From: Candidatus Woesebacteria bacterium GW2011_GWB1_39_12
Lineage (GTDB): Bacteria; Patescibacteriota; Microgenomatia; UBA8517
Direction of reading: 5' to 3'
Assembly (NCBI GenBank): GCA_000993405.1
Contig: LBWB01000009.1
Location: 77,848-141,847, forward strand
Length of the DNA stretch: 64,000 nucleotides
A program made the position numbers and the translations under genes. The number at the start of each line of letters is the position of its first letter. Within the stretch, counting starts at the first letter, position 1. The notes under the pieces were generated by a model, which saw nothing but the letters and a program-made list of their open reading frames with translations, was not told the DNA's origin and did not search any database. This document shows, one piece after another, positions 1-64,000 of the stretch.

Positions 1-223
1 ATATATCGTATCACCAAATCTTTTACCGAAAACTCGCGGAGGAATCCCGAATCCGAATTCTTCGACCCAGACTCCTGCACGCTTTGCCGCAAAAAAGTGT
101 CCAAGTTCATGAACGAGAACCAGAATGGATAAAACTGCAATGAAGGCGATTATGGAAAAAAGCATACACTAGAGATTAGCACAAAAAACTACAAATTTCT
201 ATTTAGATAATTTGAAAATTAAA

Positions 224-778
224 TTATATCTGAAGTAGTTCTTCTTCTTTGGTTTTTCCTGTCTTGTCTATTTTCTCAATATGCTCATCAGTTACTTCCT
301 GCAAATGTTTCTCCTGACCAAACTTCTCGTCCTCGCTTAACTCTTTTTTCTCAAAACTCTCTTTAATATCGTGCATTGCATCTCCTCTAATCTGGCGAAT
401 CATTATCCGACCATTTTCAAGTTTTGTATGAAGAAGTCTTACGTAATTTTCTCTGTCCTCGGAAGTTAAGGGAGGAAGGCTTATCCTAATAAATTGTCCG
501 TCAATCGAAGGGTTCAGGCCAACATTTGCCGCTAGAATTCCCTGTCTTATCTCACCGACTATTGATTTATCCCAAGGTTCAATGACAAGACTCTGGGTAT
601 CAGGCGCAGAAATCGTAGCAAGCTCCTGGATCTTCAGTTTTTGCTGGCCGCCGTAAACTCCTACGACTAAATCTTCAACTAGTGCCGGGGTTGCCCTGCC
701 TGTGCGAATTGAAGCAATATCGGAAGTCACTAAATCTAATACCTGTTGCATCCGTCTTCTAATGTCATCTTCGTTCAT
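224..778 (-). CDS. frr: ribosome recycling factor
   Basis: 184-aa ORF with typical RRF sequence (…DGQFIRISLPPLTSEDRENYVRL…); conserved neighbourhood with tsf and rpsB. Confidence 0.9.
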   Translation of the reverse strand: MNEDDIRRRMQQVLDLVTSDIASIRTGRATPALVEDLVVGVYGGQQKLKIQELATISAPDTQSLVIEPWDKSIVGEIRQGILAANVGLNPSIDGQFIRISLPPLTSEDRENYVRLLHTKLENGRIMIRQIRGDAMHDIKESFEKKELSEDEKFGQEKHLQEVTDEHIEKIDKTGKTKEEELLQI

Positions 779-822
779 CTGGAGTATTTTACTTTTCTCC
801 CGCCAGCAATATAGCTAAAGCT

Positions 823-1287
823 TTAGCTTTTTGCAGGCTGACCTAATTCTACACGAAAAACTCGGCCTATGCGACTATTCTCACCCGTTTTGGCAATAAC
901 TTCCTTAATCAGATCTTCGACCTTCTTTGAAGGATCTTTTATAAAATCTTGTTTTTCAAAATCTTTATCTCCCATTGAAGCAACTTGCATTGCAAGATCT
1001 TTACCTAACTCTTGAAATAATTCGTTTCTTGCCACAAAATCCGTCTCGCAAAAAAGTTCTACCACACCAACAACTTTCTGGTTATGGTGAGTATATGTTG
1101 CTAATATTCCCGCAGTAGTGGCACGCCCTGCGCGCTTTTCAACTTTTTCAAAACCTTCTTTCTGCAAAAGCATTTCTGCCTTCTTCATATCCCCCTTTAG
1201 TTCCTCCAAAACCTGCTTCGCCCTCATTACAGGAGCTCCGGTTTTATCTCGCAACTCTCTTATTTGACTAGCAGACACCTTAATCAT
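823..1287 (-). CDS. tsf: elongation factor Ts (short form)
   Basis: 154-aa ORF; N-terminal EF-Ts motif …ASQIRELRDKTGAPVMRAKQVLEE…; lies immediately downstream of rpsB as in most bacteria. Confidence 0.9.
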   Translation of the reverse strand: MIKVSASQIRELRDKTGAPVMRAKQVLEELKGDMKKAEMLLQKEGFEKVEKRAGRATTAGILATYTHHNQKVVGVVELFCETDFVARNELFQELGKDLAMQVASMGDKDFEKQDFIKDPSKKVEDLIKEVIAKTGENSRIGRVFRVELGQPAKS

Positions 1288-1411
1288 GACTTTGGATAAT
1301 TATCCAGATTTTTAAAAACTCTAAATCCTAAATTCTAATATCAAATTTTCCAAACATATTTTGTTTTGAATTTTTAATTTTGAATATTGTGATTTATTTA
1401 GGATTTAGATA
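1288..1411. repeat. AT-rich dyad-symmetric intergenic element built from AAATCCTAAAT / TTTTGAATTTT words
   Basis: ctctaaatcctaaattctaatatc … atttaggatttagatattaggatttgg are imperfect inverted repeats; related elements lie at 16353-16458 and 17542-17700. Confidence 0.5.
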
Positions 1412-2109
1412 TTAGGATTTGGTTTTATTCTTACTCTCACTCTTACTCTTACCACCCTTCCCATCCATTATCACATCTCTCATTAACTCCAACACATATT
1501 CCAGCGCCCTTGTTGCATCATCATTCATTGGAATTGGATAGTCAACTAGGGTCGGATCACAATTTGAGTCAACTAACGCAACTGTCTCAACTCCTACCAT
1601 AGCTGCTTCACTAACGGCCGTTTTCTCGCGTCTAATATCAATAATAATCAATATATCGGGAATCTTGCTCATCCCGACTATGCCGCCAAAAAAATTGGAA
1701 AGTCTCTGAATTTCTCGATCAATCAGAAGTCTTTCTTTTTTGGTTCTGTCATTAAAATCTCCCCTCTCCATCCCGCTTTTTAACTCTTGCAGCTTTTTTA
1801 CGGACTTAAGGATTTGGTCAAAATTAGTCAAAGTACCCCCAAGCCAGCGTTCATTAACGTAAAAAGAACCGGCTTCTTCGGCAATCTCTGCCAATTTATC
1901 CTTAACTTGTTTTTTTGTTCCTACAAAAAGAATTGTCTTACCCTCTTTTGATCTTCCAATTTCTCTTTAGTTTTGGTCAAATCAAAGATATGAACCCCAT
2001 CTTTTTCCCCATAAATATAAGGGGCCATCTTAGGATTCCAGCGTTTTACCTGATGTCCAAAATGTGCTCCAGCTGAAACTAATTCTTTGAGTGATACTTT
2101 AGTTGTCAT
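1412..2109 (-). CDS. rpsB: 30S ribosomal protein S2, interrupted by an apparent single-base frameshift near 1943-1947
   Basis: The N-terminal fragment (1921..2109, …[18 protein letters not shown]…) and the C-terminal fragment (1412..1920, …[12 protein letters not shown]…WLGGTLTNF…) are both clearly S2. They lie in different frames. Reading through, one extra G in the GGG run restores [10 protein letters not shown]. Confidence 0.85.
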
Positions 2110-2219
2110 ATGTCTCCTTTTACCGCCACCGATCAGAAGTGCTCAGGAGACCTGATCGATGTGTGAACTTCTTGGTATGTTAGCAAACAAGGATTCGAAA
2201 AGCAAATATGATTCCCCGC

Positions 2220-3041
2220 TTAATTCTTTGCAGCTTCAACCAAATTTTCCAAAAGACATGAAATCGTAACTGGTCCGACGCCACCTGGAACGGGAGAAAC
2301 AAATGAAGCCTTTTCGTAAGCCCCTTTTTCAATATCACCATACGGTGCGCCAACGTCAATAACTACTGCGCCTTTTTTGATGTCATCTCTGCCGATAACT
2401 CCTGGTGAGCCGGTTACACTGATTAATATATCCGCCATTTTTGTCTTTTTCTTCAAATTTCCCGATTTACGATCTAATCCTTCAACTTCATATCCCATCT
2501 TTTTCAAATTTTGATAAATCTTTTTTCCCTCAAATCCCATCGCCCCAACAACTACTACTTTGCAGGGTCGTACCCTGTTTTTAATATAAGGTTTTCCTAT
2601 GCGAAGAATCTCCAAAACCGCTTTAACTGTTGGAGTCAAATGCAAACTGTCTTCACGAAGACCATCAACGTCTTTTTCTTTCGCGATTGTGTTAAGTATT
2701 TCATCTCTATCTCCTTTCGAAAAATTATCCGGTAGCGGCAACTGCACCATTATCCCGTGTACATTGTCATCATTGTTAAATTTTACAATTATTTTTTGGA
2801 TTTCCTTTTTACTTATACTTAGACTTAAACTTATCACTTCTACCTTCGCCCCTATTCTCTCTGCCACTTTTCTCTTGAGATTCACATACAGGGTACTTGC
2901 AGGATTATCCCCCACCAAAATCGATACCAACCTAGGAGTCACCCCCCCCAATCTCTTACGACCGAAGGTCGAATTCATCTCTTCTTTTAACTTATTCTCT
3001 TTTTCCCAAGCAAACGCTTTTCCGTCAAAAATATGTGTCAT
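2220..3041 (-). CDS. folD: bifunctional methylenetetrahydrofolate dehydrogenase/methenyl-THF cyclohydrolase
   Basis: 273-aa ORF; FolD family pattern (…ILVGDNPASTLYVNLK…, …VVVGAMGFEGK…, …GGVGPVT…). Confidence 0.9.
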   Translation of the reverse strand: MTHIFDGKAFAWEKENKLKEEMNSTFGRKRLGGVTPRLVSILVGDNPASTLYVNLKRKVAERIGAKVEVISLSLSISKKEIQKIIVKFNNDDNVHGIMVQLPLPDNFSKGDRDEILNTIAKEKDVDGLREDSLHLTPTVKAVLEILRIGKPYIKNRVRPCKVVVVGAMGFEGKKIYQNLKKMGYEVEGLDRKSGNLKKKTKMADILISVTGSPGVIGRDDIKKGAVVIDVGAPYGDIEKGAYEKASFVSPVPGGVGPVTISCLLENLVEAAKN

Positions 3042-3091
3042 ATTATTAAGAATTTTAATTCATTTGATAAAAGTAAACAATTATTGAAGCC

Positions 3092-3307
3092 TTAAATTTT
3101 ACTTACTGTTCTATTGCATCGTTCTTGTAGACTTTCAGGGTTCGATTGCGATTGTTCTCTAAACTCATCGTAATATCTTCTTCTTGTTTTATTGCTGATA
3201 AATCCTCCTCTATTTACCCACATCTTTAAAAGACACCTACCAGTTTCATAATTAGGACAGTTAATTCCGGCACACCAATCGGGTCTTTCGGAACCACCTT
3301 TTCCCAT
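3092..3307 (-). CDS. small Cys-containing hypothetical protein
   Basis: 71-aa ORF between folD and glyA on the same strand; no recognisable family; could be spurious. Confidence 0.3.
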   Translation of the reverse strand: MGKGGSERPDWCAGINCPNYETGRCLLKMWVNRGGFISNKTRRRYYDEFREQSQSNPESLQERCNRTVSKI

Positions 3308-3336
3308 AATAATTTCTATTCCTAAACAATCGGAAA

Positions 3337-4551
3337 TTAAGTATTTCTTGCATCTTTATTCTGTGGAAGTTTATACGCTTTAACATAGTCGATTACTTTT
3401 AAAATCCATTCAGCAATTTGCTCCATTTCCTTTTCCTTCATACCTCTTGCGGTTATTGCCGGCGTCCCCAGTCGAATCCCCGATGGATAAAAGGGTGGCA
3501 TCGGATCATTCGGAACCGAGTTTCTGTTAACAACAACTCCGGCTATCTCGAGTGCTTCTGCTACAACATTTCCGGAAAGTCCAAGCGGCATAAGGTTTAC
3601 TACTACTAAGTGGCTCTCAGTTCCGTCACCATAAAGGCTAAGGCCGCCCATTTTAAGAGCAACTCCTAAGGCTATAGCGTTTTTTACAACCTGTTTTCCA
3701 TATTTTTTGAATTCGGGCATTTCAGCTTTTTCAAGAGCAACAGCAATTCCTGCCGTTGTATTATTATGTGGCCCGCCTTGAAGACCAGGGAAAACTGCTC
3801 TATCAATTTTTGATGGCAACACCGGGTCCTTTTTTAAGCCTTTATTTGTCACCCAAATAATCGCTCCTCTTGGCCCGCGAAGAGTTTTATGAGTCGTTGA
3901 AGTAATAACGTGTGCATAATTAATTGGGGAAGGATAAGCACCTGCAACAATTAGACCAATAACATGAGAAATATCCGCAACCAACCAGGCACCTATCGAA
4001 TCAGCAATTTCTGAAAACTTTTTCCAATCAAAAGCCAAGGGATAAGCCGTAGTTCCTATAAGCATCAATTTTGGCTTCTCAACTTTTGCAAACTTGGCGA
4101 TTTTTGAATAGTTCAATCTCCCATCTTCATCAACGCCAAACTGTACAGACCTAAAGTATTTTCCAGAAAATGTAATGTCGGGGTGACCGTGAGTAAGATG
4201 CCCTCCAACTTTTAACTGCATCCCCATTACGGTTTCGCCAGGGTTGACTAAAGCAAAATAAACCGCTGAATTGGCAGGAGAACCGGAATATGGCTGAACA
4301 TTTGCATGAGGAGTTCCAAAAAGTTTTTTTGCCCTTTCAACTGCAAGCCTCTCAATGTCATCAACTATTTTGTTACCCTGGTAATATCGTGCACCCGAAT
4401 AGCCCTCTGAATATTTATGCATGAGGATTGATCCAACCGCTTCCCGAACCTCGGGATAGGTATAATTCTCCGACGGAATCATCATAAGCGTCTCCGCCTG
4501 CCTTTTTTCCTCTTTCTTAATTAATTCCAATATTTTATCCATGTATTTCAA
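3337..4551 (-). CDS. glyA: serine hydroxymethyltransferase
   Basis: 404-aa ORF; SHMT hallmarks (…LKVGGHLTHGHP…, PLP-lysine region …TTHKTLRGPRG…). Confidence 0.95.
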   Translation of the reverse strand: MKYMDKILELIKKEEKRQAETLMMIPSENYTYPEVREAVGSILMHKYSEGYSGARYYQGNKIVDDIERLAVERAKKLFGTPHANVQPYSGSPANSAVYFALVNPGETVMGMQLKVGGHLTHGHPDITFSGKYFRSVQFGVDEDGRLNYSKIAKFAKVEKPKLMLIGTTAYPLAFDWKKFSEIADSIGAWLVADISHVIGLIVAGAYPSPINYAHVITSTTHKTLRGPRGAIIWVTNKGLKKDPVLPSKIDRAVFPGLQGGPHNNTTAGIAVALEKAEMPEFKKYGKQVVKNAIALGVALKMGGLSLYGDGTESHLVVVNLMPLGLSGNVVAEALEIAGVVVNRNSVPNDPMPPFYPSGIRLGTPAITARGMKEKEMEQIAEWILKVIDYVKAYKLPQNKDARNT

Positions 4552-4576
4552 TATTTTACTCTACTTTGATTATAAA

Positions 4577-5494
4577 CTATATCCTCTCGGCTCGTCTTGA
4601 AGAAGCCTTGGAATCAAAGAAGAACTCGCGGGCAGGCCAATACTTTTCCCACCCCGGGGCAAGAGTGGACCAAGAATGTCTTACTCCTATCTCAAGCTCA
4701 TAATTTGCTCTGTTTAATATCTCTCCAATTGTACCCGTTTCTCCTTCTCTAAAAACTCTTCCCAGAACTTGCTCATTGAAATCAACAAAACGTCCACATC
4801 TTTCTCCATTTCCTCTAATACCCAGCCTTGGACCTACAGCTTCCAAAATTTGTCTACTTACACCTTCTGCTGACAAATTCTTCCTATCAATTACAACCCA
4901 ATCCTGCTCAAGCTGAATATAATGTTTTAGAATACCAGCTCTTGTATTATAGGCTGATCTATCTACTTCAAAAGAGTCGTCCTTTAAACCCCTATCTATA
5001 TCTCGTCGTGCCCGCGAGACATCTGCTTCTTTAGTACTAACATCCAAAAAGAATTTAAAGGTAGGAGTCCCTTCAAACAACGAAAAAAATTGCTTATCTA
5101 TTTCTTTTAAAAATCTAAACTCTTGACTAGCAGTAGTTTTGAATCTTTTCACCTCATCAAGTATCGACAGTGCATTACTGGAGGGCCACCTTTCTATAAC
5201 AAAAGACCATCCCATTACAATTCCACTTTCAATAAACTGGGAAATTTCACCACGGTTGACCGCGAAAAGTTCTTGCAACGATCTTCCCTTAGGAATAAGC
5301 GTATATCCGTCAGGCCTCAGGATTGATTCTAGAATTCGACCTGTCGGAGTTTCATAACAGGGAAGTTTTAAAGAACACACATCCATCCCTCTACTTACTA
5401 CTTCCTTAATCAGTAACTCTGCGGTTGTAGATTTGCCCGAGCCGCCCAGACCTTCCAAAACAATTGCAAGCTGCTGATTAGTCTTAGCTGACAT
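4577..5494 (-). CDS. thymidylate kinase-like P-loop kinase with ~90-aa C-terminal extension
   Basis: 305 aa; N-terminal AIVLEGLGGSGKSTTAELL resembles the dTMP kinase P-loop (IEGxxGxGKST); the C-terminal third is unrecognised. Confidence 0.6.
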   Translation of the reverse strand: MSAKTNQQLAIVLEGLGGSGKSTTAELLIKEVVSRGMDVCSLKLPCYETPTGRILESILRPDGYTLIPKGRSLQELFAVNRGEISQFIESGIVMGWSFVIERWPSSNALSILDEVKRFKTTASQEFRFLKEIDKQFFSLFEGTPTFKFFLDVSTKEADVSRARRDIDRGLKDDSFEVDRSAYNTRAGILKHYIQLEQDWVVIDRKNLSAEGVSRQILEAVGPRLGIRGNGERCGRFVDFNEQVLGRVFREGETGTIGEILNRANYELEIGVRHSWSTLAPGWEKYWPAREFFFDSKASSRRAERI

Positions 5495-5788
5495 CTCTGG
5501 CTAAAAATAGACTATTATTAGAAAAACCGCAAGAGTGCAAAATCAAGAAGTGTCAATTGGAATATAATTCTCTGACGGAATCATCATAAGGGTATCCCTC
5601 TGTCTCGTCCCCTCTTTCTTAATTAGCTCGAATATCTTATCTTCTTTTTTCATGGCTACTGATTAAAGCTTGGCCAAGCTGAGCTTGGTAAGCGTCTCTA
5701 TTTGTCTTTTCTCCTCCTTTTTAATTAATTCAAAGATCTTGTCCATGAGAGATAAAATTTGTTAAGTTAGATTAGCATTCTATTTTGT

Positions 5789-7504
5789 CTACATCAATGA
5801 CGGCAAAGGTTGTCTAACAAAATCTTCCGGTTGATTTACACAACTAATGTGTCCATTTTTGCAACATACTGGTTCATATTGCTCCTCACCCGCAACAAAG
5901 GTTTTGTCATCGTAATCAGCTATTTCCCCATACTGGTTATACCTTCGCGTTCCTTGTGCCTCGTTATCACAATACTTACAGGTAGTACCCAACTCTACCT
6001 CATGCCAATCTGGACGAACAGTTGCCTCTCTTATTAATTTATGAGCAAAATTAAATGGTTCTTCTTGGAATGTGTAGTCTATAAAATCGCAAACCACATG
6101 GAAACCCATCTGTCTTAACTCTTCAACTGAACTAACTGCCTCATCTGCGTCACTCTCATAAAACAACATTGTCTCATCAATAAATAAGTAAGTCTTTCTC
6201 GGATCAATATTATCAGACCCAATCCTTCTCTTCACATCCTCTAAAATCTCTGAAAGTTTATTACTCCATATCGTATTAGCCGGTATCTCCACACCGTCTC
6301 GATTTTTTAATTTAGTTTCATACTCGGGTCCGTATCTTAATGCTGCGGCAGGTTGAAAGGCTAAAATATTTTCATCTCCCACCATTTCGGAAATGTAAGT
6401 AAGCACACTTGTTTTCCCAGCAAACATACTTTTACTATGAGCAATAACTACTTGTGGTCCCATGTTTGGTGAAAAAATTCTACTTACTATATAATCAGCT
6501 ACTTCCTTTGGATCTTGCTTCAAATATTCTCCCAATATCTCAAGTTGATCTCTTATTGAAAACAAAGTTGCATACTTCAAATCTGGATTCCGATAAAATT
6601 CAGGAGGATCAACTACAATTGGCAAAACCTTTATACCTTCTTCTCTCAATGGTTCTATTGCTTCCCTCTCTACCCGAACCATCACCTCTAGATCCTCCAG
6701 TGTTATTTTTCTTTCCATGTCTCGAACTTTTGGATTCCCTTCTATCCTCTCCTGAAGTCCCTGATATAATCTCTCAACAGAAGTAGGAAGCATAAGGACC
6801 AATAAATCGGGTTTTGATATCAATGGTTTTAAAAGCTCAACTGTTTTTTTATAAACTTTATATTCTTCATCTGTAACTTGGCCTCCCTCCACCCTTGCTC
6901 TCATGAATATAAAATTATCCGACCAAACACTTGTGTCTCTCGCCCATCTCCCGTCATAAAGTTTTCCTCTTAACCCGGTAAAAATACTGTCTAAGCCAAA
7001 ACCTAGTTCTGTTCTTAACCAATAATCGTTGTCTGAATAAGCCAGGCTTAAAAAAGGATTCTCTGATGAATGAAAACGTTCGCTTTCCATTTTCGCTTTA
7101 ATTTCTGGCGAAACAAACTCTGTAAGAGTGGATTTACCAACTCCAACAACTCCTGCAGCTTCGAGTACGAATTCCTGTTTACCTTCCCCCATCATAATTT
7201 CACAAAACTCCGGGAAATTATCAAAAGGAGGCAAAGAATATTTTATAGAAAAAAGATTAAACGTCTTTTCGAATAACCCAATTTCATCCGGGGAAAATTG
7301 TGTATGAAAGTCTGTAAGCTGTCCTCTCACCAATTCTGTAAACTGTCTTTTCTGACCTTGATCTGCGTTTGAAAGAACCTCTTCTGACAAATTTAAAGTC
7401 TCGATAAAATTTGAAAATTCGCCCAAAAATACTTCTCTCGGAGCAAATTCTTTGGAAGCATAACCTTCTCTTTCAGGGGCAGCAGTTTTTCCCTGTGAAG
7501 TCAT
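5789..7504 (-). CDS. fusion protein: deoxynucleoside kinase-like domain (N) plus thymidine kinase TK1-type domain (C)
   Basis: 571 aa; N-terminal P-loop AAGVVGVGKSTLTEF is dNK/dCK-like. The C-terminal half has the TK P-loop VIAHSKSMFAGKTSV and a Cys4 zinc-ribbon lasso (…CKYC…CCKNGHISC…) typical of TK1. Confidence 0.7.
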   Translation of the reverse strand: MTSQGKTAAPEREGYASKEFAPREVFLGEFSNFIETLNLSEEVLSNADQGQKRQFTELVRGQLTDFHTQFSPDEIGLFEKTFNLFSIKYSLPPFDNFPEFCEIMMGEGKQEFVLEAAGVVGVGKSTLTEFVSPEIKAKMESERFHSSENPFLSLAYSDNDYWLRTELGFGLDSIFTGLRGKLYDGRWARDTSVWSDNFIFMRARVEGGQVTDEEYKVYKKTVELLKPLISKPDLLVLMLPTSVERLYQGLQERIEGNPKVRDMERKITLEDLEVMVRVEREAIEPLREEGIKVLPIVVDPPEFYRNPDLKYATLFSIRDQLEILGEYLKQDPKEVADYIVSRIFSPNMGPQVVIAHSKSMFAGKTSVLTYISEMVGDENILAFQPAAALRYGPEYETKLKNRDGVEIPANTIWSNKLSEILEDVKRRIGSDNIDPRKTYLFIDETMLFYESDADEAVSSVEELRQMGFHVVCDFIDYTFQEEPFNFAHKLIREATVRPDWHEVELGTTCKYCDNEAQGTRRYNQYGEIADYDDKTFVAGEEQYEPVCCKNGHISCVNQPEDFVRQPLPSLM

Positions 7505-7595
7505 TTTTCAATAATTAATAAACTCAAGAAATCTTACTTATCATAAATTATAAAATTAACTTGATTTATTCAATACACGCAGATAATATACAACC

Positions 7596-8432
7596 ATGAA
7601 AGAATACCTCGACCTAGTTGAAGATGTTATGACAAACGGAAAACCAAGGCAAGGACCAAAACCAGAAGGAACAATTGCTGTATTTGGAAGACAAGTAAGA
7701 TATAATTTAGCTGATGGTTTCCCCTTAATAACTACTCGCGACCTAAGTAAATCTTGGTTAAAAGTCATAGTTCCAGAACTTCTATGGATAATATCTGGTA
7801 GCACAAATGCAAACGACCTCCACAAGTATGGCAGTAATTTATGGGATAAATGGGCAAAGGCAGCCGAGGAAAAAGTCGGTTATCAAAATGGGGAGCTGGG
7901 TCCAATTTACGGCCATCAGCTTCGTAATTTTGGGGGACAAGTTGATCAACTTACACAAGTAATCGGAATGTTACAGCGAGAACCAGAAACACGCAGAGCA
8001 ATAATTAGTCTTTGGAACTTGAGTGATGTCGAGACCCCAGAAGGCAAACACACAGTAGATGTTGCGCCATGCATTGCAATGTTTCACTTTGCTCAAATGG
8101 GTGGAAAATTAGATCTTATAATGACCCAGCGAAGTGCAGATATCCCAATTGGTGTACCAAATGACGTTGCCGAGTGGGCGCTTTTTCAGATGTTAATTGC
8201 GAAAGAGGTTAATTTACCACCAGGAGAATTCATTCATAACCTAGATGACGCACACATCTATGTTGACCAAATCCCTGCTATGAAAGAGTTGCTTACAAGA
8301 GAACCCAAAGTGCGTCCAGATGTAACCATTGCAAACTCACTAACGGGAACTATTTATGACCATGTAGTGGAAGACTTTCAGCTACTCAATTACAACCCCC
8401 ATCCGCCAATTAAGATTCCCGTTGCTTTGTAG
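7596..8432 (+). CDS. thyA: thymidylate synthase
   Basis: 278 aa; ThyA family (…MKEYLDLV…, …PCIAMFHF…, …DAHIY…). Confidence 0.9.
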   Translation: MKEYLDLVEDVMTNGKPRQGPKPEGTIAVFGRQVRYNLADGFPLITTRDLSKSWLKVIVPELLWIISGSTNANDLHKYGSNLWDKWAKAAEEKVGYQNGELGPIYGHQLRNFGGQVDQLTQVIGMLQREPETRRAIISLWNLSDVETPEGKHTVDVAPCIAMFHFAQMGGKLDLIMTQRSADIPIGVPNDVAEWALFQMLIAKEVNLPPGEFIHNLDDAHIYVDQIPAMKELLTREPKVRPDVTIANSLTGTIYDHVVEDFQLLNYNPHPPIKIPVAL

Positions 8433-9252
8433 AGCTAACTCTTTTTAACTCAACTCCATTTTCTACCAAGAGTGGGACTGCCTCAGACAGTCCATATGAG
8501 TCTCTTTCAAAAATCACCGTTTTTATGCCCGCTCCTATTATTTCCATGGCACAGGGCCTACAAGGAAACTTAGTCGCATAAATAGTTGACCCTTCTAAAG
8601 AAATGCCATCTTTAGATGCATGGGATATTCCTACCCTTTCCGCATGCAAAGAATCACAAAATAACATCCTTTCACCAGGATTCAAATGTAATTCTCTGAA
8701 ATCTAATGGTATCTCTCTACAATTAGAGTTGTTAAAACTTGTAGATGCGCTTTCCAGTAAAACACCATCACCCCTAACAAAGACGCAGCCTGCAGGATCC
8801 AACCAGCAATTACTTGATTCGGCCGCCCTTCTAGCCTTCGCTATCATTTCCACATCAAATGGGTCGGTCGATTCATTAATTGGAACTCCTGTGTCAATTT
8901 CCTCTGCAATCGCTCTCTCTGGTTTACTCCATCTTACTTGCCCCTCTATTTTCACAAGAGCCCAGTTATTTCCCACCTCTTGGTTTGCGGATTCGTAGTC
9001 CAGAGGCATTACTCCTTTTAACCGTTCTGTTACTGAAGCCAAAATCTGGGCTTTTGCCCAGCCCCTAGTACCTTTTTGGTATTGATAATCTGGCATTACC
9101 AATATCGCATCAATACCTACTTCAGTAATCATTTCCTTAAATTCACGGAGATTAACACAGCTTATATTTCTTTCATCGCATACAAGTAACATCAGTCGAG
9201 CTTTTTCTGATACATTTAGACTCTCTGGTGATAAGACATCAAGCTCTCTCAT
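8410..9252 (-). CDS. dCMP deaminase domain protein with ~130-aa unknown N-terminal domain
   Basis: The C-terminal half has the cytidine/dCMP deaminase zinc motifs HAE…PCRPCA. The track ORF starts at 9357. An internal ATG at 9250-9252 shares the TG of the upstream HIT gene stop in an ATGA overlap, so I take 9252 as the start. It is convergent with thyA. Confidence 0.7.
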   Translation of the reverse strand: MRELDVLSPESLNVSEKARLMLLVCDERNISCVNLREFKEMITEVGIDAILVMPDYQYQKGTRGWAKAQILASVTERLKGVMPLDYESANQEVGNNWALVKIEGQVRWSKPERAIAEEIDTGVPINESTDPFDVEMIAKARRAAESSNCWLDPAGCVFVRGDGVLLESASTSFNNSNCREIPLDFRELHLNPGERMLFCDSLHAERVGISHASKDGISLEGSTIYATKFPCRPCAMEIIGAGIKTVIFERDSYGLSEAVPLLVENGVELKRVSSTKQRES

Positions 9253-9737
9253 TTTTCTAGTGCGCCTCTCAATCTCTCTGCTAAATCTAAAGGGGTAATA
9301 CTGATTTCCTGAAAATGCCAAGTATTTAATCCCTCGATATATGGCATTATATTCCAATGTAAGTGGCTTACGGTTTTTCCAGCTATAGGCCCTTGACGTA
9401 AAATAATCCAGTAATTTTCAATTTCAAGCTCTCTTTGAAGAAGCCCAATCCCAGTTTTAACTAACTCATGTCCAGCTAAAACATCTTCATTAGTTAAATC
9501 ATGATAGTTTTCAATATGTCTCTCGGGAAGTACTAACACTTGACCATCAATGTAGGGGAAAATATTTACAGTCAAAATCCACTGGTCTTGTTTGGTAACA
9601 ACGTACTTGTCTCTTAAGTCACAAAAAACACACTTGCCAACATTTTCAGCAATATTGTGATATTTCCCCTCTAATCTCGCGTTGAGCTGATTTTTAGTCC
9701 TAAATGGATCATCTCGATCTACCATAAAATTAGGCAC
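9249..9737 (-). CDS. HIT-family (histidine triad) nucleotide hydrolase/transferase
   Basis: 162 aa; histidine triad SHLHWNIMP near the C-terminus. Confidence 0.8.
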   Translation of the reverse strand: MPNFMVDRDDPFRTKNQLNARLEGKYHNIAENVGKCVFCDLRDKYVVTKQDQWILTVNIFPYIDGQVLVLPERHIENYHDLTNEDVLAGHELVKTGIGLLQRELEIENYWIILRQGPIAGKTVSHLHWNIMPYIEGLNTWHFQEISITPLDLAERLRGALEK

Positions 9738-10395
9738 TTTTATTTCTTTCTGACATGAACCTTTGGAAATCGGAAATTATTTGTTGTGTATTTTGTTCAG
9801 ATATCTTATGAATTATATCTGTGGTTGAAAGAAAAGGATCCTGTCTTGGGGTACGGAAAACTTGTCCTCCTATTTCGGTCATTGCTATAACTTCCGCTTT
9901 GGTTTCAATATCGCCCTCCCAACTTCCTTCAACACACAGGTAGGTATCAGGTTTTAAGATTCTTATTACCTCGGCTCCATTATCTTCAGGAAAAGGAGTA
10001 ATATAATCCACAAACTGTATAAAACTTAGCATTTCCGCTCTCTCACTCTCTCTCAAAACAGGTCGATTTGGTCCCTTCAGTCTCTTTACAGATTCGTCAG
10101 TGTTGAGTCCTACAAAAAGCACGTTTCCCAATGATCTTGCCAACTCCAAATACCTGGCATGTCCAATATGGACCATATCAAAAACACCAGTTGTAAATGA
10201 TAGTTTGTATCCTCTTCTTCTCAAGAAATCGCCTACTGAAGCAAGTTCCCCTCTAGGTATTAATTTATTTTGTAATAATGGGTGTGTTTCCTTTGTTGAA
10301 TTTCCTTCAAGAAAATGAATACTTACCTCATTTCCTCCTATCTTAACCTTTAATCCAAGCGGTCTTTCCATGCTTACAAAGATAGTTATTATCAA
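9730..10395 (-). CDS. nucleotidyltransferase of the cytidylyltransferase superfamily (HxGH motif; RfaE domain II/TagD-like)
   Basis: 221 aa; …GVFDMVHIGHARYLELAR…VGLNTDESV… matches the (H/T)xGH cytidylyltransferase fold signature. Confidence 0.6.
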   Translation of the reverse strand: MIITIFVSMERPLGLKVKIGGNEVSIHFLEGNSTKETHPLLQNKLIPRGELASVGDFLRRRGYKLSFTTGVFDMVHIGHARYLELARSLGNVLFVGLNTDESVKRLKGPNRPVLRESERAEMLSFIQFVDYITPFPEDNGAEVIRILKPDTYLCVEGSWEGDIETKAEVIAMTEIGGQVFRTPRQDPFLSTTDIIHKISEQNTQQIISDFQRFMSERNKSA

Positions 10396-10474
10396 AAAAA
10401 AGGAGTTGTTACAAGCTCCAAAATTTCATATACAGTTCTGAACAAATTTTTATAACTTAGTACTCGCTAACCAA

Positions 10475-11389
10475 TCATACCCTAGTCGAAGCAAGATAAT
10501 CTTTCCAAAACTCTTTGATCATAATTTCTGTCCAAGTTTCAATTTTGGGTTCTTTTCCCCTATTCCAATCACCCTGTCTTTTTTCCATCTCTTCTTCCAC
10601 TTTACTAAATGGAACCCACCAAGCTTTTGCAATCTCACTTGTAGGAAATGTTAAATGACTGACTACTCGGGAGTTAATCTCTAAAACTGCCGCAATGCCT
10701 GTGTGCACCCAACCAACTTGTACTGGTAATAACGGGTCTTCAATCCTTTTATCGTAAAATGCGCCCAATAGTTTTAAATTTTCAACTCCGTCTCTGGTTA
10801 TCCCTATTTCTTCTTCAACCTCACTGAAAAAACCACGATTCAAACCTAAAACTGTCCCAACTTCATCTTGAACGGCGGGTAGTAAACCTTTAAGAAAGAT
10901 AAGTTCTTCACGGCTTATTGATATATCTTCTTGAGTTTTATGTCCGCCAAAACCAACTGTAAAACGACCCTGAAGTCGTGGATCACCAATAAACTTTCTA
11001 CCTTTTTTAGCTTCGGGACTTGAACGTTGATACCAAAGAAGATTTTCTTGACAGGTAACCATGGTATAAATAATTATTTGCTGTCTAGTAGGATCATTTT
11101 CTAAACCATTCTCGCCATATCTTCTCGCAACATCACCGTATTTAAATACAACTTTCAAAACTTCTGGTACATTTCGAGTTACTAAAACATCCGGAGAAAA
11201 AAAGGAAGGCAAAAACTCTGTTCTGTCATTGAATAAAACTTCGGTTGGCACAAAAAGCGATGTCTTATCAAGAGTTGGTAAAGCTTCTTTTTCAGACTTG
11301 ATAGAAACCGGAATTGGAAGCATAAACGTCTTTTTGCCTTGTTTCGCTTCTGCGCTTCTTTCTGTCACCATTTTCTTTTTTTTACCCAT
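10475..11389 (-). CDS. hypothetical protein (weak Nudix-like segment)
   Basis: 304 aa; only a loose GX5EX7RExxEE-like stretch (…GGHKTQEDISISREEL…); function unknown. Confidence 0.4.
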   Translation of the reverse strand: MGKKKKMVTERSAEAKQGKKTFMLPIPVSIKSEKEALPTLDKTSLFVPTEVLFNDRTEFLPSFFSPDVLVTRNVPEVLKVVFKYGDVARRYGENGLENDPTRQQIIIYTMVTCQENLLWYQRSSPEAKKGRKFIGDPRLQGRFTVGFGGHKTQEDISISREELIFLKGLLPAVQDEVGTVLGLNRGFFSEVEEEIGITRDGVENLKLLGAFYDKRIEDPLLPVQVGWVHTGIAAVLEINSRVVSHLTFPTSEIAKAWWVPFSKVEEEMEKRQGDWNRGKEPKIETWTEIMIKEFWKDYLASTRV

Positions 11390-11613
11390 TAAAAACCTCC
11401 TTGTTAAAGGAGGGCAGTAATTTGTCTATTTTACAACAAATAAAGTTTTTTAGAAGTATTATTATTTACTTTTAAGGGACAGCTCCTACGAGGTGTATAT
11501 AGTTTTAATTAATTAATTTCCCTTTCTGAACCTGTAGCGTTTTCTCTCTCCGCTCTGGGTTTTCGCCGAGTCTAACTCGGCTTACGCCAGCTGGCCATTT
11601 GCGTTCTGGGGTC

Positions 11614-12099
11614 TTAACAAATTTCATTAATCACCTCAGTGGAATATGATTTACCGTCGATCCAATCTCTAATTGCTGGAATATTATATTCAGGTTTATA
11701 TAATTTATTTTCTTCTATCAGCTTTTCTAATTCCGAAGTACTGAAATAATTAAAACCGGTTATTTCAAACCCGTCTGGCGTTACTTCACCTTCAACAATT
11801 TCTCCTCTGAAAACAAACCCTAAACCGGTTGCATCATCTCCCCGATCAGTTGGATAAATCCTAATTAGATCTAAAAGGTTTATTTCAACTCCGATTTCTT
11901 CCTTGGCTTCCCTTTTCGCAGTCATCATAGGATCTTCGTGTGGTTTCATTTTGCCGGAAGGGGGTGCCCATGCAAACTTTTCTTCCTCTATTTTCTTTTT
12001 TAAAAGGAGCAGTCTCCCTTCTCTATCCCCGATAAAAACACCGCTTGAAACACTTACTGGCAGTTTTTCTCTCGAGGATATCCTTTCTTTAGACATCAA
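11614..12099 (-). CDS. NUDIX hydrolase
   Basis: 161 aa; good Nudix box GKMKPHEDPMMTAKREAKEEIGVEI. Confidence 0.8.
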   Translation of the reverse strand: MMSKERISSREKLPVSVSSGVFIGDREGRLLLLKKKIEEEKFAWAPPSGKMKPHEDPMMTAKREAKEEIGVEINLLDLIRIYPTDRGDDATGLGFVFRGEIVEGEVTPDGFEITGFNYFSTSELEKLIEENKLYKPEYNIPAIRDWIDGKSYSTEVINEIC

Positions 12100-12460
12100 G
12101 AGTAAAATGCTTACATTCTTCTGAACCAGGATCAGTAAACATCTCTCCTAAATTTTTCCCTAATCCTTTAGCGATTCTCTGCGCAAGTTCGATGTCCATG
12201 GCGGCCATTGGACTCGAACCATCTCTCAACATATATAAGTAATAACGCATGGTATCAAAAACCTTGGCAGCTTTTTTAATTCCACCCAAATCACCAATTC
12301 CGCTTTCCAAATTTCCACGAAAATTTTCAAGTAATCGCTGAACTTCCTCTTCAGAGACCTCGTTACCAGTTGCGTCCTTGTATCTTCTCGCTTGCTCCTG
12401 TATAACCATTCCTAAACTCGGATTGGGTTTTTTAATTTCTTCTGGAGACATACTTGTCAC
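12089..12460 (-). CDS. hypothetical protein
   Basis: 123-aa ORF in a same-strand array; no family recognised. Confidence 0.4.
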   Translation of the reverse strand: MTSMSPEEIKKPNPSLGMVIQEQARRYKDATGNEVSEEEVQRLLENFRGNLESGIGDLGGIKKAAKVFDTMRYYLYMLRDGSSPMAAMDIELAQRIAKGLGKNLGEMFTDPGSEECKHFTLDV

Positions 12461-12500
12461 CTTTAAGGGTTCCTTTAAGGGTCGTGCCCTATAAGGTACG

Positions 12501-12755
12501 CTAATCGTACGGTGGCATGTGATCGATTGAGTTTTCTCTAAAATAATTATCTATTTTTTCATCTCGCATTTTTAAAGCCAGATTTATTTCATCATCAGTT
12601 AAATCCTTCCGAGCAGCTGCTAAATTTTCATTCTCTAACCATACCTCAACTGAAAAATGGTTTGTATATAAAATTCTCGCAAGTTTTTCAGCCAGACCCA
12701 CTCGAACCCCCGCCTTTTCTCCGGTTAGCAAATCGATTCTTTCTGACATATTCAT
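12501..12755 (-). CDS. hypothetical small protein
   Basis: 84-aa ORF; no family recognised. Confidence 0.35.
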   Translation of the reverse strand: MNMSERIDLLTGEKAGVRVGLAEKLARILYTNHFSVEVWLENENLAAARKDLTDDEINLALKMRDEKIDNYFRENSIDHMPPYD

Positions 12756-12829
12756 GCAAATATAACTTTATAAAAATAATAAAGCTTGACTTAATCCGTT
12801 GGGCATCTTTGACTTGTTTTTGACATTTT

Positions 12830-13927
12830 TTGACAACCTTGTTCCATTCTGGTATAAACCTAATCCTAAATAGGATTTTTGACATGAATCAGGCTTATTT
12901 TGAAACTTTGTCCAAGGATTATTTTGGTAACCTTTACCAAAAAGTTTGCAGTGCATTAACTAAAGGTGAAAATGTTTGCATTTCCGTGATACCTGGTTTT
13001 GGAGAAAAAACAATTTTTAATTTCCTGAATTTTAATTTCAAAAACGACAAACTGTTTAACGAAATTTATATTTATGATCCCGAATTGGAAAATGAAAGTA
13101 TTATCGACTATACCAAAAAATTGGAATCCCATAAAACTTCTAAAACTAAACTTCTCATTATCAGATTCTTTGAACAAATTGAAAAAAAGAGAGAGACTTT
13201 GGAAAAACTTGATAACATCAGAAGGAAAAATCCAAAGAGTCTCACCTATTTAGCCGTTTCCAATCAAGAAGCTTTTTTAAATCCCTCCTCGCACCAGGCA
13301 TTAACAACGGTGTTCTTTTCTGAACTAATTTATTTTTCTCCTTTTGATTTTGCTCACACAGAAAAAATGGTTGAGTCGTTGGCGTCTTATTATGGCTGGA
13401 AAATTGAGCCTTCCAGCTACAAAGAAATTTATAATTTGTCTGGTGGAATCCCTAGAATTATAAAATACTTAACTAAAGAGCTTTATGAATCTCGAATCCC
13501 GCTAGCCAATAAAGACAAGTTAACACTAATTCCCCAAATCGGCTTTCAACTTAGACTTATGACAAGAATTTTGATTACCTATGATCAAAAACAAATTCAA
13601 TTGATGGGATTAATCGATGAAAAATACCGATTGAAATCAGGACTTTTAAAATACTTCTTAAAAAATTTCAGAAGCGATATGATTAGCAACCTCTACCCAC
13701 AGCTAGGTGACACCGAAACAAAGATTCTGTCTTTTTTCAGCGAGAAGGAAAGTAAAATTGTAACTTTAGATAATTTAGCCCACTTAATGAAGATGTCTGA
13801 TGATGATTTTTCCTTATGGGCAATTTATAAGTTAATATCGCGCCTTAAAGTGAAAGTAAAAAATAACTTTAATATAAAAAATCTCAAAGGCCGAGGGTAT
13901 ATTCTTAGTAAATCAGTGAATCAATAA
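12830..13927 (+). CDS. hypothetical protein (possible degenerate P-loop GFGEKT)
   Basis: 365-aa ORF; unknown family. Confidence 0.45.
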   Translation: MTTLFHSGINLILNRIFDMNQAYFETLSKDYFGNLYQKVCSALTKGENVCISVIPGFGEKTIFNFLNFNFKNDKLFNEIYIYDPELENESIIDYTKKLESHKTSKTKLLIIRFFEQIEKKRETLEKLDNIRRKNPKSLTYLAVSNQEAFLNPSSHQALTTVFFSELIYFSPFDFAHTEKMVESLASYYGWKIEPSSYKEIYNLSGGIPRIIKYLTKELYESRIPLANKDKLTLIPQIGFQLRLMTRILITYDQKQIQLMGLIDEKYRLKSGLLKYFLKNFRSDMISNLYPQLGDTETKILSFFSEKESKIVTLDNLAHLMKMSDDDFSLWAIYKLISRLKVKVKNNFNIKNLKGRGYILSKSVNQ

Positions 13928-13928
13928 G

Positions 13929-14294
13929 TCATGAGTTAAATTTTGTAGATATTGATGAGAAGATCTTCACAAATTCTTTTGCTTCACGAAGTAATTCAGT
14001 TAATTCGTTTGTAAAATTTGGATTAATTTCAATTAATAATTCTAACCAGTACAAGGTTTCTTTAGACTCTTTCTTGCAAATTCTTATTTTGTGAACAAAA
14101 TCTTTGCCAGACTCCGCTTCACAAGCCTCTCTATAATTCGCACCTATAGAAGTACCCGAACGGATAGTCTGTTTTATTAATATTTCATTTGGAATTGTTT
14201 TGGGAAATCTACTTAATACTTCGATTAAATTTAATGAGAAATCTTTTGTTCTTTTTTGCATCTTCTCTCTAAATTCTGTATTTTTATATACCAT
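13929..14294 (-). CDS. four-helix-bundle protein (TIGR02436-like, formerly called 23S rRNA intervening-sequence protein)
   Basis: 121 aa; characteristic …IRSGTSIGANYREA…KDF…KIRICKKESKETLYWLELL…. Confidence 0.75.
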   Translation of the reverse strand: MVYKNTEFREKMQKRTKDFSLNLIEVLSRFPKTIPNEILIKQTIRSGTSIGANYREACEAESGKDFVHKIRICKKESKETLYWLELLIEINPNFTNELTELLREAKEFVKIFSSISTKFNS

Positions 14295-14306
14295 TGACTT
14301 ATTGAC

Positions 14307-16352
14307 TCACTGACTAACTGATTTACTATCAGATGGTTTTTTCCAAGAAGCCCATTTACAGTCGGGGTAGCGGGAACAGCCGAAGAATTTTCGACCGGTT
14401 TTTGTATTTCTTATAATGACATCCCCTTTAGCGCACTTAGGACATTTCATACCAAGCTTTTCTAAATACTTTTCGGTGTGTTTGCATTCGGGAAAGAGTG
14501 AGCAGGAAATAAATTTGCCAAAACGTCCTGTTCTTATAACCAATTCACCTTGTTTATCTCCAACCCTTCCTTCTTTCTCGCAAGTTGGGCATTTTTTTCC
14601 AAGTTTTTCAGCCTCAATTTTTACTCTTTTAGAATTTTTCTCGACGTCTACCAATTTTTTATCAAAAGGGGCATAAAATACTTTCATCATTTTTTCCCAT
14701 TCCAATTCCCCTTTTGCAATATCGTCCAATTCTTTTTCCATCTCTGCCGTAAATGAATAATCAACAATATCTTTAAAATTCGTGACCAAAAAATCATTTA
14801 CCGCAACGCCGATAGGGGTCGGTATGAACTTTCCCTCCTCTTTTTCGACATAATTTCTTACCTGTATTGTTGTTATTATCGGAGCATAAGTCGAAGGTCT
14901 ACCGATTCCGAGAGCTTCCAAAGTTTTAATCAACGACGCTTCGTTATAACGAGGGGGTGGTTGGGTAAATTTCTGTTCTGATAACACTTTTAACAGATCC
15001 AATAGTTCATCTTTTTCGACCAAAGGCAACTCCGGCTCTTCTTCTTTGGTTAATGGTATTATTTTTCTCCATCCGTCAAACTTCAGAACTTGCCCGGAAG
15101 CTCGTAAAAAATACACCTCCGAGGTGTGAATGTTTTTCACCTCGGAGGTGATACTGGCTTCAATGTCAATTATTGTTTCGTCAAAAACACAAGCTGCCAT
15201 CTGACAGGCAACAAAGCGCTTCCAAATAAGTTGATAAAGCTTCTCGAAATCATTACTAAATTTTCCATCTGTAATTTGTAATTTGTCATTTGTAATTTCA
15301 ACATTAGTCGGCCTGATTGCCTCATGGGCTTCTTGTGCAAGTTTGGAAGTTCTTTTAAAAAACCGTGGTTTCTCGGGCAAATAGTTTGCACCATATGTCT
15401 TGCCTATATATTCCCGGGCTTTTTCAACCGCAGTCGCAGCCAAATTCACCGAATCGGTCCTGTGATAAGTAATTAAGCCCTCTTCATAAAGCCTTTGGGC
15501 AATACTCATTGTTCTTTTGGCCGACCAGCCAAAAAGTCTGGCTCCTGCTTGAGTCATGGTTGATGTTGTAAAAGGGGGATACGGAGACTTAACTACTTCG
15601 CGTTTTCGTACATCGAAAACTTTATAACCGGATTTTTCAAGATCGGAAACTACAGATTTTGCATTTTCTTCATTTTTGATTTCAGCTTTTTTGTCATTTA
15701 TTTTAATCAACTGAACGGTAAATTCGCCATCTTTTACCTCTTGCCTTTTACCTTTTACCTGACAAAAGATTTCCCAATATTCATCCGATTTAAAAGCCTC
15801 TATTTCTCTTTCTCTCTCTACAATCAAGCGTACCGTAACCGATTGTACTCGTCCGGCAGACAAACCTCGACGAATTTTTTTCCATAAAAGCGGCGAAAGC
15901 TTATAACCCACAAGTCTATCCAAAACGCGCCTTGCAATCTGGGCGTCGACTAAATTCTTGTCTATATCCCTAGGATGAGCAATTGCTTCCTCTACCGCCT
16001 CTTTTGTAATCTCATGAAAAACGATCCTTCGGGGGTGATCGCTGATATGTGATCGGTGATCGGTGAGAATTTCTTTAACGTGTTGAGCTATAGCTTCTCC
16101 TTCACGGTCAGGGTCCGTTGCTAAAAATATTTGCTTTGCTTTCTTCCCCTCCTCCTCAATTTTTTTGATCGTATCTTTCTTCTTTTCGACCAATAAATAC
16201 TTTGGTTCAAAATTCTTTTCTATGTCAACCGCCAACTCACTTTTAGGAAGATCCTTAATGTGTCCCGTTGTGGCCTCCACAGAATAATCGTTCCCCAAAA
16301 AACGGGACAAAGTTTTAGCCTTTGTTGGTGATTCGACAATAATTAAATTCAT
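14307..16352 (-). CDS. topA: DNA topoisomerase I
   Basis: 681 aa; TOPRIM N-terminus MNLIIVESPTKAKTL; C-terminal C4 zinc ribbons; contains two in-frame word-repeat insertions. Confidence 0.95.
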   Translation of the reverse strand: MNLIIVESPTKAKTLSRFLGNDYSVEATTGHIKDLPKSELAVDIEKNFEPKYLLVEKKKDTIKKIEEEGKKAKQIFLATDPDREGEAIAQHVKEILTDHRSHISDHPRRIVFHEITKEAVEEAIAHPRDIDKNLVDAQIARRVLDRLVGYKLSPLLWKKIRRGLSAGRVQSVTVRLIVEREREIEAFKSDEYWEIFCQVKGKRQEVKDGEFTVQLIKINDKKAEIKNEENAKSVVSDLEKSGYKVFDVRKREVVKSPYPPFTTSTMTQAGARLFGWSAKRTMSIAQRLYEEGLITYHRTDSVNLAATAVEKAREYIGKTYGANYLPEKPRFFKRTSKLAQEAHEAIRPTNVEITNDKLQITDGKFSNDFEKLYQLIWKRFVACQMAACVFDETIIDIEASITSEVKNIHTSEVYFLRASGQVLKFDGWRKIIPLTKEEEPELPLVEKDELLDLLKVLSEQKFTQPPPRYNEASLIKTLEALGIGRPSTYAPIITTIQVRNYVEKEEGKFIPTPIGVAVNDFLVTNFKDIVDYSFTAEMEKELDDIAKGELEWEKMMKVFYAPFDKKLVDVEKNSKRVKIEAEKLGKKCPTCEKEGRVGDKQGELVIRTGRFGKFISCSLFPECKHTEKYLEKLGMKCPKCAKGDVIIRNTKTGRKFFGCSRYPDCKWASWKKPSDSKSVSQ

Positions 16353-16458
16353 AAACGAATAATTTTTATTTTACCAATTTTTAATTTTCAATGAATTTTC
16401 AATTAGTTAATTTATTAATTAAATATTGAATAAAAATTAGAAATTAAGAATTAGAAAT

Positions 16459-17541
16459 TTAAACCTTTTTGTATACCCCATTACCAATATTCTTCACTAT
16501 CCCTTTTAATTCCATAACAGTAAGTTTCCCTGAAATTTCAGAAACTTTCAACCCTGATATTCTAGCGCATTCGTCAAGATGCAAGGGTTCATTTGTCAGA
16601 ATTTCAATTATTTTCTTCTCATCTGCGTCAGTCGGCATAACCTTGTTAACGGCGTCTCTATCAACTTTAAGCTGTAAATCCAGTTCCTCCAAAATATCAT
16701 TAACACTCGTAACCATTTTGGCTCCGTTTTTAATCAAATAATGCGAAGCTGCTGACATTGGAGACGTAATCTGGCCGGGAACCGCAAAAACGGTCCTTCC
16801 TTGTTCGGCCGCATGTTTTGCTGTATGAATTGTTCCGCTTTTAATCATTCCTTCAACAACAATAACGGCTTTGCTCAGACCCGAAATTATTCGATTTCTG
16901 AAAGGGAAAAAATACCGTTGTGCCTCGGTTCCCGGAGGAAACTCCGAAACTATCGCCCCACCTGTCTTTATTATTTCCAAACCTAACCATTCATTAGACC
17001 TTGGGGTTAGTTCGTCAACTCCCGAAGCCAATACCGCAACACACCTTCCTCCTACACTAAGTACGCTTTTATGGGCTTCTAAATCCACGCCGAATGCAAG
17101 GCCCGAAACAATCGTTATTCCCAAAGACGCCAGTTCAGAGGATAATTTTTGCGTTACCTCTCTACCATAAGAAGTCATTTTCCGGCTGCCTACAATAGCC
17201 ACCGAGTTGGTGTCATTTTTACTTAATTTCCCCCTTATATATAAAACCAACGGGGCGTCGTCCAGATCTCTCAAATTTTCCGGGTAACTATCATCGTTTA
17301 TTGTGATTACATCAATTGAATGCTTCTTTAATCTATCAAAGTACTCTTGAGAGTTAAAATCTCTCTTATATCTTCCAAAGTCTTCAACAATATTTTTCTT
17401 CAGACCTATTTCGACTAAACTTTTACTGTTAGCATTCCAAGCATCTTTAGCACTACCAAAATACTGAATCAGAAGATTTGTCCTCGCGGGACCAAAGTAG
17501 ATAAATGCGTACAAAGCAATCAGATATTCACGGTCAGTCAT
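16459..17541 (-). CDS. dprA: DNA processing protein DprA (Smf)
   Basis: 360 aa; Rossmann-like DprA core …IVSGLAFGVDLEAHKSVL…VAVLASGVD…. Confidence 0.9.
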   Translation of the reverse strand: MTDREYLIALYAFIYFGPARTNLLIQYFGSAKDAWNANSKSLVEIGLKKNIVEDFGRYKRDFNSQEYFDRLKKHSIDVITINDDSYPENLRDLDDAPLVLYIRGKLSKNDTNSVAIVGSRKMTSYGREVTQKLSSELASLGITIVSGLAFGVDLEAHKSVLSVGGRCVAVLASGVDELTPRSNEWLGLEIIKTGGAIVSEFPPGTEAQRYFFPFRNRIISGLSKAVIVVEGMIKSGTIHTAKHAAEQGRTVFAVPGQITSPMSAASHYLIKNGAKMVTSVNDILEELDLQLKVDRDAVNKVMPTDADEKKIIEILTNEPLHLDECARISGLKVSEISGKLTVMELKGIVKNIGNGVYKKV

Positions 17542-17700
17542 ATACCGAATCAGAAATCCTAAACTCTAAATCCGAAATCCTAAATAAACTCAAAATTCAA
17601 AATTACAATGCTCTATGCGGTTTGAAACATTTGAATTTGGAAATTAAAATTTGTTTAGAATTTAGAAATTAGGATTTGGAATTTTAGTCTGGTTTTAAAA

Positions 17701-19317
17701 TCACTCTTTTATATTAGAAAATTCATTCGACACTTTAAACCAGTAGTCGAATATTTCCCTTGCAATCGGTCCTGCAACACGCGAGCCTTCTCCGCCATTT
17801 TCTATCAAAATAGTGGCAATTATTTGAGGATCCTCAAGTGGCGCGAATGCCACAAACCAGGCGTGCGGATCACTATTTTCAGTTTCGGCTGTACCCGTTT
17901 TACAACCAACATCAATTCCAGTTTTTTCTTTAAAATCAAAAAAAGTAAAGCCGGTCCCACCCGTACTACACGCCTGTCTCATTCCCTCTTTAACCAAATC
18001 AATATTTTCTTTTTCAACTCCCAAGTTTTTGCACCCGCCTGCATCGCTATGCGAAGCATTGCGGGCAGGTTGGAAATCTTCTAATTCTGAAGAGGAAACA
18101 AGATGGGGTTGGCAATACTCTCCGCCATTTGCAATGGTAGCAATCGCTGCATTAACCCCCAGAGGAGTCAAAGCAATATCTCCCTGTCCGATTGACATAT
18201 GATAGGTATTTCCCAAAAACCAGCGCTCGCCCTTGGTCCTCATTTTCCAGGCCGGACCTGGAACCAAACCTGCAACCTCACCGGGGATATCGATACCTGT
18301 TTTTTCGTCAAGCGAAAATTTGTGTGCCCAATCACCGAGTTTCTCAACACCGATAATTTCCCCTAAAGTATAAAAAAAGGTGTCGGTTGACCTTGCAATT
18401 GCCCGCTCTAGACCAATCTTACCTTCCCTCCCTCCATACTGATTAAAAAACCAGTTGGTATAGGAAAAAGTCCCGTACAAAGTTTTAATGGTTATGACAC
18501 CCGTATCTTCAAAGGTAAAATTCTTGTCGATTTTCTCTTCTTCTAGAGCTGCAATTGCAACAATCGGCTTAAAAGTAGATCCCGGGTGATATACTCCGCC
18601 CATCACTCTATTAAACAAAGGTAAATTGACGTCTTGAAACAAATCCGAAATTTGATTTTGATTATCCTTAGTTATGAATAGGTTAGGATCATAAGAAGGC
18701 GAAGAAAAAAGCCCAAAAATTTCCCCATTTGCGTCACTTACAACCACCGCTCCCTTTTTGCCTTCCAACGATTGAGCGATCTTTTTTTGTAATCCATAAT
18801 CAACAGTTGTCTTCAGGTCTCTTCCTTGCCTCGGTTTTACTTTTCCTAAAATTCTTACCTTTCGGCCCATCGCGTCAACTTCGACCAACTCCTCGCCTTC
18901 ATATCCCGAAAGAGATTTTCCCAATTCTTCTTCGGAAACTTCACCCAAATAGCCAGATAAGTGAGCAAAATCGGCCCCCATCGGATAGTTTCTAACCCAC
19001 TCGGAAATCAATTCTGAGGAGTCCCCTTCTTTTACTTCTTCTTTTCTAACTCCTTCGGTTTCGTCGAAAATCAGCCTCATTTTTACCTCCTTACTGTCGA
19101 CTAAGATTTCTCCACCCCGCGCCAGAATTTTTCCCCGGGGAGCGGAAATCGGAATTCTCCTTATCCTGTTCTCTTCGGCCAGAGCCTTAAAATACCTTCC
19201 CCGGATTATCTGTAAGTCGATAAGTCTTCCAAAAAGAACCAGAAACCCCAAAATTAAAACTCCACGTAAAAACCAAACTAACCAACTTTGAATTTTTGTT
19301 GAGGACAGTGTCTGCAT
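17701..19317 (-). CDS. mrdA: penicillin-binding protein 2 (peptidoglycan D,D-transpeptidase)
   Basis: 538 aa; N-terminal TM; transpeptidase motifs STFKP, SxN-like, KTGT. Confidence 0.85.
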   Translation of the reverse strand: MQTLSSTKIQSWLVWFLRGVLILGFLVLFGRLIDLQIIRGRYFKALAEENRIRRIPISAPRGKILARGGEILVDSKEVKMRLIFDETEGVRKEEVKEGDSSELISEWVRNYPMGADFAHLSGYLGEVSEEELGKSLSGYEGEELVEVDAMGRKVRILGKVKPRQGRDLKTTVDYGLQKKIAQSLEGKKGAVVVSDANGEIFGLFSSPSYDPNLFITKDNQNQISDLFQDVNLPLFNRVMGGVYHPGSTFKPIVAIAALEEEKIDKNFTFEDTGVITIKTLYGTFSYTNWFFNQYGGREGKIGLERAIARSTDTFFYTLGEIIGVEKLGDWAHKFSLDEKTGIDIPGEVAGLVPGPAWKMRTKGERWFLGNTYHMSIGQGDIALTPLGVNAAIATIANGGEYCQPHLVSSSELEDFQPARNASHSDAGGCKNLGVEKENIDLVKEGMRQACSTGGTGFTFFDFKEKTGIDVGCKTGTAETENSDPHAWFVAFAPLEDPQIIATILIENGGEGSRVAGPIAREIFDYWFKVSNEFSNIKE

Positions 19318-19412
19318 AATAGCGATGCTAATATACTACTTTTCGCATCATTCGAGTTTTGATTCGCACTATTCGCATCGAGTTAAATACCGCTGGGATT
19401 GCACGTCAATAT

Positions 19413-20507
19413 TTAGATACCACGCGTAAACTTAATTCTAGTCAAAAGCGTAAGGTCTTCTAAGATTTTTCCACATCCTCTAACTACACAAGTCAGGGGG
19501 TCATCGGCTATATAGGTAGGCATTTTGGTAGCTTCTGCAACAAATTCACCAATTCCAGGCAAAAGCGATCCTCCTCCGGCCATAACAATCCCTTTTTCCA
19601 TAATATCAGATACAAGTTCGGGCGGTGTTTCCTCCAACGTCTCTACGATATTTCCAACAATCTCCTGAATAACTGGCGCGAGAGCCTCTCTTATTTCTGA
19701 ACTTGAGAGTTTTATTGATTTCGGTAGACCGGTTTCCAGGTCTCGCCCTCGAACCACAAAGTACTTCTCCTCTTTTGTGGGTTTGGAAGTCCCGATTGAT
19801 ATCTTCACTTCCTCTGCGGTTGGTTCTCCCAGTAAAAGTGAATATTTAAGTCTGACGTAGCTAACTATCGCCTCATTCATTTCGTCTCCGGCAATTCTTA
19901 TTGATCGCCCAACAACGGTTCCCCCCAAGGAGATTACAGCCATCTCGGAAGTTCCTCCACCGATGTCTACAATAAAAATGCCCTCAGGTTTTTCAATGGG
20001 TAATTCTGCCCCGATTGCAGCAGCCATTGGTTCCTCGATTAGATGAGCTTCACGCGCCCCAGATGTAACCGCAGCATCAGCAACCGCCCGCCTTTCGACC
20101 TCTGTTACTCCTGACGGAATTCCGATAACAACTCTTGGTCGGGGAATTTTGGGTATAATTCCGCCAGATTCATGAACGCGCTTTATGTAATGAGAAAGCA
20201 TAGCTGCAGTTGCGTCAAAATCAGCAATAACTCCGTCTCTTAATGGCCTAACAGTCTCAATTGTTGATGGAGCACGTCCTTCCATTTTTTTTGCAGATGT
20301 TCCAATTGCCAGAATTTCTTTCGACTTTTTATGCCTGGCAACAGCAGAGGGTTCCCTTATGACAATCCCTTTACCCTTAACCCAGACAAGTGTATTAGCA
20401 GTTCCTAAGTCGATACCAACATCATGAGAGAAGATTCCAAAAAGTCTATTTATATGCAAAGAAGGCAAGATGCCGCCAACATTTTTAAGTTTCGTAGATA
20501 TCTTCAT
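19413..20507 (-). CDS. mreB: rod shape-determining actin homologue MreB
   Basis: 364 aa; …VGIDLGTANTLVWVKGKG… and actin-fold phosphate motifs. Confidence 0.95.
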   Translation of the reverse strand: MKISTKLKNVGGILPSLHINRLFGIFSHDVGIDLGTANTLVWVKGKGIVIREPSAVARHKKSKEILAIGTSAKKMEGRAPSTIETVRPLRDGVIADFDATAAMLSHYIKRVHESGGIIPKIPRPRVVIGIPSGVTEVERRAVADAAVTSGAREAHLIEEPMAAAIGAELPIEKPEGIFIVDIGGGTSEMAVISLGGTVVGRSIRIAGDEMNEAIVSYVRLKYSLLLGEPTAEEVKISIGTSKPTKEEKYFVVRGRDLETGLPKSIKLSSSEIREALAPVIQEIVGNIVETLEETPPELVSDIMEKGIVMAGGGSLLPGIGEFVAEATKMPTYIADDPLTCVVRGCGKILEDLTLLTRIKFTRGI

Positions 20508-20745
20508 ACCTTACCGCAGTATAACTTTTTGCTTAAAAGTTGCAAACCCCAACACTAAGTTAGCAGAAAATATTAAACTGATTTGCAACGTAAGATTATT
20601 AATATCTTACTGTTATTGAATGTTCCAAAATTATTATAATTAGGAGCATATTTTGTAAAATCAGCTACTAACTTGGTGTGAGGGCAAACCCCAACACTAA
20701 AATCTCGTTTAAAAGATATTGATTTTGTTGTAAATTGGAGTAAGT

Positions 20746-23001
20746 ATGGTCGAAAAAATTAAAAATAGTATCACAGTAGTTTATTATCTGTTGTTTTTTA
20801 GTGTACCTCTTATTTTTCATCCTCAAACTTCAGAGCTTTTTGAATTTAACAAAATGGTACTAACCTACGCGTTAACAACATTTATTGTTTCGTTATGGCT
20901 TATCCGCATGATTCTCGAGAAAAAGATTATCTTTCGTCGCACAATATTGGATATACCTTTAATAATTTTCCTGATTTCTCAATTCCTAAGTACCTTAATC
21001 TCCATAGATTCAAGAACTTCCCTTTTAGGCTACTATTCCCGCTTCCATGGAGGTTTGGCATCAAGTCTTTCTTATTCGCTTCTCTACTGGGCATTTGTTT
21101 CAAATATGCATCGTTTAGAGGTAATAAAATCAATAAAAATTCTTATCACAAGCGCATTTTTAATAAGTATCTGGGCGATATTTGAGCACTTCGGCCGCTC
21201 ATTCAGCTGTCTTTTAGTTCCGGAGTTTCGTAGCTTCGATGCTTCATGCTGGGTACAGGACGTTCAAAATAGAGTCTATGCAACCCTTGGGCAACCCAAT
21301 TGGTTGGCGGCTTGGATAGTAGCACTCACACCATTAACGTGGGGGTTCGCTTTAATATCAAATATCAATCCTTCGGCAAAGTTCAGGATTGATGCTGAGC
21401 GAAGTCGAAGCATCAAAAATCAAAAATCAAAATTACAAAGCAAAAAGACAAATATTTTAAAGTTTGTTTTTTGGGTTACCCTTTCAATTTTATTCTTTTC
21501 AACTTTATTGTTCACCAAGTCTAGATCTGGATTACTTGGATTTGGAGTAGCAAACTTGACTTTCTGGGCACTGTCTTTCTTATTCTCCCTTAAACATAAT
21601 ATTGAAAAAAAACACTTTCTCAAAACATTTGTAATTTGTAATTTGGCGTTTGTAATTCTCGCCCTGGCGAGCGGCACTCCTTGGACTCCGAATTTAAAAA
21701 ATGAGGGCTTGCCCGCCGAAGCCCTGAGCGACGCCGAAGGGGTGAAGGCGGGTCCTGCGCTCGAGGTAGGAGGTTCGTCTTCCGTAGAAATTAGAAAAAT
21801 TGTCTGGAAAGGGGCAATCGATATTTGGAAACACTATCCAATCTTGGGTACGGGCGTAGAAACTTTTGCCTTTTCCTACTATAACTTCCGGCCGGTAGAA
21901 CATAATTTGGTTTCGGAGTGGGACTTTCTTTACAATAAAGCACACAATGAATACCTTAACTATGCTGCAACTGCAGGCACGGTTGGACTCCTCGCATATC
22001 TCTTACTAATATGCTTCTCTGTCTACCAAATTTCTAATATCAAATTTCTGGGACAAAGTCCAAAGGATTTATCCGCCATTTCTAAACAAATCCCAAATTC
22101 CAAATCCCAATTAGGCCAATCAGAGCAATCAGAAATTAGTCTTTTGAGCATAGCATTATTATCTGGCTTTATATCAATCCTTATGACCAACTTCTTTGGC
22201 TTTTCCGTCGTCCCCGTCGCACTACAATTTTTCCTCTTTCCTGCATTTGCAATTACGCTTGCAGGACAAAGTGCAGAGGACAAAGTGCAAAGATTTGAAA
22301 AAATCGAATCATCTAACTCACAAAAAACCCTAGTCTTCTTTGTTTTTTGTACTATGCTCTTTGCGCTATTTTCCATAGGAAAATACTGGTATGGAGACTT
22401 TCTTTATGCAAAAGGAAAGATGTTTAACGATTCGCAGGAATATATTAAAGCCCAGGCTACACTTGCGAAAGCCGCAATGCTTTCTCCAAAAGAAAGCGTT
22501 TATCATGGAGAACTGGCTGACGTTGCATCAACTCTAGCAATCATCGCTTACGAGGAAGGCGATGAAGATCTTGCAAAAAAATTCGTGGAAATTGCAATTT
22601 ATGAGTCTGATATGGCAGCAAAACTTTCACCAGCAAATATCACTTTAAAAAGGGATAGAGCCAACATGTTTATCAAATTGTCGATAATCGATCCGAGTTT
22701 TCTGATCAGTGCTCGCAATACATTAATAGAAACGGTAAAGTTTGCCCCAACCGAAGCGAAACTTTCTTATAATCTGGGCGTGACCTATCTTCGTACCGGC
22801 GATTATGAAAAGGCAATTGAAATTATCCAAAAGGCGGTTGAGATGAAACCGAATTATAAGGAGGCTCACTATGCCCTTGCCCTTTTGTATATTGATAAAG
22901 GCGAAAAGGAAAAAGCCAAAGAAGAACTTCTTTATATTTTAGAAAATATCTCTTCCAATGATCCCGAAGTTAAGAGGGAGTTAGACGAATTAGGAATTTG
23001 A
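20746..23001 (+). CDS. polytopic membrane protein with O-antigen ligase (Wzy_C)-like core and C-terminal TPR repeats
   Basis: 751 aa; many TM segments; …NKAHNEYLNYAATAGTVGLLAYL… resembles the O-antigen ligase motif; C-terminal ~200 aa TPR-like (…YNLGVTYLRTGDYEKAIEIIQKAVEMKPNYKEAHYALALLY…). Confidence 0.7.
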   Translation: MVEKIKNSITVVYYLLFFSVPLIFHPQTSELFEFNKMVLTYALTTFIVSLWLIRMILEKKIIFRRTILDIPLIIFLISQFLSTLISIDSRTSLLGYYSRFHGGLASSLSYSLLYWAFVSNMHRLEVIKSIKILITSAFLISIWAIFEHFGRSFSCLLVPEFRSFDASCWVQDVQNRVYATLGQPNWLAAWIVALTPLTWGFALISNINPSAKFRIDAERSRSIKNQKSKLQSKKTNILKFVFWVTLSILFFSTLLFTKSRSGLLGFGVANLTFWALSFLFSLKHNIEKKHFLKTFVICNLAFVILALASGTPWTPNLKNEGLPAEALSDAEGVKAGPALEVGGSSSVEIRKIVWKGAIDIWKHYPILGTGVETFAFSYYNFRPVEHNLVSEWDFLYNKAHNEYLNYAATAGTVGLLAYLLLICFSVYQISNIKFLGQSPKDLSAISKQIPNSKSQLGQSEQSEISLLSIALLSGFISILMTNFFGFSVVPVALQFFLFPAFAITLAGQSAEDKVQRFEKIESSNSQKTLVFFVFCTMLFALFSIGKYWYGDFLYAKGKMFNDSQEYIKAQATLAKAAMLSPKESVYHGELADVASTLAIIAYEEGDEDLAKKFVEIAIYESDMAAKLSPANITLKRDRANMFIKLSIIDPSFLISARNTLIETVKFAPTEAKLSYNLGVTYLRTGDYEKAIEIIQKAVEMKPNYKEAHYALALLYIDKGEKEKAKEELLYILENISSNDPEVKRELDELGI

Positions 23002-23044
23002 TGTACAACTAATTTTTGGCCGTTTTCATGATATAATCTGCAGT

Positions 23045-23605
23045 ATGGTTAGAGAAATTTTAAATACAAAAGATCGCCGCTTAAGAGTGGTTTCAAAACC
23101 GGCGAGCAAAGTTGATAAAAAAATTAAAGAGCTTATCAAAGATTTAAAAGAAACTCTTCTTGTCCAAAAAGATCCCGAGGGAGTCGGTCTTGCGGCGCCG
23201 CAAATCGGAAAAAATGTCAGGGTCTTTGTTATTATGCCGGATAGTAAAATCAAGGTTATTATTAATCCTGAAGTCGTTAAAACGGAAACGGAAATCAAAA
23301 AGGAAGAAAAGTCATCTAAAGGACGACCTCGTCCAACAGATGGGGCAGCCGGCAGAAAAATTATGGAGGGCTGTCTGTCGCTTCCTAACTATTACGGGCC
23401 GATTAAACGAAGCGCTGAAATTACCATAAAATATCTTAATGAGGAAGGCGTTACCAGAACTGAAACTTTTTTTGGGATTGAAGCCCAAATTATTCAGCAC
23501 GAAATAGACCATTTAAACGGCATACTTTTCGTTGACCGCCTCCTGGAGCAAAAAAAACCGCTCTATGAGTATATTGATGGAGAGTGGGAAGAAGTCGAAC
23601 TTTAG
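23045..23605 (+). CDS. def: peptide deformylase
   Basis: 186 aa; motifs GVGLAAPQIG, EGCLS, QHEIDHLNG; carries a ~25-aa basic insertion. Confidence 0.9.
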   Translation: MVREILNTKDRRLRVVSKPASKVDKKIKELIKDLKETLLVQKDPEGVGLAAPQIGKNVRVFVIMPDSKIKVIINPEVVKTETEIKKEEKSSKGRPRPTDGAAGRKIMEGCLSLPNYYGPIKRSAEITIKYLNEEGVTRTETFFGIEAQIIQHEIDHLNGILFVDRLLEQKKPLYEYIDGEWEEVEL

Positions 23606-23669
23606 TTCCATCTCTTCGAGCCTGAGCCTCAGAGCCGAAGGCCTGAGCGCAGTCGAAGGATGAATTATT

Positions 23670-24674
23670 ATGAAGATTATATTTTTCGGTACCCCAGATT
23701 ATGTAGTCCCCGTCTTAGAAAGCTTACATAGGACTTTCAAGCCTAAAACGGGCGAGTCACCAATTGCTGCAGTAGTTACTCAAGCTCCGAAGCCGACCGG
23801 AAGAAAACAGGAATTATCCTACTCGCCTGTTGATACCTGGGCATTCAAGAAAAAGGTTCCTAAGTTCTTCGATCCAGAAGACATATTAAAAAATAAAATT
23901 CAGGCAGATTTAGGCGTTTTAGCATCATATGGCACAATTATTCCAGCCGAAGTTATTAATCATTTCCCTCACGGCATTTTAAACATCCATCCGTCTCTTT
24001 TACCAAAGTGGCGCGGTTCGTCTCCCATTCAAGCCATAATTATCTCCGAAGATCAGGCGGGTGCAACAATTATTAAAATTGATGAAAAACTGGATCATGG
24101 TCCGATAATTTCCCAATTTAAAGACGAGGTTCTACCAGAAGACACAACCGAAACTTTACGTAGACGCTTATTTGAAAGGTCTGCAGAAGTTTTGACTACC
24201 CTCATCCCTCCCTATTTGTCAGGTAAAATTATCCCCCGCGAACAGGATCATAAGTTAACAACATTTACTCGTGAAACCAAAAAAGAAGACGCATTTATTC
24301 CACCGCAGATGTTGTGGTCAGTGGTCAGTGGTCAGTGGTCAGAAAAACAAAAGGAGTGGAAAATTAGTTTTATCGGGGATCTCACTGTTCACTGTACACC
24401 AATCACTGTCCACAATTTCATTCGCGCCATGCAACCATGGCCAACAGCCTGGACTTTCGTCCGGCTAGGACAAAGAGCTAAGGACAAAGAGCAAATAAGA
24501 CTGAAAATTCTCAAAGCCCATCTCGAATCAATCCAAGCTACTGGATCCAAGCTACCAGCTACTAAACTAGTGCCTAGTGCCCAGTGCCTAGTGCCTGACC
24601 TCATCCAACTTGAAGGCAAATCCCCCGTTTCCTGGAAGCAATTCCTCGAAGGCTACCCTGAAGCAAAATTCTAG
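23670..24674 (+). CDS. fmt: methionyl-tRNA formyltransferase
   Basis: 334 aa; formyltransferase N-domain (…LNIHPSLLPKWRGSSPIQ…); C-terminal domain riddled with in-frame DNA word repeats. Confidence 0.9.
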   Translation: MKIIFFGTPDYVVPVLESLHRTFKPKTGESPIAAVVTQAPKPTGRKQELSYSPVDTWAFKKKVPKFFDPEDILKNKIQADLGVLASYGTIIPAEVINHFPHGILNIHPSLLPKWRGSSPIQAIIISEDQAGATIIKIDEKLDHGPIISQFKDEVLPEDTTETLRRRLFERSAEVLTTLIPPYLSGKIIPREQDHKLTTFTRETKKEDAFIPPQMLWSVVSGQWSEKQKEWKISFIGDLTVHCTPITVHNFIRAMQPWPTAWTFVRLGQRAKDKEQIRLKILKAHLESIQATGSKLPATKLVPSAQCLVPDLIQLEGKSPVSWKQFLEGYPEAKF

Positions 24675-24683
24675 ATTGGCCAA

Positions 24684-24935
24684 TCAAACAACTGAAATAC
24701 TTTTATAATTCCTAACAGCTCCGAATTTTTTGATTCTTTTCAAACATTTTGCACATATGCGCATTTGGCGCTCTTCTCCCCGAATTCTGAGGGTAACTCT
24801 CTGCAAATTAGGTTTGAATAGACGCGGAGTCGGAGTTACTCTATCTATCCAACGTTTTCCCGCAACACCCCTTTTGTGCTTTTGAGAACTTCCGACGACA
24901 CTTTTTTTACCGCAAATTTGACAAATATATGACAT
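24684..24935 (-). CDS. rpmB: 50S ribosomal protein L28
   Basis: 83 aa; …CQICGKKSVVG…LFKPNLQRVTLRI… typical L28. Confidence 0.85.
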   Translation of the reverse strand: MSYICQICGKKSVVGSSQKHKRGVAGKRWIDRVTPTPRLFKPNLQRVTLRIRGEERQMRICAKCLKRIKKFGAVRNYKSISVV

Positions 24936-25088
24936 GGTTAAATGGTTAGATAGTTAAATGGTTAAGAATAATAATTATTATATTCATAAAAAAACCATTC
25001 AGCCATATAGCTATCTAACAATTATTTGCTTTGCTTCTGCAAAGCTTGTCTATTATACTAATAAAGCGCCTTAATATCAAAAGCAATT

Positions 25089-25718
25089 ATGGAAATTCTT
25101 ATACCCGTTATTTCCTTTCTAGTAGCCATAACAATCCATGAGACCGCTCATGCGTGGATGTCTTATAGATTGGGAGATCCAACCGCCAAACTTCAAGGTA
25201 GACTTTCACTTAATCCTCTGGCACATATTGACCCTGTCGGGACAGTATTGGTTCCACTTTTTCTAATTATCACCAGATCACCATTAATTTTTGGCTGGGC
25301 AAAACCTGTTCAATTTGATCCCTATAACCTGAAAAATCCCAGAAAAGATTCCGCAACAATCTCGCTGGCAGGACCTCTCTCAAATTTTTCCTTAGCTATC
25401 TTACTTTCAATAATATTAAGGTTACTTCTTTTCAACTTTCCTTCCACGTCTTTTTTAATAAATCTTCTTACTTATACAATAGACATTAATATTGTACTTG
25501 GATTATTTAACCTTATCCCGATTCACCCTCTGGATGGGGGGAAAATATTTATAGGATTATTACCTCAAGATCAGGCATATGAAGCAGACATCTTCCTTAG
25601 AAGATACGGCATGATTATATTGTTATTCCTTGTTTTTCCTATATTCGGAAGAGTAGCCCCACTCTCATACGTTTTATTCCCTATTCGAAGATTATTACTA
25701 AATATCCTTATACCCTAA
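25089..25718 (+). CDS. site-2 protease family (M50) membrane metalloprotease
   Basis: 209 aa; HETAHA (HExxH) in a TM helix and downstream …PLDGGKIF… (M50 LDG motif). Confidence 0.75.
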   Translation: MEILIPVISFLVAITIHETAHAWMSYRLGDPTAKLQGRLSLNPLAHIDPVGTVLVPLFLIITRSPLIFGWAKPVQFDPYNLKNPRKDSATISLAGPLSNFSLAILLSIILRLLLFNFPSTSFLINLLTYTIDINIVLGLFNLIPIHPLDGGKIFIGLLPQDQAYEADIFLRRYGMIILLFLVFPIFGRVAPLSYVLFPIRRLLLNILIP

Positions 25719-26102
25719 GGTTATTTTTGCTCTATTCAACTATTGACCTTTCTTGCTACAATATAAGTGACCCTGTGGAGGGGATTCGGGAAAGCCTTTT
25801 CTCACCGTTTTTTAAACAATGGGTGCCCATTAATTAAGGGCCTCGGGGCAAAGTTCCCGATTTCCACGGAGTCCCGAGAGAAATCGAGGGATTCTAAGGA
25901 CTTCGAGACAGCCTACCCACCTGGATTCATCCGGGAAAAGTCTTCTTCCGAACCCAAAGCAGGGTCATTCTTGAGCAAATCCAGCTTCAATAATAACTTC
26001 TGTAATGTTATAATCAGTCAGTCTCGCCGTCTTAGCTCAGTGGTAAGCAAAGCTTGGCCGAGTCAGACTCGGTAAGCAAAGCTTGGCCGCTGAGATGCGT
26101 TT

Positions 26103-26174
26103 GCCGTCTTAGCTCAGTGGTAGAGCAGCTGTTTTGTAAACAGCAGGTCTAGGGTTCGAATCCCTAAGACGGCT
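26103..26174 (+). tRNA. tRNA-Thr (anticodon UGU)
   Basis: Hand-folded cloverleaf: acceptor gccgtct/agacggc, D-arm gctc-agtggta-gagc, anticodon arm gctgt-tttgtaa-acagc, T-arm taggg-ttcgaat-cccta; CCA not encoded. Confidence 0.85.
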
Positions 26175-26199
26175 CAAGTGCAAACACACATTTTATTTA

Positions 26200-26284
26200 G
26201 CTGGAGTGCCGGAGTGGACAATCGGAGCAGTCTGTAAAACTGCCGCCCGGACGGGCTACCCAGGTTCGAATCCTGGCTCCAGCA
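26200..26284 (+). tRNA. tRNA-Tyr (anticodon GUA), class II with long variable arm
   Basis: Acceptor gctggag/ctccagc, anticodon arm gcagt-ctgtaaa-actgc, long variable arm cgcccggacgggctac, T-arm ccagg-ttcgaat-cctgg. Confidence 0.85.
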
Positions 26285-26316
26285 CAAGTAAAGAATCTTT
26301 CAAGAGAAGTACAAAC

Positions 26317-27528
26317 TTAGACCTGACTTACGACTGTTGGAGGGTCACCGGGGTTGCTTCTTTCTTCTTTCTTCTTTTTTAACTTCAGAAATAAAATTAA
26401 GATTAGCACTAAGATAACTACAGCCCCAAAAGCCAGACCACCGTAAAGTATCCAGTTTTGGATATTTGCAGTACTTTCAGAAAATTGTTCTTCGAAAGTT
26501 TGCAGAGTGTCGCTTTCTACAACATTAATTTTGGTTATTTTGGTCTTTCCTTTGTACTTGACAATTAGGCCGTGCTCCCCTGGCGCCACGTTTTCAAAAG
26601 TAGCTTCACCGTTTTCGTCTGTGACGCTTTCTTTGAGCTCAGAATATAAAGAAATACTAGCCCCTTCAACGGGAGATCCATTAATGTCTAATATCTTTAA
26701 CTTTATCGAAAAACCGGGTGTCAAAAAGGTCGTTGCATCACCCACCGCCTCGTTTTCTTTTGAATCGATAGATTTAACTCTTAAGTAGTAAGTTGTGCCA
26801 GGAATAAGAGTTCCTTCCGCCAAGATAACAACGTGGTCCTTTGTAAGTTCTTCTGAAAGAAAATTGAACTCGTAATTACCTGTTACCCCGTATTCGACAA
26901 TAGAACTTGCAGCAAGATTTGTATTCCATGTAACTTTAGCAGAAGTCTTAGTAATTTCTGTAACCTGGACATTACTAATAGTTAATGCCGCCACTCCCGT
27001 TGAAGTCTGGGTAGTTTGAGAACCGGAGGATGACTGCTCGCTACCTGAACCTGAAAGTGAAAGGTTGGCGGTTGAGCCTCCTGTGAAAATATTGGAATTG
27101 TCGGCATCTTTTAAAATTGCCGAATCGCCTGCGAAACTCAATGTCGCGGAGCCGGAGTCAGCTAAGACAATAAAATTTACAGAAGCTATGAATTTGCTGC
27201 CCGAAAATCCGGGTGTAGGCGTCCCTCCGCCGATTCTTACAAAACCTCCCCCACCCCCCTTTTCAGCAATTATTGTCAAAACCGAGCCGCCGGTAGATAC
27301 GCTTGAAAACTGAAGCTTGTCCGCAGGATAGATAATGTTAGCCTGAACCGCATTTACGTTTTCTCCTCCTGTCGCGACACTTACATTCATCTTTAAGGTA
27401 GAGCCTTTCGAATAGGTACCAGAAGTAGGACTAAGGCTGAATGTAGCCGCAAAGACAGACGAGGGAACGGCCAAAAACAAGACAAAAAAGCTAAAAAAGA
27501 CAAAGAGTTGGGCAGTTATTTTTTTCAT
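26317..27528 (-). CDS. cell-surface protein: signal peptide, cohesin-like domain, Ig/FN3-like repeats, C-terminal TM anchor
   Basis: 403 aa; N-terminal signal; …NAVQANIIYPADKLQFSSV… matches the cohesin consensus (GIxxxDFxxxYDPxxL); C-terminal hydrophobic helix then a KKKK tail. Confidence 0.5.
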   Translation of the reverse strand: MKKITAQLFVFFSFFVLFLAVPSSVFAATFSLSPTSGTYSKGSTLKMNVSVATGGENVNAVQANIIYPADKLQFSSVSTGGSVLTIIAEKGGGGGFVRIGGGTPTPGFSGSKFIASVNFIVLADSGSATLSFAGDSAILKDADNSNIFTGGSTANLSLSGSGSEQSSSGSQTTQTSTGVAALTISNVQVTEITKTSAKVTWNTNLAASSIVEYGVTGNYEFNFLSEELTKDHVVILAEGTLIPGTTYYLRVKSIDSKENEAVGDATTFLTPGFSIKLKILDINGSPVEGASISLYSELKESVTDENGEATFENVAPGEHGLIVKYKGKTKITKINVVESDTLQTFEEQFSESTANIQNWILYGGLAFGAVVILVLILILFLKLKKKKEERSNPGDPPTVVSQV

Positions 27529-28613
27529 TATTTATTATAGTTTGAGAGAATAATGCTTAGATCCAGTATAGTTACTCTTCCGTCGCCATTCAAATCTGCA
27601 CCACCCTGGGAACCAGTTTTGCCGAATTTTGAGAGAACTGTGGATAGGTCAATAATCGTAACTCTACCGTCTTTGTTAACATCTCCTTTTTTATTCAAAG
27701 TCGAGGTTGATGAACCTGAACTACCCGAAGAGGCCGATGAACCTCCACCACTGCTACTTCCTCCGTCACCCCCAGAGGATCCTGAACTTCCTGTTGAAGT
27801 TTGTGTAGTAGTCGTTGGCTGTACGGTTATCGCAGTTGCCGTTGGATTATTGGGAGAAAAAGTAACTGTTGGGTAAGGGGTTACTGTGGGTGTGACAGGA
27901 ACACTCGTTGCGGTCGGTTGGGGTGTTGGTGTATTAGTAGGAGCGGGAGTAGAGGTTGGAGTACTTGTAGGTTCTCCTCCAAATGTTCCACCTCCCGGTA
28001 GGGTCGGCGCCACGGGGGTAGCTGTAGGTGCTTCGGTCGGAATCTCTGTGGGCACAGGAGTCAAAGTAGCCGTGGGTTCGGGAGTTGGAGTTGGTGAAAT
28101 ATAATTGAGAACTAAATTAGCAGGATCAATGTTGCCGCCCAAAGAAGCAGCAGTACTATCGACTATTTGAATATCTGTATTGTCGATGAGGAGGGCCGTA
28201 GCATCATTTTCTGTACCAGAAATAGAAGTCAAAGAAAACTCGCTTACAACTGTATTAAGGCTACTTATCTGAATCTCGTCCAAAAGCTGGAGTTTGGTTG
28301 GATCAAAATTAAAAATTAGTCTAACAAAGGATATTTCAATTTCATTAGAATTTATCATTAGTCTAAAGTGAGCATCTGGGGGCAAGTTTTGTTCGCTTGG
28401 ACCAAAGAAAATGTCGACGGTCGGAGCATCGGCTTGTGTCCTTATGTCGGCGGGACGATTAACAAGGTAAATTATTAACGGGATACTTATAATTAAAGTA
28501 GCGGCGATAATAAATTGGGGAATTATTCCTTTGGGTAAATAGATCTTGAATTTCCAATAAATATCTTTGATGCGTTTTATGAATTTGTTAAAAGGCCTTT
28601 CCAATAATTTCAT
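27528..28613 (-). CDS. membrane-anchored adaptor protein: N-terminal TM, cohesin-like domain, Pro/Thr- and Gly/Ser-rich linker, C-terminal dockerin
   Basis: 361 aa; …FVRLIFNFDPTKLQLLDEIQISS… is cohesin-like. The C-terminus DVNKDGRVTIIDLSTVLSKFGK…DLNGDGRVTILDLSIILSNY is a classic duplicated type-I dockerin calcium-binding repeat. Confidence 0.6.
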   Translation of the reverse strand: MKLLERPFNKFIKRIKDIYWKFKIYLPKGIIPQFIIAATLIISIPLIIYLVNRPADIRTQADAPTVDIFFGPSEQNLPPDAHFRLMINSNEIEISFVRLIFNFDPTKLQLLDEIQISSLNTVVSEFSLTSISGTENDATALLIDNTDIQIVDSTAASLGGNIDPANLVLNYISPTPTPEPTATLTPVPTEIPTEAPTATPVAPTLPGGGTFGGEPTSTPTSTPAPTNTPTPQPTATSVPVTPTVTPYPTVTFSPNNPTATAITVQPTTTTQTSTGSSGSSGGDGGSSSGGGSSASSGSSGSSTSTLNKKGDVNKDGRVTIIDLSTVLSKFGKTGSQGGADLNGDGRVTILDLSIILSNYNK

Positions 28614-28706
28614 AATATTATACGAACTACAATTTAGAGTAAACTATCTCTGGTAATTATTCAACCCCTCACTCACTCCAATCGTTCGGGATGAGCCATA
28701 AAAAAT

Positions 28707-30026
28707 TCATACATAATTGTTTAACCAAAGAACATAATCAATACCGTCAACCATCCCGTCTGAATTAAAATCTCCATCGAGATATCCTCCATTTGTTTCC
28801 TGATTGTAATGATTTAGCCAAATTACATAATCTATTCCGTCAACTCTCCTATCCCCGTTCGCATCTCCGGGCAATGGCGGTTGGGTTGGAGAAGAAGTGG
28901 GCATTTGGGTTGGAATATCAGTTACACTAGCTCCAGGATTTATCGAGGGTGTTGGAGTGGAAGTCTGTGATGGTACTGGGCTCGGATTTACTCCCCCCGG
29001 ATTCCAGCCGGCAAGTTGTGCCATCAGAACCCAAAAGGCTTTTGCGATACGAATCCGAATCGGCCCCATGGTTAGATGACCATTCGTGGTCTCGACAGTA
29101 TAATGCTGACATATCGCTGGATAGTTAATACCGTCATTGGCTAAATTTTCACACACCCCGGGAGATTGACAATATTGGACACCGTCACGATCATCATAGC
29201 AGGGAGACCCATCGGGCAAGTGGGATTCAATATCGGCAAAATCCAGGAAGACCCTATACTTTCCCAAACTATCACGTTGTTGTATATATTGACGCATTTG
29301 GTTGTTGAAATCGGTAGCCACACTATTGCCAATACTTCGAGCCAAACTTGAAGTCATAAAGATAAAATATTTATTGGGGAATCTTGCCAACCGCGTTTCC
29401 AGATCATAAACATCGTTTTTATCCCCGGCATTGTTCCAAAAAAAGCCACCCGGTTGTTCAGCGATCGAGTCAAAATCAAGCACGTTTAAATAGCTGAATT
29501 GGAAGGTGTAAACCGAAAAGTTATTAATACTCCGTTGACCTTGGACTTGATTGTTATCCAAAAGAGCCATGTAGTCGGCAGTCATTGTATACCAAGTTTC
29601 GGCAAACGGTTCATGAATCCAGTTCGTCCGGTTATAACCTCCTGGTCTATACCAGTTAATGGTGTCTGCTGGAAGATTGTAAGTTGGGTCGGCGTGATCC
29701 AATTTTATACAGTCAAGCAGACAATTAGGCCTATTGTCCCAACAAGCTTCATCCGATTCCCATACTAAACAGCTGATCGCTTCATCAGTGTTAACACCAA
29801 CCGAGCGGTTGCCAAAGATCATAGGGATGGCCGCGGCCCGCTGGATATATAAGTCTGGAATTTGCTCAAACAGCGACAGGCTGGTGCGGTTAACGATGAT
29901 CGGGGCCTGTTGCAAACGAGTATTTAAATTAGGGTCAATCTGAGCACTAACTATCCCTACCCCCATAATATTTATGGAAAAATATACTGCTAAAAAAATC
30001 AATGAGTGTGTTAATTTTTTCTTCAC
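28707..30026 (-). CDS. secreted protein of unknown catalytic class with C-terminal dockerin module
   Basis: 439 aa; signal peptide. The C-terminus GDANGDRRVDGIDYVIWLNHY…GDFNSDGMVDGIDYVLWLNNY is a duplicated dockerin-type repeat. Confidence 0.6.
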   Translation of the reverse strand: MKKKLTHSLIFLAVYFSINIMGVGIVSAQIDPNLNTRLQQAPIIVNRTSLSLFEQIPDLYIQRAAAIPMIFGNRSVGVNTDEAISCLVWESDEACWDNRPNCLLDCIKLDHADPTYNLPADTINWYRPGGYNRTNWIHEPFAETWYTMTADYMALLDNNQVQGQRSINNFSVYTFQFSYLNVLDFDSIAEQPGGFFWNNAGDKNDVYDLETRLARFPNKYFIFMTSSLARSIGNSVATDFNNQMRQYIQQRDSLGKYRVFLDFADIESHLPDGSPCYDDRDGVQYCQSPGVCENLANDGINYPAICQHYTVETTNGHLTMGPIRIRIAKAFWVLMAQLAGWNPGGVNPSPVPSQTSTPTPSINPGASVTDIPTQMPTSSPTQPPLPGDANGDRRVDGIDYVIWLNHYNQETNGGYLDGDFNSDGMVDGIDYVLWLNNYV

Positions 30027-30072
30027 TGTCTATACATTATAATGGTTCAGTCCTTCGGCTTCACTCAGGATT

Positions 30073-32754
30073 TCACAACTGTGTTCCATAGTTGTTCAAC
30101 CATATTACATAGTCTACGCCATCAACTCGTCCATCAGAGTTAAAGTCTGCGTCAGATGACCCATTTGAGGTAGTTACACCATAATGATTGAGCCAGATAA
30201 CATAATCGATTCCATCAACACGGCGGTCGTTATTAGCATCACCCAGGATGGGTACTAGGGTTGGTATTGGTGTTGAGCTAGACTGATTATTAAATGCTAT
30301 CTGGTAACTTCCGCTTGATATCCGTATTCTAACCCAGTCAGTTCCGCTGGAAAGAGGGGTCTGAGCTTGACCATTCAAATAGATTGTTATCAATCCCGGT
30401 CGATAAAAAGTAATATCGCTTCCTTGAGAAATAACATTTCCTCCCTCATCACTCATATACAAACTAACCGAGTTCGTGGCTTCAAAACCTCTTTGAGGAG
30501 TGGCGGAATCGCGAAACAAACTTCCCTGGCGGACAAAGTAAGCGCTAGTTTGAGAATTCTGGGTTCTGTACCAAACCGCTTTCCCTCGAAAAGTCACTAA
30601 GTCATGCCGGATATCCGAAGTTGGAGCAGAAGATTCCAGGGCTGTGTCAAAAATACTTGCTGGATGTTGTACGGATGCTCCTGTGTAATTGCTCCCGCTC
30701 AGGCGGGAAAAACCGGCTGCGGCATGAGTGCTATCGTAAGGAAAAACAACAGTTACAATATTCTTCCGGCTACTGCTAAGCGGATAGGTAGAAAAAATGT
30801 ACTTGCCCACATAAGGAGCGTGGTCATCATAGTATTCCCAATGACAAAGTGCTCCGTCAAGAAGATCCACTCTTTGAGGCGGTGTGGCCAAAAATACGCT
30901 TATGCCAGCGCTTTGGTTGGTGAAAGCCACCGAACAAGAAAAAGGGTCGCCTGTTTCGGGATCATAGCAAGTCCGAGGAGTTGCGGGAATTGGAGCCCGG
31001 TATTCCTGATTTGAACTGACGGCAGCAGTCAAATCTGAATTTGGGTGTAAAGCAATATGGGCAGTACTTGTCCCGGCATTACCGGTTATTTCATCAAACA
31101 GTATAAAATAGCCGTTACTTCCAATTTGCGGGTGGACAAAAATAAAATTACGCTGATGCTTACCATTGGGTAAAGCCAGCCCGGAATCCCCGGATGCATA
31201 ATCAATTCCATTTCCGGTAAACCCTTCGCTAATTCCAGCACCAAACTTATACCGATGGTCATTTGCTTCACTTGGATCGTTCGGGTTACCAATATTGTAA
31301 TTTATCAGTGCCGTATTATTTCCTACCGCCCGGTGCGTCATATAGTTAGTGGAAAACCCTAAACACTCATCCGCCCCTTGGGCTCCCCCAGCCCCTTTGA
31401 AACCTACATTTAGAAGAAGCGGCTCTCCGTAAGCAGATACATGTATCGAGTTGGTATCATTGTGGGCATGGAAATAAACCATATTTGGGTCATTAAAATA
31501 CTCTTCGGTTGCCTTTACGTTCCACAAAGCGCCGTACAATGAATTTTTAGTCAAATTGTGGTCCATAAAAAAAGCTCCTCCGTCATTAAATATTCTGCTG
31601 ATTGGGGCAGTCGGAGCCGGCAAAGGATATGATAATAAAACATATTGGAGCAGTCGCCCCGGAAGAAATATCGGGTCTTGAGAAGGTTTGTCTGCAAACT
31701 GCGTCCGCCGCCACATGGCATATTGTCCGGCCTCTTGACTAAACTTGGATGCCTGTCCCGTATGAGCAGTATGTATTGTATAGTAGCCGAAATTCTCCGA
31801 CCAAACCGGGTAAAAATCCGAGCTGTCACCAAAGGGGGCTTGAATCCCTGCCGGGGTGGAAGCATAGCCAAAAAGCCACTCATACAGGTTTTGATATTTG
31901 GGATCTTGATAAAAACTGTAGTTGTCTGCTACCCCGTTCCCGTCAAAATCGATATTTCTAATGATATTGGTGTGTTCCAAAATATCTATAATATGAGATC
32001 TTTCCCCCCGCTGGTGTGCAAAAGCTACGGTACCGTAAAAAGGTCCCTCGTAATAAACCCCGTCCGGAGTAAAAAGCATATCCATCTGGGGCTTATAACC
32101 CACTATGGGCCGATAATCATCTCTCTGACCCCCTTTCACTAACGCATTAATATAAGGATCACTTGCGTCTTTACCTTTGTAAATGTTCCAAACCAACTGT
32201 GTGCCTTCAAATGCGGGTGGGTTGGCTGGAGGGGCATTGTAGTAGTGGTTATATTCCTGAAGTAACCAATTTTCTGCGCTGGTTTTCTCTGCTAAGGTTA
32301 AATCGTTGTAAATAATATCCATAGCCAGGATAGAATCTAAAAAAGCGGCGGCCGGAGCCATAAAGAAGGCTGCGGAGTAATTTGGTGTGCGCTGAACTAC
32401 CAAAATATCAGCCCACATCGGCATCACATTTAGAATTTTCTGTTTATACTGCATACGGTTAGCATCATCTAGTATAAAAGCCAAGGAACAGGCACTCATA
32501 ATATTTTGCATTCGGTACCCTTTATCGTAATCCTGAAGGTCGCCTGGGCTATAGGTTAAATTTTGACAATCGAAAATGGCATCGGCTTTCATACTTGACC
32601 AAGGCTCTTGACTGGCCCGGGCTCTGAGAGCAGGTAATTGGTCTGCACTGACAAGCATAAAAGGATGTGCCGGAGTCTGGGCAGAAATTAGATTAGTAAA
32701 TGCAGTAATCTGAAATAAAACCAAAACACCAACCAATATGACAAAGGTATGCAT
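30073..32754 (-). CDS. secreted putative polysaccharide lyase/hydrolase (heparinase II/III-like guess) with C-terminal dockerin
   Basis: 893 aa; signal peptide. The C-terminus GDANNDRRVDGIDYVIWLNHY…DFNSDGRVDGVDYVIWLNNY is dockerin-type. The catalytic family is assigned only by loose resemblance. Confidence 0.5.
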   Translation of the reverse strand: MHTFVILVGVLVLFQITAFTNLISAQTPAHPFMLVSADQLPALRARASQEPWSSMKADAIFDCQNLTYSPGDLQDYDKGYRMQNIMSACSLAFILDDANRMQYKQKILNVMPMWADILVVQRTPNYSAAFFMAPAAAFLDSILAMDIIYNDLTLAEKTSAENWLLQEYNHYYNAPPANPPAFEGTQLVWNIYKGKDASDPYINALVKGGQRDDYRPIVGYKPQMDMLFTPDGVYYEGPFYGTVAFAHQRGERSHIIDILEHTNIIRNIDFDGNGVADNYSFYQDPKYQNLYEWLFGYASTPAGIQAPFGDSSDFYPVWSENFGYYTIHTAHTGQASKFSQEAGQYAMWRRTQFADKPSQDPIFLPGRLLQYVLLSYPLPAPTAPISRIFNDGGAFFMDHNLTKNSLYGALWNVKATEEYFNDPNMVYFHAHNDTNSIHVSAYGEPLLLNVGFKGAGGAQGADECLGFSTNYMTHRAVGNNTALINYNIGNPNDPSEANDHRYKFGAGISEGFTGNGIDYASGDSGLALPNGKHQRNFIFVHPQIGSNGYFILFDEITGNAGTSTAHIALHPNSDLTAAVSSNQEYRAPIPATPRTCYDPETGDPFSCSVAFTNQSAGISVFLATPPQRVDLLDGALCHWEYYDDHAPYVGKYIFSTYPLSSSRKNIVTVVFPYDSTHAAAGFSRLSGSNYTGASVQHPASIFDTALESSAPTSDIRHDLVTFRGKAVWYRTQNSQTSAYFVRQGSLFRDSATPQRGFEATNSVSLYMSDEGGNVISQGSDITFYRPGLITIYLNGQAQTPLSSGTDWVRIRISSGSYQIAFNNQSSSTPIPTLVPILGDANNDRRVDGIDYVIWLNHYGVTTSNGSSDADFNSDGRVDGVDYVIWLNNYGTQL

Positions 32755-32763
32755 TTTTTCTCT

Positions 32764-35709
32764 TTAAGATCCGTAATTGTTTAGCCATATCACATAATCA
32801 ATTCCATCAACTGCCCCATCGCCATTAAAATCCCCACCAGAACTTCCGTTTCCTGCTGCCTGATTATAATGATTAAGCCAGATAACATAATCAATTCCGT
32901 CTACCACCCTATCTCCATTTGCATCACCAGGAACCGGCACTAAAGTTGGAGTTGGAGAATCAGTTACCCCGGCTCCAGGATCCACCCCAGAAGAAGGTGC
33001 TTCTATAGTAGCTACTAAATTTTGAATAAAGAAAAGGTCGCCACGTTGAAATGCAGGAGTATCCAAATACTTATAGAGATTTTCGCGTGACTCGTTTTGT
33101 ATCCAAGCTTTAGCTTGGAAAAGGGCCGGATAATCATAAAGCGACTGCATTACCGACTCTCCCTGGGCAGCTTCGTACCGGGCTACAAACCAATAAGGAG
33201 CGATTGTATTGTAGTCCGCAAGAGCCGAACCGACTTGGGCGTTTAAATTAGTTGCATAGGCATCAGCTATCTCCGGCACCAGACCCAGGAAGTTTCTGGC
33301 AATATTCATATTGCGTTTATGATAGGAAACTTCGTCTGTGCCAGTAAACGGAGTGTCCTTACTAAAGGTACTCCAGCGGTAAGTTTTGAGATTAGTCAAT
33401 TCAGTTTGGATACTGTTTTTCAAAGATGCATCTCCAGTACCAATCCCGGCCAGGGTGTGTAAATTCAAAAATCCCTGATACCCTGCCATCCAAGAATTCA
33501 TTTCCCAAACATTGGCACTACCGCTTAAGCGCGGAGCAGTTTGAGAAATTGTGCCATTGGTAATTAATGTTTTAGCCCGGTCATAAACTGCTCGAACCGC
33601 CGTAGTGTCCGTACCCAAAACATTTTTTGCATACAAATACATCGCATACAGATTTTGCGGCGGATAATTATAAGAAGCCCCAGAGGTCCCGTACCCCGGT
33701 CCAAAGGTGGCAAAATCTGGTGATATATCGGGGGGAAAATTCATATCTTCCCGCGCTATCCCTGTCGCCCAACCTACGCTCGCATAAGCATTAGTCTGAA
33801 AATAAGTCTGATATTCCTGCTGTAAAAATGTCTTTAGTCGGCTTTGGAGGTTCAAAGAGAGGTGGGGATAAGCTAAAGACAAGGTGTAAAGTGTGTCGCC
33901 CGGATTGTTAAAATAGTCAGAAATATAGTCATACATAAATTGATTGACGTTATAATATCCGGGTCGAAGGTGACCTGCGGATACGTGTTTATCAACTTCA
34001 TTTTCTAAGCGATTTTTAAGTGCATCGAGGGAAATGGCTGGAGCCGTATCACTCTTAGACGTAAGTGCCTGGGTAGCCAGCTTTCTGGCTCCCCCGTTTG
34101 GACCAAATGCAATAAGAGCGTTGCCCCTGTGAATAAAAACTCTATTTTGATGGGCAACAAATGCAGTTTGATCACCATGAGTGTGATATAACCCATTTAC
34201 TGAGTCATTCGGCCCGGAGTAAAAACCGCAAAGATTTGGGTGGCCGCAATCTAAAATCGTCCACATCTCATTATAATTAGGGGCTTTGGATGATAAATCA
34301 TATTGCCAGAACATACCGCCGCCGTTTAGGGAAAAATAATCAGCAAATCGATCACAACATACGCTGCGGAATATTACACTGCCCCCCATCGAAATGGATT
34401 GAGGCTCAGCCGTAGCCCCATTTCCAGCTCCAAAACCTCCTGTCCCAGCCAGAGCTAAATAGGTAGGGTTTAGTGGATTCCAAGCAAATACAGTTCCCCG
34501 CGGATCGCCGGAAGCTTGGAAAACGCTATTGTAATAGAGATTACCATTTGCTCCCACAATTGGGGGGTAATCATTACCCGATCCAGTACCGTAATAGACG
34601 GCCGGCATATACTCAGGATATCCATCACCATCGGAATCAAAGGTAAATTCGCTCCCATTACTTTTGTTGAGTACTACAAATGGCCGCCTCCAAGGTTTGT
34701 ATTTTCGTTGGTCTACCAAAGTCTGTCCATGGTTTTCAAAATATTCGGTTATTCGCGGAGCCGCATTATATGTAGTCATACCACTGGCCCATGCCGGGGG
34801 TGTCACTGTGGGACCAAGGTATGCCGAACCTGTATAATTTGTGCAGTTTAGTTCTGGAAACATATCACAGATCTGATCAGAGTATAAAGGACTATTTTGT
34901 CCTGGACGCTTACCGTTTCGAAAATCTTCTGAAGCCGAAAAAATGACATAATTTTGGTAGATTACCGGCCAGAATGATTGATATTGAGATCCGGGCAGCG
35001 TCGCGGATTCCCAAGCCTTGACCCCGGTCGTAGCATTAAGCGCATAGGCCTTCATATTTTGAGAAGCAAAATATAAAACGCCATTATCATAAGCTGGAGA
35101 AATCAGTATCGGACCTAGGGCTATTTGATTAGCGGCCGGATACTGCCAAACCAAATTCCCATTCGCTGCGTCGAGCGCATAGAAATAGCCGTCGCGGCCA
35201 CCCAAATAAACTCTGTTATTTACTACAATAGGGCTGCCGCTGAAGCCCGCCTTAGCCCCGCTAAATTCCCAAACTGCTGAGCCATTTGTAGCGGTCAAAG
35301 CATGGATCTTTTTATCGTAACTGCCGAAATAAACCACATTATTAACCACCGTCGGAGTAAAAATTGGCATTTCGCTATCGTATTTCCAAACGAGTACGCC
35401 ATCAGCCGCGTTATAAACATAAAGGCCGCGGCTTGTCGCTATGTAAAGCTTGCCCTGAACAGCGATTACTTGAGTTTTTTGGTCAATATATGCTTCTATT
35501 GGTCGATACCATTCAACACTTAAATTCCCAGTAGGCCCGGCATCTGTTCGACTTTCGCGTTTAAAATTACCTGCTGTTGTATACCAGTCCGAGCTAGATT
35601 GCGCATTAACCGGAGTCGCCAAAAAAACTAAACCCATAACGATTCCTAAAAGTGGAAAGACAACCTCCTTGAGTCTCATAGATTTATTATATAGCTTTTT
35701 GTTAATCAT
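32764..35709 (-). CDS. secreted PQQ-like beta-propeller repeat protein with C-terminal dockerin
   Basis: 981 aa; signal peptide; several …YALDAANGNLVWQY…-type PQQ/beta-propeller repeats; the C-terminus GDANGDRVVDGIDYVIWLNHY…GDFNGDGAVDGIDYVIWLNNYGS is dockerin-type. Confidence 0.6.
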   Translation of the reverse strand: MINKKLYNKSMRLKEVVFPLLGIVMGLVFLATPVNAQSSSDWYTTAGNFKRESRTDAGPTGNLSVEWYRPIEAYIDQKTQVIAVQGKLYIATSRGLYVYNAADGVLVWKYDSEMPIFTPTVVNNVVYFGSYDKKIHALTATNGSAVWEFSGAKAGFSGSPIVVNNRVYLGGRDGYFYALDAANGNLVWQYPAANQIALGPILISPAYDNGVLYFASQNMKAYALNATTGVKAWESATLPGSQYQSFWPVIYQNYVIFSASEDFRNGKRPGQNSPLYSDQICDMFPELNCTNYTGSAYLGPTVTPPAWASGMTTYNAAPRITEYFENHGQTLVDQRKYKPWRRPFVVLNKSNGSEFTFDSDGDGYPEYMPAVYYGTGSGNDYPPIVGANGNLYYNSVFQASGDPRGTVFAWNPLNPTYLALAGTGGFGAGNGATAEPQSISMGGSVIFRSVCCDRFADYFSLNGGGMFWQYDLSSKAPNYNEMWTILDCGHPNLCGFYSGPNDSVNGLYHTHGDQTAFVAHQNRVFIHRGNALIAFGPNGGARKLATQALTSKSDTAPAISLDALKNRLENEVDKHVSAGHLRPGYYNVNQFMYDYISDYFNNPGDTLYTLSLAYPHLSLNLQSRLKTFLQQEYQTYFQTNAYASVGWATGIAREDMNFPPDISPDFATFGPGYGTSGASYNYPPQNLYAMYLYAKNVLGTDTTAVRAVYDRAKTLITNGTISQTAPRLSGSANVWEMNSWMAGYQGFLNLHTLAGIGTGDASLKNSIQTELTNLKTYRWSTFSKDTPFTGTDEVSYHKRNMNIARNFLGLVPEIADAYATNLNAQVGSALADYNTIAPYWFVARYEAAQGESVMQSLYDYPALFQAKAWIQNESRENLYKYLDTPAFQRGDLFFIQNLVATIEAPSSGVDPGAGVTDSPTPTLVPVPGDANGDRVVDGIDYVIWLNHYNQAAGNGSSGGDFNGDGAVDGIDYVIWLNNYGS

Positions 35710-38413
35710 AATGATTTAGCCAGATAACATAGTCTATCCCGTCAACTGCCCCATCAGAGTTAAAGTCTGCGTCAGATGATCCATTTGAGGTAGTTGTATC
35801 ATAATGATTTAGCCAGATAACATAGTCTATGCCGTCAACTCTTCCATCGCCGTTTGCATCTCCCTGAACCGGCACTAAAGTTGGTGTAGGTGAAGGGAAC
35901 AAAGACGGACCAATCTGTGAATAATCTCCTACTTTAATTCCAGCATCTGCAACGCTTGACGGCAAATTATTTAAATTTATAACCAGATTCCCCTGACTGT
36001 CGGTGGTTAGCGACGAAAGGGGCGGCCTAGTTAACCCGGTGTTGGTATCAAAATACCACCACTCAACTGGTAAAATAGCATTTGCACTAAATCCGGCGAC
36101 TATAACACTTCCGGCTAGACGACTACTGTCCCAGACTTGGGGACAACCAGAAATATTCCCCGATACCGCACACCAAGTGTGACGTTTATTTTGAATCCAC
36201 AAATGGGCACGGTTTGTGGACGGATTTTTCTGCCCAACAACCCGTACATTAGCATCAGAAACAGTTGCGGCTAAGTTCTGATAACCACCAAGATTGAGGG
36301 GAATGTTTTTTACAAAATCAAAAACGTCTTTGAAATGGTGCCTGTGATCAAAATCCATTCTAATCGAGCAGGGTGGACCCCCGGGGCAGTCGTAAATATG
36401 CCAATTTTCAAACCAGTAAGACTCAATGAGCCCATTGGAATTAAGTCCTCCCCAGAGAAAGTTGTGCAACCAAACTCCATTTCTATCCGTATGAATATCA
36501 AGGTTGGGATCCAAATTATCACTGTTGACAAAACCCGTCTCCCCTCGGATTACCGGCCAGCGAGCGGAATTTTGCGGACCCCAAAGACTTGCGGCATCTA
36601 TGGTAGCTTGGGCGGCATCGTAGAAATCTTCCAAAGGAACACAGGCAGAACCGCTTCGGCGGTTATAACAATGGACATCGCCGAAATCAATTCCAGGATA
36701 ATTACTCAGGTTCCAACTCGAAGTTGTTCCATTCCAGACAGATGTGGCCGACAAATGTCTGGGTGTGAACTGATGAAAATACCGCCCCATCAAATCTGCA
36801 GCAACAGCGTGTTCGGTACCGGGCGTACCTTCATTGACAAATTCCCAGGAATGAATGGCTGTGGAATATCCCCAACGGGCTTGCAGGTATCGCCACCATT
36901 GCTTTTGCAACCAACGGCTTCGAGTCACCGAACCATCAGTCGGTCCATAAAGGTAAGCACTATTGGGGGAAGCAGTGTACAATCCGTTCCAGCCAAAACT
37001 GGCTAAAATTTCTTCCCGCCAGTCTAAAACTACCGGACGAAGATAAACACCATACTCTTCTGCCATGTTAACGACTTTATCAAAAGCAAAGGAATTGCGC
37101 TGATCAAAATAGCGGTGATGATCCATGAAAGGCTTGGGCAAAATATTGGAGCCATACTGACCATTACCCAAATCCTCTTCTATCCAAACATAACGAACTT
37201 CAGCCATACCGGCGCTGACATTTTCCAAAGCTAAAACAATAAAGTCGAGAAAACGCTGGTCGGCTTGGGTAGTAAAATTACCTTCAAGAGTCTGCCAGGC
37301 GGCAACGTTGTTGGGTTGTACTGGGGTAATCTTGGAACCACTTGCGGCAAGGTTGCAATTATCGCTGGTATTGGTAAATTTGACAACAAAACCGTAAGGT
37401 TGCCCGTTAACCGCCGGACCCTCTATACCCAAGGTTTTATAGTTCACGCGTAAACGATAACGGGTATTGGGTTTTACCGGCGGATGCGGAGAATTTAAGC
37501 CGTACATAAAACACCGGCTGGGATTAGAACTTATCTGAAAAGCAAACTCTGTTACCGGGTTGGTACCCGGATCATACATAAGCCAAGTCCAAGGCGGATC
37601 ATTCCCGTTGCTGGCAGCATCCCGCCATGGATTCCAGTGCGAACCAAAAATTGACCACTGGGAAAGCCAGACACGAATAAGCTGGATGCCGTTATCCCCC
37701 ATCGCACGAAAATGATCGATATTATCGCCCTGGCTGGTAGGACTATCAGCTTCGGGATCAATCCACTGAATGTGATTGTAATTCATGTTATAACCAAGGG
37801 CAGGGAAATATGTCCCGTCTTCAAATTCAAAGTATCGCTTATCCATTTGGGAAACTCGGATAAACCCCTTATTTTCCGAATTAACAACCTCAAAACCTTG
37901 AGAAGAAGATATTACAGTACCCGATGCATCTTGGACCTTGAGGCGGTACTGCCAAGTGCCTGCCTGATTAGGAGCATAGCGGACTTTCCAATAATAATTA
38001 GTGGTCGGGTAATACCAGTCAGTACCCCATTGGCTGGGATGGGTTTCATCTAGAAAATCTTGGTAGTAGAAAGCGGGTTGGGTGTAGGCTCTGGTCCAAT
38101 CGGATTGGCCCGGGGGAAGGAATTCTGCATCAACAGCGATACCTTGGTCAAAGGGATAATTCTCGGAACCGGGGTAAGGGCTGGTATTTGGTTCATAGGC
38201 AAAATTTAAGTTTTGGGCGACTGTATTTTGAATCTGGAAAGTAATTTCAAACTTTTCGTACTTGGGAATTTGAGAATTTGGATAAGAGCTTTTATTATCC
38301 GATATGTTGCTAATCGAAGGGCCGGTTTGGGCACTCACTGAAGGAACATAAAAGCCAAAAAAAACGACTAAAAAAGCAATGAAAAATACCCGTCTTACCA
38401 AGTTACAAAGCAT
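35702..38413 (-). CDS. secreted putative glycoside hydrolase (GH5-like / DUF5060-DUF4038-type guess) with C-terminal dockerin
   Basis: The track ORF runs to 38491, but the signal peptide starts at the internal Met (MLCNLVRRVFFIAFLVVFFGFYVPSVSAQ), so the start is probably 38413. WEFVNEGTPG resembles the GH5 NEP acid/base region. The C-terminus GDANGDGRVDGIDYVIWLNHY…DFNSDGAVDGIDYVIWLNHYD is dockerin-type. Confidence 0.55.
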   Translation of the reverse strand: MLCNLVRRVFFIAFLVVFFGFYVPSVSAQTGPSISNISDNKSSYPNSQIPKYEKFEITFQIQNTVAQNLNFAYEPNTSPYPGSENYPFDQGIAVDAEFLPPGQSDWTRAYTQPAFYYQDFLDETHPSQWGTDWYYPTTNYYWKVRYAPNQAGTWQYRLKVQDASGTVISSSQGFEVVNSENKGFIRVSQMDKRYFEFEDGTYFPALGYNMNYNHIQWIDPEADSPTSQGDNIDHFRAMGDNGIQLIRVWLSQWSIFGSHWNPWRDAASNGNDPPWTWLMYDPGTNPVTEFAFQISSNPSRCFMYGLNSPHPPVKPNTRYRLRVNYKTLGIEGPAVNGQPYGFVVKFTNTSDNCNLAASGSKITPVQPNNVAAWQTLEGNFTTQADQRFLDFIVLALENVSAGMAEVRYVWIEEDLGNGQYGSNILPKPFMDHHRYFDQRNSFAFDKVVNMAEEYGVYLRPVVLDWREEILASFGWNGLYTASPNSAYLYGPTDGSVTRSRWLQKQWWRYLQARWGYSTAIHSWEFVNEGTPGTEHAVAADLMGRYFHQFTPRHLSATSVWNGTTSSWNLSNYPGIDFGDVHCYNRRSGSACVPLEDFYDAAQATIDAASLWGPQNSARWPVIRGETGFVNSDNLDPNLDIHTDRNGVWLHNFLWGGLNSNGLIESYWFENWHIYDCPGGPPCSIRMDFDHRHHFKDVFDFVKNIPLNLGGYQNLAATVSDANVRVVGQKNPSTNRAHLWIQNKRHTWCAVSGNISGCPQVWDSSRLAGSVIVAGFSANAILPVEWWYFDTNTGLTRPPLSSLTTDSQGNLVINLNNLPSSVADAGIKVGDYSQIGPSLFPSPTPTLVPVQGDANGDGRVDGIDYVIWLNHYDTTTSNGSSDADFNSDGAVDGIDYVIWLNHYD

Positions 38414-38420
38414 AAATAAA

Positions 38421-39182
38421 TTATATTCTTCTTTTCCTACCAATCCTACCAATAAAATAGCCCGACAGACCACCGGAGATAAGTAAACCAAAAACTACCA
38501 AAAAATATATATAACTATTACCACTCAATTTACTGTCGTTATCGTCGCTTTTAATGGTCAGGCTATCTTCCGCCCCCTTAACGATTCCTTCTTTTTTCCT
38601 AAACGGATTCAGTTTTGAAGATGTGTCTTTATCGGAAGTATTGTCCGATGTCACACTAACACCAGGCGTCAACTCTGAAGCAGGACTCTCAACTTTAACT
38701 AGCAGGCTGCCGGTTCTTATTAAGATATCGACGCCCTCAGAAACAACAACATTGCTATCAGTTGAACTCCCGGGTGAAAAGTCAAAAGAAACATTTGTCG
38801 ACTCGGTTCTTTCTCTTCCCTCAAAAGTTATTTTTGCAACAGATTTCTTCTCGGTTGTAAAAACGCTATAGTCGTTTGAAAATGCGATTTCGACCGAGCC
38901 GCTATCGTTGTCGACCGATTGTGCCGGTGAAGTCGAAAATGCTTTTAAATCCTCGATTTCTATAACTTTTACATACTTGGGGTCATACTTTATAAAAAGG
39001 TCTATTCCGATAACTTCAGCGCCACCAGGATCCAGAACTACATCGACTTTCTTCTGACTGCCTTCGGCAAGCGATATAGCATTTTCGGAAAAAGAGATCG
39101 AGGAATTTGTAGCTAAAGCCGTCCTTGAAAGGCCGAAAAGCAGTAGGAACGAAAGAAAAAAAACCTTTTTTGCATCAGTCAT
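38421..39182 (-). CDS. membrane-anchored cohesin-domain protein: signal peptide, one cohesin, C-terminal TM anchor
   Basis: 253 aa; …VDVVLDPGGAEVIGIDLFIKYDPKYVKVIEIED… matches the cohesin signature (cf. GIANCDFVFRYDPNVLEII); C-terminal TM then RIGRKRRI. Confidence 0.6.
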   Translation of the reverse strand: MTDAKKVFFLSFLLLFGLSRTALATNSSISFSENAISLAEGSQKKVDVVLDPGGAEVIGIDLFIKYDPKYVKVIEIEDLKAFSTSPAQSVDNDSGSVEIAFSNDYSVFTTEKKSVAKITFEGRERTESTNVSFDFSPGSSTDSNVVVSEGVDILIRTGSLLVKVESPASELTPGVSVTSDNTSDKDTSSKLNPFRKKEGIVKGAEDSLTIKSDDNDSKLSGNSYIYFLVVFGLLISGGLSGYFIGRIGRKRRI

Positions 39183-40683
39183 TGGTCTTGAAGAAATTTT
39201 GAATTAAGATCCAGTAATCAAAAGTGTTTACAATTCCATCTTTGTTATAGTCGGCAGATCCGCCTCCAAACCAACTACCATACATCAAAGACAAATCAAT
39301 ATTATTAACTACCCCATCGTCGTTCATGTCTCCTGCCAATAGACTTCCAAAATTCACTAAATTTTCCCCCGAGTCAACCAGTAAGGTCGCTTTCTTTCTT
39401 AAAAAACCAGTTACTTTCGCGAAGAATTCGTAAGTGTTTCCAATAAACTGTGCAGGCAATTCAATTGGAGCGCTCACGCCCTCGGTGTCCGTTGAAAAAC
39501 TATTAGAAAAGCCGTCGCTACTTTCAACAATTCCTGCTACCTGATGCCCACTCGTCCCCTCAAAGGACGTTGTCAGTTTAACCTTAAGGCTGGCCTTATC
39601 AATTATCTCTATAGAAAGCGGTTGAGGGGGAGTCAAAATATCCTGGCCGCTGGCGGCTGCAATCACATTGCTTTCGCTTTTCGAGTTGGGCGCAAACTCG
39701 AAGTCAAAATCGGTAGTTCCGACAGATTTGGCCAAAAAGTTTACGGCTGCAACCGAACCCTTCCCTACATAGCTAAACCCCTGTGACTCGATTTGAGAAA
39801 TTCTAATCAGGCCAGCGGAATTATCAAAAGAACTGATAGTGTTTCCGCTTAAAAGTTTATTATCATCAATTGAAACTACTTCCACTTTTGATGGATCAAA
39901 GTTAACCACGGCATCTATACCCACGACGGGAGTGGAAGTTGATACCTGCAAATCAGTTGAAAACTGACTACCCAAGATAGGAGGGTTAATAAGACTTAAA
40001 GAAAGTGTTGTCGGATCTGGGGATGAAGGTGTATCGGTAGGCGTGGGAGTAGGAGTATCCGTTGGCAAGGGAGAATTGGTTGGCGTGGGAGTAATTTCAG
40101 GGGTTACTTCAATGTTAGCCAATAAATCCGCATTTTCCGTCAGAAAATCTAGATTTTGGGCATCTATGCTTACAATTTGTATGTCTTGACTATCTATTGC
40201 CAATTCCGAATGGATATTTGTTTCTTCTGTCTTTAACTCCAAAGGTATTTTTGCTAATTCAAAAACTCCTGAAGGTGGACTTTGCCGTTGTTCAGCAGAA
40301 AGACCCAGAACAAGCAGTATTTGCCCGTTTGTGTTGGCTTCATTCATGCCTGTCTTTTCTATCACACTAGCCAAAAGTGGCGTAGTTTCAATTTCCTGGG
40401 AAAGACTGAAATAAGTATTGTCAAAGTAAATTTTTACTCTTATAAAGCCGATTCCTTCGCTTTTGGAATCGACCGTCAAACTGAAAGTGGTATCTGGAGG
40501 AAATACTGCAATATTGGGCTCAAAATAAATATCGACTTGATCTTGAGCCTTAACAAGATTTAGTTTAAAAACCCAAAATGAAAAAGTATAAAAAAGAACC
40601 AAAAACAAGAGAGATAAAAGTGAAAATCTAAATACAAAAGTACTTCTTTTAAGGGCCTTGAATTTTTGGAATAAATTAATCAT
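39175..40683 (-). CDS. scaffoldin-like protein: N-terminal TM anchor, two cohesin-like domains separated by a Pro/Thr linker, C-terminal dockerin
   Basis: 502 aa. Cohesin-like 1 is …EGIGFIRVKIYFDNTYFSL…. The linker is TPTPTNSPLPTDTPTPTPTDTP. Cohesin-like 2 is …PVVGIDAVVNFDPSKVEVVSID…. The dockerin is GDMNDDGVVNNIDLSLMYGSW…DYNKDGIVNTFDYWILIQNF. Confidence 0.6.
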   Translation of the reverse strand: MINLFQKFKALKRSTFVFRFSLLSLLFLVLFYTFSFWVFKLNLVKAQDQVDIYFEPNIAVFPPDTTFSLTVDSKSEGIGFIRVKIYFDNTYFSLSQEIETTPLLASVIEKTGMNEANTNGQILLVLGLSAEQRQSPPSGVFELAKIPLELKTEETNIHSELAIDSQDIQIVSIDAQNLDFLTENADLLANIEVTPEITPTPTNSPLPTDTPTPTPTDTPSSPDPTTLSLSLINPPILGSQFSTDLQVSTSTPVVGIDAVVNFDPSKVEVVSIDDNKLLSGNTISSFDNSAGLIRISQIESQGFSYVGKGSVAAVNFLAKSVGTTDFDFEFAPNSKSESNVIAAASGQDILTPPQPLSIEIIDKASLKVKLTTSFEGTSGHQVAGIVESSDGFSNSFSTDTEGVSAPIELPAQFIGNTYEFFAKVTGFLRKKATLLVDSGENLVNFGSLLAGDMNDDGVVNNIDLSLMYGSWFGGGSADYNKDGIVNTFDYWILIQNFFKTND

Positions 40684-40702
40684 CTAAGAAATATGACCAA
40701 AA

Positions 40703-40735
40703 AAAACCCTGCATTTTTGCAGGGCCTCCGTTTGC
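40703..40735 (-). terminator. rho-independent terminator downstream of capA
   Basis: On the minus strand, ccctgca-aaaa-tgcaggg is followed by a T9 run. Confidence 0.6.
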
Positions 40736-40810
40736 GGTCGGCTCTTTCTTTTCTAATTGTAACAGATTACCCTATTTTGGAACATAAAGTCAACCCTGGT
40801 GGTTAGTTTG

Positions 40811-41767
40811 TCATTCCCCTAAATAGGCTGAAGAAAAAACGGGTTGACCGATCTCAGATATGTAAGAGCGGTAAAGGTTTGAAGAAAAAAGTCTCCCACC
40901 TCTATACATTAAGTCGACTACGAGACCCTTCTTTGTTTTCTCACTCCACATTTGGTCGAAAATAAAATTGCCCAAAGAATAATAAACAGGTACTCCATTA
41001 ATTATTTCCGAATTTTGAACCCAATGTGGGTGGTGGCCAATGATAACATCCGCTCCCGCATCAACCATCTCCTTAGCCCATTCTCTTTGCTTCCTGGTAG
41101 GCTTATCTGTATATTCAACCCCCCAGTGAACCCCAACTATTACAACATCAGCTTTTTCATTAGCGCTTGTTATCAATTCAAGATCAGCATCATTCAGTAA
41201 ATCTACGGTAAAATCGAAGCCGAGGAAACCAAATGACATATTCCTATATTGTTTTATGACTATATCGCCAAGTCCGGTTACTAAAATACCATTTTCTTCC
41301 AAGATTTTTACGGTCTCATTTATTCCCTCTTTACCATAATTCCCAGAGTGATTGTTGGCCAGACTCGCTACATCTACTCCTGCAAAGGTGAGTCCCGCAA
41401 CCATTTTAGGATCGGCACAAAATTTAAAACCGCTATCGTTCTTTGGACAATCAGGGATTATTGGATTCTCCAGATTGATAAAAACTAAGTCTGCCTCTCT
41501 TAACTTATCGGCCACCTTTCTAAACGGATAAATCGGATCCTCCTTTTCTTCCGCCTCAATCATCACCGTTCTTCCAAGCATTACATCACCAGTTGCAATT
41601 ATTGTTATCCTTTCAGGGTCCTCGTTTTGAAGTTTCGGGGTAAAACTTATTACCTGTTTTCTACCATCCATAAAAACAACAAATACAAACACTAGAGATA
41701 AAATCGCTAAAAATAAAAAAACGAAGCCTTTTAAATATGGCTTAGAGTTTGCCAATTTAGCGGACAA
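40811..41767 (-). CDS. CapA-family (poly-gamma-glutamate/capsule synthesis) metallophosphoesterase-like protein
   Basis: 318 aa; N-terminal TM; …TGDVMLGRTV… and …IGHHPHWVQ… are typical of the CapA/PgsA family. Confidence 0.7.
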   Translation of the reverse strand: MSAKLANSKPYLKGFVFLFLAILSLVFVFVVFMDGRKQVISFTPKLQNEDPERITIIATGDVMLGRTVMIEAEEKEDPIYPFRKVADKLREADLVFINLENPIIPDCPKNDSGFKFCADPKMVAGLTFAGVDVASLANNHSGNYGKEGINETVKILEENGILVTGLGDIVIKQYRNMSFGFLGFDFTVDLLNDADLELITSANEKADVVIVGVHWGVEYTDKPTRKQREWAKEMVDAGADVIIGHHPHWVQNSEIINGVPVYYSLGNFIFDQMWSEKTKKGLVVDLMYRGGRLFSSNLYRSYISEIGQPVFSSAYLGE

Positions 41768-41862
41768 AAATAATCCCCGCGATCACAAACGCGAAAATCG
41801 CGCAGGCAATAAGGATGTATAACAAGGAATAATCCTTTTTGTTTGTTGCCATCTTTTTTTGA

Positions 41863-42681
41863 CTAGAGAGCTAAAAGCGCTGCTCCGATAATAACAAGAA
41901 TACCCAGTCCGATTCCAAAGTAAGTTGGGTATGAAACTCCCGCATCGGGTAGTCCACCCTTACCGGTTCCGGTCGGAGTTGCTGTAACACTAACCGCTCT
42001 TGTAGGCGTAACAGTTCCGGTCAGTCTCGTGGTCGGAGTCGGACTTCCTGTTACCCGAGTCGTTGGGGTCGGGGTTCCGGATATCTGCGTCGTAGCTCCG
42101 GCTACAGTATAGCTTCCTGTTGAAGTAGGTATGAGAAGAATGTCTTCGTTATTGGTCTTTCTGGTAATGATTGATTCTGCCGGGTCAAAACGTATAACTA
42201 ACGGCGAAACTGACGGTGTCCTATCGACCCTTAATGTTAAATTCGCCAAAAGTGTTGCCGTATTTGCGGTAAATCCAAAAGCACTGGTATTTGTACAGGA
42301 AATATCAACAACTACATTTCCACCCGAAAGACTGGAATTTTGTATCGGACAGGTCCAATCACCTGAAGATAAAAGAGCAGAGTTAACTTCGATTGACGAA
42401 ACGCTTACTTCGGGAGTTGTTCCCGAAAAGGGATAAGTAAGTCTTACCGCTACTCCTGATATTGCGATATTTGCCGGATTAAAATAAATGCTTGAGTTGA
42501 TCGTGTCGCCGACGTCATAATCCCCTGTCTCCGGGGAAATTGAAACCTCGGCCTGGCCGGTTGGAACAGACGCTTCCTCACGCAGCTCCTGTCGTTCTCT
42601 TAAAAGCACAAGACCTGCCACAAAACCTCCCACCGCAACTATGATTATTAGAAGTGCAACAATTATCTTTTTCGCAGGCAT
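41863..42681 (-). CDS. membrane protein with cohesin-like domain, Thr/Pro-rich linker and C-terminal LPDAG+TM sorting-signal-like tail
   Basis: 272 aa; N-terminal TM; …ISGVAVRLTYPF… beta-rich domain; …GTPTPTTRVTGSPTPTTRLTG…; the C-terminus GKGGLPDAGVSYPTYFGIGLGILVIIGAALLAL is an LPxxG-like motif followed by a hydrophobic helix. Confidence 0.45.
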   Translation of the reverse strand: MPAKKIIVALLIIIVAVGGFVAGLVLLRERQELREEASVPTGQAEVSISPETGDYDVGDTINSSIYFNPANIAISGVAVRLTYPFSGTTPEVSVSSIEVNSALLSSGDWTCPIQNSSLSGGNVVVDISCTNTSAFGFTANTATLLANLTLRVDRTPSVSPLVIRFDPAESIITRKTNNEDILLIPTSTGSYTVAGATTQISGTPTPTTRVTGSPTPTTRLTGTVTPTRAVSVTATPTGTGKGGLPDAGVSYPTYFGIGLGILVIIGAALLAL

Positions 42682-42741
42682 ATTTATATTCTAATCAATT
42701 AAAGCACCATTTGCAAAGTCTTTGCAAGTGCTATTTTGAAA

Positions 42742-42996
42742 TCACTGAGTAGGACACCCCCCAAGAATGTCTCCGTGATTCAAATGCTCTTCCAAGTCGC
42801 TTTCTTTTAGTTCGATCAAACTCCAATAATCTCCCCCTTCCTCCTTGTGACAGACAACAAAAGTTTCTTTTTCTAACTCTTTGGCCTTATTTCTGAAATC
42901 CTGAACTTGTAAAACTAATACAACTCCTGCCGCAACACCTATGACTAATAGTAGTATCCCCAAAAGACCAAATGTATTTTTCCCTTTCTTTGCCAT
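42742..42996 (-). CDS. small membrane protein, hypothetical
   Basis: 84 aa; one TM; conserved-looking Cys/His (…VVCHKEEGG…HLNHGDILGGC…). Confidence 0.35.
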   Translation of the reverse strand: MAKKGKNTFGLLGILLLVIGVAAGVVLVLQVQDFRNKAKELEKETFVVCHKEEGGDYWSLIELKESDLEEHLNHGDILGGCPTQ

Positions 42997-43062
42997 TCCA
43001 GTATATTCAATTTAACTTCCTTGGTTTTTAAAGTCAAATATTGATATAATCGAGTCGAATCA

Positions 43063-43267
43063 AGCCGAGATAGCTCAGGGGTAGACCTGCCCGCCGAAGT
43101 CGTGCCGTCGTAGCTCAGTTGGTAGAGCGTGCCCTTGGTAAGGGCAAGGTCACCGGTCCAATTCCGGTCGACGGCTCCAAATACGTAGGCGGGGCACTTT
43201 CTTGCCTGCCTTTGGCAGGCGACTTCGTCTAAAGAAAGGGGTCGTGGGTTCAATTCCCACTCTCGGC
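43063..43267 (+). ncRNA. split tRNA-like shell (degenerate tRNA-Thr-like 5' and 3' portions) enclosing tRNA-Thr(GGU)
   Basis: 5' piece gccgaga-ta-gctcaggggtagacc-tgccc is 43063-43091. The 3' piece runs gggca, a 42-nt hairpin insert, gggtc, gtggg-ttcaatt-cccac, tctcggc, t (43191-43267). The acceptor has 7/7 perfect complementarity and the anticodon-stem halves tgccc/gggca match those of the inner tRNA. Confidence 0.4.
43103..43178 (+). tRNA. tRNA-Thr (anticodon GGU), CCA encoded
   Basis: Perfect cloverleaf: gccgtcg/cgacggc, tagctcagttggtagagc, tgccc-ttggtaa-gggca, aggtc, accgg-tccaatt-ccggt, t, cca. Confidence 0.9.
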
Positions 43268-43320
43268 TCAAATCAGTTAGATTGTTGCATGGTTACATTA
43301 ATAAAAGTAAAATACCTACT

Positions 43321-43506
43321 ATGGCTAAAAAAGGGGCAAGGGAAATAGTCGCATTAGTCTGTACTGTCTGCAAAAGTCAAAATTACGTGACTGAGCGGAA
43401 TAAGGTTAATATGGATTTGAAAGGCAAAGGCAAGCTGCAGATTAAAAAATGGTGCAAACGATGTAAGAAAGTCCAACTACATAAGGAGACCTCTAAACTA
43501 AAATAA
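43321..43506 (+). CDS. rpmG: 50S ribosomal protein L33 (zinc-ribbon type)
   Basis: Real start MAKKGAREIVALVCTVCKSQNY…KWCKRCKK (C4). The upstream in-frame Met of the track ORF is probably not used. Confidence 0.85.
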   Translation: MAKKGAREIVALVCTVCKSQNYVTERNKVNMDLKGKGKLQIKKWCKRCKKVQLHKETSKLK

Positions 43507-43581
43507 GTTCACCTATAAAGCCAAGTCTGATATTTGATATATACAAAAATGCTATCATTAGTATGATATATCGAACTATTA

Positions 43582-43983
43582 ATGACACATTTATCTCGCA
43601 GAATTTTGCAGTCAAAAACCGAAAAGGAATTAAAAAGCATCTTAAAAGAGGCGCTTCTTAATTTAAAATTCAGTGAGTACGATAAAGTATTTTACTCTCT
43701 AATCACCAAGACCGAGGAGCTAATGATAGCTAAAAGACTTGGAGTAATATTAATGCTTTCAGAGGGTGCAACTTACGAGGAAATCTCAGAATCTTTAAAA
43801 TTAACAAACGAAACTATATCAAGAGTTCACTTTGAAATGAATTCTCATCCTGCAACTTACAAATTTTTGTTAAATAAATTAAAACCATGGAAAAGAAGGA
43901 AACTCTTAAAAGAGATTCTCGGAGATCTTGGATTTAGAGCTTTAAAACTTACCGCCAAACATGTGGGTGGTCGAATTTATTAA
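43582..43983 (+). CDS. TrpR-like (YerC/YecD family) helix-turn-helix regulator
   Basis: 133 aa; …RLGVILMLSEGATYEEISESLKLTNETISRV… HTH; the gene is bracketed by a 20-bp palindrome and a half-palindrome. Confidence 0.55.
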   Translation: MTHLSRRILQSKTEKELKSILKEALLNLKFSEYDKVFYSLITKTEELMIAKRLGVILMLSEGATYEEISESLKLTNETISRVHFEMNSHPATYKFLLNKLKPWKRRKLLKEILGDLGFRALKLTAKHVGGRIY

Positions 43984-44142
43984 CTTATTTTCTCTTTCGA
44001 TCTCTAAAGGTTGCTTAGTTCGATATATCGAACTATAAGGCAGGAAATTTACAGTAAAGTTCGAAGGTGTTAAAATATACAAGTTAAGGATTACAATTTA
44101 GGACTGTCGGTTAATACTAAACCATAGTTCTTTAAACAATAT

Positions 44143-44213
44143 AGGGTCGTGGTGAAATGGTATCACGGCGGTCTCCAAAACCGCTTTTCCGGGTTCGAAT
44201 CCTGGCGACCCTG
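44143..44213 (+). tRNA. tRNA-Trp (anticodon CCA)
   Basis: agggtcg/cgaccct acceptor, gtga-aatggta-tcac D-arm, gcggt-ctccaaa-accgc anticodon arm, ccggg-ttcgaat-cctgg T-arm, discriminator g; CCA not encoded. Confidence 0.85.
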
Positions 44214-44395
44214 CAAAACAAAAGTGACTCTCTTGTGGAGTCTATTTTTGTTTTGTGGCCAGGATGAGAAATTTACACTGAGCGAGTGAAACGAGTCGAA
44301 TGTGAATCCTGGCGACCCTGCCAATTCTTTGAAATTCCAAGTGTGTCAAGCTATTCCACTCCAGGTGTGGTTTAAACAAGTGATATTATTAATTT

Positions 44396-44722
44396 ATGCT
44401 TAGAGAATACGATCGAAAAATCAAAAGGCTTCTTGATTCAAAACGTGCAGACACGGATTGGAAAGAAATCTTTAAAACCCATCAAGAAATGGTATCAATT
44501 ATCCGGCACGAAAGACTTTTACATCTTCTGGTTATGCTGACTGTGGCAATTATAGTAACAATTGTATTTGCTTTAATTATTGTGTTTGAAAAAACCATTC
44601 TTCTTTTATTGGGTATTCCGCTTTTTGCATTGTTTATCGGATATATCATCCACTACAGGTTTTTGGAAAATACAACTCAAAACTGGCACAAATTGTCCAT
44701 GGAAATAAAGAAAAATATTTAA
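44396..44722 (+). CDS. hypothetical membrane protein
   Basis: 108 aa; two hydrophobic helices. Confidence 0.4.
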   Translation: MLREYDRKIKRLLDSKRADTDWKEIFKTHQEMVSIIRHERLLHLLVMLTVAIIVTIVFALIIVFEKTILLLLGIPLFALFIGYIIHYRFLENTTQNWHKLSMEIKKNI

Positions 44723-44830
44723 CTATTGTGACCTCTTGCAAATATTCTTAAGATATTTCAATTTGGTTGAAACAGTCCTTCGATCCCACTCGGGATAAAT
44801 CCACTAATCCCTGCAAAATAGCCTCTGGCA

Positions 44831-45301
44831 TTATAAATTTATAAACTGAAGATATTTCTCTAATATAGGATACATTCCTACCATTAAATCTTTATATCCC
44901 AAAAGTACTTCAGGACTCTCCCACTTGTATTTATCATGCCCTTCTAAGTTTAAATCAATTTTTGAGTTTGAAGTTAACGTTGTTTCCGCTAACCAAACAT
45001 CGTAATTAATTTGCTTGCGGACTACGTAAAAATTAAAGGTACCCAGATGAGTTAAGTTTTCCTGATTAAACTCTAACCCTATTTCCTGCCTGGTTTTTGA
45101 AACTGCTGTATCTATAAAGGACGCCCCCTCAGCAACCTTACCACCTGGCAAACCCCAACGATTACCTTCTGGAACATTGCCTTTCCGATGCAGCACTAGC
45201 AATTGTCCGCCCTTATTTACTAACAGTATTCCTGCTGCTCTAATAGCCATATAAATGAAGATTAGCATTTGAATAAGCATAATTAAAGAAGCTCCTGACA
45301 A
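44831..45301 (-). CDS. NUDIX-like hydrolase
   Basis: 156 aa; …GLPGGKVAEGASFIDTAVSKTRQEIGLE… approximates the Nudix box. Confidence 0.6.
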   Translation of the reverse strand: MSGASLIMLIQMLIFIYMAIRAAGILLVNKGGQLLVLHRKGNVPEGNRWGLPGGKVAEGASFIDTAVSKTRQEIGLEFNQENLTHLGTFNFYVVRKQINYDVWLAETTLTSNSKIDLNLEGHDKYKWESPEVLLGYKDLMVGMYPILEKYLQFINL

Positions 45302-45338
45302 AGTTTACTAGCCCCTGCCGCGTAACCTCGGTGGTATA

Positions 45339-45881
45339 ATGCGTTTGATGGAAATTGTTGATTTATCACAATCTCTCTTTGATGGAATGGAAGTTTATCC
45401 AGGCGACCCAGAGGTTCGCATAAAACAAATTCATACCTTAAACAAAGAAGGTTGGAGGCTTAGATATCTCCAATTCTCTACCCATATCGGTACTCACGCA
45501 GACGGCCTTTCTCATATGGACAAAAAGGGCACAACAATTGACAAGATGCCTATCAGTAAATTCATAGGTAAGACAGTTCTTGTTAAACCAAGCGACAATT
45601 TTCCTCAGGGAATAGGACTAGCGTTTAGGGATAATATATTGGGTTTAGATATTTTCAAAAAGATAGTAGATGCGCGACCTTTGTTTGTTATCGCTGGAGA
45701 TAAATGTGACTTTGAACTTGAGATGGAAAGAAAACTCCTGCAAGCAGGAGTTCTTACAATGGCTGGGCTGGTGAATATGAATAAATTACCAAGAAACAAG
45801 CCGTTTACGTTTTATGGTGTCCCTCTAAATATTAAAAATGGTGATGGCTCTCCAATTAGGGCTTTTGCAGTGTTGGGCTAG
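45339..45881 (+). CDS. cyclase-family protein (kynurenine formamidase/arylformamidase-like)
   Basis: 180 aa; …QFSTHIGTHADGLSHM… is the HxGTHxDxPxH-type cyclase-family motif. Confidence 0.65.
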   Translation: MRLMEIVDLSQSLFDGMEVYPGDPEVRIKQIHTLNKEGWRLRYLQFSTHIGTHADGLSHMDKKGTTIDKMPISKFIGKTVLVKPSDNFPQGIGLAFRDNILGLDIFKKIVDARPLFVIAGDKCDFELEMERKLLQAGVLTMAGLVNMNKLPRNKPFTFYGVPLNIKNGDGSPIRAFAVLG

Positions 45882-46063
45882 TGTAAAAATAGTTCCCTAC
45901 AAAATTCACTAGCCCCTGCTTAAAATTCCCTAAATTCCCAATGTGTCAGATGTTTGATTCTGAGCGGTGGACTTTTCGCTCAGACTCGAAGAGCTATTTA
46001 ACTCCTGGAATTGTTTAGTGTGGCTAAATCAATGTACTTTAAGAATTTCGTAAATATTTAGAC

Positions 46064-46432
46064 TTACTTAGAAATACAGTCAAACTCATAGCCGCCACTA
46101 TCGGATATTGGTACTTCAACCTCTTTACAGTTTTCAATCGAAGCATCGCACATCTTAATTTTTTGACCGGTATAAAACTCCCTTTTATTAACAACTTGAC
46201 ATCCTGCTTTTACACATTCTTTTGCTTCTGTTTCGCCTTCCATATAACCAGCACTGCCTGAAAATTGGCTACAATATCTATCGTTATTCATACTGACCCG
46301 GTAAAGTAAAAATACTAGCAATATAACGAAAATTAAAACCACTGGCAAATAAACTTTTTTCATAGTAAATAAACTACCGAGGGTTAATAACCCACGGTAT
46401 TCTCGCCCTTTGGGCTCAACAAGTTTGTTCAC
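46064..46432 (-). CDS. small secreted Cys-rich protein, hypothetical
   Basis: 122 aa; N-terminal signal/TM; 6+ Cys in the mature part. Confidence 0.4.
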   Translation of the reverse strand: MNKLVEPKGREYRGLLTLGSLFTMKKVYLPVVLIFVILLVFLLYRVSMNNDRYCSQFSGSAGYMEGETEAKECVKAGCQVVNKREFYTGQKIKMCDASIENCKEVEVPISDSGGYEFDCISK

Positions 46433-46637
46433 TCCTCCCTTTCATCCGTGGACTAAAAGTCCACAGTTTTCAGGGAGTTTGAATAAATTATATATCATCC
46501 CTAAACCATCTCAAATGAGCTTATTTCATACCAATGGTTTGACCATGCTCACGATTTGTAATTGCTCGTTTATCCTGAGACATCTTGAAAGAAAGTCCAG
46601 CGCATAATCTCTGCTATTAAGTGTTATTATTTAAGAG

Positions 46638-46997
46638 GTGTTATTAAAATTTACTAAGTATCTGATTATTTTTTACTTCATCTTTATGTCGCTGTTTTTT
46701 TTATTCGGTTTTGCCGTTGTTATTGATTCGGGGAGCAAAAATTTATATCTTACCTTCAGTTTGTCAATCTTTGGAATATTGTTTTTGTTATCGGGAGTAA
46801 AGCTCCTAAAAAACTCTCAAAAGGCTTACTTATTTTCTATCACTACACTTACTCTCGAATTTATTATTACCGCTGCTTACAGGTTCTTTCTTGTTACAAA
46901 CCACAAACTTCAGATAATCGATTTAAATAATCTACTGCTGTTTGGAATACCGTTAATTCTTATAATAGCGATCAGCAATAAATCTGAGTATCGCTAA
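46638..46997 (+). CDS. hypothetical membrane protein
   Basis: 119 aa; 3-4 predicted TM helices. Confidence 0.4.
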   Translation: MLLKFTKYLIIFYFIFMSLFFLFGFAVVIDSGSKNLYLTFSLSIFGILFLLSGVKLLKNSQKAYLFSITTLTLEFIITAAYRFFLVTNHKLQIIDLNNLLLFGIPLILIIAISNKSEYR

Positions 46998-47031
46998 GTT
47001 TAAACATGACACACTTGGGGTATTCACGAAA

Positions 47032-48273
47032 CTATTCCCACTTCTTTATTTCCTCCTGAGGAAGTTTTAACTTTTTGGGAGTAGTAAGTAAAAGAACTGC
47101 CGAAACGACAACTACGGTAATACCAACCGCACTAAATGTAAGTCTTTCTCCAATAGTACTCGCTATAAACCCCGCCCAGGCAGGACCGATTATATAGGCA
47201 ATACTTATTGTCGAGCGTGATAGGCCAATGAGATGCCTTCTCTCTCTACCCATCCTGGCAACGATATCCGAATAAACCCCGTCGGTCAGAGGAAAAGATA
47301 CTGCCAAAAGAGTACTTGAAACAAATACAAATAAAAGCTGAAAAAAGATGGCATCAGTTAGTCCAAGCATTGCCAAGAAAATTCCGGAAAAAAACAAAAA
47401 TTTCTCCGCCAGGCGTTTCTTACCTTCAAAAACTTGCCACTTGGCGACAACAAACCCAACAAAAAGTGAGGGTAACGTATAAAGAGGTAAAAACATCCCT
47501 CCCCACCAACTTCTTTCTGATAAAGTATGACTCCAAACCGCGCCAGTCGTCCAAAAAGTCGCATCAACCAGCCCCATAAAAATACTCATAATTACAATTG
47601 GCCAGACGTGAGAAAAAAGTACTTTCCAATGGGCCAGTTCCCGAATCAAATTTACTTCGTGAACATCAATTTCAATCGGTCTTTTATGCTTTTCCCGAGC
47701 CAACATCAAAAAGACTAATCCCAAAAACGTAAAGAGAATTGCAAAATAGGCTGGCGTTCTGTCCCCTCTTGCCAAGAGTAACCCGCCGATAATGGGACCC
47801 AAAAAGTAGGCCAAGCTTCTGAATATGGACATTACTCCCCAAGCGGCCGAATGAAGTCTTAAAGGAGTTGAATCGGCCACAAATTGCTGTTCACCAAAGC
47901 CCAAAAGTTCGTAATAGATTCCCCAAACAGCCATAGCAAGAAGAAAAATAACAAGATAAGGCGCCGCGGTAGCACCAAGAAGAATTGCTGAAAACAAAAA
48001 ACTTGATAGAATCCCCAGAAGTATCAGTCTTTTAACTGTAAAACCTCTCAGAATCTGGGGAAAAATAAGATCAGCCCCGAATCCAACGACTGACGAAAAA
48101 CTGATAACAAGACCCATTAAAAAAGAACTTTGCAAAGAATCTTGGATAAAATTGGGAACCCAGAAGGATAAAATTGCATCTGCCAATAGAATCAGAAATA
48201 AAATCATACCTAAGGTCAGAACTTTCGACCAAACTTCGTCTTTTAATATCCTCGGAAAGGTTTTAACAAACAT
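47032..48273 (-). CDS. MFS-type transporter
   Basis: 413 aa; about 12 hydrophobic helices and the conserved loop …LARGDRTPAYF… typical of the major facilitator superfamily. Confidence 0.65.
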   Translation of the reverse strand: MFVKTFPRILKDEVWSKVLTLGMILFLILLADAILSFWVPNFIQDSLQSSFLMGLVISFSSVVGFGADLIFPQILRGFTVKRLILLGILSSFLFSAILLGATAAPYLVIFLLAMAVWGIYYELLGFGEQQFVADSTPLRLHSAAWGVMSIFRSLAYFLGPIIGGLLLARGDRTPAYFAILFTFLGLVFLMLAREKHKRPIEIDVHEVNLIRELAHWKVLFSHVWPIVIMSIFMGLVDATFWTTGAVWSHTLSERSWWGGMFLPLYTLPSLFVGFVVAKWQVFEGKKRLAEKFLFFSGIFLAMLGLTDAIFFQLLFVFVSSTLLAVSFPLTDGVYSDIVARMGRERRHLIGLSRSTISIAYIIGPAWAGFIASTIGERLTFSAVGITVVVVSAVLLLTTPKKLKLPQEEIKKWE

Positions 48274-48381
48274 ATCTAAAGTATCGGATAAACATATAAA
48301 ATAGTAAACAGGAATAGATTTGTTCCATTCTTTTTACTTCTTTACTTACTCTTCTACTTAAACTTATACTTAAACTAACGT

Positions 48382-49788
48382 ATGGATCCTGTCCAAAATT
48401 CAAACAATAACCTACGAGATTCACCAGCCCAAACAGAAACACCAAAACCTGCCTTCGTAACCCAGGAAATTTCCTCTTCTGACCAGGTTCAGACTTCCAC
48501 TACTGAAGAACCTTTACAGTCTTCTCAAATTGAGACTACTCCCCAACCCGGACCCCCGCAAACTATACTTTCCCCGGCTCCATCATCCCAAGTATCTACT
48601 GAATCTCAGGATTTTCCAAAGTCGGGAAAAAGGAGAATCATACCTTTTGTCGCCGGATTATTATTATTAATATTTTTCATCCTAATAATCACCGGCGGTG
48701 CTACCTATGCCGTTGCTTATGAAAAAATAAAACTTAATAAGAATCCCGAACTTCAGAAAAAAGTAGCCTATTTTGTAATGTCACTTCCCTTCACGCCAAA
48801 AACGCCGAAGTTTTTACTGGCAAAAACCGGCATGGCTCATCAGGATGTAACCAAGGAATCATTTGATATTTCGCTTGCAATAGACTCAAAAGACTTTGTA
48901 AGTTCACTCGGTCTAAGCGGACTGGATATAGAAGCCAAGGGGAATGTTGACTATTCTGACCCTAAAAACGTAAAACTTGTTCTTGACACTTCTATTACCA
49001 AAGACTTCAATTTTGAATTGAGAAAAAAAGATAAATTTCTACACTTTAAGATAAATAAGCTTCCTTCGGCACTTCTGGCACTTCTTGGACTAAAGGTTGA
49101 GGAATTTGCACCGATTCTTGACAAATGGGTCTCATATGATACAACTCCTTTGGATACCGAAGCCAGAAGATCAATTCAGGATGAAGAGATAGACCCTTTG
49201 AGTGAAGAGTATTTAGACGAAACCTTTGAGAAATACATTGACGATGAAGTGCTTTCTAAAATGAGGCTCGTTGAGGTCACCGAAGAAGGCAGGGAAATGT
49301 ACAAAATAACGCTTGATGCTGACCCGGCATTAATTGATCATTTGGGTCAAAAGCTTGAAGAAGAGAGGAAAAAGACTGGTGGAGCTTATCTTGACCAATC
49401 AAGCGAGTCCGTCAAACTTTCGGATATGATAAAAGCCCTTAAATGGGAAATCTATATAGATAAAGATAGTTACTACACAAGAAAACTAATAGTCACTGCC
49501 GATCTTGAAACCGACAAAATGGATTATGGCAGCATATTCACGGGCACTTCTGGTTCACCAAGCGAGAAAAGTCAAGCAAAAATTGCATTCGCCGCAAAAT
49601 TTGACGACTTTGGAGAAGAAGTAGTTGTTCAGGAACCAGAAGACGCAATTACCTTCGAAGAATTTACAAATATTGTTTCAGAGATATTGAAACAGGTTTA
49701 CGGAGAATTCTTCAATTCACAATACTCCTCCGGACTGGATAATCCGGACATACCGGATGCCGAACTCGAACTTCCCGACAATCTTTAA
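48382..49788 (+). CDS. hypothetical membrane-anchored protein with Pro/Gln-rich N-terminus
   Basis: 468 aa; low-complexity N-terminus, single TM, then a large extracytoplasmic domain of unknown family. Confidence 0.45.
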   Translation: MDPVQNSNNNLRDSPAQTETPKPAFVTQEISSSDQVQTSTTEEPLQSSQIETTPQPGPPQTILSPAPSSQVSTESQDFPKSGKRRIIPFVAGLLLLIFFILIITGGATYAVAYEKIKLNKNPELQKKVAYFVMSLPFTPKTPKFLLAKTGMAHQDVTKESFDISLAIDSKDFVSSLGLSGLDIEAKGNVDYSDPKNVKLVLDTSITKDFNFELRKKDKFLHFKINKLPSALLALLGLKVEEFAPILDKWVSYDTTPLDTEARRSIQDEEIDPLSEEYLDETFEKYIDDEVLSKMRLVEVTEEGREMYKITLDADPALIDHLGQKLEEERKKTGGAYLDQSSESVKLSDMIKALKWEIYIDKDSYYTRKLIVTADLETDKMDYGSIFTGTSGSPSEKSQAKIAFAAKFDDFGEEVVVQEPEDAITFEEFTNIVSEILKQVYGEFFNSQYSSGLDNPDIPDAELELPDNL

Positions 49789-49837
49789 ATCAGTTTTTGA
49801 GTTGACTTTGAAAAAAATCTGACGTACTATCACGCCA

Positions 49838-50671
49838 ATGGAAGAGCAGGTAATTACGCCCCAGGAAAAAGTCACAGAAGTAAAAGAATTGAGTTCCGGA
49901 AAAAAAGTCTTGATAGTTTTGGCGGGAATTCTTCTCCTAGCCGGAGTCGGTGCAGGATCGTATTTTTTAGGAAATAAGGGTAAATCACAAGATACATCAA
50001 TTTTGTCTCCAACCCCCGCTGATTTAATTTCCGAAACTCCTACAACCACACCAACTCCTGAAATAAATATTTCAGGAACAATCTCTCCTACAAAAAAACC
50101 AACAGTAACTCCAAAACCCACTCTTACGCCAACACCCGTGGTCAAACAAAAAACCCTGTCTTCAAACACTTCTCTTGACGGATTTCAATCTAGTAACGGA
50201 GGCGGAAATAAGACTCTTGAAATTCGGGCCGGAAGAAATGTGAATTTGGTTACGCGGGGATTCGTAAGTTTTGACCTTTCTGAAATTCCTGCCGGAGCGG
50301 TAATTAAAGAGGTAAATCTCAGGCTCTACCAGGCAAAAATAATCGGAAATCCTTACGGAGTCGGAGGCTCGCTTAAAATCGATCATCTAAACTTCGGAGA
50401 TTCTCTTGATAACCCGGATTACGGCTTGGCCGCGCTTTCATCAAGTTTTATAACATTAACCAGTAATAACGTAATAGAATGGAAGGACGCTATAGTAACC
50501 GACCAAGTCAAAGATGATCTTGCCAACGCACGCTCGCGCAGCCAGTTCAGAATCCATTTCCAGACCGAAAACACCGGAGGCGACGTAACCGGCGATTTCG
50601 CCTACTTCGAGGCAGCGGAAAATAATATGGCTACAGGCAACTCTCCTCAATTGGTTGTTAAGTACTATTAA
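49838..50671 (+). CDS. hypothetical membrane-anchored protein with Thr/Pro linker and C-terminal beta-rich domain
   Basis: 277 aa; TM, PTPADLISETPTTTPTPE…TPKPTLTPTP linker, unknown C-terminal domain. Confidence 0.45.
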   Translation: MEEQVITPQEKVTEVKELSSGKKVLIVLAGILLLAGVGAGSYFLGNKGKSQDTSILSPTPADLISETPTTTPTPEINISGTISPTKKPTVTPKPTLTPTPVVKQKTLSSNTSLDGFQSSNGGGNKTLEIRAGRNVNLVTRGFVSFDLSEIPAGAVIKEVNLRLYQAKIIGNPYGVGGSLKIDHLNFGDSLDNPDYGLAALSSSFITLTSNNVIEWKDAIVTDQVKDDLANARSRSQFRIHFQTENTGGDVTGDFAYFEAAENNMATGNSPQLVVKYY

Positions 50672-50738
50672 ATAAGAACCATCATTTGTTTCCTCGTGCT
50701 TCCCGGGTGTATAATTCCCGAAATTTACCCCAATTAAC

Positions 50739-52685
50739 ATGACTCACGAATTAAATTCCGGTCAACGAACACGTTGGTGGATACAAAATCCACGTCGGAC
50801 TTCGGCCGAACCTCAAATACAACCCCCCGTTTATGAAAAACCTTTAACTATCAGAGAATGGTTAAATCAAGAACCTGATGGAAAAGTGGCTCAATCTTAT
50901 AAACTTGCAGAAAAAATCCATGAAGGTCAGGTAAGATTCTCCGGCGAACCCTATATATCTCATCCCGAAGCTGTTACTGACATAATAAACACCGAATTCT
51001 ATAATGGCGCTCTCCCTGACGTGGATTTAATCTGTGCCGCTCTTCTTCACGATACTCTTGAGGATACGAATGACGAACAAAAACTTCTTATTTACGAGAA
51101 AATAAAAAATGATTTTGGGGAAGGTGTAGCCTACTTGGTAGAAAGTGTATCTCAATTCAGATCAGATGGAAGTGAACAATCAGACACCGAATATCTTCAA
51201 AAACAGGCTGCTCATGGAATTCCGGATCCCCGCGTATTTGTTCTCAAACTGGCCGATAGACTTCACAATATGCGTACCCTCCAATTCGTACCCGAGGAAA
51301 AACAAATTCCTAAAGCAAAGGAAACCCACATTTATGCAGGTCTGGCCGAAAGACTCGGAATGTGGGCAGTAAAAACAGAACTTGAAGATCTAGCTTTCAA
51401 ATATGAATCACCCGATCTTTATCAATCAATCAAAGAAGAGGTGGATTCCGATCCACGCCTTACTGCTGATTTTATCAGTAAAGTTGAAAACAGCTTAAAT
51501 CAGGTATTAAGAAATAACGAGGGCACGAAAGGTTCAATAAGTGTAAGAAAAAATGGCTTATGGGCATTATATGATAAGAGAATCAGGTTGGCGCAGGCAG
51601 GAAAAGGAAGATTGGGTACTTTTTCGCATATAAATGACTTAGTTAGCTTTCGCATAGTATGTGATACTGTTAATTCGAATAATCTTTTAGAACTGTATAG
51701 CATACTCGGCGCCATCCATAACCATCCAAAATTTAATGAGCCTTTAGATGAAACCAGATTGGACGAATTTTTAGCCAAACCTAAAGGTAACAAATACTCA
51801 GCACTCCAAACAACAATCGACTATCCCGAAGGATCATTTGAAATAGCAATAACAACGAAAGAAAGAGAAGAATTTAACAATTGGGGAATAATGTATTTAT
51901 TAAGGCGTGGTCAATTACAGGAAGCCACTCCCCTATATGAATTGAAAATAGTATTTGACGAAGAAGGTAAGGCTATATTTCTAAATAAAGATGCAACCGG
52001 AGTGGATTTTGTTTACGCAAAAAACCCCTGGCTGGGTGCTCAAGCAATAAGTCTAATCGTAAATGAAGTCCCTACAAAAATCGGACAATTCGTTCCAAAT
52101 GCATCAAGTATTAAAGTAGTAGCATCAGAAGATATACGAAGAGCTCCACCTGCACATTTTCTGGAACATTGTAGCCCTGAAACTCAAAAAATTATTGAAT
52201 CTCAATACGCACTTTTGGGTAGAGATTTTGACGTCGTCAGAGGTAGCGAATTACTTGAACCTATACTTTCCCGTATAGGTCTTCTCGTTGTTTCTGACTG
52301 GCCTCCTCTTGAAAGAATACTCCTTACTAAATTCGACGCACAAGATCTCCATGATTTATACCTCAAAATTGCAAGAACAGGTGAACATCTGTTAAATGAA
52401 ATAAGTCAAGTATTTCAGGAAGAAGGAATCAATAAAGAAGCTCTGAGTTTAACCACGATCAGGCTTCGGGGAAAAAACAGCCCTCACGTCCTAAGAGATG
52501 TGTCAAATCTCATTGACGATCTTAAGGTAGACACAAGACACATCTTGACAAGTAAACCGATAGCCTCAGAAGAAGGAGATTACGAGCTGAGAATTGTAAT
52601 AAATAATCCTTCTCAAGAAATCCTTAACACGCTTAATAAGAAACTAGGTAACGACCAGAGGTTTGATCAGGTAACTATAGTCTGA
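50739..52685 (+). CDS. RelA/SpoT-homologue (RSH) (p)ppGpp synthetase/hydrolase
   Basis: 648 aa; HD motif …ICAALLHDTLEDT…, …ADRLHNMRTL…; synthetase-domain motif …DEFLAKPKGNKYSALQTTI… (cf. DYIAxPKxNGYxSLHT). Confidence 0.8.
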   Translation: MTHELNSGQRTRWWIQNPRRTSAEPQIQPPVYEKPLTIREWLNQEPDGKVAQSYKLAEKIHEGQVRFSGEPYISHPEAVTDIINTEFYNGALPDVDLICAALLHDTLEDTNDEQKLLIYEKIKNDFGEGVAYLVESVSQFRSDGSEQSDTEYLQKQAAHGIPDPRVFVLKLADRLHNMRTLQFVPEEKQIPKAKETHIYAGLAERLGMWAVKTELEDLAFKYESPDLYQSIKEEVDSDPRLTADFISKVENSLNQVLRNNEGTKGSISVRKNGLWALYDKRIRLAQAGKGRLGTFSHINDLVSFRIVCDTVNSNNLLELYSILGAIHNHPKFNEPLDETRLDEFLAKPKGNKYSALQTTIDYPEGSFEIAITTKEREEFNNWGIMYLLRRGQLQEATPLYELKIVFDEEGKAIFLNKDATGVDFVYAKNPWLGAQAISLIVNEVPTKIGQFVPNASSIKVVASEDIRRAPPAHFLEHCSPETQKIIESQYALLGRDFDVVRGSELLEPILSRIGLLVVSDWPPLERILLTKFDAQDLHDLYLKIARTGEHLLNEISQVFQEEGINKEALSLTTIRLRGKNSPHVLRDVSNLIDDLKVDTRHILTSKPIASEEGDYELRIVINNPSQEILNTLNKKLGNDQRFDQVTIV

Positions 52686-53084
52686 AAAAAACCTTCTTGT
52701 AATGCGAGATCTATAAAGACCGTCGCACAATATTTATCTTTTCCCAGTTTGTCCACAAGGTCTTCCACTGTGCCTAGTCTTTAAAACTATCTTTCATACT
52801 AACTCCATCAAAAAACCTCCGTTTTAGAAGGTTTGTAAGTAAAAAAACAAATCACCGATTAGTATAGGAGGTACATGATTATCTGCCTAACACAAATTAA
52901 TTTCATACAGGGTTTACATTTTAACTGTCAATTTCGAAAATTACAAATAAATATCCTATAACGTTGATTTTTGGGGAAAAATTTGATATACTTTGGATTC
53001 CCAAAGTCGCAAGACCTAAGGATTGTATGGGAAACCATACAAGGGTTGGCACCCCTAGCACATTGACATACAGGAGATGATCAA

Positions 53085-53564
53085 ATGACTACAACCGCAA
53101 GGTTAGGTGGACTGCTTTTCGCGGTCCTGTTACTCGCGGCGCTCGCTTTGATGATGAGCCCCGCAAACCCAGCTGCACTGCAGCTGGAAATTAGCATACC
53201 CGGTGGCGCTGCGCCGGAACTGTCTGCTGCAGAGCAGGCGATGAAAAACGCCTTGGAACTTCTCCCAGGCGCCCAAATCAGCGTTCCTGCGCTCTTTTCG
53301 CCAAACGGTGGCTCAGTAACCTTGAACATGAACGGCATGTCGCTTCAGACAAACTGGAGCCCTGTGGACGAAGGGTGTGATTATCACGGGTTCATTAATG
53401 GAAAGAGAATCCCCCTTCTTCACTCGGAGGATCCTTGCGATCCTGCTGATTTCCTCGCGTGGCTGGTTGCCTACGCTTACAAGATCACCGAGGTGATCGG
53501 TAAGGAAAGGGGCGATTCCATAGTTCGTGCAGTTGTCGAGCTGATTCAGCCGTTTGTCCACTAA
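53085..53564 (+). CDS. secreted hypothetical protein encoded by a conspicuously GC-rich, foreign-looking segment
   Basis: 159 aa with signal peptide (…LGGLLFAVLLLAALALMMSPANPAA…). The coding DNA is visibly far more GC-rich than every other gene in the window. An RBS-like aggaga lies upstream. Overlapping minus-strand ORFs are probably GC artefacts. Confidence 0.5.
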   Translation: MTTTARLGGLLFAVLLLAALALMMSPANPAALQLEISIPGGAAPELSAAEQAMKNALELLPGAQISVPALFSPNGGSVTLNMNGMSLQTNWSPVDEGCDYHGFINGKRIPLLHSEDPCDPADFLAWLVAYAYKITEVIGKERGDSIVRAVVELIQPFVH

Positions 53565-53833
53565 GTTCTAAGCTAGGGTGCCAACCCGAAGGGGAGGGCA
53601 AGATTTGTTACGGGTATGGAGTGCGCATGCGCGTACTCAACAAAAATGTTAGCTCAAAGCTAACCAACATAACACATACCCAACACATTTCTTCCCTCCC
53701 CTAGTTCTTCTTTTAATAAATTCAGACAATTTAACTCGTTTATTAAAATAATTAAATTATGTATTTTTATTGCTAACCGAGAGTAAAATATAGGATATTA
53801 TGAATACAGAAATTTCCAGGCGCAATTTTTTAA

Positions 53834-54568
53834 ATGAAAAAATTACCGAACTTCTCCTATGAAAAACGACTTTGGAAAAAAGGCTATAAATTTGTCGCCG
53901 GCTGCGACGAGGTGGGAAGAGGATGTTTTGCAGGACCTGTAGTAGCAGCATGCAACGTATTCATGCCGCAAAATCCAAAAAACAAATTCCAAATTCCAAA
54001 AAATATAAAAATTGATGACTCGAAGAAGTTATCAGAAACCCAAAGAAATATAGCAGCAAAGTGGATTAAAGATAATTGTTTAACCTGGGGAATCGGCATA
54101 GGAAGAGTATCGGAAATAAATAGGTTAGGAATGACAAAAGCAACATCTTCGGCTTTTCGTCGGGCTATTACTAACGCTAATAAAAGGATGGCTTCCCGAG
54201 TAGATTACTTACTCATAGATGCATTTTATATACCATACACAAGGGGCTTACGGATGCCACTAAAAACTGAGAAACTAAAGAATAAAAGAATCAAGGAACT
54301 TAAATATTCAAAATTATCAGGACGACAGTTGGCAATAATAAACGGTGATGAAAAATCTCTTTCAATAGCCGCTGCCTCAATAATTGCCAAGGTTTATAGA
54401 GACAAGTTAATGAAAAACTTAAGTAAAAGACCCAAATTTAAGAAATATGGGTGGGACAAAAACAAAGGTTATGGAACTCGGCAGCATCGAGAAGCAATTT
54501 TAAAATACGGCTCAACAAAATATCACAGAAAAAAATTTGTAGAAACTTATCTTTCCAAAAATAATTAA
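53834..54568 (+). CDS. rnhB: ribonuclease HII
   Basis: 244 aa; …AGCDEVGRGCFAGPVV… catalytic DEVGRG motif; contains an in-frame ccaaattccaaa word repeat. Confidence 0.85.
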   Translation: MKKLPNFSYEKRLWKKGYKFVAGCDEVGRGCFAGPVVAACNVFMPQNPKNKFQIPKNIKIDDSKKLSETQRNIAAKWIKDNCLTWGIGIGRVSEINRLGMTKATSSAFRRAITNANKRMASRVDYLLIDAFYIPYTRGLRMPLKTEKLKNKRIKELKYSKLSGRQLAIINGDEKSLSIAAASIIAKVYRDKLMKNLSKRPKFKKYGWDKNKGYGTRQHREAILKYGSTKYHRKKFVETYLSKNN

Positions 54569-54762
54569 TAGTTTCTTTTTTTCTCCAGTTCTATTTGGAA
54601 CTTGACTCGGGCTTTTTGTTCCTTTCTTTTTTCAGATGGAGGCTTAAAGCGAGCGCGTTCCCTGGCTTCCTGCAGAAGACCTGAGTCCAAAACCTCTTTC
54701 TTGAATCTGGCGATCAACCTGTCTTCGGATTCTCCCCTTTTTTTGACCACGACGACCATCAA
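54565..54762 (-). CDS. rpsU: 30S ribosomal protein S21
   Basis: 65 aa; …LIARFKKEVLDSGLLQEARERARFKPPSEKRK… S21 pattern. Confidence 0.7.
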   Translation of the reverse strand: MMVVVVKKRGESEDRLIARFKKEVLDSGLLQEARERARFKPPSEKRKEQKARVKFQIELEKKRNY

Positions 54763-54890
54763 AAATCGCCTCCTCTCCCTCCGGGCCGAAGGTCAGAAAA
54801 ACCTGAGGCCCTGCTTGTATATAATAATTCATCATACAAATCACCACGCCTATTGTAGCAGAAAAAGCTATAATATGGTAGAATTTCCCC

Positions 54891-55076
54891 GTGAAGGCTT
54901 TATTGGAATATCTAAAAGGCGTTCGAAGCGAACTCTCTAAGGTTACCTGGCCCAAAAGAGATGAGGTCATGAGGTTAACTTTGACTGTTTTTATCATTTC
55001 TGGGATAATTGGAATCTACCTTGGCGTCCTAGATTTCGCCCTCACAAAGTTACTTGAGGTTTTAATTTCAAGCTAG
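54891..55076 (+). CDS. secE: preprotein translocase subunit SecE
   Basis: 61 aa; …ELSKVTWP… followed by a single TM; conserved position before nusG. Confidence 0.85.
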   Translation: MKALLEYLKGVRSELSKVTWPKRDEVMRLTLTVFIISGIIGIYLGVLDFALTKLLEVLISS

Positions 55077-55080
55077 ATCT

Positions 55081-55731
55081 ATGTCCGACGATAACACCCA
55101 AACCATTGCATCTCAAAATTCTGCCTTGGAAACCCCTGCAATAAGCGAGCGAGGAACCGGAAAGAAAAAAATTCCCGGCCATATCGTAATTAACACAAAC
55201 GATAATAAAGACGCAAACTGGTTTGTTGTTCATACAACAAGCGGCCATGAAGTAAGAGTTGCCGAAACCTTGCGTCAAAGGGTCGAAACCATGGGACTTC
55301 AGGACAATATATATGAACTTCTCGTTCCTACTCAGGACAGAGTCGTGATAAGAGGCGGTAAGAAGGCAACGGTCAAGGAAAAGATTTTCCCCGGTTATCT
55401 TCTTATCAAAATGGTAATGAACGATCCTACATGGCTTGCGGTGAGAACTACTCCGGGCATCACAGGTTTCGTGGGCGCCGGCAAAACTCCTACTCCTCTA
55501 TCGGAGACTGAAGTAACAAACATCCAAAAATTCGTTTCAGCTCCTGCAAAGCGCTTTAAGACAAGGTTTACGACAGGTGAAGCAGTAAAAATTACTGACG
55601 GACCTTTTTCGGATTTTCTTGGAACCATTAACGAAATCGATGAAGAAAAAGGGAAAGTAAAAGTTTTAGTCTCAATCTTCGGAAGAGAAACACCTGTTGA
55701 GTTAGACCTTTTGCAAATAGCAAAAGTTTAA
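55081..55731 (+). CDS. nusG: transcription termination/antitermination factor NusG (with ~45-aa N-terminal extension)
   Basis: 216 aa; NGN domain …WFVVHTTSGHE…; KOW …GEAVKITDGPFSDFLGTINEID…. Confidence 0.9.
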   Translation: MSDDNTQTIASQNSALETPAISERGTGKKKIPGHIVINTNDNKDANWFVVHTTSGHEVRVAETLRQRVETMGLQDNIYELLVPTQDRVVIRGGKKATVKEKIFPGYLLIKMVMNDPTWLAVRTTPGITGFVGAGKTPTPLSETEVTNIQKFVSAPAKRFKTRFTTGEAVKITDGPFSDFLGTINEIDEEKGKVKVLVSIFGRETPVELDLLQIAKV

Positions 55732-55744
55732 TATACAATAGATA

Positions 55745-55842
55745 CTACCTCGTTTAAGCTTGACTTAAATCGAGGAAGACAGACCGCCGAAAGGTTTGTC
55801 GAAGACAAAAAAACAAAAATCTTCGATTTTTTCTTCGGCGGA
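55745..55842 (+). promoter_or_regulatory. structured nusG-rplK intergenic leader (two hairpins; candidate L11-operon leader/attenuator)
   Basis: Hairpin cctcgtttaag…cttaaatcgagg; then nested hairpin ccgccgaa…tcgaaga-caaaaaaacaaaaa-tcttcga-tttttt…ttcggcgg. Confidence 0.4.
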
Positions 55843-55879
55843 ATTTCTAAACTAATCACCAATAACCAATCACTAACTT

Positions 55880-56308
55880 ATGGCATCTAAAAAGATAAAA
55901 ACCATTGTTAAAGTCAACTTGAAAGCAGGAGAGGCAACTCCGGCTCCACCCTTGGGTCCGGTATTGGGACAGCACGGCGTCGCCATAATGGAATTCGTAA
56001 AAGCCTACAACGAGCGTACTACCGAAATGAAGGGTGAAACAGTGCCTGCAGTAATAACGATTTACGAGGACAGGAGTTTTGATTTTGAGATAAAGAAAGC
56101 ACCCGTTGCCGATATGATCAAAAAGGCATTGGGCATTGAAAAAGGCTCAGGAACAACTCCGAGAGAAATGGTTGGAATGCTTACTAAAGCACAAGTTGAG
56201 AAAATCGCTAAGGAAAAAATGGATGATTTTAATACCCAGGATCTGGAAGAAGCAAGAAAGATTGTGTCAGGAACAGCAAGAAGTATGGGAGTAAAAGTGG
56301 AAGATTAA
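55880..56308 (+). CDS. rplK: 50S ribosomal protein L11
   Basis: 142 aa; …KAGEATPAPPLGPVLGQHGVAIMEFVKAYN… typical L11. Confidence 0.95.
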   Translation: MASKKIKTIVKVNLKAGEATPAPPLGPVLGQHGVAIMEFVKAYNERTTEMKGETVPAVITIYEDRSFDFEIKKAPVADMIKKALGIEKGSGTTPREMVGMLTKAQVEKIAKEKMDDFNTQDLEEARKIVSGTARSMGVKVED

Positions 56309-56312
56309 TTTT

Positions 56313-57128
56313 ATGGGAAAAACAAAAACAGCATTCGTCGGTGAGGTTGAAGAAAAAAAACTAAGCGGCGAAGAAAAATACAAAGAAAGACAAAAGAAAA
56401 AAGAATCCGTTCAAAAAGAGGAAAAAGTTCATGTTGCCGGATTAAAGGGGGGGCAGAGGATAAAAGTTGTGGAGGCAGAAACATTACCCACAGAGGTCGT
56501 AGAGGAATCCACAGAAGCCGGAGAAAAGAAAAAAGTCATCAAGAAAAAAATTCGTGGTAAAAATTATCTTCAAGTTAAATCAAAAATAGACAGAAACAAG
56601 TTCTATTCAGTCAACGATGCACTAAAACTGGTTAAAGAAACATCTTACTCAAAATTCAACGGAACTTTTGAAATGCATATTGTAGTCAAAAAGGTAGGCT
56701 TATCGGAAAATGTCACCCTCCCCCATTTCGAAGGAAAAGCAAAAAGAGTTGAAGTTGCCGATGATAAAACCATTGAAAAACTCAAAAAAGGCAAAATTGA
56801 TTTTGATGTACTTTTGGCAACCCCCGACATGATGCCGAAATTGGTTCCATTTGCCAAAATTCTGGGTCCTAAAGGACTCATGCCAAATCCAAAGAATGGA
56901 ACTATTATCAAAGGTAACAAAGACGTTGAGAAATTTTCAGGGAACTCTTTGACAATAAAAACCGAAAAAGACGCGCCGGTTATTCATACAGTCGTAGGCA
57001 AAGTCAGCCAGCCGGAAAAAGAGTTGGAAGAAAATATTGAAAGCGTCTTAAATGCAGTCAATAAAAAACAGATTGTCAAAGCCTATCTCAAATCCACAAT
57101 GTCGCCATCTGTAAAATTATCTGTCTAA
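56313..57128 (+). CDS. rplA: 50S ribosomal protein L1 (with ~50-aa Lys/Glu-rich N-terminal extension)
   Basis: 271 aa; L1 core …FDVLLATPDMMPKLVPFAKILGPKGLMPNPK…. Confidence 0.9.
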   Translation: MGKTKTAFVGEVEEKKLSGEEKYKERQKKKESVQKEEKVHVAGLKGGQRIKVVEAETLPTEVVEESTEAGEKKKVIKKKIRGKNYLQVKSKIDRNKFYSVNDALKLVKETSYSKFNGTFEMHIVVKKVGLSENVTLPHFEGKAKRVEVADDKTIEKLKKGKIDFDVLLATPDMMPKLVPFAKILGPKGLMPNPKNGTIIKGNKDVEKFSGNSLTIKTEKDAPVIHTVVGKVSQPEKELEENIESVLNAVNKKQIVKAYLKSTMSPSVKLSV

Positions 57129-57139
57129 AACCTAGAATG

Positions 57140-57175
57140 CTCGCCAGCCGAAGTCTTAACGTAGGCGGGAGCCTA
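57140..57175 (+). repeat. GC-rich hairpin element (empty copy of the GCCCGCCGAAG…GGCGGG family)
   Basis: gctcgccagccgaagtcttaacgtaggcgggagcc; the same arms flank tRNA-Thr(GGU) at 43088-43195. Confidence 0.55.
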
Positions 57176-57204
57176 TTTGTAAAAGCATAAGTATAATTCT
57201 TTAC

Positions 57205-58266
57205 TTAAATAGTCCTGTTCCCCGATATTGCAGAAGTAATGTCTTCAACTATTCCATTCTTACATTCCCCACATAAATTTTTTCCTGACATACAAGCTTG
57301 TAATACCTGCTCTAAAGTAGCATCTTTTAAGACTAGGTCTGCAATTTTAAAAAAAGAACATTTATGAGGATTTCCTCCAAGTTTTTCTTGTTCATTCACC
57401 GAACGACCTCCGCTTACTGCTTTTATTAATTTCTTCCGATTTACTTCAGGATCGTCTCCGAGAAAAACAGCCGTATTAGGAACTTCAATAGACATTCTTT
57501 GTCCATTATTGCTTTTTAAACTTGGCAAAAGTAAGCGGTAGGAAAAGCTGGGCGGACTGACATTCAGTCGTCTTGCAACTTTATTTGTAATCTCAGCATG
57601 AGTAACCTGCTTAACATCCGCTGTCACTAGAGTTGGTTTTTCTGGCGAAATTAGCTGAGGCAATAAGAAAGAGGCAGTGAGTGTACCCGGTGTATTTAGC
57701 TGGTTCATGGTAATTTCACCGGCATTCCACCCATACAATCTCAAGAGTTCTGCAATTTTTATTTTATTATCTACAACGGATTTAAGAGATCTTATTTCTG
57801 GTGAATCGACATCCGAATACACATATTGAGGAAAAGCTAAATCCTCTTTCAATACACCCCTTATAACAGTCTTCCAAAATTCTCCTACTTTTGCTCTTGC
57901 CTGATCAGTACTCAAAAAAGTATTTGCTTCATGACCGGATACTACAAAAAAGGGTTCAGCTCCGTGTTTTATATGCCAAGCGATCTCTCGTCCTAAAGTT
58001 ATATGACCCGCATGAAACCGAGAAGGTTTGAAACCAACCAAAAGATTATAACTTTGACCTCGGTCTATTTGATCGAATATCTGATCAGGATCCTTCATTG
58101 CCCAAACACCCGTCTTTGCTAAAGATCTAGCTAAATTTGTACGTAGTCCTTCATATTCTGATAGTGGTGTTAATCCAAATTGTTGAACTTTTTTTCGACT
58201 TTCCTCGCCTAAATCGCCCACCCAGGACATTCTAAGTTCTGACAATAAGCTTGCATTCTCACTCAT
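57205..58266 (-). CDS. class I aminoacyl-tRNA synthetase-like protein (TrpRS-like) with C-terminal Cx21Cx6Cx2C motif
   Basis: 353 aa; HIGH-type motif FKPSRFHAGHITLG; no clear KMSKS; the C-terminal Cys spacing resembles the [4Fe-4S] motif described for Thermotoga-type TrpRS. Confidence 0.5.
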   Translation of the reverse strand: MSENASLLSELRMSWVGDLGEESRKKVQQFGLTPLSEYEGLRTNLARSLAKTGVWAMKDPDQIFDQIDRGQSYNLLVGFKPSRFHAGHITLGREIAWHIKHGAEPFFVVSGHEANTFLSTDQARAKVGEFWKTVIRGVLKEDLAFPQYVYSDVDSPEIRSLKSVVDNKIKIAELLRLYGWNAGEITMNQLNTPGTLTASFLLPQLISPEKPTLVTADVKQVTHAEITNKVARRLNVSPPSFSYRLLLPSLKSNNGQRMSIEVPNTAVFLGDDPEVNRKKLIKAVSGGRSVNEQEKLGGNPHKCSFFKIADLVLKDATLEQVLQACMSGKNLCGECKNGIVEDITSAISGNRTI

Positions 58267-58278
58267 TTTTTCACCTTT

Positions 58279-59097
58279 CTAATTTATAATTGACTGATTT
58301 TTCAAGAAAGTTAATGACTCCATGTATTTTGGTTCGCTGAGATACTTATTGCATTTTTCAAAATATAAATCCGGAAAATCAAATCGGTCATGACTATAAG
58401 CTCCGAAAGCCCAAAACCGGGAAGTATACTCAACAGCTTTTCTATTTATATTTTTCAGTAATCCTCCAGTAAATCTATATTTGTTTCTGCTTATTTTTAT
58501 TACCAAATTTAATTTAATTAAAGTATTTGGCATCGTTTCTCCCATAATTCTCCAAATATCCTGAAATTTGGGTGAAACATAGTGCTTGAAAAAATACGAA
58601 TGATAATGCGGGTACAAAAAGGAGTAAGACTGAAACACACTGGCCACAATATTATTCCTATTTAAATTTTGAATATTCTTATTTTTACTAAGATACACCA
58701 TAAAGGGGGTTATTAATTCTAAAGAGACTGAAAGTATTTCCTTATCATCCATAAGATTTCCTATCGAAATAAACGGGTTTAAAGTCTTACCGCAGAAATA
58801 CCCACCATATTTTCCTTCTCGACCATCTTTTACGAACTCTTTCTTGGGTACGATATAAAGAGTTACAGGATGGTTTTTATAAGAGGCGCTAATTCTTCTG
58901 GGATTACCGTTTGAATTAGTAATCAACATAAAATCCAAATCACTGCCCTCTTTTAACTGATTTGTGATCAGACTGCCATAGACTATCCAGACATGATCTT
59001 TTTTATAACTAGATTCTAGATTTAGCCTCTCAGATAGATACTTGGTTGACTCGACAGCTAGCTTATAATTTTTCTCTGAAACAATAGATTTATACAT
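58279..59097 (-). CDS. nucleotidyltransferase-domain protein (Pol-beta superfamily)
   Basis: 272 aa; …VYGSLITNQLKEGSDLDFMLI… matches the GSx(n)DxD minimal nucleotidyltransferase motif. Confidence 0.6.
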   Translation of the reverse strand: MYKSIVSEKNYKLAVESTKYLSERLNLESSYKKDHVWIVYGSLITNQLKEGSDLDFMLITNSNGNPRRISASYKNHPVTLYIVPKKEFVKDGREGKYGGYFCGKTLNPFISIGNLMDDKEILSVSLELITPFMVYLSKNKNIQNLNRNNIVASVFQSYSFLYPHYHSYFFKHYVSPKFQDIWRIMGETMPNTLIKLNLVIKISRNKYRFTGGLLKNINRKAVEYTSRFWAFGAYSHDRFDFPDLYFEKCNKYLSEPKYMESLTFLKNQSIIN

Positions 59098-60202
59098 ATG
59101 TATGGTAGGACTTATCTATATATTGGAACGGTTGTCCTGCATTTCCAAAAGTTGTCTTTACTGCTTCGGCAATAATTGCGGGCATTAGTTTTTGCTTATT
59201 CCAATAATCTAAGAATCGTATTTCACCAAAATACAATAACCCCAAATATTTATTTATATCCTGAATATCCTTCCAGGTGCCGTTCATTCTTGTAAAGACT
59301 TCTACTGCGACTTTTTGATAATTTTGTATTTCATTATTAAAACCGTAATTATGATTGATGATTATTCTGCCAAACTCAATTTTCATTTCACCTAAAGTTT
59401 CTGCAGAAAAATATCTATAAGACCACCAACCATACATGTGAGAAAGCATTTGCCTCCAATCATTATGAAAACCAGACCACTCCCAATCTACCAAATACCA
59501 GCCGTTACCGCTTACTACAACATTCGATGGCTGAGGGTCACCATGACAAAGTACACCAAATGAAGGAGCATCTACTCTTTCCAAACGCGAAAAACACTCC
59601 TCTAAAGATGGATAAATGACCCCATTAATTTTTAAAGGTAAATTAAAATAATTTTCTAATTTTATATTATCTGAAATTTTTATTTCTTTTACCCCTTTGG
59701 TAATTCTTTCCAATCTTGGTTTATAAGGCCGAGGAGACTCCTCTGAGAGATAGTTATGTTTAGTTTGCTCCCAAACATCAACTAATGAAAAAACCACATC
59801 ACTCCATATAGACAAACATTTAGAGCATGTTTTAGGTTTACTACAAATCAATCGATGTAATGTTTCTGTGCCATATGCATTACTAATCATAATTTCATAA
59901 TTTCCTACTTTTTGAACATTTAAAACTTCTGGTAAATTTTTGTAGTACTTCGATAAAGTCAAATATCTCGCATACTCATCGAATAACGACAGTCTCGGAT
60001 CTTTTACGCATTTTACTGCATAAAATACTTCTTTCTGGGTGTCACCATAAATATAGACCTTTGAATTAGACGATCCTGAATGTACAGATAATAACTGCAA
60101 TCTGTCCGAACTAGTAAGCTTTGTAACTAACTTATGGGCAATTTTTTGAGACATATTATCAAATAAAAATAAAAACCTCCTTTTGGTAGAGAGGTTGTTC
60201 AA
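59090..60202 (-). CDS. phosphotransferase of the APH/choline-kinase (protein-kinase-like) family
   Basis: 370 aa; …LCHGDPQPSNVVV…YLVDWEWSGF… (Brenner HGDxxxxN motif and DWE motif). Confidence 0.7.
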   Translation of the reverse strand: MNNLSTKRRFLFLFDNMSQKIAHKLVTKLTSSDRLQLLSVHSGSSNSKVYIYGDTQKEVFYAVKCVKDPRLSLFDEYARYLTLSKYYKNLPEVLNVQKVGNYEIMISNAYGTETLHRLICSKPKTCSKCLSIWSDVVFSLVDVWEQTKHNYLSEESPRPYKPRLERITKGVKEIKISDNIKLENYFNLPLKINGVIYPSLEECFSRLERVDAPSFGVLCHGDPQPSNVVVSGNGWYLVDWEWSGFHNDWRQMLSHMYGWWSYRYFSAETLGEMKIEFGRIIINHNYGFNNEIQNYQKVAVEVFTRMNGTWKDIQDINKYLGLLYFGEIRFLDYWNKQKLMPAIIAEAVKTTFGNAGQPFQYIDKSYHTYV

Positions 60203-60379
60203 AACTTTATTCTTTAAACGGAATTAAGGAAACAACCTCCTATGTAAGGAGGACAAAGTTTAAGTAAATAAGATTTTTCAAAATAATCACGGTTATACTT
60301 ATTAGTTTAATATACTATAAGATATCTGTCAATCGTAAAATGATATAAAAAATCACCACCTGCTTGTCTAAAAATCTAA

Positions 60380-60556
60380 TTTAGACAATCCGAATTGTCA
60401 ACAAGTGAACTAACTCTTGACCAAACATTCAGATACACATATAATAATCCTGTCCTAAGATAGCGCGCAGTCAAAAGACATAAGACACGCCGAGGCAAAC
60501 AAAGTTTAAGACGCCTCGTGCGTCTTTTTTTTATCGAAGATACGCGAAGTATTGAA
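60380..60556 (+). promoter_or_regulatory. rplJ (L10) leader with attenuator-like hairpin plus T8 tract
   Basis: The hairpin gacgc-ctcgt-gcgtc (about 60510-60524) is followed by tttttttt, immediately upstream of the L10 start. Alternative pairing partners gacacgccgagg lie just upstream. Confidence 0.5.
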
Positions 60557-61075
60557 ATGAGAAAATCTGAAAAACCATTTTTTGTATCAAATTTAACCGA
60601 GGAGCTCAAAGGCGCGAGCTCTGTTATTCTTGTCGACTACTCTGGTTTAACAGTCAAGTTGCAGCAGGATCTAAAAAAGCGCCTGAAAGAGATCGGTTCG
60701 AATATGTTTGTCGCTAAAAACAGACTTTTCAAGTTAGCCGGAAATGAAGCCAAAATGCCTGAAGAAGTCCTGACAGATACCGCTTTAACCGGTCCTACTG
60801 CTTTTATTATTTCCGAAGAAGATCCTATTGCCCCCCTGCAAGTTATTTATAAATTTGCAAAAGAACACGAAATTCCGACTTTCAAGGCAGGAATTGTTGA
60901 CGGTAAATTTCAAGATAAAGAAGCTCTCAAAATATTAGCTCAACTTCCTTCAAAAGAAGTTCTTTACGGACAATTAATGGGAACCATCGCGAGTCCGATG
61001 TACGGATTGGTATCAACTTTGCAAGGAAACTTACAGAAATTAGTATATATATTGAAAACAAAATCACAAGCATAA
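60557..61075 (+). CDS. rplJ: 50S ribosomal protein L10
   Basis: L10 pattern …VILVDYSGLTVKLQQDLKKRL…. The track ORF starts at 60518 inside the leader hairpin; the internal Met MRKSEKPFF (60557) is the more plausible start. Confidence 0.85.
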   Translation: MRKSEKPFFVSNLTEELKGASSVILVDYSGLTVKLQQDLKKRLKEIGSNMFVAKNRLFKLAGNEAKMPEEVLTDTALTGPTAFIISEEDPIAPLQVIYKFAKEHEIPTFKAGIVDGKFQDKEALKILAQLPSKEVLYGQLMGTIASPMYGLVSTLQGNLQKLVYILKTKSQA

Positions 61076-61156
61076 GGGGATTATAAGATAAGAGTGACTA
61101 GTCTCTCTTTGACTCATCACTATCATCCTCTAATCCTTGAATCCTAGATACCAAAG

Positions 61157-61630
61157 GTGGTGATAATTATGACAGATGATATTAAAAAAGAAGAAGTAAA
61201 AACTGAAAAAAAGGATACAAAAGTATCTAAAGGTGTTGAAGCTCTCGTTAACGAAATCGCAAAACTTTCAGTTATGGAACTGTCCGAACTTGTAAATGCT
61301 TTACAGGATAAGCTCGGAGTCAGTGCGGCTGCTCCCATGATGGCCGCGTCGAACGTGGCTGCGCAGACAGCAGGGCAATCCGCAGAAGGCACAAGCGAAG
61401 CTCAATCTGCTTCCGGCGGAACCCAAACCGTAACAATGACTAATGCTGGAGGAAATAAAATAGCCGTAATTAAGGCTTTGAGAGAAATCAACCAAAATTT
61501 GGGACTAAAAGAGGCAAAAGATATGACAGAACAGGTTCCTGCAGAAATTCTAAAAGACGCTAAAGCTGAAGACGTTAAATCCGCTGCAGACAAACTCAAA
61601 GCAGCCGGCGCCACGGTAGAGCTGAAATAA
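61157..61630 (+). CDS. rplL: 50S ribosomal protein L7/L12
   Basis: 157 aa; Ala-rich hinge and C-terminal domain …KIAVIKALREINQNLGLKEAKDMTEQVP…. Confidence 0.9.
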   Translation: MVIIMTDDIKKEEVKTEKKDTKVSKGVEALVNEIAKLSVMELSELVNALQDKLGVSAAAPMMAASNVAAQTAGQSAEGTSEAQSASGGTQTVTMTNAGGNKIAVIKALREINQNLGLKEAKDMTEQVPAEILKDAKAEDVKSAADKLKAAGATVELK

Positions 61631-61671
61631 ATTTCAGTCTACGTGGTAAACCACAGTAGAATTAAAATAAT

Positions 61672-62274
61672 TCACTTAAATATTATCAGTGTGAAGTCTT
61701 TCATACGGTAGTGGTGGCGAAAAATAACTTTTGGGGATAAACTCAAGCAGAATTTTAAAATTTCTAAAGAGTTTGCATACCATACTTTGTATTTTTCTTT
61801 ATTTGTAGGCTGCGGATAGCCTCCTGCCATATTAAATACAACCGCCTCTTTCGCATGATCGAACATAATTTTTATTGCCTTTTCCCTGCAGTCCATAGGA
61901 TATTCAACATTTGAATTTAGAGTTCCCGAAGTAAGAACTATGTCAAACTTTTCTTGCAGAGGTTTGCCAAAATAATCTCCAATAATAAACTCGTGTTCGG
62001 GATGTTTTTTGCGAGCTATTTCTATAAATTCAGAAACCAAATCTATTCCTGTATATTCAAAATGTTTCGCTTTTGCAGAAATAAAGGGAATAATATCCCC
62101 AAAACCGCATCCGATATCAAGAACGCTTTTCCCTTCAATATCAACGTCTGCAACTAGATTTAGGAAGCGAACTTCTTGGGCAACCCTTGATCTAAACCTC
62201 AGAGCTTTAGGACCAACACCAAATTTTTTATAAGAGGCAAGATATCTTTCCTTAATTTTTGATGTTTCGCTCAT
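61672..62274 (-). CDS. class I SAM-dependent methyltransferase
   Basis: 200 aa; motif I …SVLDIGCGFGDI…. Confidence 0.7.
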   Translation of the reverse strand: MSETSKIKERYLASYKKFGVGPKALRFRSRVAQEVRFLNLVADVDIEGKSVLDIGCGFGDIIPFISAKAKHFEYTGIDLVSEFIEIARKKHPEHEFIIGDYFGKPLQEKFDIVLTSGTLNSNVEYPMDCREKAIKIMFDHAKEAVVFNMAGGYPQPTNKEKYKVWYANSLEILKFCLSLSPKVIFRHHYRMKDFTLIIFK

Positions 62275-63154
62275 ATAGAGTTTCGAAATATTTTATAATC
62301 TCTTCTGCAGCATTAATCCCGGTATACTTTTCGAATCCCGTAAACTGGGGACCCGGGTTAATCTCCAAAATATACGGTTTACCCGTATTTTTATTCACCA
62401 TTATGTCTACTCCTGCTATCTCTGTTGCGGTAATTTCACTCAGTTTCTCGGCAATATTTCTTATTTCAGGATACTTTTCTAGATCAAATTTCTCGCCTCT
62501 CCCACCAAGGCTAATATTACTTCTGAATTCATCTTTCTTCGTCGGAACTCGCTTCATGGCTCCGATTGCTTTATACCCAACGGTAAAAACTCTGATATCG
62601 CCGTCGTTTGGAATAAATTCACGAATAACAAACGAGGGTGATTTTTGTTTATTTTCCTCGATCACTTTCTCTACTTCCTCCGGAGAATCTACCTTGAAAA
62701 CACCCCTTCCCTGTCTTCCTTCTGAAATTTTAACAATTAAAGGAAATTCAAAATTATCTATTACCGACCTTACCGACTTTGAGTCAAAAACCAGTGCAGA
62801 TTTTGGGAAAGGAAGCAGATTTTCTGTTTGTTTCAAATAATCGGAGGCTGGGGTTAAGTAATAATTGTAAGAAGAATCAATTACCTTTTTATTAACAATT
62901 ATCGTACGCATCTGCCTATTTAAAAAATTGACGGCCGTATACCACTCCCAGCGTCTTTTCCCCACCGCCCAAAGGTAGATAAGATCGTATTTAAGTTCTT
63001 TACCGCGAAGGGTGGGTTTGAAAATATCGGGCGTTGAATAGATTGTAAGCTCTGACGTATAACATCCTTCAACGGTATGACCACGCTTCTTGCCTTCCTC
63101 TTTAATTCTTTTAAGTTGAGGATTTCTAACAAGACCGACGATTAGAATTCTCAT
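62252..63154 (-). CDS. ATP-grasp ligase of the RimK family
   Basis: 300 aa; …SEGRQGRGVFKV…, …RVFTVGYKAIGAMKR…, …GVDIMVNKNTGKPYILEINPGPQF…. Confidence 0.75.
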   Translation of the reverse strand: MRILIVGLVRNPQLKRIKEEGKKRGHTVEGCYTSELTIYSTPDIFKPTLRGKELKYDLIYLWAVGKRRWEWYTAVNFLNRQMRTIIVNKKVIDSSYNYYLTPASDYLKQTENLLPFPKSALVFDSKSVRSVIDNFEFPLIVKISEGRQGRGVFKVDSPEEVEKVIEENKQKSPSFVIREFIPNDGDIRVFTVGYKAIGAMKRVPTKKDEFRSNISLGGRGEKFDLEKYPEIRNIAEKLSEITATEIAGVDIMVNKNTGKPYILEINPGPQFTGFEKYTGINAAEEIIKYFETLYERNIKN

Positions 63155-63228
63155 GGTTAAATAGTCAAATAGTTATATGGTTTTAATGCTTTTTTAACAA
63201 TTCAGCTATTTAGCCATATAACCATTTT

Positions 63229-63996
63229 TTATATTGCATTTTTTATAGCATATTCGACAAATACTTTTGTGATATTTTCTCCGGTTGCGGCCTCCATTCC
63301 GATCATCCCCGCCGTATGATTTACTTCCAAAATATATCTCTTACTGTCTTTACTAATAAGCAAATCTACCCCGCCCACGCTTATGTCCACTGCGTCTAAA
63401 GCCGCCTTGGCAAGCTTTTCGTCTTCTTGATCAAGGTCAAATTTCTCAACGCTTCCGCCTAGAGAAAAATTGGCTCTGAATTCTCCCTCGCCGGGGATTC
63501 TTCTCATAGAGTATATTTTATCTCCGATAATTAAGACTCTAAGATCATATTTATAGTCAATGAATTGTTGTAAAAGGTAACTTTTAGCCTCGCCGCCATT
63601 TTCCTTTATCCTTGAAATAAATTCACCAAGCTCCTCTTCATTATCAAATTTATAAACTCCTGCGCCTTTACCTGTTCTTGTCAATTTAACAACGACGGGA
63701 TATCCGATTTCTTGGGCAGCTTCCGCGAACTTATCAAAATCGTGAAGATGATACGAATCTGGTACGGGTACGCCTGCATCTGCCAATTTTATGAGATCAG
63801 AAATTTTATTGATAGAATATTTATGGACTAATAAATTGTTGTCAAAAACCTTTACGCCTTTTTCTCTCAAACCGACAATATGAGAAGAAATGCCTTTGAT
63901 ATTATTGAAAATTCCCCGCAAAATAAGCACGTCAGGTAAATCATCCGTAGGTTCAATAAATAATTTGCCGTTCCTTATAGCATATTCAAACTTCAA
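63229..63996 (-). CDS. second ATP-grasp (RimK-like) ligase, possibly N-terminally truncated by the window edge
   Basis: 255 aa; …GKGAGVYKF…, …RANFSLGGSVEKFDLD…, …GVDLLISKDSKRYILEVNHTAGM…. Confidence 0.7.
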   Translation of the reverse strand: MKFEYAIRNGKLFIEPTDDLPDVLILRGIFNNIKGISSHIVGLREKGVKVFDNNLLVHKYSINKISDLIKLADAGVPVPDSYHLHDFDKFAEAAQEIGYPVVVKLTRTGKGAGVYKFDNEEELGEFISRIKENGGEAKSYLLQQFIDYKYDLRVLIIGDKIYSMRRIPGEGEFRANFSLGGSVEKFDLDQEDEKLAKAALDAVDISVGGVDLLISKDSKRYILEVNHTAGMIGMEAATGENITKVFVEYAIKNAI

Positions 63997-64000
63997 AAGA

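Follow-up and report, generated by a model that had tools for sequence, protein, structure and literature searches.

A conserved cassette with a cytosine-type thymidylate synthase homologue in Microgenomates-type Patescibacteria, and a possible cytosine-first route to thymidylate

The locus described here consists of two joined modules of a chromosome of Microgenomates-type Patescibacteria (tiny candidate-phyla bacteria), a salvage and one-carbon module and a four-gene cassette. We tentatively regard it as a serious possibility that dCMP is methylated here to 5-methyl-dCMP and then deaminated to dTMP, a cytosine-first formation of thymidylate. The substrate, the product and the order of the steps, as well as the roles of the cytidylyltransferase, the HIT protein and the deaminase N-domain, are what we infer from gene identities, active-site residues, synteny and co-occurrence. 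The window, which is the whole 64-kb stretch of DNA analysed, encodes between positions 2220 and 12099 FolD, GlyA, a kinase-like protein, a dNK::TK1 fusion (dNK::TK), a thymidylate synthase (TS)-family enzyme, a deaminase, a HIT protein, a cytidylyltransferase and two Nudix proteins (Table 1). All the genes named in the original prediction were found where it had placed them (Pfam and NCBIfam), and its claim that one-carbon supply (GlyA, FolD), deoxynucleoside kinases, a TS-family gene, a deaminase and a dTMP-kinase-like gene are gathered in one place was borne out.

Table 1. Features of the locus in window coordinates.
Feature	Position	Strand	Evidence or remark
folD, bifunctional methylene-THF dehydrogenase / methenyl-THF cyclohydrolase	2220..3041	-	PF00763, PF02882
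glyA, serine hydroxymethyltransferase	3337..4551	-	PF00464, 467 bits
Divergent thymidylate-kinase-like P-loop kinase, 305 aa	4577..5494	-	PF02223, 39 bits (cut-off 27)
Two tandem glyA 5'-end relics	5543..5746 (5746-5663, 5653-5543)	-	72-85% identity
dNK::TK fusion, 571 aa	5789..7504	-	PF01712 residues 117-275, PF00265 residues 359-549
TK1-type domain	5849-6442	-	PF00265
dNK domain	6680-7156	-	PF01712
dNK::TK lineage-specific N-terminal region, ~115 aa	7160-7504	-	
Divergent spacer dNK::TK / TS gene, 91 bp	7505..7595	.	folA (DHFR) position in relatives
TS-family enzyme, cytosine-type active site	7596..8432	+	PF00303, 262 bits
GAC codon of Asp190 (= E. coli TS Asn177)	8163..8165	+	alignment to E. 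coli TS
Long dCMP-deaminase-family protein, 280 aa	8410..9252	-	PF00383 at C-terminal end
Zinc deaminase domain	8428-8877	-	HAE and PCxxC motifs conserved
Deaminase orphan Rossmann-like N-domain	8917-9252	-	~110 aa, alpha/beta
ATGA start/stop overlap, HIT / deaminase genes	9249..9252	-	ATG 9252-9250, TGA 9251-9249
HIT-family protein, motif H-L-H-W-N	9249..9737	-	PF01230; likely start ATG 9725
CTP-type cytidylyltransferase	9730..10395	-	PF01467; likely start ATG 10371
TM1382-like divergent Nudix protein, 304 aa	10475..11389	-	homologue profile
Nudix hydrolase, 161 aa	11614..12099	-	PF00293

The gene cluster is conserved across Microgenomates-type Patescibacteria and is not a matter of chance, because the same block was found again between topA and rpsB-tsf-frr in many relatives, with protein identities of 33-60%. 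The TS gene is always convergent to a conserved cytidylyltransferase, HIT (HxHxN/Q) and long-deaminase cassette, and in the window it overlaps the 3' end of the deaminase gene by 23 nt. A TS-family gene adjoins the long deaminase at every locus whose contig extends beyond the deaminase 3' end, and in all of these except L006 it is convergent and of the Asp177 type (E. coli numbering). In L006 the same trio stands with a very divergent TS-like fusion that apparently has Asn at 177 (a low-confidence alignment), and thus an Asp177 TS is not a strict companion of the trio. Though previously treated as loose neighbours, the HIT and cytidylyltransferase genes belong, together with the Asp177 TS and the long deaminase, to a conserved four-gene cassette. 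As had been noted, the two Nudix genes lie next to the locus in the window; in relatives the conserved block does not include them. The cassette fills a slot that is held in sister lineages by ThyX with a plain dCMP or dCTP deaminase. Cassette-free relatives carry ThyX there (L001, L004 and L005), accompanied by a plain dCMP deaminase in L004 and by two dCTP deaminases in L005; L001 is without a deaminase gene.

In a gap-free alignment to E. coli TS, the window enzyme has Asp190 in place of Asn177, Ile160 for His147 and Pro21/Lys22 for R21/T22, while C146, E58, Y94, R126/127, R166, S167, D169 and Y209 are retained. Position 177 determines pyrimidine specificity in the E. coli enzyme. Every one of the clade's 11 gene copies, which come from 9 distinct loci (8 in relatives plus the window; minimum pairwise identity 39%), has Asp177, I/V/T at 147 and a residue other than Arg at 21, and R21/H147/N177 were kept in each of 27 canonical TS (E. 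coli, 15 genome-collection loci and 11 IMG/VR loci). The Asp177 clade was monophyletic in a neighbour-joining tree, and the 11 TS homologues that its sequence patterns retrieved from IMG/VR all lacked Asp177. The window enzyme is about 40% identical to E. coli ThyA, lies outside the gp42 branch and shares no more than 42% identity with any phage TS of the collections searched. The gene had been called "thyA" in the sense of a canonical dUMP thymidylate synthase, which did not hold, since Asp177, Ile147 and the loss of Arg21 form the pattern of cytosine-specific TS homologues (PMC8670742). N177D turns TS into a dCMP methylase, and 177 and 147 are the two positions that best discriminate the TS of cytosine-modified from those of unmodified phage contigs (PMC8670742). 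Deoxyribose substrates are marked by Arg126'/Ser167 (PMC5175136), both of which are present in the window enzyme. The hydroxymethylase signature combines Asp/Glu at Cys-3 with Ser at Tyr-2 and the lack of a C-terminal tail (PMC6400193); it was absent from the window enzyme at all three sites, where we found Val, Pro and the full TS tail (PPIKIPVAL). With this signature missing and the tail kept, the enzyme is probably a methyltransferase acting at C5 of dCMP and not a hydroxymethylase, and from its active site we predict this activity in preference to that of a dUMP thymidylate synthase.

T4 gp42, a hydroxymethylase that takes dCMP as substrate with methylene-THF and works with the gp56 dCTPase, the Cd deaminase and the gp1 kinase, has K/T/D at the three active-site positions (21, 147 and 177), and shares with the window enzyme a Lys near 21, a residue other than His at 147 and Asp177. 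However, neither the Asp at Cys-3 nor the Ser at Tyr-2 is present in the window enzyme, whose C-terminal tail is that of a TS. According to work cited in PMC8670742, TS of E. coli (N177D) and L. casei (N229D) were turned into dCMP methylases by one engineered Asn-to-Asp change. The same change occurs naturally on the TS-like scaffold of the window enzyme, but its clade adds fixed changes at 21/22 and 147 and three short insertions.

To our knowledge, a cytosine-first thymidylate route is known only from Xp12-type phages. As in the window, an Asp177 TS-family enzyme adjoins a PF00383 deaminase in these phages (bioRxiv 10.1101/2024.12.05.627091; PMC8670742), and the predicted chemistry is the same, with dCMP converted to 5-methyl-dCMP and the thymine nucleotide made by deaminating a 5mC nucleotide. 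The phage Asp177 TS genes lie in cis with dCMP-deaminase-family genes, 5mdCMP was made by five of seven such TS, and the deaminases are 5mC-selective and proposed to make thymine nucleotide, one of them (mSCD-B5) acting on triphosphates and not on monophosphates (bioRxiv 10.1101/2024.12.05.627091). The window locus differs in being part of a cellular chromosome, in a conserved housekeeping position with ThyX in sister lineages. Its deaminase has an additional N-domain not seen in phages, the cassette always contains the cytidylyltransferase and an HxHxN HIT protein and is often DHFR-linked, and there is no sign of modified DNA.

The "dCMP-deaminase fusion" of the original prediction does contain a dCMP-deaminase domain, but the partner is an orphan N-domain. 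The protein is not a fusion of two known enzymes, and searches with the N-domain returned no match. The AF2 model of the deaminase (pLDDT 90) led Foldseek to the dCMP deaminases 2hvw and 4p9c, with E about 1e-8. The ATGA overlap with the HIT gene is real and is taken as translational coupling, the same junction being overlapped in four relatives (by 4 nt in L008, 8 in L006, 8 in L010 and 14 in L009); an independent gene call on the near-identical contig L007 uses the same deaminase start. In the HIT protein the third histidine is replaced, as in GalT / phosphorylase-type HIT enzymes (PDB alignment to Fhit and HinT), and HxHx(N/Q) was found in 10 of 10 orthologues. The best PDB matches of the cytidylyltransferase were ethanolamine-phosphate, choline-phosphate and glycerol-3-phosphate cytidylyltransferases. 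Its orthologue in L006 has an N-terminal ATP-cone.

No DHFR gene stands beside the TS gene, as predicted. Neither DHFR (PF00186) nor ThyX (PF02511) was found in the 64 kb by a Pfam scan of ORFs (at least 120 aa and not overlapped on the opposite strand, except 63229-63996, plus those of at least 100 aa in 1-14000), and tblastn of the 64 kb with the DHFRs of three relatives and with three ThyXs found nothing, including no DHFR remnant. The missing gene matters more than was supposed, for folA sits at that spot in five related loci, directly upstream of the Asp177 TS (L008, L009, L010, L012 and L031); in L031 the order is TS <- DHFR, then dNK::TK ->. This adjacency fits the release of DHF by the TS, as expected of a methylase and not of a hydroxymethylase. 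It counts against the cytosine-first reading that the window and L036-L038 have no adjacent DHFR although DHF is expected.

The folA-thyA linkage of the relatives is also typical of ordinary TS operons. This would suit a canonical order, in which the long deaminase converts dCMP to dUMP and the TS-family enzyme converts dUMP to dTMP despite Asp177. The Gram-positive route of dCMP deaminase ComEB, ThyA and DHFR, with its thyA-folA operons, uses the same three enzyme families and has the folA-TS adjacency of the window's relatives, though folA is absent from the window. Moreover, the window enzyme scores as a thymidylate synthase in Pfam, TIGR03284 (239 bits, cut-off 108) and PHROGs, its catalytic residues and C-terminal tail are all TS-like, and L006 has the same deaminase trio beside its apparent Asn177 protein. 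We nevertheless consider the canonical order unlikely. The changes at 177, 147 and 21 are fixed together in the whole clade and in none of the canonical TS, the score for the NCBIfam equivalog NF002497 is under the cut-off (252 vs 327), and a link of Asp177 with cytosine substrates is documented by mutagenesis and by phage data (PMC8670742, PMC6400193, PMC5175136). Compared with the Gram-positive route, the window TS has Asp for Asn177 and Ile for His147 and has lost Arg21, the deaminase has an added domain, and deamination and methylation are predicted to occur in the opposite order.

In the cytosine-first reading, dNK::TK would phosphorylate deoxynucleosides, the dNK domain being of a dC/dA type and the TK1 domain acting on dT/dU. 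Its prediction as a fusion was correct: PF01712 and PF00265 were matched, as was PF00383 in the deaminase, and all 34 database matches were homologous, 31 with both domains, two with TK only (362 and 364 aa) and one with dNK only. The fusion was seen among these matches only in Patescibacteria-type sequences, and a literature search found no paper on it. The P-loops, LID arginines, TK1 catalytic Glu and zinc-binding cysteines are retained, and in place of the dNK "ERS" motif the window protein and most aligned members of the family have D-T-S. PDB matches were TK1 enzymes and dAK/dCK 8j5e; the best match of the dNK domain is a dA/dC kinase, which would provide dCMP. The catalytic domains known from the separate dAK/dGK/dCK kinases of Lactobacillus and Bacillus and from TK1-type thymidine kinases can both be recognised, but here they are fused in one chain behind a lineage-specific region.

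The 5,10-methylene-THF would be supplied by FolD, which is 49% identical to that of the syntenic relative L004, and by GlyA, the enzyme from which it arises. The glyA gene likely starts at ATG 4542 (gene call on L007), and its 3' end has an extra 81 nt in that strain contig. The Asp190 enzyme would then convert dCMP to 5-methyl-dCMP, consuming methylene-THF and releasing DHF, and the long deaminase would turn a 5-methylcytosine nucleotide into a thymine nucleotide, either 5-methyl-dCMP into dTMP or the corresponding triphosphate, the level on which phage mSCD-B5 acts. The cytidylyltransferase and the HxHxN HIT protein, as obligate partners, may supply the route with cytosine nucleotides or control their entry. 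The kinase-like protein would carry dTMP onward. It has a C-terminal extension of about 90 aa without a match, falls under the cut-offs of the NCBIfam dTMP-kinase models and is only 24-37% identical to tmk of relatives in local alignments of 70-200 residues; a database search returned no relative other than itself. The glyA relics, detected by tblastn with SHMT N-termini of relatives and by translation and DNA alignment to the real glyA start, take up the spacer that separates the kinase gene from dNK::TK and resemble scars left by cassette turnover.

The kinase is an orphan insertion flanked by glyA relics, and together with the Asp177 TS, the cis deaminase and the candidate nucleotide pyrophosphatases it resembles a phage modification kit. 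This could suggest DNA modification at the nucleotide level, whereby 5-methyl-dCMP (or 5-hydroxymethyl-dCMP) would be phosphorylated and incorporated, 5mC, as in phage Xp12, taking the place of much or all of the C. Part of the pool would be drawn off by the deaminase towards thymine nucleotides, and the dCTP and 5mdCTP pools would be managed by the Nudix proteins and the divergent kinase. For the 304-aa ORF, which had no Pfam match of its own, a homologue profile matched PDB 3e57 (TM1382, Nudix-like; E = 2e-28), and 14 of 30 family members matched PF00293. However, we find such modification improbable. That the cassette replaces ThyX in a conserved chromosomal slot speaks for thymidylate supply and against an added modification. 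Relatives do not keep the Nudix genes and the kinase together with the cassette, and a dedicated dCTPase is not among the conserved genes. We know of no cellular organism that replaces C by 5mC in this way.

Very improbable is a clean-up role, in which the long deaminase mainly turns 5-methyl-dC nucleotides of host DNA, scavenged through the dNK domain, into thymidylate and the TS-like enzyme has another or minor role with cytosine nucleotides: Patescibacteria are generally regarded as dependent on scavenged nucleotides, and dNK::TK adjoins the cassette (window and L031) or the long-deaminase trio (L006), with a separate dNK-like gene in L035, but dNK::TK is missing from many cassette loci, and the strict pairing of deaminase and Asp177 TS and the linkage with DHFR, GlyA and FolD would be left unexplained.

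We therefore return to the cytosine-first reading. A "thymidylate synthase" with the active-site changes of dCMP-methylating phage enzymes suggests that these cells may methylate cytosine first and deaminate afterwards, and thymidylate would therefore be made without a dUMP intermediate.

The original prediction of a thyA gene held at the level of the family, since the protein belongs to the thymidylate synthases (TS; PF00303, 262 bits), but not at the level of the canonical enzyme. Among NCBIfam models, it scored 239 against TIGR03284 (cut-off 108) and 252 against NF002497 (cut-off 327). The HMMER alignment with the E. coli TS is gap-free across the motif (QRSADIPIGVPNDVAEWAL / QRSCDVFLGLPFNIASYAL), and this places Asp190 (codon GAC) at Asn177 and Ile160 at His147; Pro21-Lys22 lies at Arg21-Thr22. 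Asp177 was found in all 11 TS gene copies convergent with a long deaminase gene (nine distinct loci), a group that the neighbour-joining tree separates as a clade, together with Ile, Val or Thr at position 147 and a residue other than Arg at position 21 in every copy; the lowest pairwise identity within this clade was 39%. By comparison, R21, H147 and N177 were all retained in 27 of 27 canonical TS, which comprised that of E. coli and 26 from loci retrieved for comparison (MAGs of bacteria, one archaeon and viral contigs of IMG/VR). The clade retains Cys146, Glu58, Tyr94, Arg127, Arg166, Ser167, Asp169 and Tyr209, and also Arg126 except in one relative (L012). Position 177 sets the pyrimidine specificity, and the N177D change makes TS methylate dCMP; the TS of phages with cytosine-modified DNA are best discriminated from those with unmodified DNA by two positions, 177 and 147 (PMC8670742). 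The window TS has both marks of cytosine specificity, Asp at 177 and a residue other than His at 147 (PMC8670742; 10.1101/2024.12.05.627091), and the T4 dCMP hydroxymethylase likewise has Lys, Thr and Asp at the positions equivalent to the 21/147/177 region. Judged by these residues, the protein is not a canonical ThyA that converts dUMP to dTMP (EC 2.1.1.45). A canonical order of reactions through dUMP would agree with the family-level matches but not with Asp190 and Ile160, and we consider it unlikely.

Hydroxymethylases of this family are marked by an Asp or Glu at Cys-3, a Ser two residues before Tyr96 and the loss of the C-terminal tail that closes off the site for hydride transfer (PMC6400193). 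In contrast to the T4 gp42 type, the window TS has Val at Cys-3 (V-A-P-C), Pro at Tyr-2 (G-P-I-Y) and a complete C-terminal tail, PPIKIPVAL. Because the hydroxymethylase signature is absent and the tail is full, the enzyme is best read as a predicted dCMP C5-methyltransferase, the products of which would be 5-methyl-dCMP and dihydrofolate (DHF). The release of DHF agrees with the presence of a dihydrofolate reductase (DHFR) gene immediately upstream of the TS gene in five relatives (L008, L009, L010, L012 and L031). The architecture of L031 is that of the window, except that DHFR lies between the TS gene and the fusion kinase gene dNK::TK, where the window has a spacer of only 91 bp. The DHFR gene is missing from the cassette locus in the window and in L036-L038; the absence of DHFR next to thyA, as originally noted, extends to the whole 64 kb, in which neither DHFR nor ThyX was found by Pfam or by tblastn with the relatives' proteins as queries. 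A DHFR hidden in the N-domain of the deaminase or in unannotated ORFs was considered and rejected, as no sequence or fold support was obtained. A CMP substrate like that of MilA was also rejected, because the window TS retains the deoxyribose determinants R133/R134 (Arg126' region) and S180 (=Ser167). Arg126' and Ser167 are the mark of deoxyribose substrates and are replaced by Lys and Ala in MilA (PMC5175136).

The TS gene overlaps by 23 nt with a convergent gene for a long deaminase. Its zinc and catalytic motifs HAE and PCxxC (H203/E205 and C231/C234) are invariant, and the AlphaFold model of the 280-aa protein is a confident two-domain structure (pLDDT 90), the C-terminal half of which superposes on dCMP deaminases; the Foldseek matches were 2hvw, 4p9c, 1vq2 and 2w4l (E = 7e-9 to 2e-7). 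The protein departs from the single-domain dCMP deaminase (about 140-190 aa) in that some 110 aa at its N-terminus form an additional domain (N-domain), and at least 33 proteins share this 280-aa architecture. The N-domain is modelled as a small beta-alpha-beta fold (pLDDT 94 when modelled alone); Cys32, Gly61, Gly64 and Lys67 are invariant, in a glycine-rich loop at the N-terminal end of a helix. Pfam, PDB and BFVD gave no significant match to it, and no structure matched its fold at E < 0.04. We infer a putative nucleotide-binding regulatory role for this domain. We know of no sequence rule that tells dCMP from 5-methyl-dCMP or triphosphate substrates in PF00383 deaminases.

The predicted ATGA overlap between the deaminase and HIT genes is present. 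The HIT motif of the window, H-L-H-W-N, does not match the Hint/Fhit triad H-x-H-x-H-x-x, and the third position is Asn or Gln (H-x-H-x-N/Q) in all ten orthologues. This form resembles that of GalT and phosphorylase-type HIT proteins, which are transferases or phosphorylases and not hydrolases. The cytidylyltransferase is closest to the CTP:phospho-alcohol cytidylyltransferases, and that of the related locus L006 has an attached ATP-cone, the dATP/ATP sensor of ribonucleotide reductases. From these features of the partners, all four cassette proteins plausibly handle cytosine nucleotides, and it may be speculated that the net reaction leads from CTP or dCTP to CDP or CMP-level nucleotides via a CDP-X intermediate. 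In L006, the TS slot alongside the other three cassette genes is filled by a 504-aa fusion of an MtrA-like domain, a very divergent TS-like domain in which position 177 appears to be Asn, and a pterin-binding DUF4346. The MtrA-like domain matches structures of tetrahydromethanopterin methyltransferase subunit A (E = 1e-18), and the fusion may represent a variant of TS that depends on a corrinoid or a pterin.

The contigs with fusion-kinase homologues have a common backbone, which runs from Wzy/TPR, mreB, PBP, dprA and topA to a variable slot and then through dNK::TK, (tmk), glyA-folD or FTCD, rpsB and tsf to frr. In one type of locus, the slot contains a long ThyX, accompanied by a plain dCMP deaminase in L004, by two dCTP deaminases in L005 and by no deaminase gene in L001. 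In the other type, it contains the genes for cytidylyltransferase, HIT and long deaminase, followed by the convergent TS gene; this was found in the window, L008/L011, L009/L034, L010, L012, L029, L031 and L035-L038. A deaminase-family gene was kept in cis with TS in every clade locus on a long-enough contig. Because the backbone is shared and the slot contents recur, the clustering was inherited and selected and did not arise by chance. The cassette is a resident, vertically conserved element, and at this housekeeping locus it takes the place of ThyX; its conservation does not extend to the Nudix genes or the kinase-like gene. In a 213-aa protein from a Logan assembly (P0068), the first 143 residues of a TS of the Asp177 clade are fused to the C-terminal portion of a long deaminase. 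This protein probably arose by deletion or as an assembly chimera, and again has both genes side by side. The ThyX of the sister lineages, directly upstream of dNK::TK, has 537-614 aa, and the usual ThyX of about 220-250 aa is less than half as long. On the rpsB side, genes for formiminotransferase (FTCD_N/FTCD) and cyclodeaminase (FTCD_C) replace glyA-folD in L005, L006, L009 and L031; in this module, one-carbon sources can be exchanged for one another.

The other predicted assignments, from FolD through one Nudix gene, were all supported by Pfam and NCBIfam, and the second Nudix gene, a 304-aa ORF, proved to belong to a Nudix-related family of the type of T. maritima TM1382 (PDB 3e57). The profile of this family matches 3e57 (E = 2e-28), PF00293 was detected in 14 of its 30 members, and the Nudix box glutamates E190, E193 and E194 are invariant; the window protein itself had no Pfam match. 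The predicted fusion of dNK and TK was confirmed, with both domains in one protein of 571 aa. All 34 database matches to it were homologous, 31 with both domains on record; of the other three, two were shorter (362 and 364 aa) with TK only and one had dNK only. The dNK part (PF01712) conserves the P-loop (K124), the Glu base (E142) and the LID (R253, R261), and the arginine of its "ERS" motif is Thr both in the window protein (D-T-S) and in the majority of the aligned family. In the TK1 part (PF00265), the P-loop (K364/T365), the I-D-E motif (D443/E444) and the zinc cysteines C509, C512, C547 and C555 are conserved, with the first Gly of the P-loop replaced. About 115 residues at the N-terminus are specific to the lineage. 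The dTMP-kinase-like protein matched PF02223 weakly but above threshold (39 bits, cut-off 27) and fell far under the cut-offs of the NCBIfam equivalogs (48 against 193; 35 against 83). The motifs GSGKST and ERW were recognized by eye. The protein also has a C-terminal extension, and a search for homologues recovered nothing but a truncated copy of the protein itself. Two tandem relics of the 5' end of glyA, of 27 and 36 codons, make up the spacer between the two kinase genes; by eye, their DNA is about 80% identical to the real glyA start (4542). Together with the orphan kinase gene, these relics suggest that the cassette has been replaced repeatedly, by recombination at the boundary of glyA.

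The source of the window is a member of the Patescibacteria (candidate phyla radiation) of the Microgenomates/Woesebacteria type; the segment is chromosomal with a G+C content of about 39%, and all named-source homologues of its proteins bear the label Patescibacteria, Woesebacteria or Microgenomates. Besides frr, a short tsf and rpsB, the segment includes topA, dprA, a PBP gene, mreB, def-fmt, genes for ribosomal proteins and four tRNAs. A separate ENA contig (L007), an independent one, was 99.98% identical across 8.5 kb with identical gene calls. At the glyA 3' end, L007 has 81 extra nt (433 against 404 aa), past which the identity falls from 99.98% to 96.3%; the junction is a breakpoint of recombination at the strain level or, alternatively, a chimeric join in the assembly. 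In a promoter and terminator scan, sites were rarer than in shuffled sequence. The def and fmt genes lie 20 kb off the cluster. Because methionyl-tRNA formyltransferase also consumes the FolD product (10-formyl-THF), the role of folD and glyA need not be confined to thymidylate. Topoisomerase gene topA and the cassette are separated by a gene for a 23S rRNA intervening-sequence protein (PF05635) and by an ORF of 365 aa that matches Trans_reg_C weakly, and the pair looks like an insertion compared with the relatives; this stretch has the second lowest G+C content of the window (34.5%), and the topA-cassette distance is within 32 nt in L009, with two small ORFs intervening in L010. Eight large genes in a run make up a cellulosome-like surface scaffold, here in a bacterium of the candidate phyla. 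Dockerin domains occur in six of them, one also with cohesin; another has cohesin only, the first has only a carboxypeptidase-regulatory-like domain, and one protein of the run has a PQQ beta-propeller. The G+C content of this run is 42-46%, higher than the roughly 34-40% of the stretches 1-18 kb and 44-64 kb. The rplK-rplA / rplJ-rplL cluster is split by three genes, of which one encodes a protein weakly similar to class-I W/Y tRNA synthetases and two are ORFs without Pfam match.

Coordinates of features in the window and in related loci
Sequence	Feature	Position	Strand
Window	frr, short tsf, rpsB	224-1894	
Window	glyA 3' end, junction with L007	3338/3339	
Window	dTMP-kinase-like gene	4577-5494	-
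Window	Two glyA relics	5543-5746	-
Window	dNK::TK	5789-7504	-
Window	TS gene	7596-8432	+
Window	Asp190 codon	8163-8165	+
Window	Long deaminase gene	8410-9252	-
Window	ATGA overlap	9252-9249	-
Window	HIT gene	9249-9737	-
Window	Cytidylyltransferase gene	9730-10395	-
Window	365-aa ORF	12830-13927	+
Window	23S rRNA intervening-sequence protein gene	13929-14294	-
Window	def, fmt	23045-24674	+
Window	Dockerin/cohesin run	26317-40683	-
Window	First gene of the run	26317-27528	-
Window	Genes splitting the ribosomal cluster	57205-60202	-
L001	Long ThyX	8160-10004	
L004	Long ThyX	8354-9988	
L005	Long ThyX	8386-9999	
L006	Cytidylyltransferase with ATP-cone	6356-7141	
L006	504-aa fusion	8431-9945	
L007	glyA 3' end	8524-8606	

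In phage metagenomes, Asp177 TS genes typically adjoin genes of the dCMP-deaminase family; five of seven such phage TS made 5mdCMP, and the phage deaminases are 5mC-selective and are the proposed source of thymine nucleotides from the 5mC pool (10.1101/2024.12.05.627091). A recent phage origin of the cassette was rejected, because the identity of the window TS to phage TS does not exceed 42% and the long deaminase is absent from IMG/VR; GenBank phages match its catalytic half only, and a PHROGs search gave nothing bearing on phage origin. We propose that the dNK domain phosphorylates deoxycytidine, or that dCMP is provided by other sources. The Asp190 TS would then convert dCMP and methylene-THF (from GlyA) to 5-methyl-dCMP and DHF, and the long deaminase would yield dTMP or work at the triphosphate level; we infer these two steps from the residues, the context and the phage precedent. 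The kinase-like protein would convert dTMP to dTDP, and the TK1 domain would add thymidine salvage. Genome-wide 5mC DNA is a further reading, and would have a parallel in phage Xp12, which likewise makes 5mC at the nucleotide level; we consider it quite improbable. Less probable still is its full form, in which 5-methyl-dCTP would be built from the TS product and incorporated, 5mC would replace most or all chromosomal cytosine and thymine would come from the deaminated 5mC pool. If true, this full form would give the first cellular organism with wholesale non-canonical base substitution. A salvage or clean-up role is the least probable of all.

To our knowledge, thymidylate synthesis in cells always starts from dUMP, via ThyA or ThyX; the cassette appears to start from dCMP and to deaminate afterwards. 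Its chemistry is already known from phages and engineered TS, and a dCMP-first route has been seen until now only in phages that rewrite their DNA. We found no paper on the Asp177 TS clade, the four-gene cassette or dNK::TK in Patescibacteria or any cellular organism. The dNK::TK protein, an all-in-one deoxynucleoside kinase of compact form, is of interest for biotechnology. Enzymes of the dCMP-methylase and 5mC-deaminase kind are already exploited for methylome sequencing, and confirmation of the dCMP-first route would add a natural dCMP methylase on a TS scaffold, and possibly a 5mC-preferring deaminase, with practical uses. It would also give a testable function to the orphan domain and to the conserved cytidylyltransferase-HIT pair, make DHF recycling a concrete puzzle where folA is missing, and require a change in the automated reading of "thyA" in candidate-phyla genomes. 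If confirmed, the cassette would be a dUMP-independent, and therefore dUTP-free, thymidylate route in cells, and would represent a third cellular solution to thymidylate synthesis.

What the first reader, a model, noticed from the sequence alone, without database searches (positions are those of the whole stretch)
5789..7504. Deoxynucleoside kinase fused to a TK1-type thymidine kinase in one 571-aa polypeptide
The N-terminal ~330 aa has a dNK/dCK-type P-loop (GVVGVGKSTLTEF). The C-terminal ~230 aa has the TK1 P-loop (MFAGKTS) and a Cys-rich lasso or zinc ribbon (CKYC…CCKNGHISC). A single protein covering both purine/pyrimidine dNK and TK activities is unusual. It would suit a salvage-dependent, biosynthetically reduced organism.
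Basis: partly seen in the sequence, partly recalled or inferred. Interest (0 to 1): 0.55.

Follow-up and report, generated by a model that had tools for sequence, protein, structure and literature searches.

The report
Two-kinase fusion for DNA-building-block salvage
A tiny-genome groundwater bacterium (Candidatus Woesebacteria) encodes one 571-residue protein that joins two different kinds of deoxynucleoside kinase; this rare, conserved arrangement probably lets it recycle DNA building blocks, but it has never been tested at the bench.

Summary
Window 5789-7504 (minus strand) is one intact 571-aa ORF. It has a 105-aa helical N-terminal extension, a non-TK1 deoxynucleoside-kinase (dNK) fold (about residues 106-322), a linker helix and a TK1-type thymidine kinase (about 351-571). 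Both halves pass Pfam's curated cut-offs. A confident AlphaFold model (pLDDT 90.8) matches solved TK1 and dNK structures, and none spans both.

It is not an artefact. The identical protein (GenBank KKQ98603.1, Ca. Woesebacteria) occurs on 17 contigs. About 30 homologues at 32-53% identity keep the same single chain.

The fusion is rare. I found about 20 representative clusters among 1.84 billion proteins and 8 of 185,579 species genomes, apparently all Patescibacteria/Microgenomates. In the window's clade it sits in a conserved thymidylate cluster (thymidylate synthase, Tmk, SHMT, FolD, dCMP deaminase).

Each half keeps its P-loop lysine, catalytic base and most substrate contacts, but each lacks one canonical residue. 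The dNK (D/E)R(S/T) arginine is Thr, and TK1 Asp58 is Ala.

The best reading is a bifunctional deoxynucleoside kinase (confidence about 0.6). A helper or pseudo-kinase half, or altered specificity, remain possible. I found no publication describing it. I class it as a new variant of a known kind, of moderate interest.

The parts
5789..7504 (-). Whole ORF, 571 aa plus stop codon: dNK-like/TK1 fusion protein (identical to GenBank KKQ98603.1 / UniRef A0A0G0M355)
7190..7504 (-). N-terminal extension, residues 1-105. Residues 1-17 are disordered, followed by helices 23-45, 49-66, 72-88 and 98-105. It has no family match. It is conserved in the family (E74, L77, L84, K88) and is also present in the stand-alone dNK-like relatives.
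6539..7189 (-). Non-TK1 deoxynucleoside-kinase fold, residues ~106-322
   Evidence: Pfam PF01712; profile vs 8puu E 6.5e-15; Foldseek 8puu target TM-score 0.80
7127..7153 (-). dNK P-loop G118-VVGVGKS-T126. K124 is invariant in 31/31 sequences.
7007..7015 (-). R164-T165-E166. The Arg is family-specific and invariant, two residues before the base-binding Gln position. That position is Gln in 28/31 sequences but Glu in this window.
6917..6937 (-). D190-T191-S192...D196. This aligns to the DRS/DRT...D motif of solved dNKs. The motif Arg is replaced by Thr in 28/31 sequences and is never Arg. D196 corresponds to the base-binding Asp (Giardia dAK D114).
   Evidence: PMC11662666
6713..6760 (-). LID region G249...R253...R261..E264. 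These correspond to Giardia dAK R169, R171 and E174 and are all invariant.
6455..6538 (-). Inter-domain linker, residues ~323-350, including helix 332-343. It has a conserved 'LGxLxELLxPxPE' stretch that also occurs at the N-terminus of the stand-alone TK1-like relatives.
5792..6454 (-). TK1-type thymidine kinase domain, residues ~351-571
   Evidence: Pfam PF00265; profile vs 8y7w E 1.1e-18; Foldseek 2uz3 target TM-score 0.78
6407..6439 (-). TK1 P-loop H356-SKSMFAGKTS-366. K364 and T365 are invariant. The first Walker glycine (hTK1 G26) is Lys358 here and is never Gly in the family.
6335..6343 (-). A388-L389-R390. R390 corresponds to hTK1 R60 and is invariant. A388 occupies the position of hTK1 D58, the 3'-OH contact (Ala 28/31, never Asp).
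   Evidence: PMC9190010
6173..6181 (-). I442-D443-E444. E444 corresponds to hTK1 E98, the catalytic base (Glu in 29/31 sequences).
5969..5980 (-). First zinc-ligand pair C509-x-x-C512 (invariant)
5840..5866 (-). Second zinc-ligand cluster C547-C548...H552..C555, following the lasso Tyr543
7596..8432 (+). Divergently transcribed thymidylate synthase ThyA. In relatives the same position holds ThyX or a ThyA fusion.
4577..5494 (-). Downstream thymidylate-kinase-like gene (305 aa, with a ~90-aa C-terminal extension)
8410..9357 (-). dCMP/cytidine deaminase family gene, part of the conserved cluster. The true start is probably near 9255.
2220..4551 (-). FolD (2220-3041) and SHMT/GlyA (3337-4551): C1-folate supply for thymidylate synthase, conserved next to the fusion in L001

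Best explanation
The gene encodes a bifunctional deoxyribonucleoside kinase of a Candidatus Woesebacteria (Patescibacteria/CPR) cell.

Inferred mechanism:
- The C-terminal TK1 domain uses ATP to phosphorylate thymidine and deoxyuridine. It has a P-loop Lys364/Thr365, catalytic base Glu444, transition-state Arg390 and a zinc-stabilised lasso.
- The N-terminal non-TK1 dNK domain phosphorylates one or more of the other deoxynucleosides. It has a P-loop Lys124, general base Glu142, LID Arg253/Arg261 and the 3'-OH contact Glu264. Base contacts at positions 166 and 196 resemble those of dC/dA-type kinases.
- Joining them in one chain fixes a 1:1 ratio. Together with the conserved helical N-extension and linker, it probably builds a fixed higher-order assembly.
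- In the window's clade the gene belongs to a thymidylate module. Here dT/dU enters through the TK1 half. dC would enter through the dNK half and then pass through dCMP deaminase and thymidylate synthase. Both routes converge on dTMP, which the adjacent Tmk then phosphorylates.

Shown here: the architecture, the fold, conservation, rarity, taxonomic range and gene context. Inferred: both catalytic activities, substrate range, oligomeric state and pathway coupling.
For: Architecture and fold:
- One intact ORF.
- Both Pfam domains score above their curated cut-offs.
- Each half's profile matches solved enzymes end to end.
- The model is confident, with pTM 0.83, so a fixed inter-domain arrangement is likely.
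- Foldseek finds both TK1 and dNK structures, and nothing in the PDB or viral libraries covers both halves.

Purifying selection on both active sites across 31 sequences at 32-53% identity:
- dNK half: K124, R164, D196, R253, R261 and E264 are invariant; E142 is kept in 30/31.
- TK1 half: K364, T365, R390, R402, D443, C509, C512, R520 and C547 are invariant; E444 is kept in 29/31.
- The residue roles are taken from PMC11662666 and PMC9190010.

Each half also exists as a stand-alone gene with the same special features, so each module is viable alone.

Gene context is conserved at 41-47% identity: topA, thymidylate synthase (ThyA, ThyX or a ThyA fusion), the fusion gene, Tmk, C1-folate genes and rpsB.

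CPR bacteria often cannot synthesise nucleotides (PMC7304191).
Against: - No activity data exist for any member.
- The dNK half lacks the arginine of the (D/E)R(S/T) motif that every solved dNK in my alignments has (Thr191).
- The window's copy has Glu, not Gln, at the base-binding position 166, and Ser rather than Arg or Asn at position 173.
- The TK1 half lacks Asp58 (Ala388), the 3'-OH contact named in PMC9190010, and it lacks the first Walker glycine.
- Tandem TK1 proteins with one dead domain are a known precedent.
- The thymidylate context is absent in the more distant clade (L003, L008, L009, L011, L012).
Confidence: 0.6

Rival explanations
1. Only one half is a working kinase. The other is a non-catalytic helper or regulatory pseudo-kinase that stabilises the protein, raises substrate affinity or senses dNTPs. 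This would parallel the tandem TK1 proteins of Trypanosoma brucei and Giardia, where one TK1 copy is dead.
For: - Each half lacks one canonical residue: the DRS Arg is Thr191, and TK1 D58 is Ala388 with the first Walker Gly lost.
- PMC9190010 describes inactive TK1 partner domains that increase the affinity of the active one.
- The non-catalytic dNK homologue NDUFA10 appears among the PDB hits of the dNK half.
- dNKs bind their end-product dNTPs as feedback inhibitors.
Against: - Both P-loop lysines, both catalytic bases, the LID arginines and the zinc site are invariant or nearly so across 31 diverged sequences. That conservation is not expected of a dead domain; the dead Giardia copy 'lacks many important residues'.
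- Both modules also occur as stand-alone genes.
- Many ordinary-length dNK-fold proteins also lack the motif Arg, so its loss is a trait of a large clade rather than a sign of decay.
Confidence: 0.2
2. Both halves are active, but their specificity differs from the textbook dT plus dC/dA/dG. With the active sites remodelled, one or both halves might accept ribonucleosides, 3'-modified or base-modified nucleosides. Alternatively the dNK-fold half might act on dNMPs, as in the WSSV TK-TMK chimera.
For: - The TK1 residue that reads the 3' position (D58) is Ala.
- The dNK Tyr that contacts the 3'-OH, and that modelling suggests would clash with a 2'-OH (Giardia Y73), is Gln in 11/31 family members.
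- The motif Arg is lost, and a family-specific invariant Arg164 is gained.
- Positions 166 and 173 vary between clades.
- The viral library hit list includes WSSV 'dTMP kinase', a known TK-TMK chimera (that it is a chimera is from my own knowledge).
Against: - The N half scores as dNK and gives no Thymidylate_kin hit at E<=0.1.
- A separate Tmk gene lies next door.
- NMP kinases also rely on the motif Arg that is missing here (established knowledge of TMPK 'DRY').
- The window's own copy keeps Tyr156 and Glu264, which bind deoxyribose.
Confidence: 0.15
3. Artefact: two adjacent genes were joined by a sequencing or assembly frameshift.
For: - The window does contain an apparent 1-nt frameshift in rpsB near 1945, so its sequence may not be error-free.
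- A T6 run lies at the domain junction.
Against: - The identical 571-aa protein is on 17 contigs from several independent sources.
- Thirty homologues with different DNA keep one chain and align through the junction.
- The frame across the T6 run matches conserved residues on both sides.
Confidence: 0.01

Closest known systems
Bacterial TK1-type thymidine kinases (Ureaplasma 2B8T/2UZ3, S. aureus 3E2I/8Y7W, B. cereus 2JA1)
   Same: Same fold (target TM-score 0.75-0.79). The P-loop Lys/Thr, Arg60 equivalent, IDE catalytic base, zinc-ligand pairs (Cys-x-x-Cys plus a Cys/His cluster) and lasso are all present.
   Different: Here it is the C-terminal half of a 571-aa chain. The Asp58 equivalent is Ala, and the first Walker Gly is Lys/Glu/Pro/Thr/Gln. 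Identity is only about 22-27%. It is preceded by a conserved linker helix.
Non-TK1 deoxynucleoside kinases (Giardia dAK 8PUU, M. mycoides dAK 2JAQ/2JAS, Drosophila dNK 1J90, human dCK)
   Same: Same fold (target TM-score 0.79-0.80). It has the P-loop, the Glu general base, Asp196 at the base-binding Asp position, LID Arg-x-Arg..Glu, and the Gln base contact in most family members.
   Different: The motif Arg of (D/E)R(S/T) is Thr. The Arg at Gln+7 is Asn or Ser. There is a new invariant Arg at Gln-2. It also has a 105-aa helical N-extension, a 6-residue insertion in the LID, and it is fused to TK1.
Tandem TK1 proteins of Trypanosoma brucei and Giardia intestinalis (PMC9190010)
   Same: A TK1 domain is covalently joined to a second nucleoside-kinase-like domain, in organisms that lean on deoxynucleoside salvage. 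The extra domain there raises affinity and stability.
   Different: There the partner is a second, degenerate TK1 copy. Here it is a different fold (dNK) with a well-conserved active site, and the host is bacterial, not eukaryotic.
White spot syndrome virus TK-TMK chimeric protein (own knowledge; WSSV entry seen)
   Same: TK1 is fused to a P-loop kinase of the dNK/TMPK superfamily, coupling steps of dTTP supply in one chain.
   Different: Its partner is a thymidylate (dNMP) kinase placed C-terminal to TK. Here the partner scores as dNK, not Thymidylate_kin, it is N-terminal, and a separate Tmk gene is adjacent.
Giardia dAK tetramer with N/C-terminal extensions (PMC11662666); Lactobacillus heterodimeric dAK/dGK and dAK/dCK (own knowledge)
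   Same: Oligomerisation or pairing of deoxynucleoside kinases through extra segments is an adaptation to salvage dependence. The terminal extensions matter for affinity.
   Different: Those are non-covalent assemblies of the same fold. Here two different folds are joined covalently, and the role of the N-extension is untested.

Membership tests
TK1-type thymidine kinase (Pfam PF00265) | Sequence score above the curated family threshold | tested here: met
   48.6 bits vs cut-off 20.6, residues 359-549 covering profile positions 9-174 of 176. It falls far below the NCBIfam equivalog cut-offs (63 vs 183), so it is a divergent member.
TK1-type thymidine kinase (Pfam PF00265) | TK1 fold: alpha/beta P-loop domain plus a zinc-bound lasso domain | tested here: met
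   Foldseek: 2uz3_B E 6e-11, target TM-score 0.78; human TK1 1w4r and 1xbt are also hit. The model has pLDDT 90.8.
TK1-type thymidine kinase (Pfam PF00265) | ATP-binding P-loop Lys and Ser/Thr (hTK1 K32, S33) | tested here: met
   K364 and T365 are invariant in 31/31. However, the first Walker Gly (G26) is Lys358 here and is never Gly in the family.
TK1-type thymidine kinase (Pfam PF00265) | Asp58 contacting the 3' position of deoxyribose (PMC9190010) | tested here: not met
   The aligned position is Ala388 (Ala 28, Ser 2, Gly 1 of 31). Two independent alignments to S. aureus 'IDDRY' and Ureaplasma 'IDTR' agree.
TK1-type thymidine kinase (Pfam PF00265) | Arg60 (transition state) and Glu98 (catalytic base) (PMC9190010) | tested here: met
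   R390 is kept in 31/31; E444 in 29/31, with Asp in the other 2.
TK1-type thymidine kinase (Pfam PF00265) | Four zinc ligands (C-x-x-C ... C-x-x-C/H) | tested here: met
   C509, C512 and C547 are invariant; H552 is kept in 30/31 and C555 in 29/31. Which of H552 or C555 is the fourth ligand is not resolved.
TK1-type thymidine kinase (Pfam PF00265) | Thymidine/deoxyuridine kinase activity | not testable with these tools
   This needs an enzyme assay.
Non-TK1 deoxynucleoside kinase (Pfam PF01712, dCK/dGK/dNK family) | Sequence score above the curated family threshold, and the fold | tested here: met
   43.5 bits vs cut-off 27. Profile vs 8puu E 6.5e-15. Foldseek 8puu_A target TM-score 0.80, 2jaq 0.79, 1oe0 0.79.
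Non-TK1 deoxynucleoside kinase (Pfam PF01712, dCK/dGK/dNK family) | P-loop Lys and conserved Glu general base ('EP' motif) | tested here: met
   K124 is kept in 31/31 and E142 in 30/31.
Non-TK1 deoxynucleoside kinase (Pfam PF01712, dCK/dGK/dNK family) | Arginine of the (D/E)R(S/T) motif (Giardia dAK R109 contacts the alpha-phosphate via water) | tested here: not met
   It is Thr191 (Thr 28, Ser 2, Met 1; never Arg). In the hmmalign set of 181 dNK domains, 59 have Arg here. Among the 122 that lack it are many ordinary ~200-aa dNK-fold proteins, none of them solved.
Non-TK1 deoxynucleoside kinase (Pfam PF01712, dCK/dGK/dNK family) | Base-binding Gln and Asp (Giardia Q84, D114) | tested here: inconclusive
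   D196 is invariant. The Gln position is Gln in 28/31 sequences but Glu166 in the window's protein.
Non-TK1 deoxynucleoside kinase (Pfam PF01712, dCK/dGK/dNK family) | LID arginines and the Glu that binds the 3'-OH (Giardia R169, R171, E174) | tested here: met
   R253, R261 and E264 are invariant. Most members have a 6-residue insertion between the two arginines.
Non-TK1 deoxynucleoside kinase (Pfam PF01712, dCK/dGK/dNK family) | Deoxynucleoside kinase activity and substrate range | not testable with these tools
   This needs an enzyme assay.
TK-thymidylate kinase chimera (WSSV type) | The partner domain is a thymidylate kinase (PF02223) | tested here: not met
   The fusion protein gives no Thymidylate_kin hit at E<=0.1. 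The separate neighbouring gene does.
Tandem TK1 (T. brucei / Giardia type) | Two TK1-derived domains in one chain | tested here: not met
   There is only one TK stretch. The other domain has the dNK fold.

The most novel reading that the evidence does not exclude
The family could be a co-evolved two-headed nucleoside kinase with non-canonical chemistry or specificity. Its signature changes are the dNK motif Arg replaced by Thr alongside a new invariant Arg164, TK1 Asp58 replaced by Ala, and a conserved N-extension and linker. Under this reading it would be, for example, a broad-spectrum kinase that no longer reads the 3'/2' sugar positions strictly and so serves both ribo- and deoxyribonucleoside salvage. 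Alternatively it would be an allosterically coupled pair in which one site controls the other. Either way it would give CPR bacteria most of their nucleoside-kinase capacity in one protein.
Probability: 0.15. Interest if true: 0.6.

Novelty: new variant of a known kind. Interest (0 to 1): 0.4.

Why it matters
Deoxynucleoside kinases come in two unrelated structural families, TK1-like and non-TK1-like. In all characterised organisms these are separate proteins.

A conserved natural fusion of the two, in bacteria that often cannot make nucleotides, would be a compact single-polypeptide salvage enzyme. It could also be a natural experiment in coupling the two families.

If both halves are active, it is a candidate single-gene tool for making several dNMPs or for activating nucleoside analogues. 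It would also help in reconstructing how CPR bacteria obtain DNA precursors.

The active-site deviations define a larger uncharacterised dNK clade whose chemistry is unknown. These are the Arg-less dNK motif, shared with many ordinary-length homologues, and the Asp58-less TK1.

The sequences are already public with automatic names ('thymidine kinase', 'deoxynucleoside kinase'). The advance would therefore be biochemical rather than conceptual, so I rate the interest as moderate.

Tried and rejected
1. Frameshift or assembly artefact: rejected.
2. Rosetta-stone test, asking whether the stand-alone halves are encoded side by side. The stand-alone TK1-like genes P0070/P0178 are flanked by a nitroreductase and an unrelated ORF, and the downstream ORF is not dNK-like (hhalign probability <2%). 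The stand-alone dNK-like genes P0048, P0068 and P0056 are followed by ABC-transporter or other genes, and tblastn finds no TK1 remnant in those loci. So I found no adjacency evidence.
3. 'Arginine relocation', the idea that R164 compensates for the lost motif Arg. R164 is indeed specific to this family (79 of 122 Arg-less domains, against 4 of 59 canonical ones). However, the tools return no model coordinates, so I could not measure the geometry. Other Arg-less dNK-fold proteins have His or Lys there, so compensation remains unproven.
4. Two-stretch hits of 395-490 aa as possible independent dNK-TK fusions. Most are dNK-dNK or dNK-AAA tandems. Only P0087 is a reverse-order TK1-dNK fusion.
6. 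Promoter and terminator scan of 5400-7700: promoter-like sites were fewer than in shuffles and there were no terminators, so it was uninformative.
7. Paralogues in the window: none.
8. Literature: five searches found no description of a dNK-TK1 fusion. The library covers open-access papers only.
9. Defence-system or prophage reading: rejected, because the locus is flanked by rpsB-tsf-frr, topA, dprA, a PBP gene and mreB, and is syntenic across genomes.
10. Ribonucleotide reductase: none of the window genes I scanned is one. The rest of the genome could not be examined.
Full report
OBSERVATION. Window 5789-7504 holds a single minus-strand ORF of 571 aa with an ATG start. Pfam places a dNK domain (PF01712) at residues 117-275 (43.5 bits, cut-off 27). 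It places a TK domain (PF00265) at residues 359-549 (48.6 bits, cut-off 20.6). NCBIfam thymidine-kinase equivalog models hit only far below their cut-offs (63 vs 183 bits), so the TK1 half is divergent. One refinement: the 'N-terminal ~330 aa' consists of a 105-aa extension with no family match, followed by a ~215-aa dNK fold.

NOT AN ARTEFACT. An exact-sequence look-up shows the same 571-aa protein on 17 contigs (longest 144 kb) from NCBI, JGI, ENA and Logan. It is deposited as KKQ98603.1/KKR00788.1 from Candidatus Woesebacteria ('hypothetical protein') and as UniRef A0A0G0M355 (auto-named 'thymidine kinase'). A homologue search returned 34 proteins. About 30 of these are full-length single chains with both Pfam domains at 32-53% identity, named Woesebacteria, Microgenomates or Patescibacteria where a name exists. 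They align without breaks through the domain junction, which carries its own conserved motif (IRxxLGILxELLxPxPE). The junction DNA contains a T6 run near 6475, but the frame on both sides matches conserved residues of homologues whose DNA differs. The caution was reasonable, because the window does carry an apparent 1-nt frameshift in rpsB near 1945.

ACTIVE SITES. I built separate profiles of each half and aligned them to solved enzymes. I took residue roles from two papers: Giardia dAK (PMC11662666) and Giardia TK1 (PMC9190010). I then tabulated residue states across the 31 family members.

In the dNK half:
- P-loop K124 is kept in 31/31.
- The general base E142 is kept in 30/31.
- D196 (Giardia D114, base contact) is kept in 31/31.
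- R253, R261 and E264 (Giardia R169, R171, E174; LID and 3'-OH contact) are all kept in 31/31.
- The base-binding Gln (Giardia Q84) is Gln in 28/31 but Glu166 in the window's protein.
- The Arg at Gln+7 (Giardia R91) is Asn in 29/31 and Ser in the window.
- The arginine of the (D/E)R(S/T) motif (Giardia R109) is Thr191 (28 Thr, 2 Ser, 1 Met; never Arg).
- An Arg two residues before the Gln (R164) is invariant.

In the TK1 half:
- K364, T365, R390 (hTK1 R60), R402, D443, C509, C512, R520 and C547 are invariant.
- E444 (hTK1 E98, catalytic base) is kept in 29/31, H552 in 30/31 and C555 in 29/31.
- The first Walker glycine is Lys, Glu, Pro, Thr or Gln.

So each half retains the core catalytic apparatus under strong purifying selection, yet each has lost one textbook residue.

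HOW SPECIAL IS THE ARG LOSS? Of these, 59 have the canonical Arg and 122 do not. The Arg-less set includes the fusion family and its stand-alone siblings (mostly 'DTS' with R164). It also includes many ordinary 200-215-aa dNK-fold proteins reading 'DTP' or 'DVP', usually with His at the R164 position. None of the Arg-less proteins is close to a solved structure. The best PDB matches of one of them (P0096) all carry DRS, DRT or ERS. The loss is therefore a trait of a large uncharacterised clade rather than a sign of decay in this one protein. Whether R164 compensates could not be tested without coordinates.

DISTRIBUTION AND EVOLUTION. A profile search of 1.84 billion representative proteins found about 20 full-length fusion representatives of 535-698 aa. 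A pattern scan of one genome per species (185,579 species) confirmed only 8 loci. These are Woesebacteria, Roizmanbacteria, Microgenomates and Patescibacteria bins, plus three MAGs titled 'uncultured Gammaproteobacteria'. At least one of those three (L004/L007) shows the same CPR-type synteny, so I suspect those titles are wrong.

The same profile search also recovered other forms:
(i) About 16 stand-alone proteins of 300-350 aa, comprising the N-extension plus the dNK-like fold with the same MLRSQ/SDTS signatures.
(ii) Stand-alone TK1-like proteins of 263-324 aa that start with the 'linker' helix and also lack Asp58.
(iii) One reverse-order canonical TK1-dNK fusion, P0087 (422 aa, from a Logan contig, origin unknown), whose dNK half also lacks the motif Arg.
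Other two-stretch hits are dNK-dNK or dNK-AAA tandems.

Three stand-alone dNK-like genes are complete genes followed by unrelated genes, with no TK1 remnant nearby. Two of them lie in the same YebC, DUF5656, ABC-transporter neighbourhood as the fused gene of L003. A rough neighbour-joining tree without bootstrap places the stand-alone forms scattered inside the fused clades. The whole family is monophyletic relative to canonical dNKs. That favours an ancestral fusion with repeated loss of the TK1 half. Stand-alone TK1-like genes are not adjacent to dNK-like genes, so there is no operon-type Rosetta-stone evidence.

GENOMIC CONTEXT. The window is a cellular Patescibacteria genome. The order of genes is frr, tsf, rpsB, folD, glyA, a tmk-like gene, the fusion, thyA (divergent), dCMP deaminase, HIT, a cytidylyltransferase, NUDIX, topA, dprA, a PBP gene and mreB. 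Relatives at 47% and 41% identity keep the frame topA, thymidylate synthase, fusion, Tmk, C1-folate genes and rpsB-tsf-frr. The thymidylate synthase itself is swapped, however. It is ThyA here, a 614-aa ThyX in L001, and an MtrA-ThyA-pterin-binding fusion in L004. This links the fusion functionally to dTMP/dTTP supply. It also shows that this organism is not solely salvage-dependent for thymidylate. The distant clade (L003, L008, L009, L011, L012) lacks this context. The window has no paralogue of either half, and none of the genes I scanned is a ribonucleotide reductase.

MECHANISM. The most likely reading (about 0.6) is a bifunctional deoxynucleoside kinase. The TK1 half would phosphorylate dT/dU. 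The dNK half would phosphorylate one or more of dC, dA and dG; its invariant Asp196 and the Gln/Glu at 166 resemble dC/dA-type base recognition. In the window's clade this would feed the neighbouring enzymes. One route runs from dC to dCMP, then through dCMP deaminase to dUMP and through ThyA to dTMP. The other runs directly from dT to dTMP. The adjacent Tmk then acts on the dTMP. Fusion gives fixed stoichiometry. By analogy with the Giardia dAK tetramer, whose terminal extensions raise affinity (PMC11662666), and with tandem TK1s (PMC9190010), the N-extension and linker may build an assembly with higher substrate affinity. The architecture, conservation and context are shown; all the activities are inferred.

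The rivals are:
- One half is a non-catalytic helper or sensor (about 0.2). The missing residues and the tandem-TK1 precedent support this. The near-invariance of both catalytic sets and the independent existence of each module weaken it.
- Specificity is altered, for example toward ribonucleosides, modified nucleosides or dNMPs (about 0.15).
- Artefact (about 0.01).

COMPARISON AND NOVELTY. By sequence threshold and by fold, the halves are members of the TK1 and non-TK1 dNK families. Each fails one defining-residue test, so they are best described as divergent subfamilies. The known covalent TK1 fusions differ from this one. TK1-TK1 tandems in T. brucei and Giardia have a degenerate TK1 partner. 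The WSSV TK-TMK chimera has a thymidylate-kinase partner. Five full-text searches found no description of a dNK-TK1 fusion or of these CPR proteins. The sequences are public and automatically annotated; JGI even labels some 'thymidine kinase/deoxyadenosine/deoxycytidine kinase'. I therefore rate it a new variant of a known kind. It is rare, conserved and biochemically untested, with moderate interest (0.4). The most novel reading not excluded is a co-evolved two-site kinase with non-canonical sugar or base specificity, or with allosteric coupling. I give that about 0.15 probability.

Noticed in passing
window 1436-2109 (minus strand): The ribosomal protein S2 gene (rpsB) is split between two reading frames. 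Residues 1-56 are in one frame (2109..1942) and residues 62-232 in another (1951..1436). The shift lies within 'aaattggaagatcaaaagaggg' at about 1945-1960. This is either a 1-nt sequencing or assembly error or a genuine frameshift in an essential gene.
   Followed up: partly
window 7596-8432; L001 6160-8004; L004 6431-7945: The thymidylate synthase at the same locus position differs between related genomes. It is ThyA here, an unusually long 614-aa ThyX (Thy1 domain) in L001, and a 504-aa MtrA-ThyA-pterin-binding (DUF4346) fusion in L004. The last hints at an unusual C1 carrier.
   Followed up: no
window 4577-5494 (minus strand): The thymidylate-kinase-like protein is 305 aa. The Tmk domain covers residues 13-216 (39 bits), followed by a ~90-aa C-terminal extension with no family match. 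Tmk in L001 and L004 is only 211-226 aa.
   Followed up: no
window 8410-9357 (minus strand): In the dCMP/cytidine deaminase ORF, the deaminase domain is at residues 170-283 and the N-terminal ~130-170 aa match no family. The L004 homologue (272 aa) aligns from about 9255, so the listed TTG start, which overlaps the HIT gene at 9249-9737, is probably too far upstream.
   Followed up: partly
proteins P0096, P0098, P0106, P0108, P0116, P0140, P0141 and others (one search hit list): A sizeable group of ordinary-length (~200-215 aa) dNK-fold proteins has D-T-P or D-V-P in place of the canonical D/E-R-S/T motif. None is close to a solved structure. This is an uncharacterised Arg-less dNK clade.
   Followed up: partly
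protein P0087 (422 aa, Logan contig of 15 kb): This is a reverse-order fusion: a canonical TK1 with Asp58 present ('KPRLDNRYG'), followed by a dNK-fold domain that also lacks the motif Arg ('QDVS'). It looks like an independent TK1-dNK fusion of unknown taxonomic origin.
   Followed up: partly
L017 2916-4047 and L018 4006-5000: About 1 kb upstream of the stand-alone dNK-like genes has no called gene, between DUF5656 and the kinase gene. No TK1 similarity was found there. The content is otherwise unexamined.
   Followed up: partly
window 30073-40683 (minus strand): A run of very large proteins (893, 981, 929 and 502 aa) carries dockerin, cohesin and PQQ-like beta-propeller domains. This suggests a cellulosome-like surface assembly in a CPR bacterium. 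The 893-aa protein has no Pfam match.
   Followed up: no
L005, L007 (= L004 contig), L012: Three MAGs carrying the fusion are titled 'uncultured Gammaproteobacteria'. At least CAYGWK010000003.1 has the same CPR-type synteny as the Woesebacteria loci, so these are probably taxonomic mislabels.
   Followed up: partly
L004 4356-5141; window 9730-10395: The cytidylyltransferase-like gene next to HIT and dCMP deaminase carries an ATP-cone domain in L004. ATP-cones are typical of allosteric dNTP regulation, as in ribonucleotide reductases. The window's 221-aa homologue has ~65 N-terminal residues before the transferase domain, which I did not examine.
   Followed up: no

What the first reader, a model, noticed from the sequence alone, without database searches (positions are those of the whole stretch)
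26317..42681. Cellulosome-like cohesin-dockerin cell-surface assembly locus in a low-GC, apparently CPR-like genome
Four consecutive large secreted proteins end in almost identical duplicated calcium-binding dockerin-type repeats (GDANGDxRVDGIDYVIWLNHY…DFNSDGxVDGIDYVIWLNNY). Their N-terminal regions look like different catalytic or binding modules: a lyase-like toroid, a PQQ beta-propeller, a GH5-like domain and an unknown one. They are flanked by five membrane-anchored proteins at 26317, 27528, 38421, 39175 and 41863. Each of these contains one or two domains matching the cohesin signature GIxxDFxxxYDPxxLxxxxI (for example VIGIDLFIKYDPKYVKVIEIED and VVGIDAVVNFDPSKVEVVSID). This is the architecture of a scaffoldin plus dockerin-enzyme system, encoded as one co-oriented block. 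Such systems are classically described in cellulolytic Firmicutes. A complete membrane-anchored hierarchical version in this genomic context, with PQQ-propeller and lyase-like cargo rather than classical cellulases, would be novel.
Basis: partly seen in the sequence, partly recalled or inferred. Interest (0 to 1): 0.9.

Follow-up and report, generated by a model that had tools for sequence, protein, structure and literature searches.

The report
Cohesin-dockerin enzyme display in Woesebacteria
An ultra-small groundwater bacterium (Candidatus Woesebacteria, CPR) carries a real but non-cellulolytic cohesin-dockerin gene island that probably tethers polysaccharide-degrading enzymes to its cell surface; this is a little-described variant of a well-known assembly principle.

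Summary
Six proteins in the block, not four, end in dockerins that pass Pfam's threshold. All 12 calcium-loop repeats in the 64 kb window lie inside the block.

Cohesin modules:
- G, the second module of H, and (marginally) A are supported by Pfam.
- J is supported by predicted fold only.
- B carries a truncated copy.

The host is a Rifle-aquifer Candidatus Woesebacteria MAG, so the CPR guess is right.

H is a mini-scaffoldin (cohesin, cohesin, beta-sandwich, dockerin). Its gene overlaps that of G, a cohesin protein with a C-terminal membrane helix. This H-G pair recurs in seven independent loci.

Cargo with a shared dockerin class varies between loci. It includes a clan GH-A glycosidase, a heparinase II/III-like lyase, PL8 and PL9 lyases, PQQ-like propellers and an unknown domain. 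No cellulases or CBM3 are present.

A syntenic relative lacks the A-to-H block but keeps J and CapA. The block is therefore a variable insert, and J is a conserved backbone protein.

Cohesin and dockerin genes in CPR genomes have been mentioned in passing before (Kantor 2013, Bell 2022), and UniProt already labels these proteins. Which dockerin binds which cohesin is inferred, not shown.

Verdict: new variant of a known kind, moderate interest.

The parts
26103..26285 (+). tRNA-Thr(TGT) and tRNA-Tyr(GTA), immediately flanking the low-coordinate end of the variable block
   Evidence: Rfam and ARAGORN. In the syntenic relative L065 the backbone genes M50-Fmt-Def-Wzy-MreB follow CapA without the cohesin-dockerin block.
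26317..27528 (-). A, a type-I membrane protein. Layout: signal peptide, cohesin (window 27088-27420), fn3, CarboxypepD_reg-like beta-sandwich, C-terminal transmembrane helix with a Lys-rich tail.
   Evidence: Cohesin 24.4 bits against a gathering score of 24.1 on the isolated segment. hhalign against the H_N2/G profile gives 85% probability, E 5.8e-6. fn3 and CarboxypepD_reg hits. Hydrophobic segments 1-34 and 356-387.
27528..28613 (-). B. Layout: N-terminal hydrophobic anchor or signal, truncated H_N1-type cohesin-like domain (about 28104-28436), Pro/Thr/Ser-rich linker, and a dockerin of its own class (27549-27689; GDVNKDGRVTIIDLS / ADLNGDGRVTILDLS). Its stop codon overlaps A's start codon.
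   Evidence: Dockerin_1 6.6e-12. Alignment with H_N1 orthologues shows a gap of about 30 residues. The local H_N1 HMM hits B, but B was itself one of the sequences used to build that HMM.
28707..30026 (-). C, cargo. Layout: signal peptide, a roughly 300-residue secreted domain of unknown function, Pro/Thr linker, class-1 dockerin (28713-28871).
   Evidence: Dockerin_1 3e-5. No Pfam or PDB match even with a 27-sequence profile. The whole 439-aa query, dockerin included, has 89 representative clusters at E<=1e-30; its relatives carry dockerin, T9SS, SLH or CBM tails.
30073..32754 (-). D, cargo. Layout: signal peptide, divergent heparinase II/III-like (polysaccharide-lyase-like) module, class-1 dockerin (30103-30246).
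   Evidence: Hepar_II_III_C 17.1 bits, below the gathering score. 11 of 18 family members hit PF07940, best 1.8e-6. Weak hits to oligoalginate lyase and a PL35 chondroitinase.
32764..35709 (-). E, cargo. Layout: signal peptide, PQQ/BamB-type beta-propeller, a roughly 600-residue region of unknown function, class-1 dockerin (32788-32931).
   Evidence: PQQ_2 7.5e-22 and Dockerin_1 3.2e-6. PDB propeller hits. Three paralogues sit in tandem in L048.
35702..38413 (-). F, cargo (the ORF extends to 38491; the probable start is Met27 at 38413). Layout: signal peptide, DUF5060 Ig-like domain, clan GH-A-type (beta/alpha)8 glycosidase with an insertion of about 215 residues, class-1 dockerin (35723-35863). 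Putative acid/base Glu554 at 36830-36832 and nucleophile Glu651 at 36539-36541, numbered on the 929-aa ORF.
   Evidence: phmmer to PDB 9gmj, E 8.9e-18, in two stretches including WEFVNEG/WEFWNEV and GETGF/GEFGL. The motifs are conserved in the L007 and L052 orthologues. Start as called in L002.
38421..39182 (-). G, the proposed anchoring protein. Layout: signal peptide, one cohesin (38748-39065), Ser/Asp-rich stalk, C-terminal transmembrane helix with an Arg/Lys tail. Its start overlaps the end of H by 8 nt.
   Evidence: Cohesin 27.5 bits. Transmembrane helix 223-245. A G-type orthologue follows H in seven loci. G cohesins form their own clade.
39175..40683 (-). H, the mini-scaffoldin or adaptor. 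Layout: N-terminal hydrophobic segment, cohesin H_N1 (40117-40539), Pro/Thr linker, cohesin H_N2 (39601-40008), beta-sandwich spacer (39343-39594), asymmetric H-class dockerin (39196-39336).
41863..42681 (-). J, a conserved backbone protein with a cohesin-fold ectodomain (42103-42549). It has an N-terminal transmembrane helix, a Thr/Pro linker, and a conserved LPxAG motif followed by a C-terminal hydrophobic helix. It is associated with the system only by fold and proximity.
   Evidence: No Pfam or NCBIfam hit. AF2 pLDDT above 90 over residues 45-195. The top 31 Foldseek hits are all cohesins. 211 homologues at E<=1e-3; the 120 best listed are 53-99% identical to J. It occurs without cohesin-dockerin neighbours in L065 and L066.

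Best explanation
The block 26317-40683 is a variable genomic insert in a Candidatus Woesebacteria (CPR, Microgenomates) chromosome. It encodes a non-cellulolytic, cellulosome-like system for displaying enzymes on the cell surface.

Shown:
- Four secreted cargo proteins carry a shared class-1 dockerin with two nearly identical calcium-loop/helix repeats. They are F (clan GH-A-type glycosidase with DUF5060), E (PQQ-type propeller protein), D (heparinase II/III-like lyase) and C (unknown domain).
- H has two distinct cohesins, a beta-sandwich spacer and its own asymmetric dockerin.
- G has one cohesin of a third subtype and a C-terminal transmembrane helix.
- The H-G pair is conserved in other loci, while the cargo varies.

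Inferred:
- Cargo dockerins bind the cohesins of H in a calcium-dependent way.
- H's dockerin binds G's cohesin, tethering the complex to the cytoplasmic membrane through G's transmembrane helix. Classical systems use SLH domains or sortase for this step.
- B (dockerin) and A (cohesin plus transmembrane helix), whose genes also overlap, form a second tethered pair.
- The cargo types here and in sister loci (PL8, PL9, GHL10, beta-helix) point to extracellular, probably uronic-acid-containing polysaccharides as the substrate. Candidates are biofilm EPS, capsule or host surface glycans. Crystalline cellulose is unlikely.
For: - Domain identity.
- Clustering: all 12 dockerin repeats in the 64 kb window lie within the block.
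- Host: Candidatus Woesebacteria from the Rifle aquifer.
- Conservation of the core: H-like followed by G-like genes (8-nt overlap checked in the window and L007) occur in the window, L007, L049, L050/L051, L052, L053 and L054. All keep the H-class dockerin motif DLNDDGIVNNID / DYNKDGIVNS.
- Cargo: class-1 dockerin cargo follows H-G in the window, L007 and L052. L048 (Woesebacteria GWA1_37_8) has ten consecutive class-1 dockerin proteins.
- Distinct cohesin types: H_N1, H_N2 and G form three separate orthologous clades across loci, which fits three binding specificities against three dockerin classes.
- Cargo chemistry: F keeps the NE and nucleophile-Glu motifs. D's family hits Hepar_II_III_C in 11 of 18 members. 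L007 cargo includes Lyase_8 and a Pel9A-like beta-helix.
- Insert status: L065 has the same backbone (Trp-repressor, J, CapA ... M50, Fmt, Def, Wzy, MreB) with an unrelated 635-aa protein in place of the block. GC is 0.434 in the block against 0.386 elsewhere. tRNA genes sit at the edge.
Against: - No binding was tested or modelled, so the wiring (cargo to H, H to G, B to A) rests on gene order, overlap and co-conservation.
- G's cohesin is closer to H_N2 (about 26% identity) than to H_N1, so cargo could bind G directly.
- H and B may stay membrane-anchored through their N-terminal hydrophobic segments rather than being secreted adaptors.
- H has only two cohesins for four cargo proteins.
- The dockerin in the H model has low confidence (pLDDT about 50).
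- The substrate is not established. D is below Pfam's threshold, and the main domains of E and C are of unknown function.
- Some loci (L050/L051) have H-G without adjacent cargo.
Confidence: 0.7

Rival explanations
1. It is a true cellulosome that degrades plant cell-wall cellulose, as in cellulolytic Firmicutes.
For: The module types are the same (cohesin, dockerin, scaffoldin-like H). F is a clan GH-A-type barrel, the clan that includes GH5 cellulases. Earlier papers read CPR cohesin and dockerin genes this way.
Against: - No Pfam cellulase family (GH5, GH9, GH48) and no CBM3 scores on any of the ten proteins.
- F's only solved relative is an uncharacterised DUF5060 protein.
- The other cargo is lyase-like, propeller or unknown. 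Sister loci add PL8 and PL9 lyases.
- The scaffoldin has two cohesins and no carbohydrate-binding module.
Confidence: 0.07
2. The cohesin and dockerin modules serve mainly as adhesion or envelope-architecture elements of an episymbiont, for cell-cell attachment or building a surface layer. Enzyme recruitment would be secondary. J, A and G would be structural surface proteins, and the dockerins would bind host or own-envelope ligands.
For: - J, a cohesin-fold protein, is strongly conserved across Woesebacteria (53-99% identity among the 120 best-scoring hits listed). It occurs without any dockerin neighbours.
- A carries fn3 and prealbumin-like domains, typical of adhesins.
- A dockerin-domain protein is essential in a cultivated Saccharibacterium and was proposed to target host glycans (PMC10633639).
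- In L049 the H-G pair sits beside type IV secretion genes.
Against: - Four to ten adjacent dockerin proteins carry enzyme-like modules with signal peptides.
- The H-G-cargo order is conserved.
- Three cohesin clades match three dockerin classes, which fits specific pairing within the system.
Confidence: 0.15
3. The dockerin-like repeats are generic calcium-binding stabilising tails with no cohesin partner, and the co-location with cohesin-like Ig or jelly-roll domains is coincidental.
For: - Dockerin-type loops occur in many phyla without obvious scaffoldins. The genome scan returned Planctomycetota, Chloroflexota and Gammaproteobacteria.
- Several cohesin calls here are marginal or based on fold only.
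Against: - All six dockerins pass Pfam's gathering threshold.
- All dockerins and all cohesins in 64 kb fall within one 16 kb block.
- H combines both module types in one protein.
- The H-G pairing, with a lineage-conserved H-class dockerin, recurs in seven loci.
Confidence: 0.05

Closest known systems
Acetivibrio thermocellus (Clostridium thermocellum) cellulosome: CipA scaffoldin (CohI9-X-DocII) docking onto the anchoring proteins SdbA, OlpB and Orf2p
   Same: - The logic is the same: enzymes with duplicated-repeat dockerins, a scaffoldin with cohesins plus a C-terminal spacer and a dockerin of a different class, and a separate cell-bound cohesin protein.
- The class-1 dockerin has near-perfect internal symmetry, as in dual-binding-mode type I dockerins (the comparison is from own knowledge).
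   Different: - H has two cohesins rather than nine, and no CBM3.
- Anchoring is by a C-terminal transmembrane helix, not SLH domains. No SLH hit was found on any of the ten proteins.
- The cargo is not cellulases.
- The host is a CPR bacterium.
- Cohesin sequence identity to solved cohesins is only 11-21%.
Non-cellulosomal cohesin-dockerin systems, for example the Archaeoglobus fulgidus cohesin (PDB 2xdh) and the Clostridium perfringens GH84/GH33 toxin-enzyme cohesin-dockerin pairs (2vo8, 2w1n, 2o4e)
   Same: Cohesin-dockerin modules are used outside cellulose degradation to join glycan-active enzymes. These structures are among the top fold matches.
   Different: As far as I know, those systems are pairwise enzyme-enzyme links or isolated modules. 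They lack a dedicated adaptor scaffoldin plus membrane anchor and an array of 4-10 dockerin cargo genes in one locus.
Cohesin and dockerin genes previously noted in CPR genomes: the OD1 RAAC4 'cellulosome-related gene cluster' and SR1 dockerin-like protein (Kantor 2013, PMC3812714); Shapirobacterales BG1-G2 expressing cohesin and dockerin genes (Bell 2022, PMC9123182); the essential dockerin protein SEML1_0315 in a Saccharibacterium (Wang 2023, PMC10633639)
   Same: Same radiation (in Bell 2022 the same Microgenomates supergroup), same module types, and expression was shown in one case.
   Different: Those reports are one-sentence annotations read as cellulose degradation or glycan binding. 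In the passages retrieved for the terms cohesin, dockerin and cellulosome I saw no architecture, dockerin classes, conserved H-G core, transmembrane anchoring, cargo census or island context. No paper in the searched library pairs Woesebacteria with cohesin.

Membership tests
Cohesin-dockerin assembly system (general) | Dockerin: two tandem repeats of about 22 residues, each an EF-hand-like calcium loop plus a helix, scoring above the Pfam PF00404 gathering threshold | tested here: met
   B 45.9 bits, C 24.6, D 25.7, E 27.7, F 30.4 and H 24.5, against a gathering score of 22.9. The Asp/Asn ligand pattern D-x-[ND]-x-[DNS] at loop positions 1, 3 and 5 and Asp at position 12 are present in all 12 repeats; position 9 is Asp or Asn in 10 of 12 and Thr in both of B's repeats.
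Cohesin-dockerin assembly system (general) | Cohesin module recognised by Pfam PF00963 at or above the gathering score | tested here: met
   Met for G (27.5 bits), H_N2 (37.3) and marginally A (24.4, isolated segment only), against a gathering score of 24.1. Not met for H_N1, B and J.
Cohesin-dockerin assembly system (general) | Cohesin fold: nine-stranded jelly-roll beta-sandwich | tested here: met
Cohesin-dockerin assembly system (general) | Specific calcium-dependent physical binding between cohesin and dockerin | not testable with these tools
   No complex modelling or binding assay was available. The proposed pairing is inferred from gene overlap, synteny and clade structure.
Cohesin-dockerin assembly system (general) | A scaffoldin carrying two or more cohesins, plus a separate cell-surface anchor | tested here: met
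   H has two cohesins plus a dockerin. G and A have a cohesin plus a C-terminal transmembrane helix.
Cellulosome in the strict sense | Dockerin-bearing cellulases or hemicellulases (GH5, GH9, GH48 and similar) as cargo | tested here: not met
   No Pfam glycoside-hydrolase cellulase family scores on C-F. F resembles only an uncharacterised DUF5060/GH-A-type protein.
Cellulosome in the strict sense | A cellulose-binding CBM (CBM3) on the scaffoldin, and SLH or sortase anchoring | tested here: not met
   No CBM or SLH hit on A, B, G, H or J. Anchoring is by transmembrane helices. J has an LPxAG-like motif, but no NCBIfam or Pfam sorting-signal hit and no sortase was found among the 41 ORFs of the window (31 outside the block) that were scanned with Pfam.
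Heparinase II/III-like polysaccharide lyases (for D) | Match to PF07940 or an alginate/heparin lyase profile above threshold | tested here: inconclusive
   D itself scores 17.1 bits against a gathering score of 24. 11 of 18 family members match, best 1.8e-6. PDB profile hits to oligoalginate lyase 3a0o and a PL35 chondroitinase are only E about 0.1-0.7.
Clan GH-A (beta/alpha)8 retaining glycosidases (for F) | Asn-Glu acid/base motif at the end of strand 4 and a nucleophile Glu at the end of strand 7 | tested here: met
   WEFVNEG (Glu554) and RGETGF (Glu651) align with the corresponding motifs of 9gmj and are conserved in the L007 and L052 orthologues. Assigning them to strands 4 and 7 is from general knowledge of the clan. 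Activity is untested.

The most novel reading that the evidence does not exclude
Cohesin-dockerin pairing may be the general surface-display mechanism of Woesebacteria and other Microgenomates. In this reading, the lineage-wide cohesin-fold protein J and the portable H-G module act as docking sockets in the membrane of a cell that lacks classical SLH anchoring. Swappable arrays of dockerin-tagged lyases and glycosidases, on variable islands, would form a feeding organ that digests biofilm EPS or the envelope glycans of a host cell. That would link the reduced CPR metabolism directly to episymbiotic or scavenging nutrition.
Probability: 0.2. Interest if true: 0.75.

Novelty: new variant of a known kind. 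Interest (0 to 1): 0.55.

Why it matters
CPR bacteria have tiny genomes and depend on external nutrients, yet how they get those nutrients at the cell surface is largely unknown. This bacterium devotes a roughly 14 kb island to enzymes, an adaptor and a membrane anchor, and the H-G core recurs in related populations with changing lyase and glycosidase cargo.

This gives a concrete hypothesis that can be tested biochemically without cultivating the organism. The test pieces are six dockerins, five or six cohesins and four enzymes.

It extends the cohesin-dockerin principle in three ways: a membrane-helix-anchored form, a lyase-rich form, and a deeply divergent form in which two cohesin types escape the Pfam model. 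It also cautions against reading cohesin and dockerin hits in metagenome bins as evidence of cellulose degradation.

Tried and rejected
1. The genome-contig scan with the seven-sequence H alignment picked the generic calcium-loop pattern. It returned mostly unrelated dockerins from Planctomycetota, Chloroflexota, Gammaproteobacteria, Saccharibacteria and Daviesbacteria.
It was repeated with a four-sequence H alignment.
3. Sequence-profile searches against PDB sequences found nothing useful for J or for C. Only the fold search resolved J.
4. hhalign of H_N1 against the J profile gave 2.6% probability, so J is not a close relative of the island's cohesins.
5. A literature search for PDB codes 9GMJ and related entries returned only 'GPa' materials-science papers. 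A search for DUF5060 gave one irrelevant paper. The activity of F's solved relative therefore remains unknown to me.
7. ORF 49838-50671 gave a weak hit to the J HMM. On inspection this lies in the transmembrane and Pro/Thr region of a CBM96-like protein, so it is not a cohesin.
8. The promoter and terminator scans were not above shuffled expectation. Only the hairpin between J and I is noted.
9. Recent gene conversion among the four cargo dockerins is rejected: DNA identity is only 61-78%.

Full report
**What is in the sequence**

Ten genes lie head to tail on the minus strand between 26317 and 42681. I label them A to J in ascending window coordinates:
- A 26317-27528
- B 27528-28613
- C 28707-30026
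- D 30073-32754
- E 32764-35709
- F 35702-38491 (probable true start Met27 at 38413, as called in the identical contig L002)
- G 38421-39182
- H 39175-40683
- I 40811-41767
- J 41863-42681

Spacing is tight. The B/A junction overlaps by 1 nt, the H/G junction by 8 nt, and the F/E junction by 8 nt.

The flanks are ordinary housekeeping genes:
- RRF, EF-Ts, S2, FolD, SHMT and nucleotide-salvage genes
- TopA, DprA, a PBP, MreB and a Wzy-like protein
- Def, Fmt and an M50 peptidase on one side
- a Trp-repressor-like gene, NUDIX, MFS, RelA/SpoT, NusG and L1 on the other

tRNA-Thr and tRNA-Tyr sit at 26103-26285, and tRNA-Thr at 43104-43179.

**Host**

Exact-sequence look-ups place these proteins in Candidatus Woesebacteria MAGs from the Rifle aquifer (locus tags UT24_C0009G01xx and UT23_C0002G01xx). 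The same proteins occur in Rifle-series metagenome assemblies. UniProt already names G and H 'Cohesin domain-containing protein' and D 'Dockerin domain-containing protein'.

**Dockerins**

Pfam Dockerin_1 scores above its gathering threshold in six proteins, not four: B, C, D, E, F and H. A six-frame scan for the calcium-loop pattern finds 12 repeats (six pairs) in the whole 64 kb window, all inside the block.

The dockerins fall into three sequence classes:
- **Class 1 (C-F).** They are 69-82% identical to each other. The two internal repeats are almost identical (VDGIDYVIWLNHY and VDGIDYVIWLNNY).
- **B's own class.** GDVNKDGRVTIIDLS / ADLNGDGRVTILDLS, also internally symmetric.
- **H's own class.** DMNDDGVVNNIDLSLM / DYNKDGIVNTFDYWILI, asymmetric.

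The DNA of the four class-1 modules is only 61-78% identical, so they are an old family rather than a recent conversion tract.

**Cohesins**

| Module | Evidence |
|---|---|
| G | Pfam Cohesin 27.5 bits (gathering score 24.1) |
| H_N2 (second module of H) | Pfam Cohesin 37.3 bits |
| A, N-terminal segment | 24.4 bits when scanned alone; hhalign against the H_N2/G profile 85% probability, E 5.8e-6 |
| H_N1 (first module of H) | No Pfam hit itself; 3 of 7 aligned N1-type domains do hit (the window's own H_N1 is not one of them); profile hits the C. acetobutylicum cohesin 6kgc_A end to end at E 3.9e-4; hhalign against H_N2/G 96% probability, E 1.2e-9 |
| B, N-terminal domain | Aligns with H_N1 but lacks about 30 central residues, so it is a truncated and possibly non-functional copy |
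| J | No Pfam or NCBIfam hit; hhalign against H_N2/G only 42% probability; cohesin by predicted fold |

Details of the two structure models:
- **J.** The model was built from a 30-sequence alignment and has pLDDT above 90 across residues 45-195. Its 31 best Foldseek matches are all cohesins, best E 1.2e-9, TM 0.74.

The segments either score with the Cohesin HMM or adopt the fold in models.

**Topology**
- C, D, E and F have signal peptides ending in a shared ..(S/N)AQ motif.
- A and G have a signal peptide plus a C-terminal transmembrane helix followed by a basic tail (type-I anchoring).
- H and B have only an N-terminal hydrophobic segment. H's ends in ..VKAQ, like the cargo signal peptides, so H may be secreted. 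B's follows a long basic N-region and looks more like a signal anchor.
- J has helices at both ends. The C-terminal one is preceded by a conserved LPxAG motif.

**Cargo**
- **F.** It matches PDB 9gmj ('DUF5060 domain-containing protein') at E 8.9e-18 in two stretches: the N-terminal Ig-like domain and a (beta/alpha)8-type region. WEFVNEG aligns with WEFWNEV, and GETGF with GEFGL. These are the Asn-Glu acid/base and nucleophile-Glu signatures of clan GH-A (established knowledge of the clan). Both are kept in orthologues from L007 and L052. 'GH5-like' is a fair description of the fold class, but no cellulase family scores.
- **D.** It belongs to a small family of 21 proteins (Woesebacteria, other Microgenomates, a Victivallaceae MAG). 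11 of 18 aligned members hit Hepar_II_III_C (best 1.8e-6), two carry CBM96, and only three carry dockerins. D itself is below threshold. The call is 'probable polysaccharide lyase of the heparinase II/III fold class', with low to moderate confidence.
- **E.** It has a clear PQQ/BamB-type propeller followed by about 600 residues without any match.
- **C.** Its roughly 300-residue domain has no Pfam or PDB relative, even with a profile. The whole 439-aa query (dockerin included) has 89 representative clusters at E<=1e-30, and in other proteins the domain is joined to dockerin, T9SS, SLH, CBM4_9 or laminin-G modules. That is the behaviour of an extracellular glycan-active module, but its activity is unknown.

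**Related loci**

H has few relatives (8 hits), but they are informative. Using local HMMs of the three cohesin types and a dockerin motif, I find the same pair in the window, L007, L049, L050/L051, L052, L053 and L054.
- The H-like protein has H_N1 (absent from L054, where the H-like ORF runs off the contig end), H_N2 and an H-class dockerin (DLNDDGIVNNID.. / DYNKDGIVNS.D.W). The beta-sandwich spacer was checked only in the seven proteins of alignment A1.
- It is immediately followed by a G-like protein with one cohesin and a C-terminal transmembrane helix.

Cargo in the related loci:
- In L007 the order is H, G, F-like (DUF5060), a Pel9A-like beta-helix, a PD40 propeller, then a PL8 lyase. 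The three complete cargo proteins (F-like, beta-helix, PD40 propeller) end in class-1 dockerins; the PL8 gene runs off the end of the locus, so its C-terminus was not seen.
- L048 (Woesebacteria GW2011_GWA1_37_8) has ten consecutive class-1 dockerin proteins. They include a beta-helix, GHL10, a D-like protein and three E-like proteins.

A neighbour-joining tree of the cohesin domains separates H_N1, H_N2 and G into three orthologous clades across loci. Only the most divergent locus, L049, is ambiguous. The tree has no bootstrap support and should be read as a crude indication.

So there are three conserved cohesin types and three dockerin classes. The H-G core is invariant and the cargo changes.

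**The block is a variable insert**

L065 (Microgenomates GW2011_GWC1_37_8) has the same backbone order: Trp-repressor, J, CapA, then M50, L28, Fmt, Def, Wzy and MreB. Between CapA and M50 it has a single unrelated 635-aa membrane protein with no cohesin or dockerin. L066 has a J homologue in a different context, also without such neighbours.

The block A-H has GC 0.434, against 0.386 for the rest of the window. A hairpin followed by a T-run lies between J and I (41799-41772).

J has 211 homologues at E<=1e-3, and the 120 best listed are 53-99% identical to it. I therefore treat it as a backbone surface protein with a cohesin fold, not as part of the mobile unit. Whether it binds any dockerin is open.

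**Most likely mechanism**

Shown:
- the modules, their classes and their clustering
- the H-G conservation
- the variable cargo
- the membrane helices

Inferred:
- Class-1 dockerins bind H's cohesins.
- H's dockerin binds G's cohesin, so the enzymes hang from the cytoplasmic membrane through G.
- B and A form a second dockerin-cohesin pair.
- The complex degrades extracellular, probably acidic, polysaccharides.

Alternatives that I cannot exclude:
- Cargo binds G directly, since G is nearer to H_N2 than to H_N1.
- H stays anchored by its own N-terminal helix.
- The modules serve adhesion as much as catalysis.

**Comparison with what is known**

The design is that of the A. thermocellus cellulosome: enzyme dockerin to scaffoldin cohesin, then scaffoldin dockerin to anchor cohesin. 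The membership tests for a strict cellulosome fail, however:
- no cellulase families
- no CBM3
- no SLH

It belongs with non-cellulosomal cohesin-dockerin systems. From my own knowledge, Peer et al. 2009 catalogued these across Bacteria and Archaea. The A. fulgidus and C. perfringens cohesins are among the fold hits here.

Within the CPR, cohesin and dockerin genes have been mentioned before:
- an OD1 'cellulosome-related gene cluster' and an SR1 dockerin-like protein (PMC3812714)
- expressed cohesin and dockerin genes in a Shapirobacterales (Microgenomates) population, read as cellulosome formation (PMC9123182)
- an essential dockerin-domain protein in a cultivated Saccharibacterium (PMC10633639)

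No paper in the searchable library links Woesebacteria with cohesin. In the passages retrieved for the terms cohesin, dockerin and cellulosome I saw none of the following described: the architecture, the three dockerin and cohesin classes, the H-G core, the transmembrane anchoring, the lyase-rich cargo, or the island context.

**Verdict**

It is a new variant of a known kind. It is moderately interesting because it gives a cultivation-independent, biochemically testable model for how a CPR cell arms its surface. It also shows that 'cohesin plus dockerin' in metagenome bins should not be equated with cellulose degradation.

Noticed in passing
window 41863-42681 (J); alignment A2: J is a strongly conserved family with no Pfam annotation: 211 hits at E<=1e-3, and the 120 best listed are 53-99% identical to J; the named ones come from Woesebacteria, Microgenomates and unclassified Patescibacteria. 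Besides the cohesin-fold ectodomain it has two invariant cysteines (C111, C129). It also has a conserved LPxAG motif followed by a hydrophobic helix without a basic tail. That looks like an atypical sortase-like sorting signal, yet no sortase was found among the 41 ORFs of the window that were scanned with Pfam (31 of them outside the block).
   Followed up: partly
window 28707-30026 (C), residues about 40-345; alignment A5: This is a widespread uncharacterised secreted domain with no Pfam or PDB relative. The whole-protein query (dockerin included) has 89 representative clusters at E<=1e-30. Invariant residues include an S-V-G-x-N motif, R133, Y179, D262 and G316-H317. In other proteins it is fused to dockerin, T9SS Por_Secre_tail, SLH, CBM4_9 or laminin-G modules. 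It is a candidate new carbohydrate-active family.
   Followed up: partly
L003 versus window 35747-35798; L004 versus window 36903-37005: There is strain-level variation in F. One near-identical contig (L003) has an in-frame 93-nt deletion that collapses F's two dockerin repeats into one, which looks like recombination between the internal repeats. Another (L004) lacks about 91 nt, which splits F into 510-aa and 362-aa ORFs. This is either population-level decay of F or an assembly artefact.
   Followed up: partly
L065 9001-12994 versus window 26317-42681: A syntenic Microgenomates genome keeps J, CapA, M50, Fmt, Def, Wzy and MreB. In place of the 14 kb cohesin-dockerin block it has one unrelated 635-aa membrane protein. 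The block sits next to tRNA-Thr and tRNA-Tyr and has higher GC (0.434 against 0.386), suggesting an integration hotspot or a replaceable surface-protein slot.
   Followed up: yes
L049 1-12551: In the most divergent H-G locus, the pair lies directly downstream of type IV secretion genes (TrbC/T4SS pilin, TraC-like, a VirB4-like DUF87 ATPase, an M23 peptidase) and of a 733-aa protein with a class-1-like dockerin.
   Followed up: no
L009 6955-18190 (GCA_034409055.1): A distant relative of H combines Amidase_2 (peptidoglycan amidase), cohesin and dockerin in one 855-aa protein. Its neighbours are a cohesin-TPR protein, an S8 peptidase, and a 1126-aa protein with Amidase_2, CarboxypepD_reg, dockerin and a MauG-like domain. 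This looks like a cohesin-dockerin set with cell-wall-lytic cargo.
   Followed up: no
window 49838-50671 and 48382-49788: The first is a membrane-anchored protein with a Pro/Thr linker and a CBM96-like domain (Pfam 26.0 bits, equal to the gathering score). It is preceded by a 468-aa membrane protein of unknown function. Both lie outside the block. CBM96 also occurs on two members of D's lyase family.
   Followed up: partly
window 40811-41767 (I): This is a CapA/PGA_cap-family protein with an N-terminal membrane anchor. It sits between J and H and is conserved next to J in L065. A RimK-like ATP-grasp gene lies at 62252-63154. Any link to a poly-glutamate-type surface polymer is unexplored.
   Followed up: no
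window 35702-38491: The mechanical ORF for F starts at a TTG that overlaps G by 71 nt. The likely start is Met27 (38413), which gives a typical signal peptide ending in VSAQ. All four cargo proteins and H share an (S/N/K)AQ motif at the end of the N-terminal hydrophobic segment.
   Followed up: partly
L010-L047 (genome-contig scan): Dockerin-type calcium-loop modules related to H's dockerin are common in MAGs of Planctomycetota/Phycisphaerae, Chloroflexota and Gammaproteobacteria. They also occur in other CPR lineages (Saccharibacteria, Daviesbacteria).
   Followed up: no
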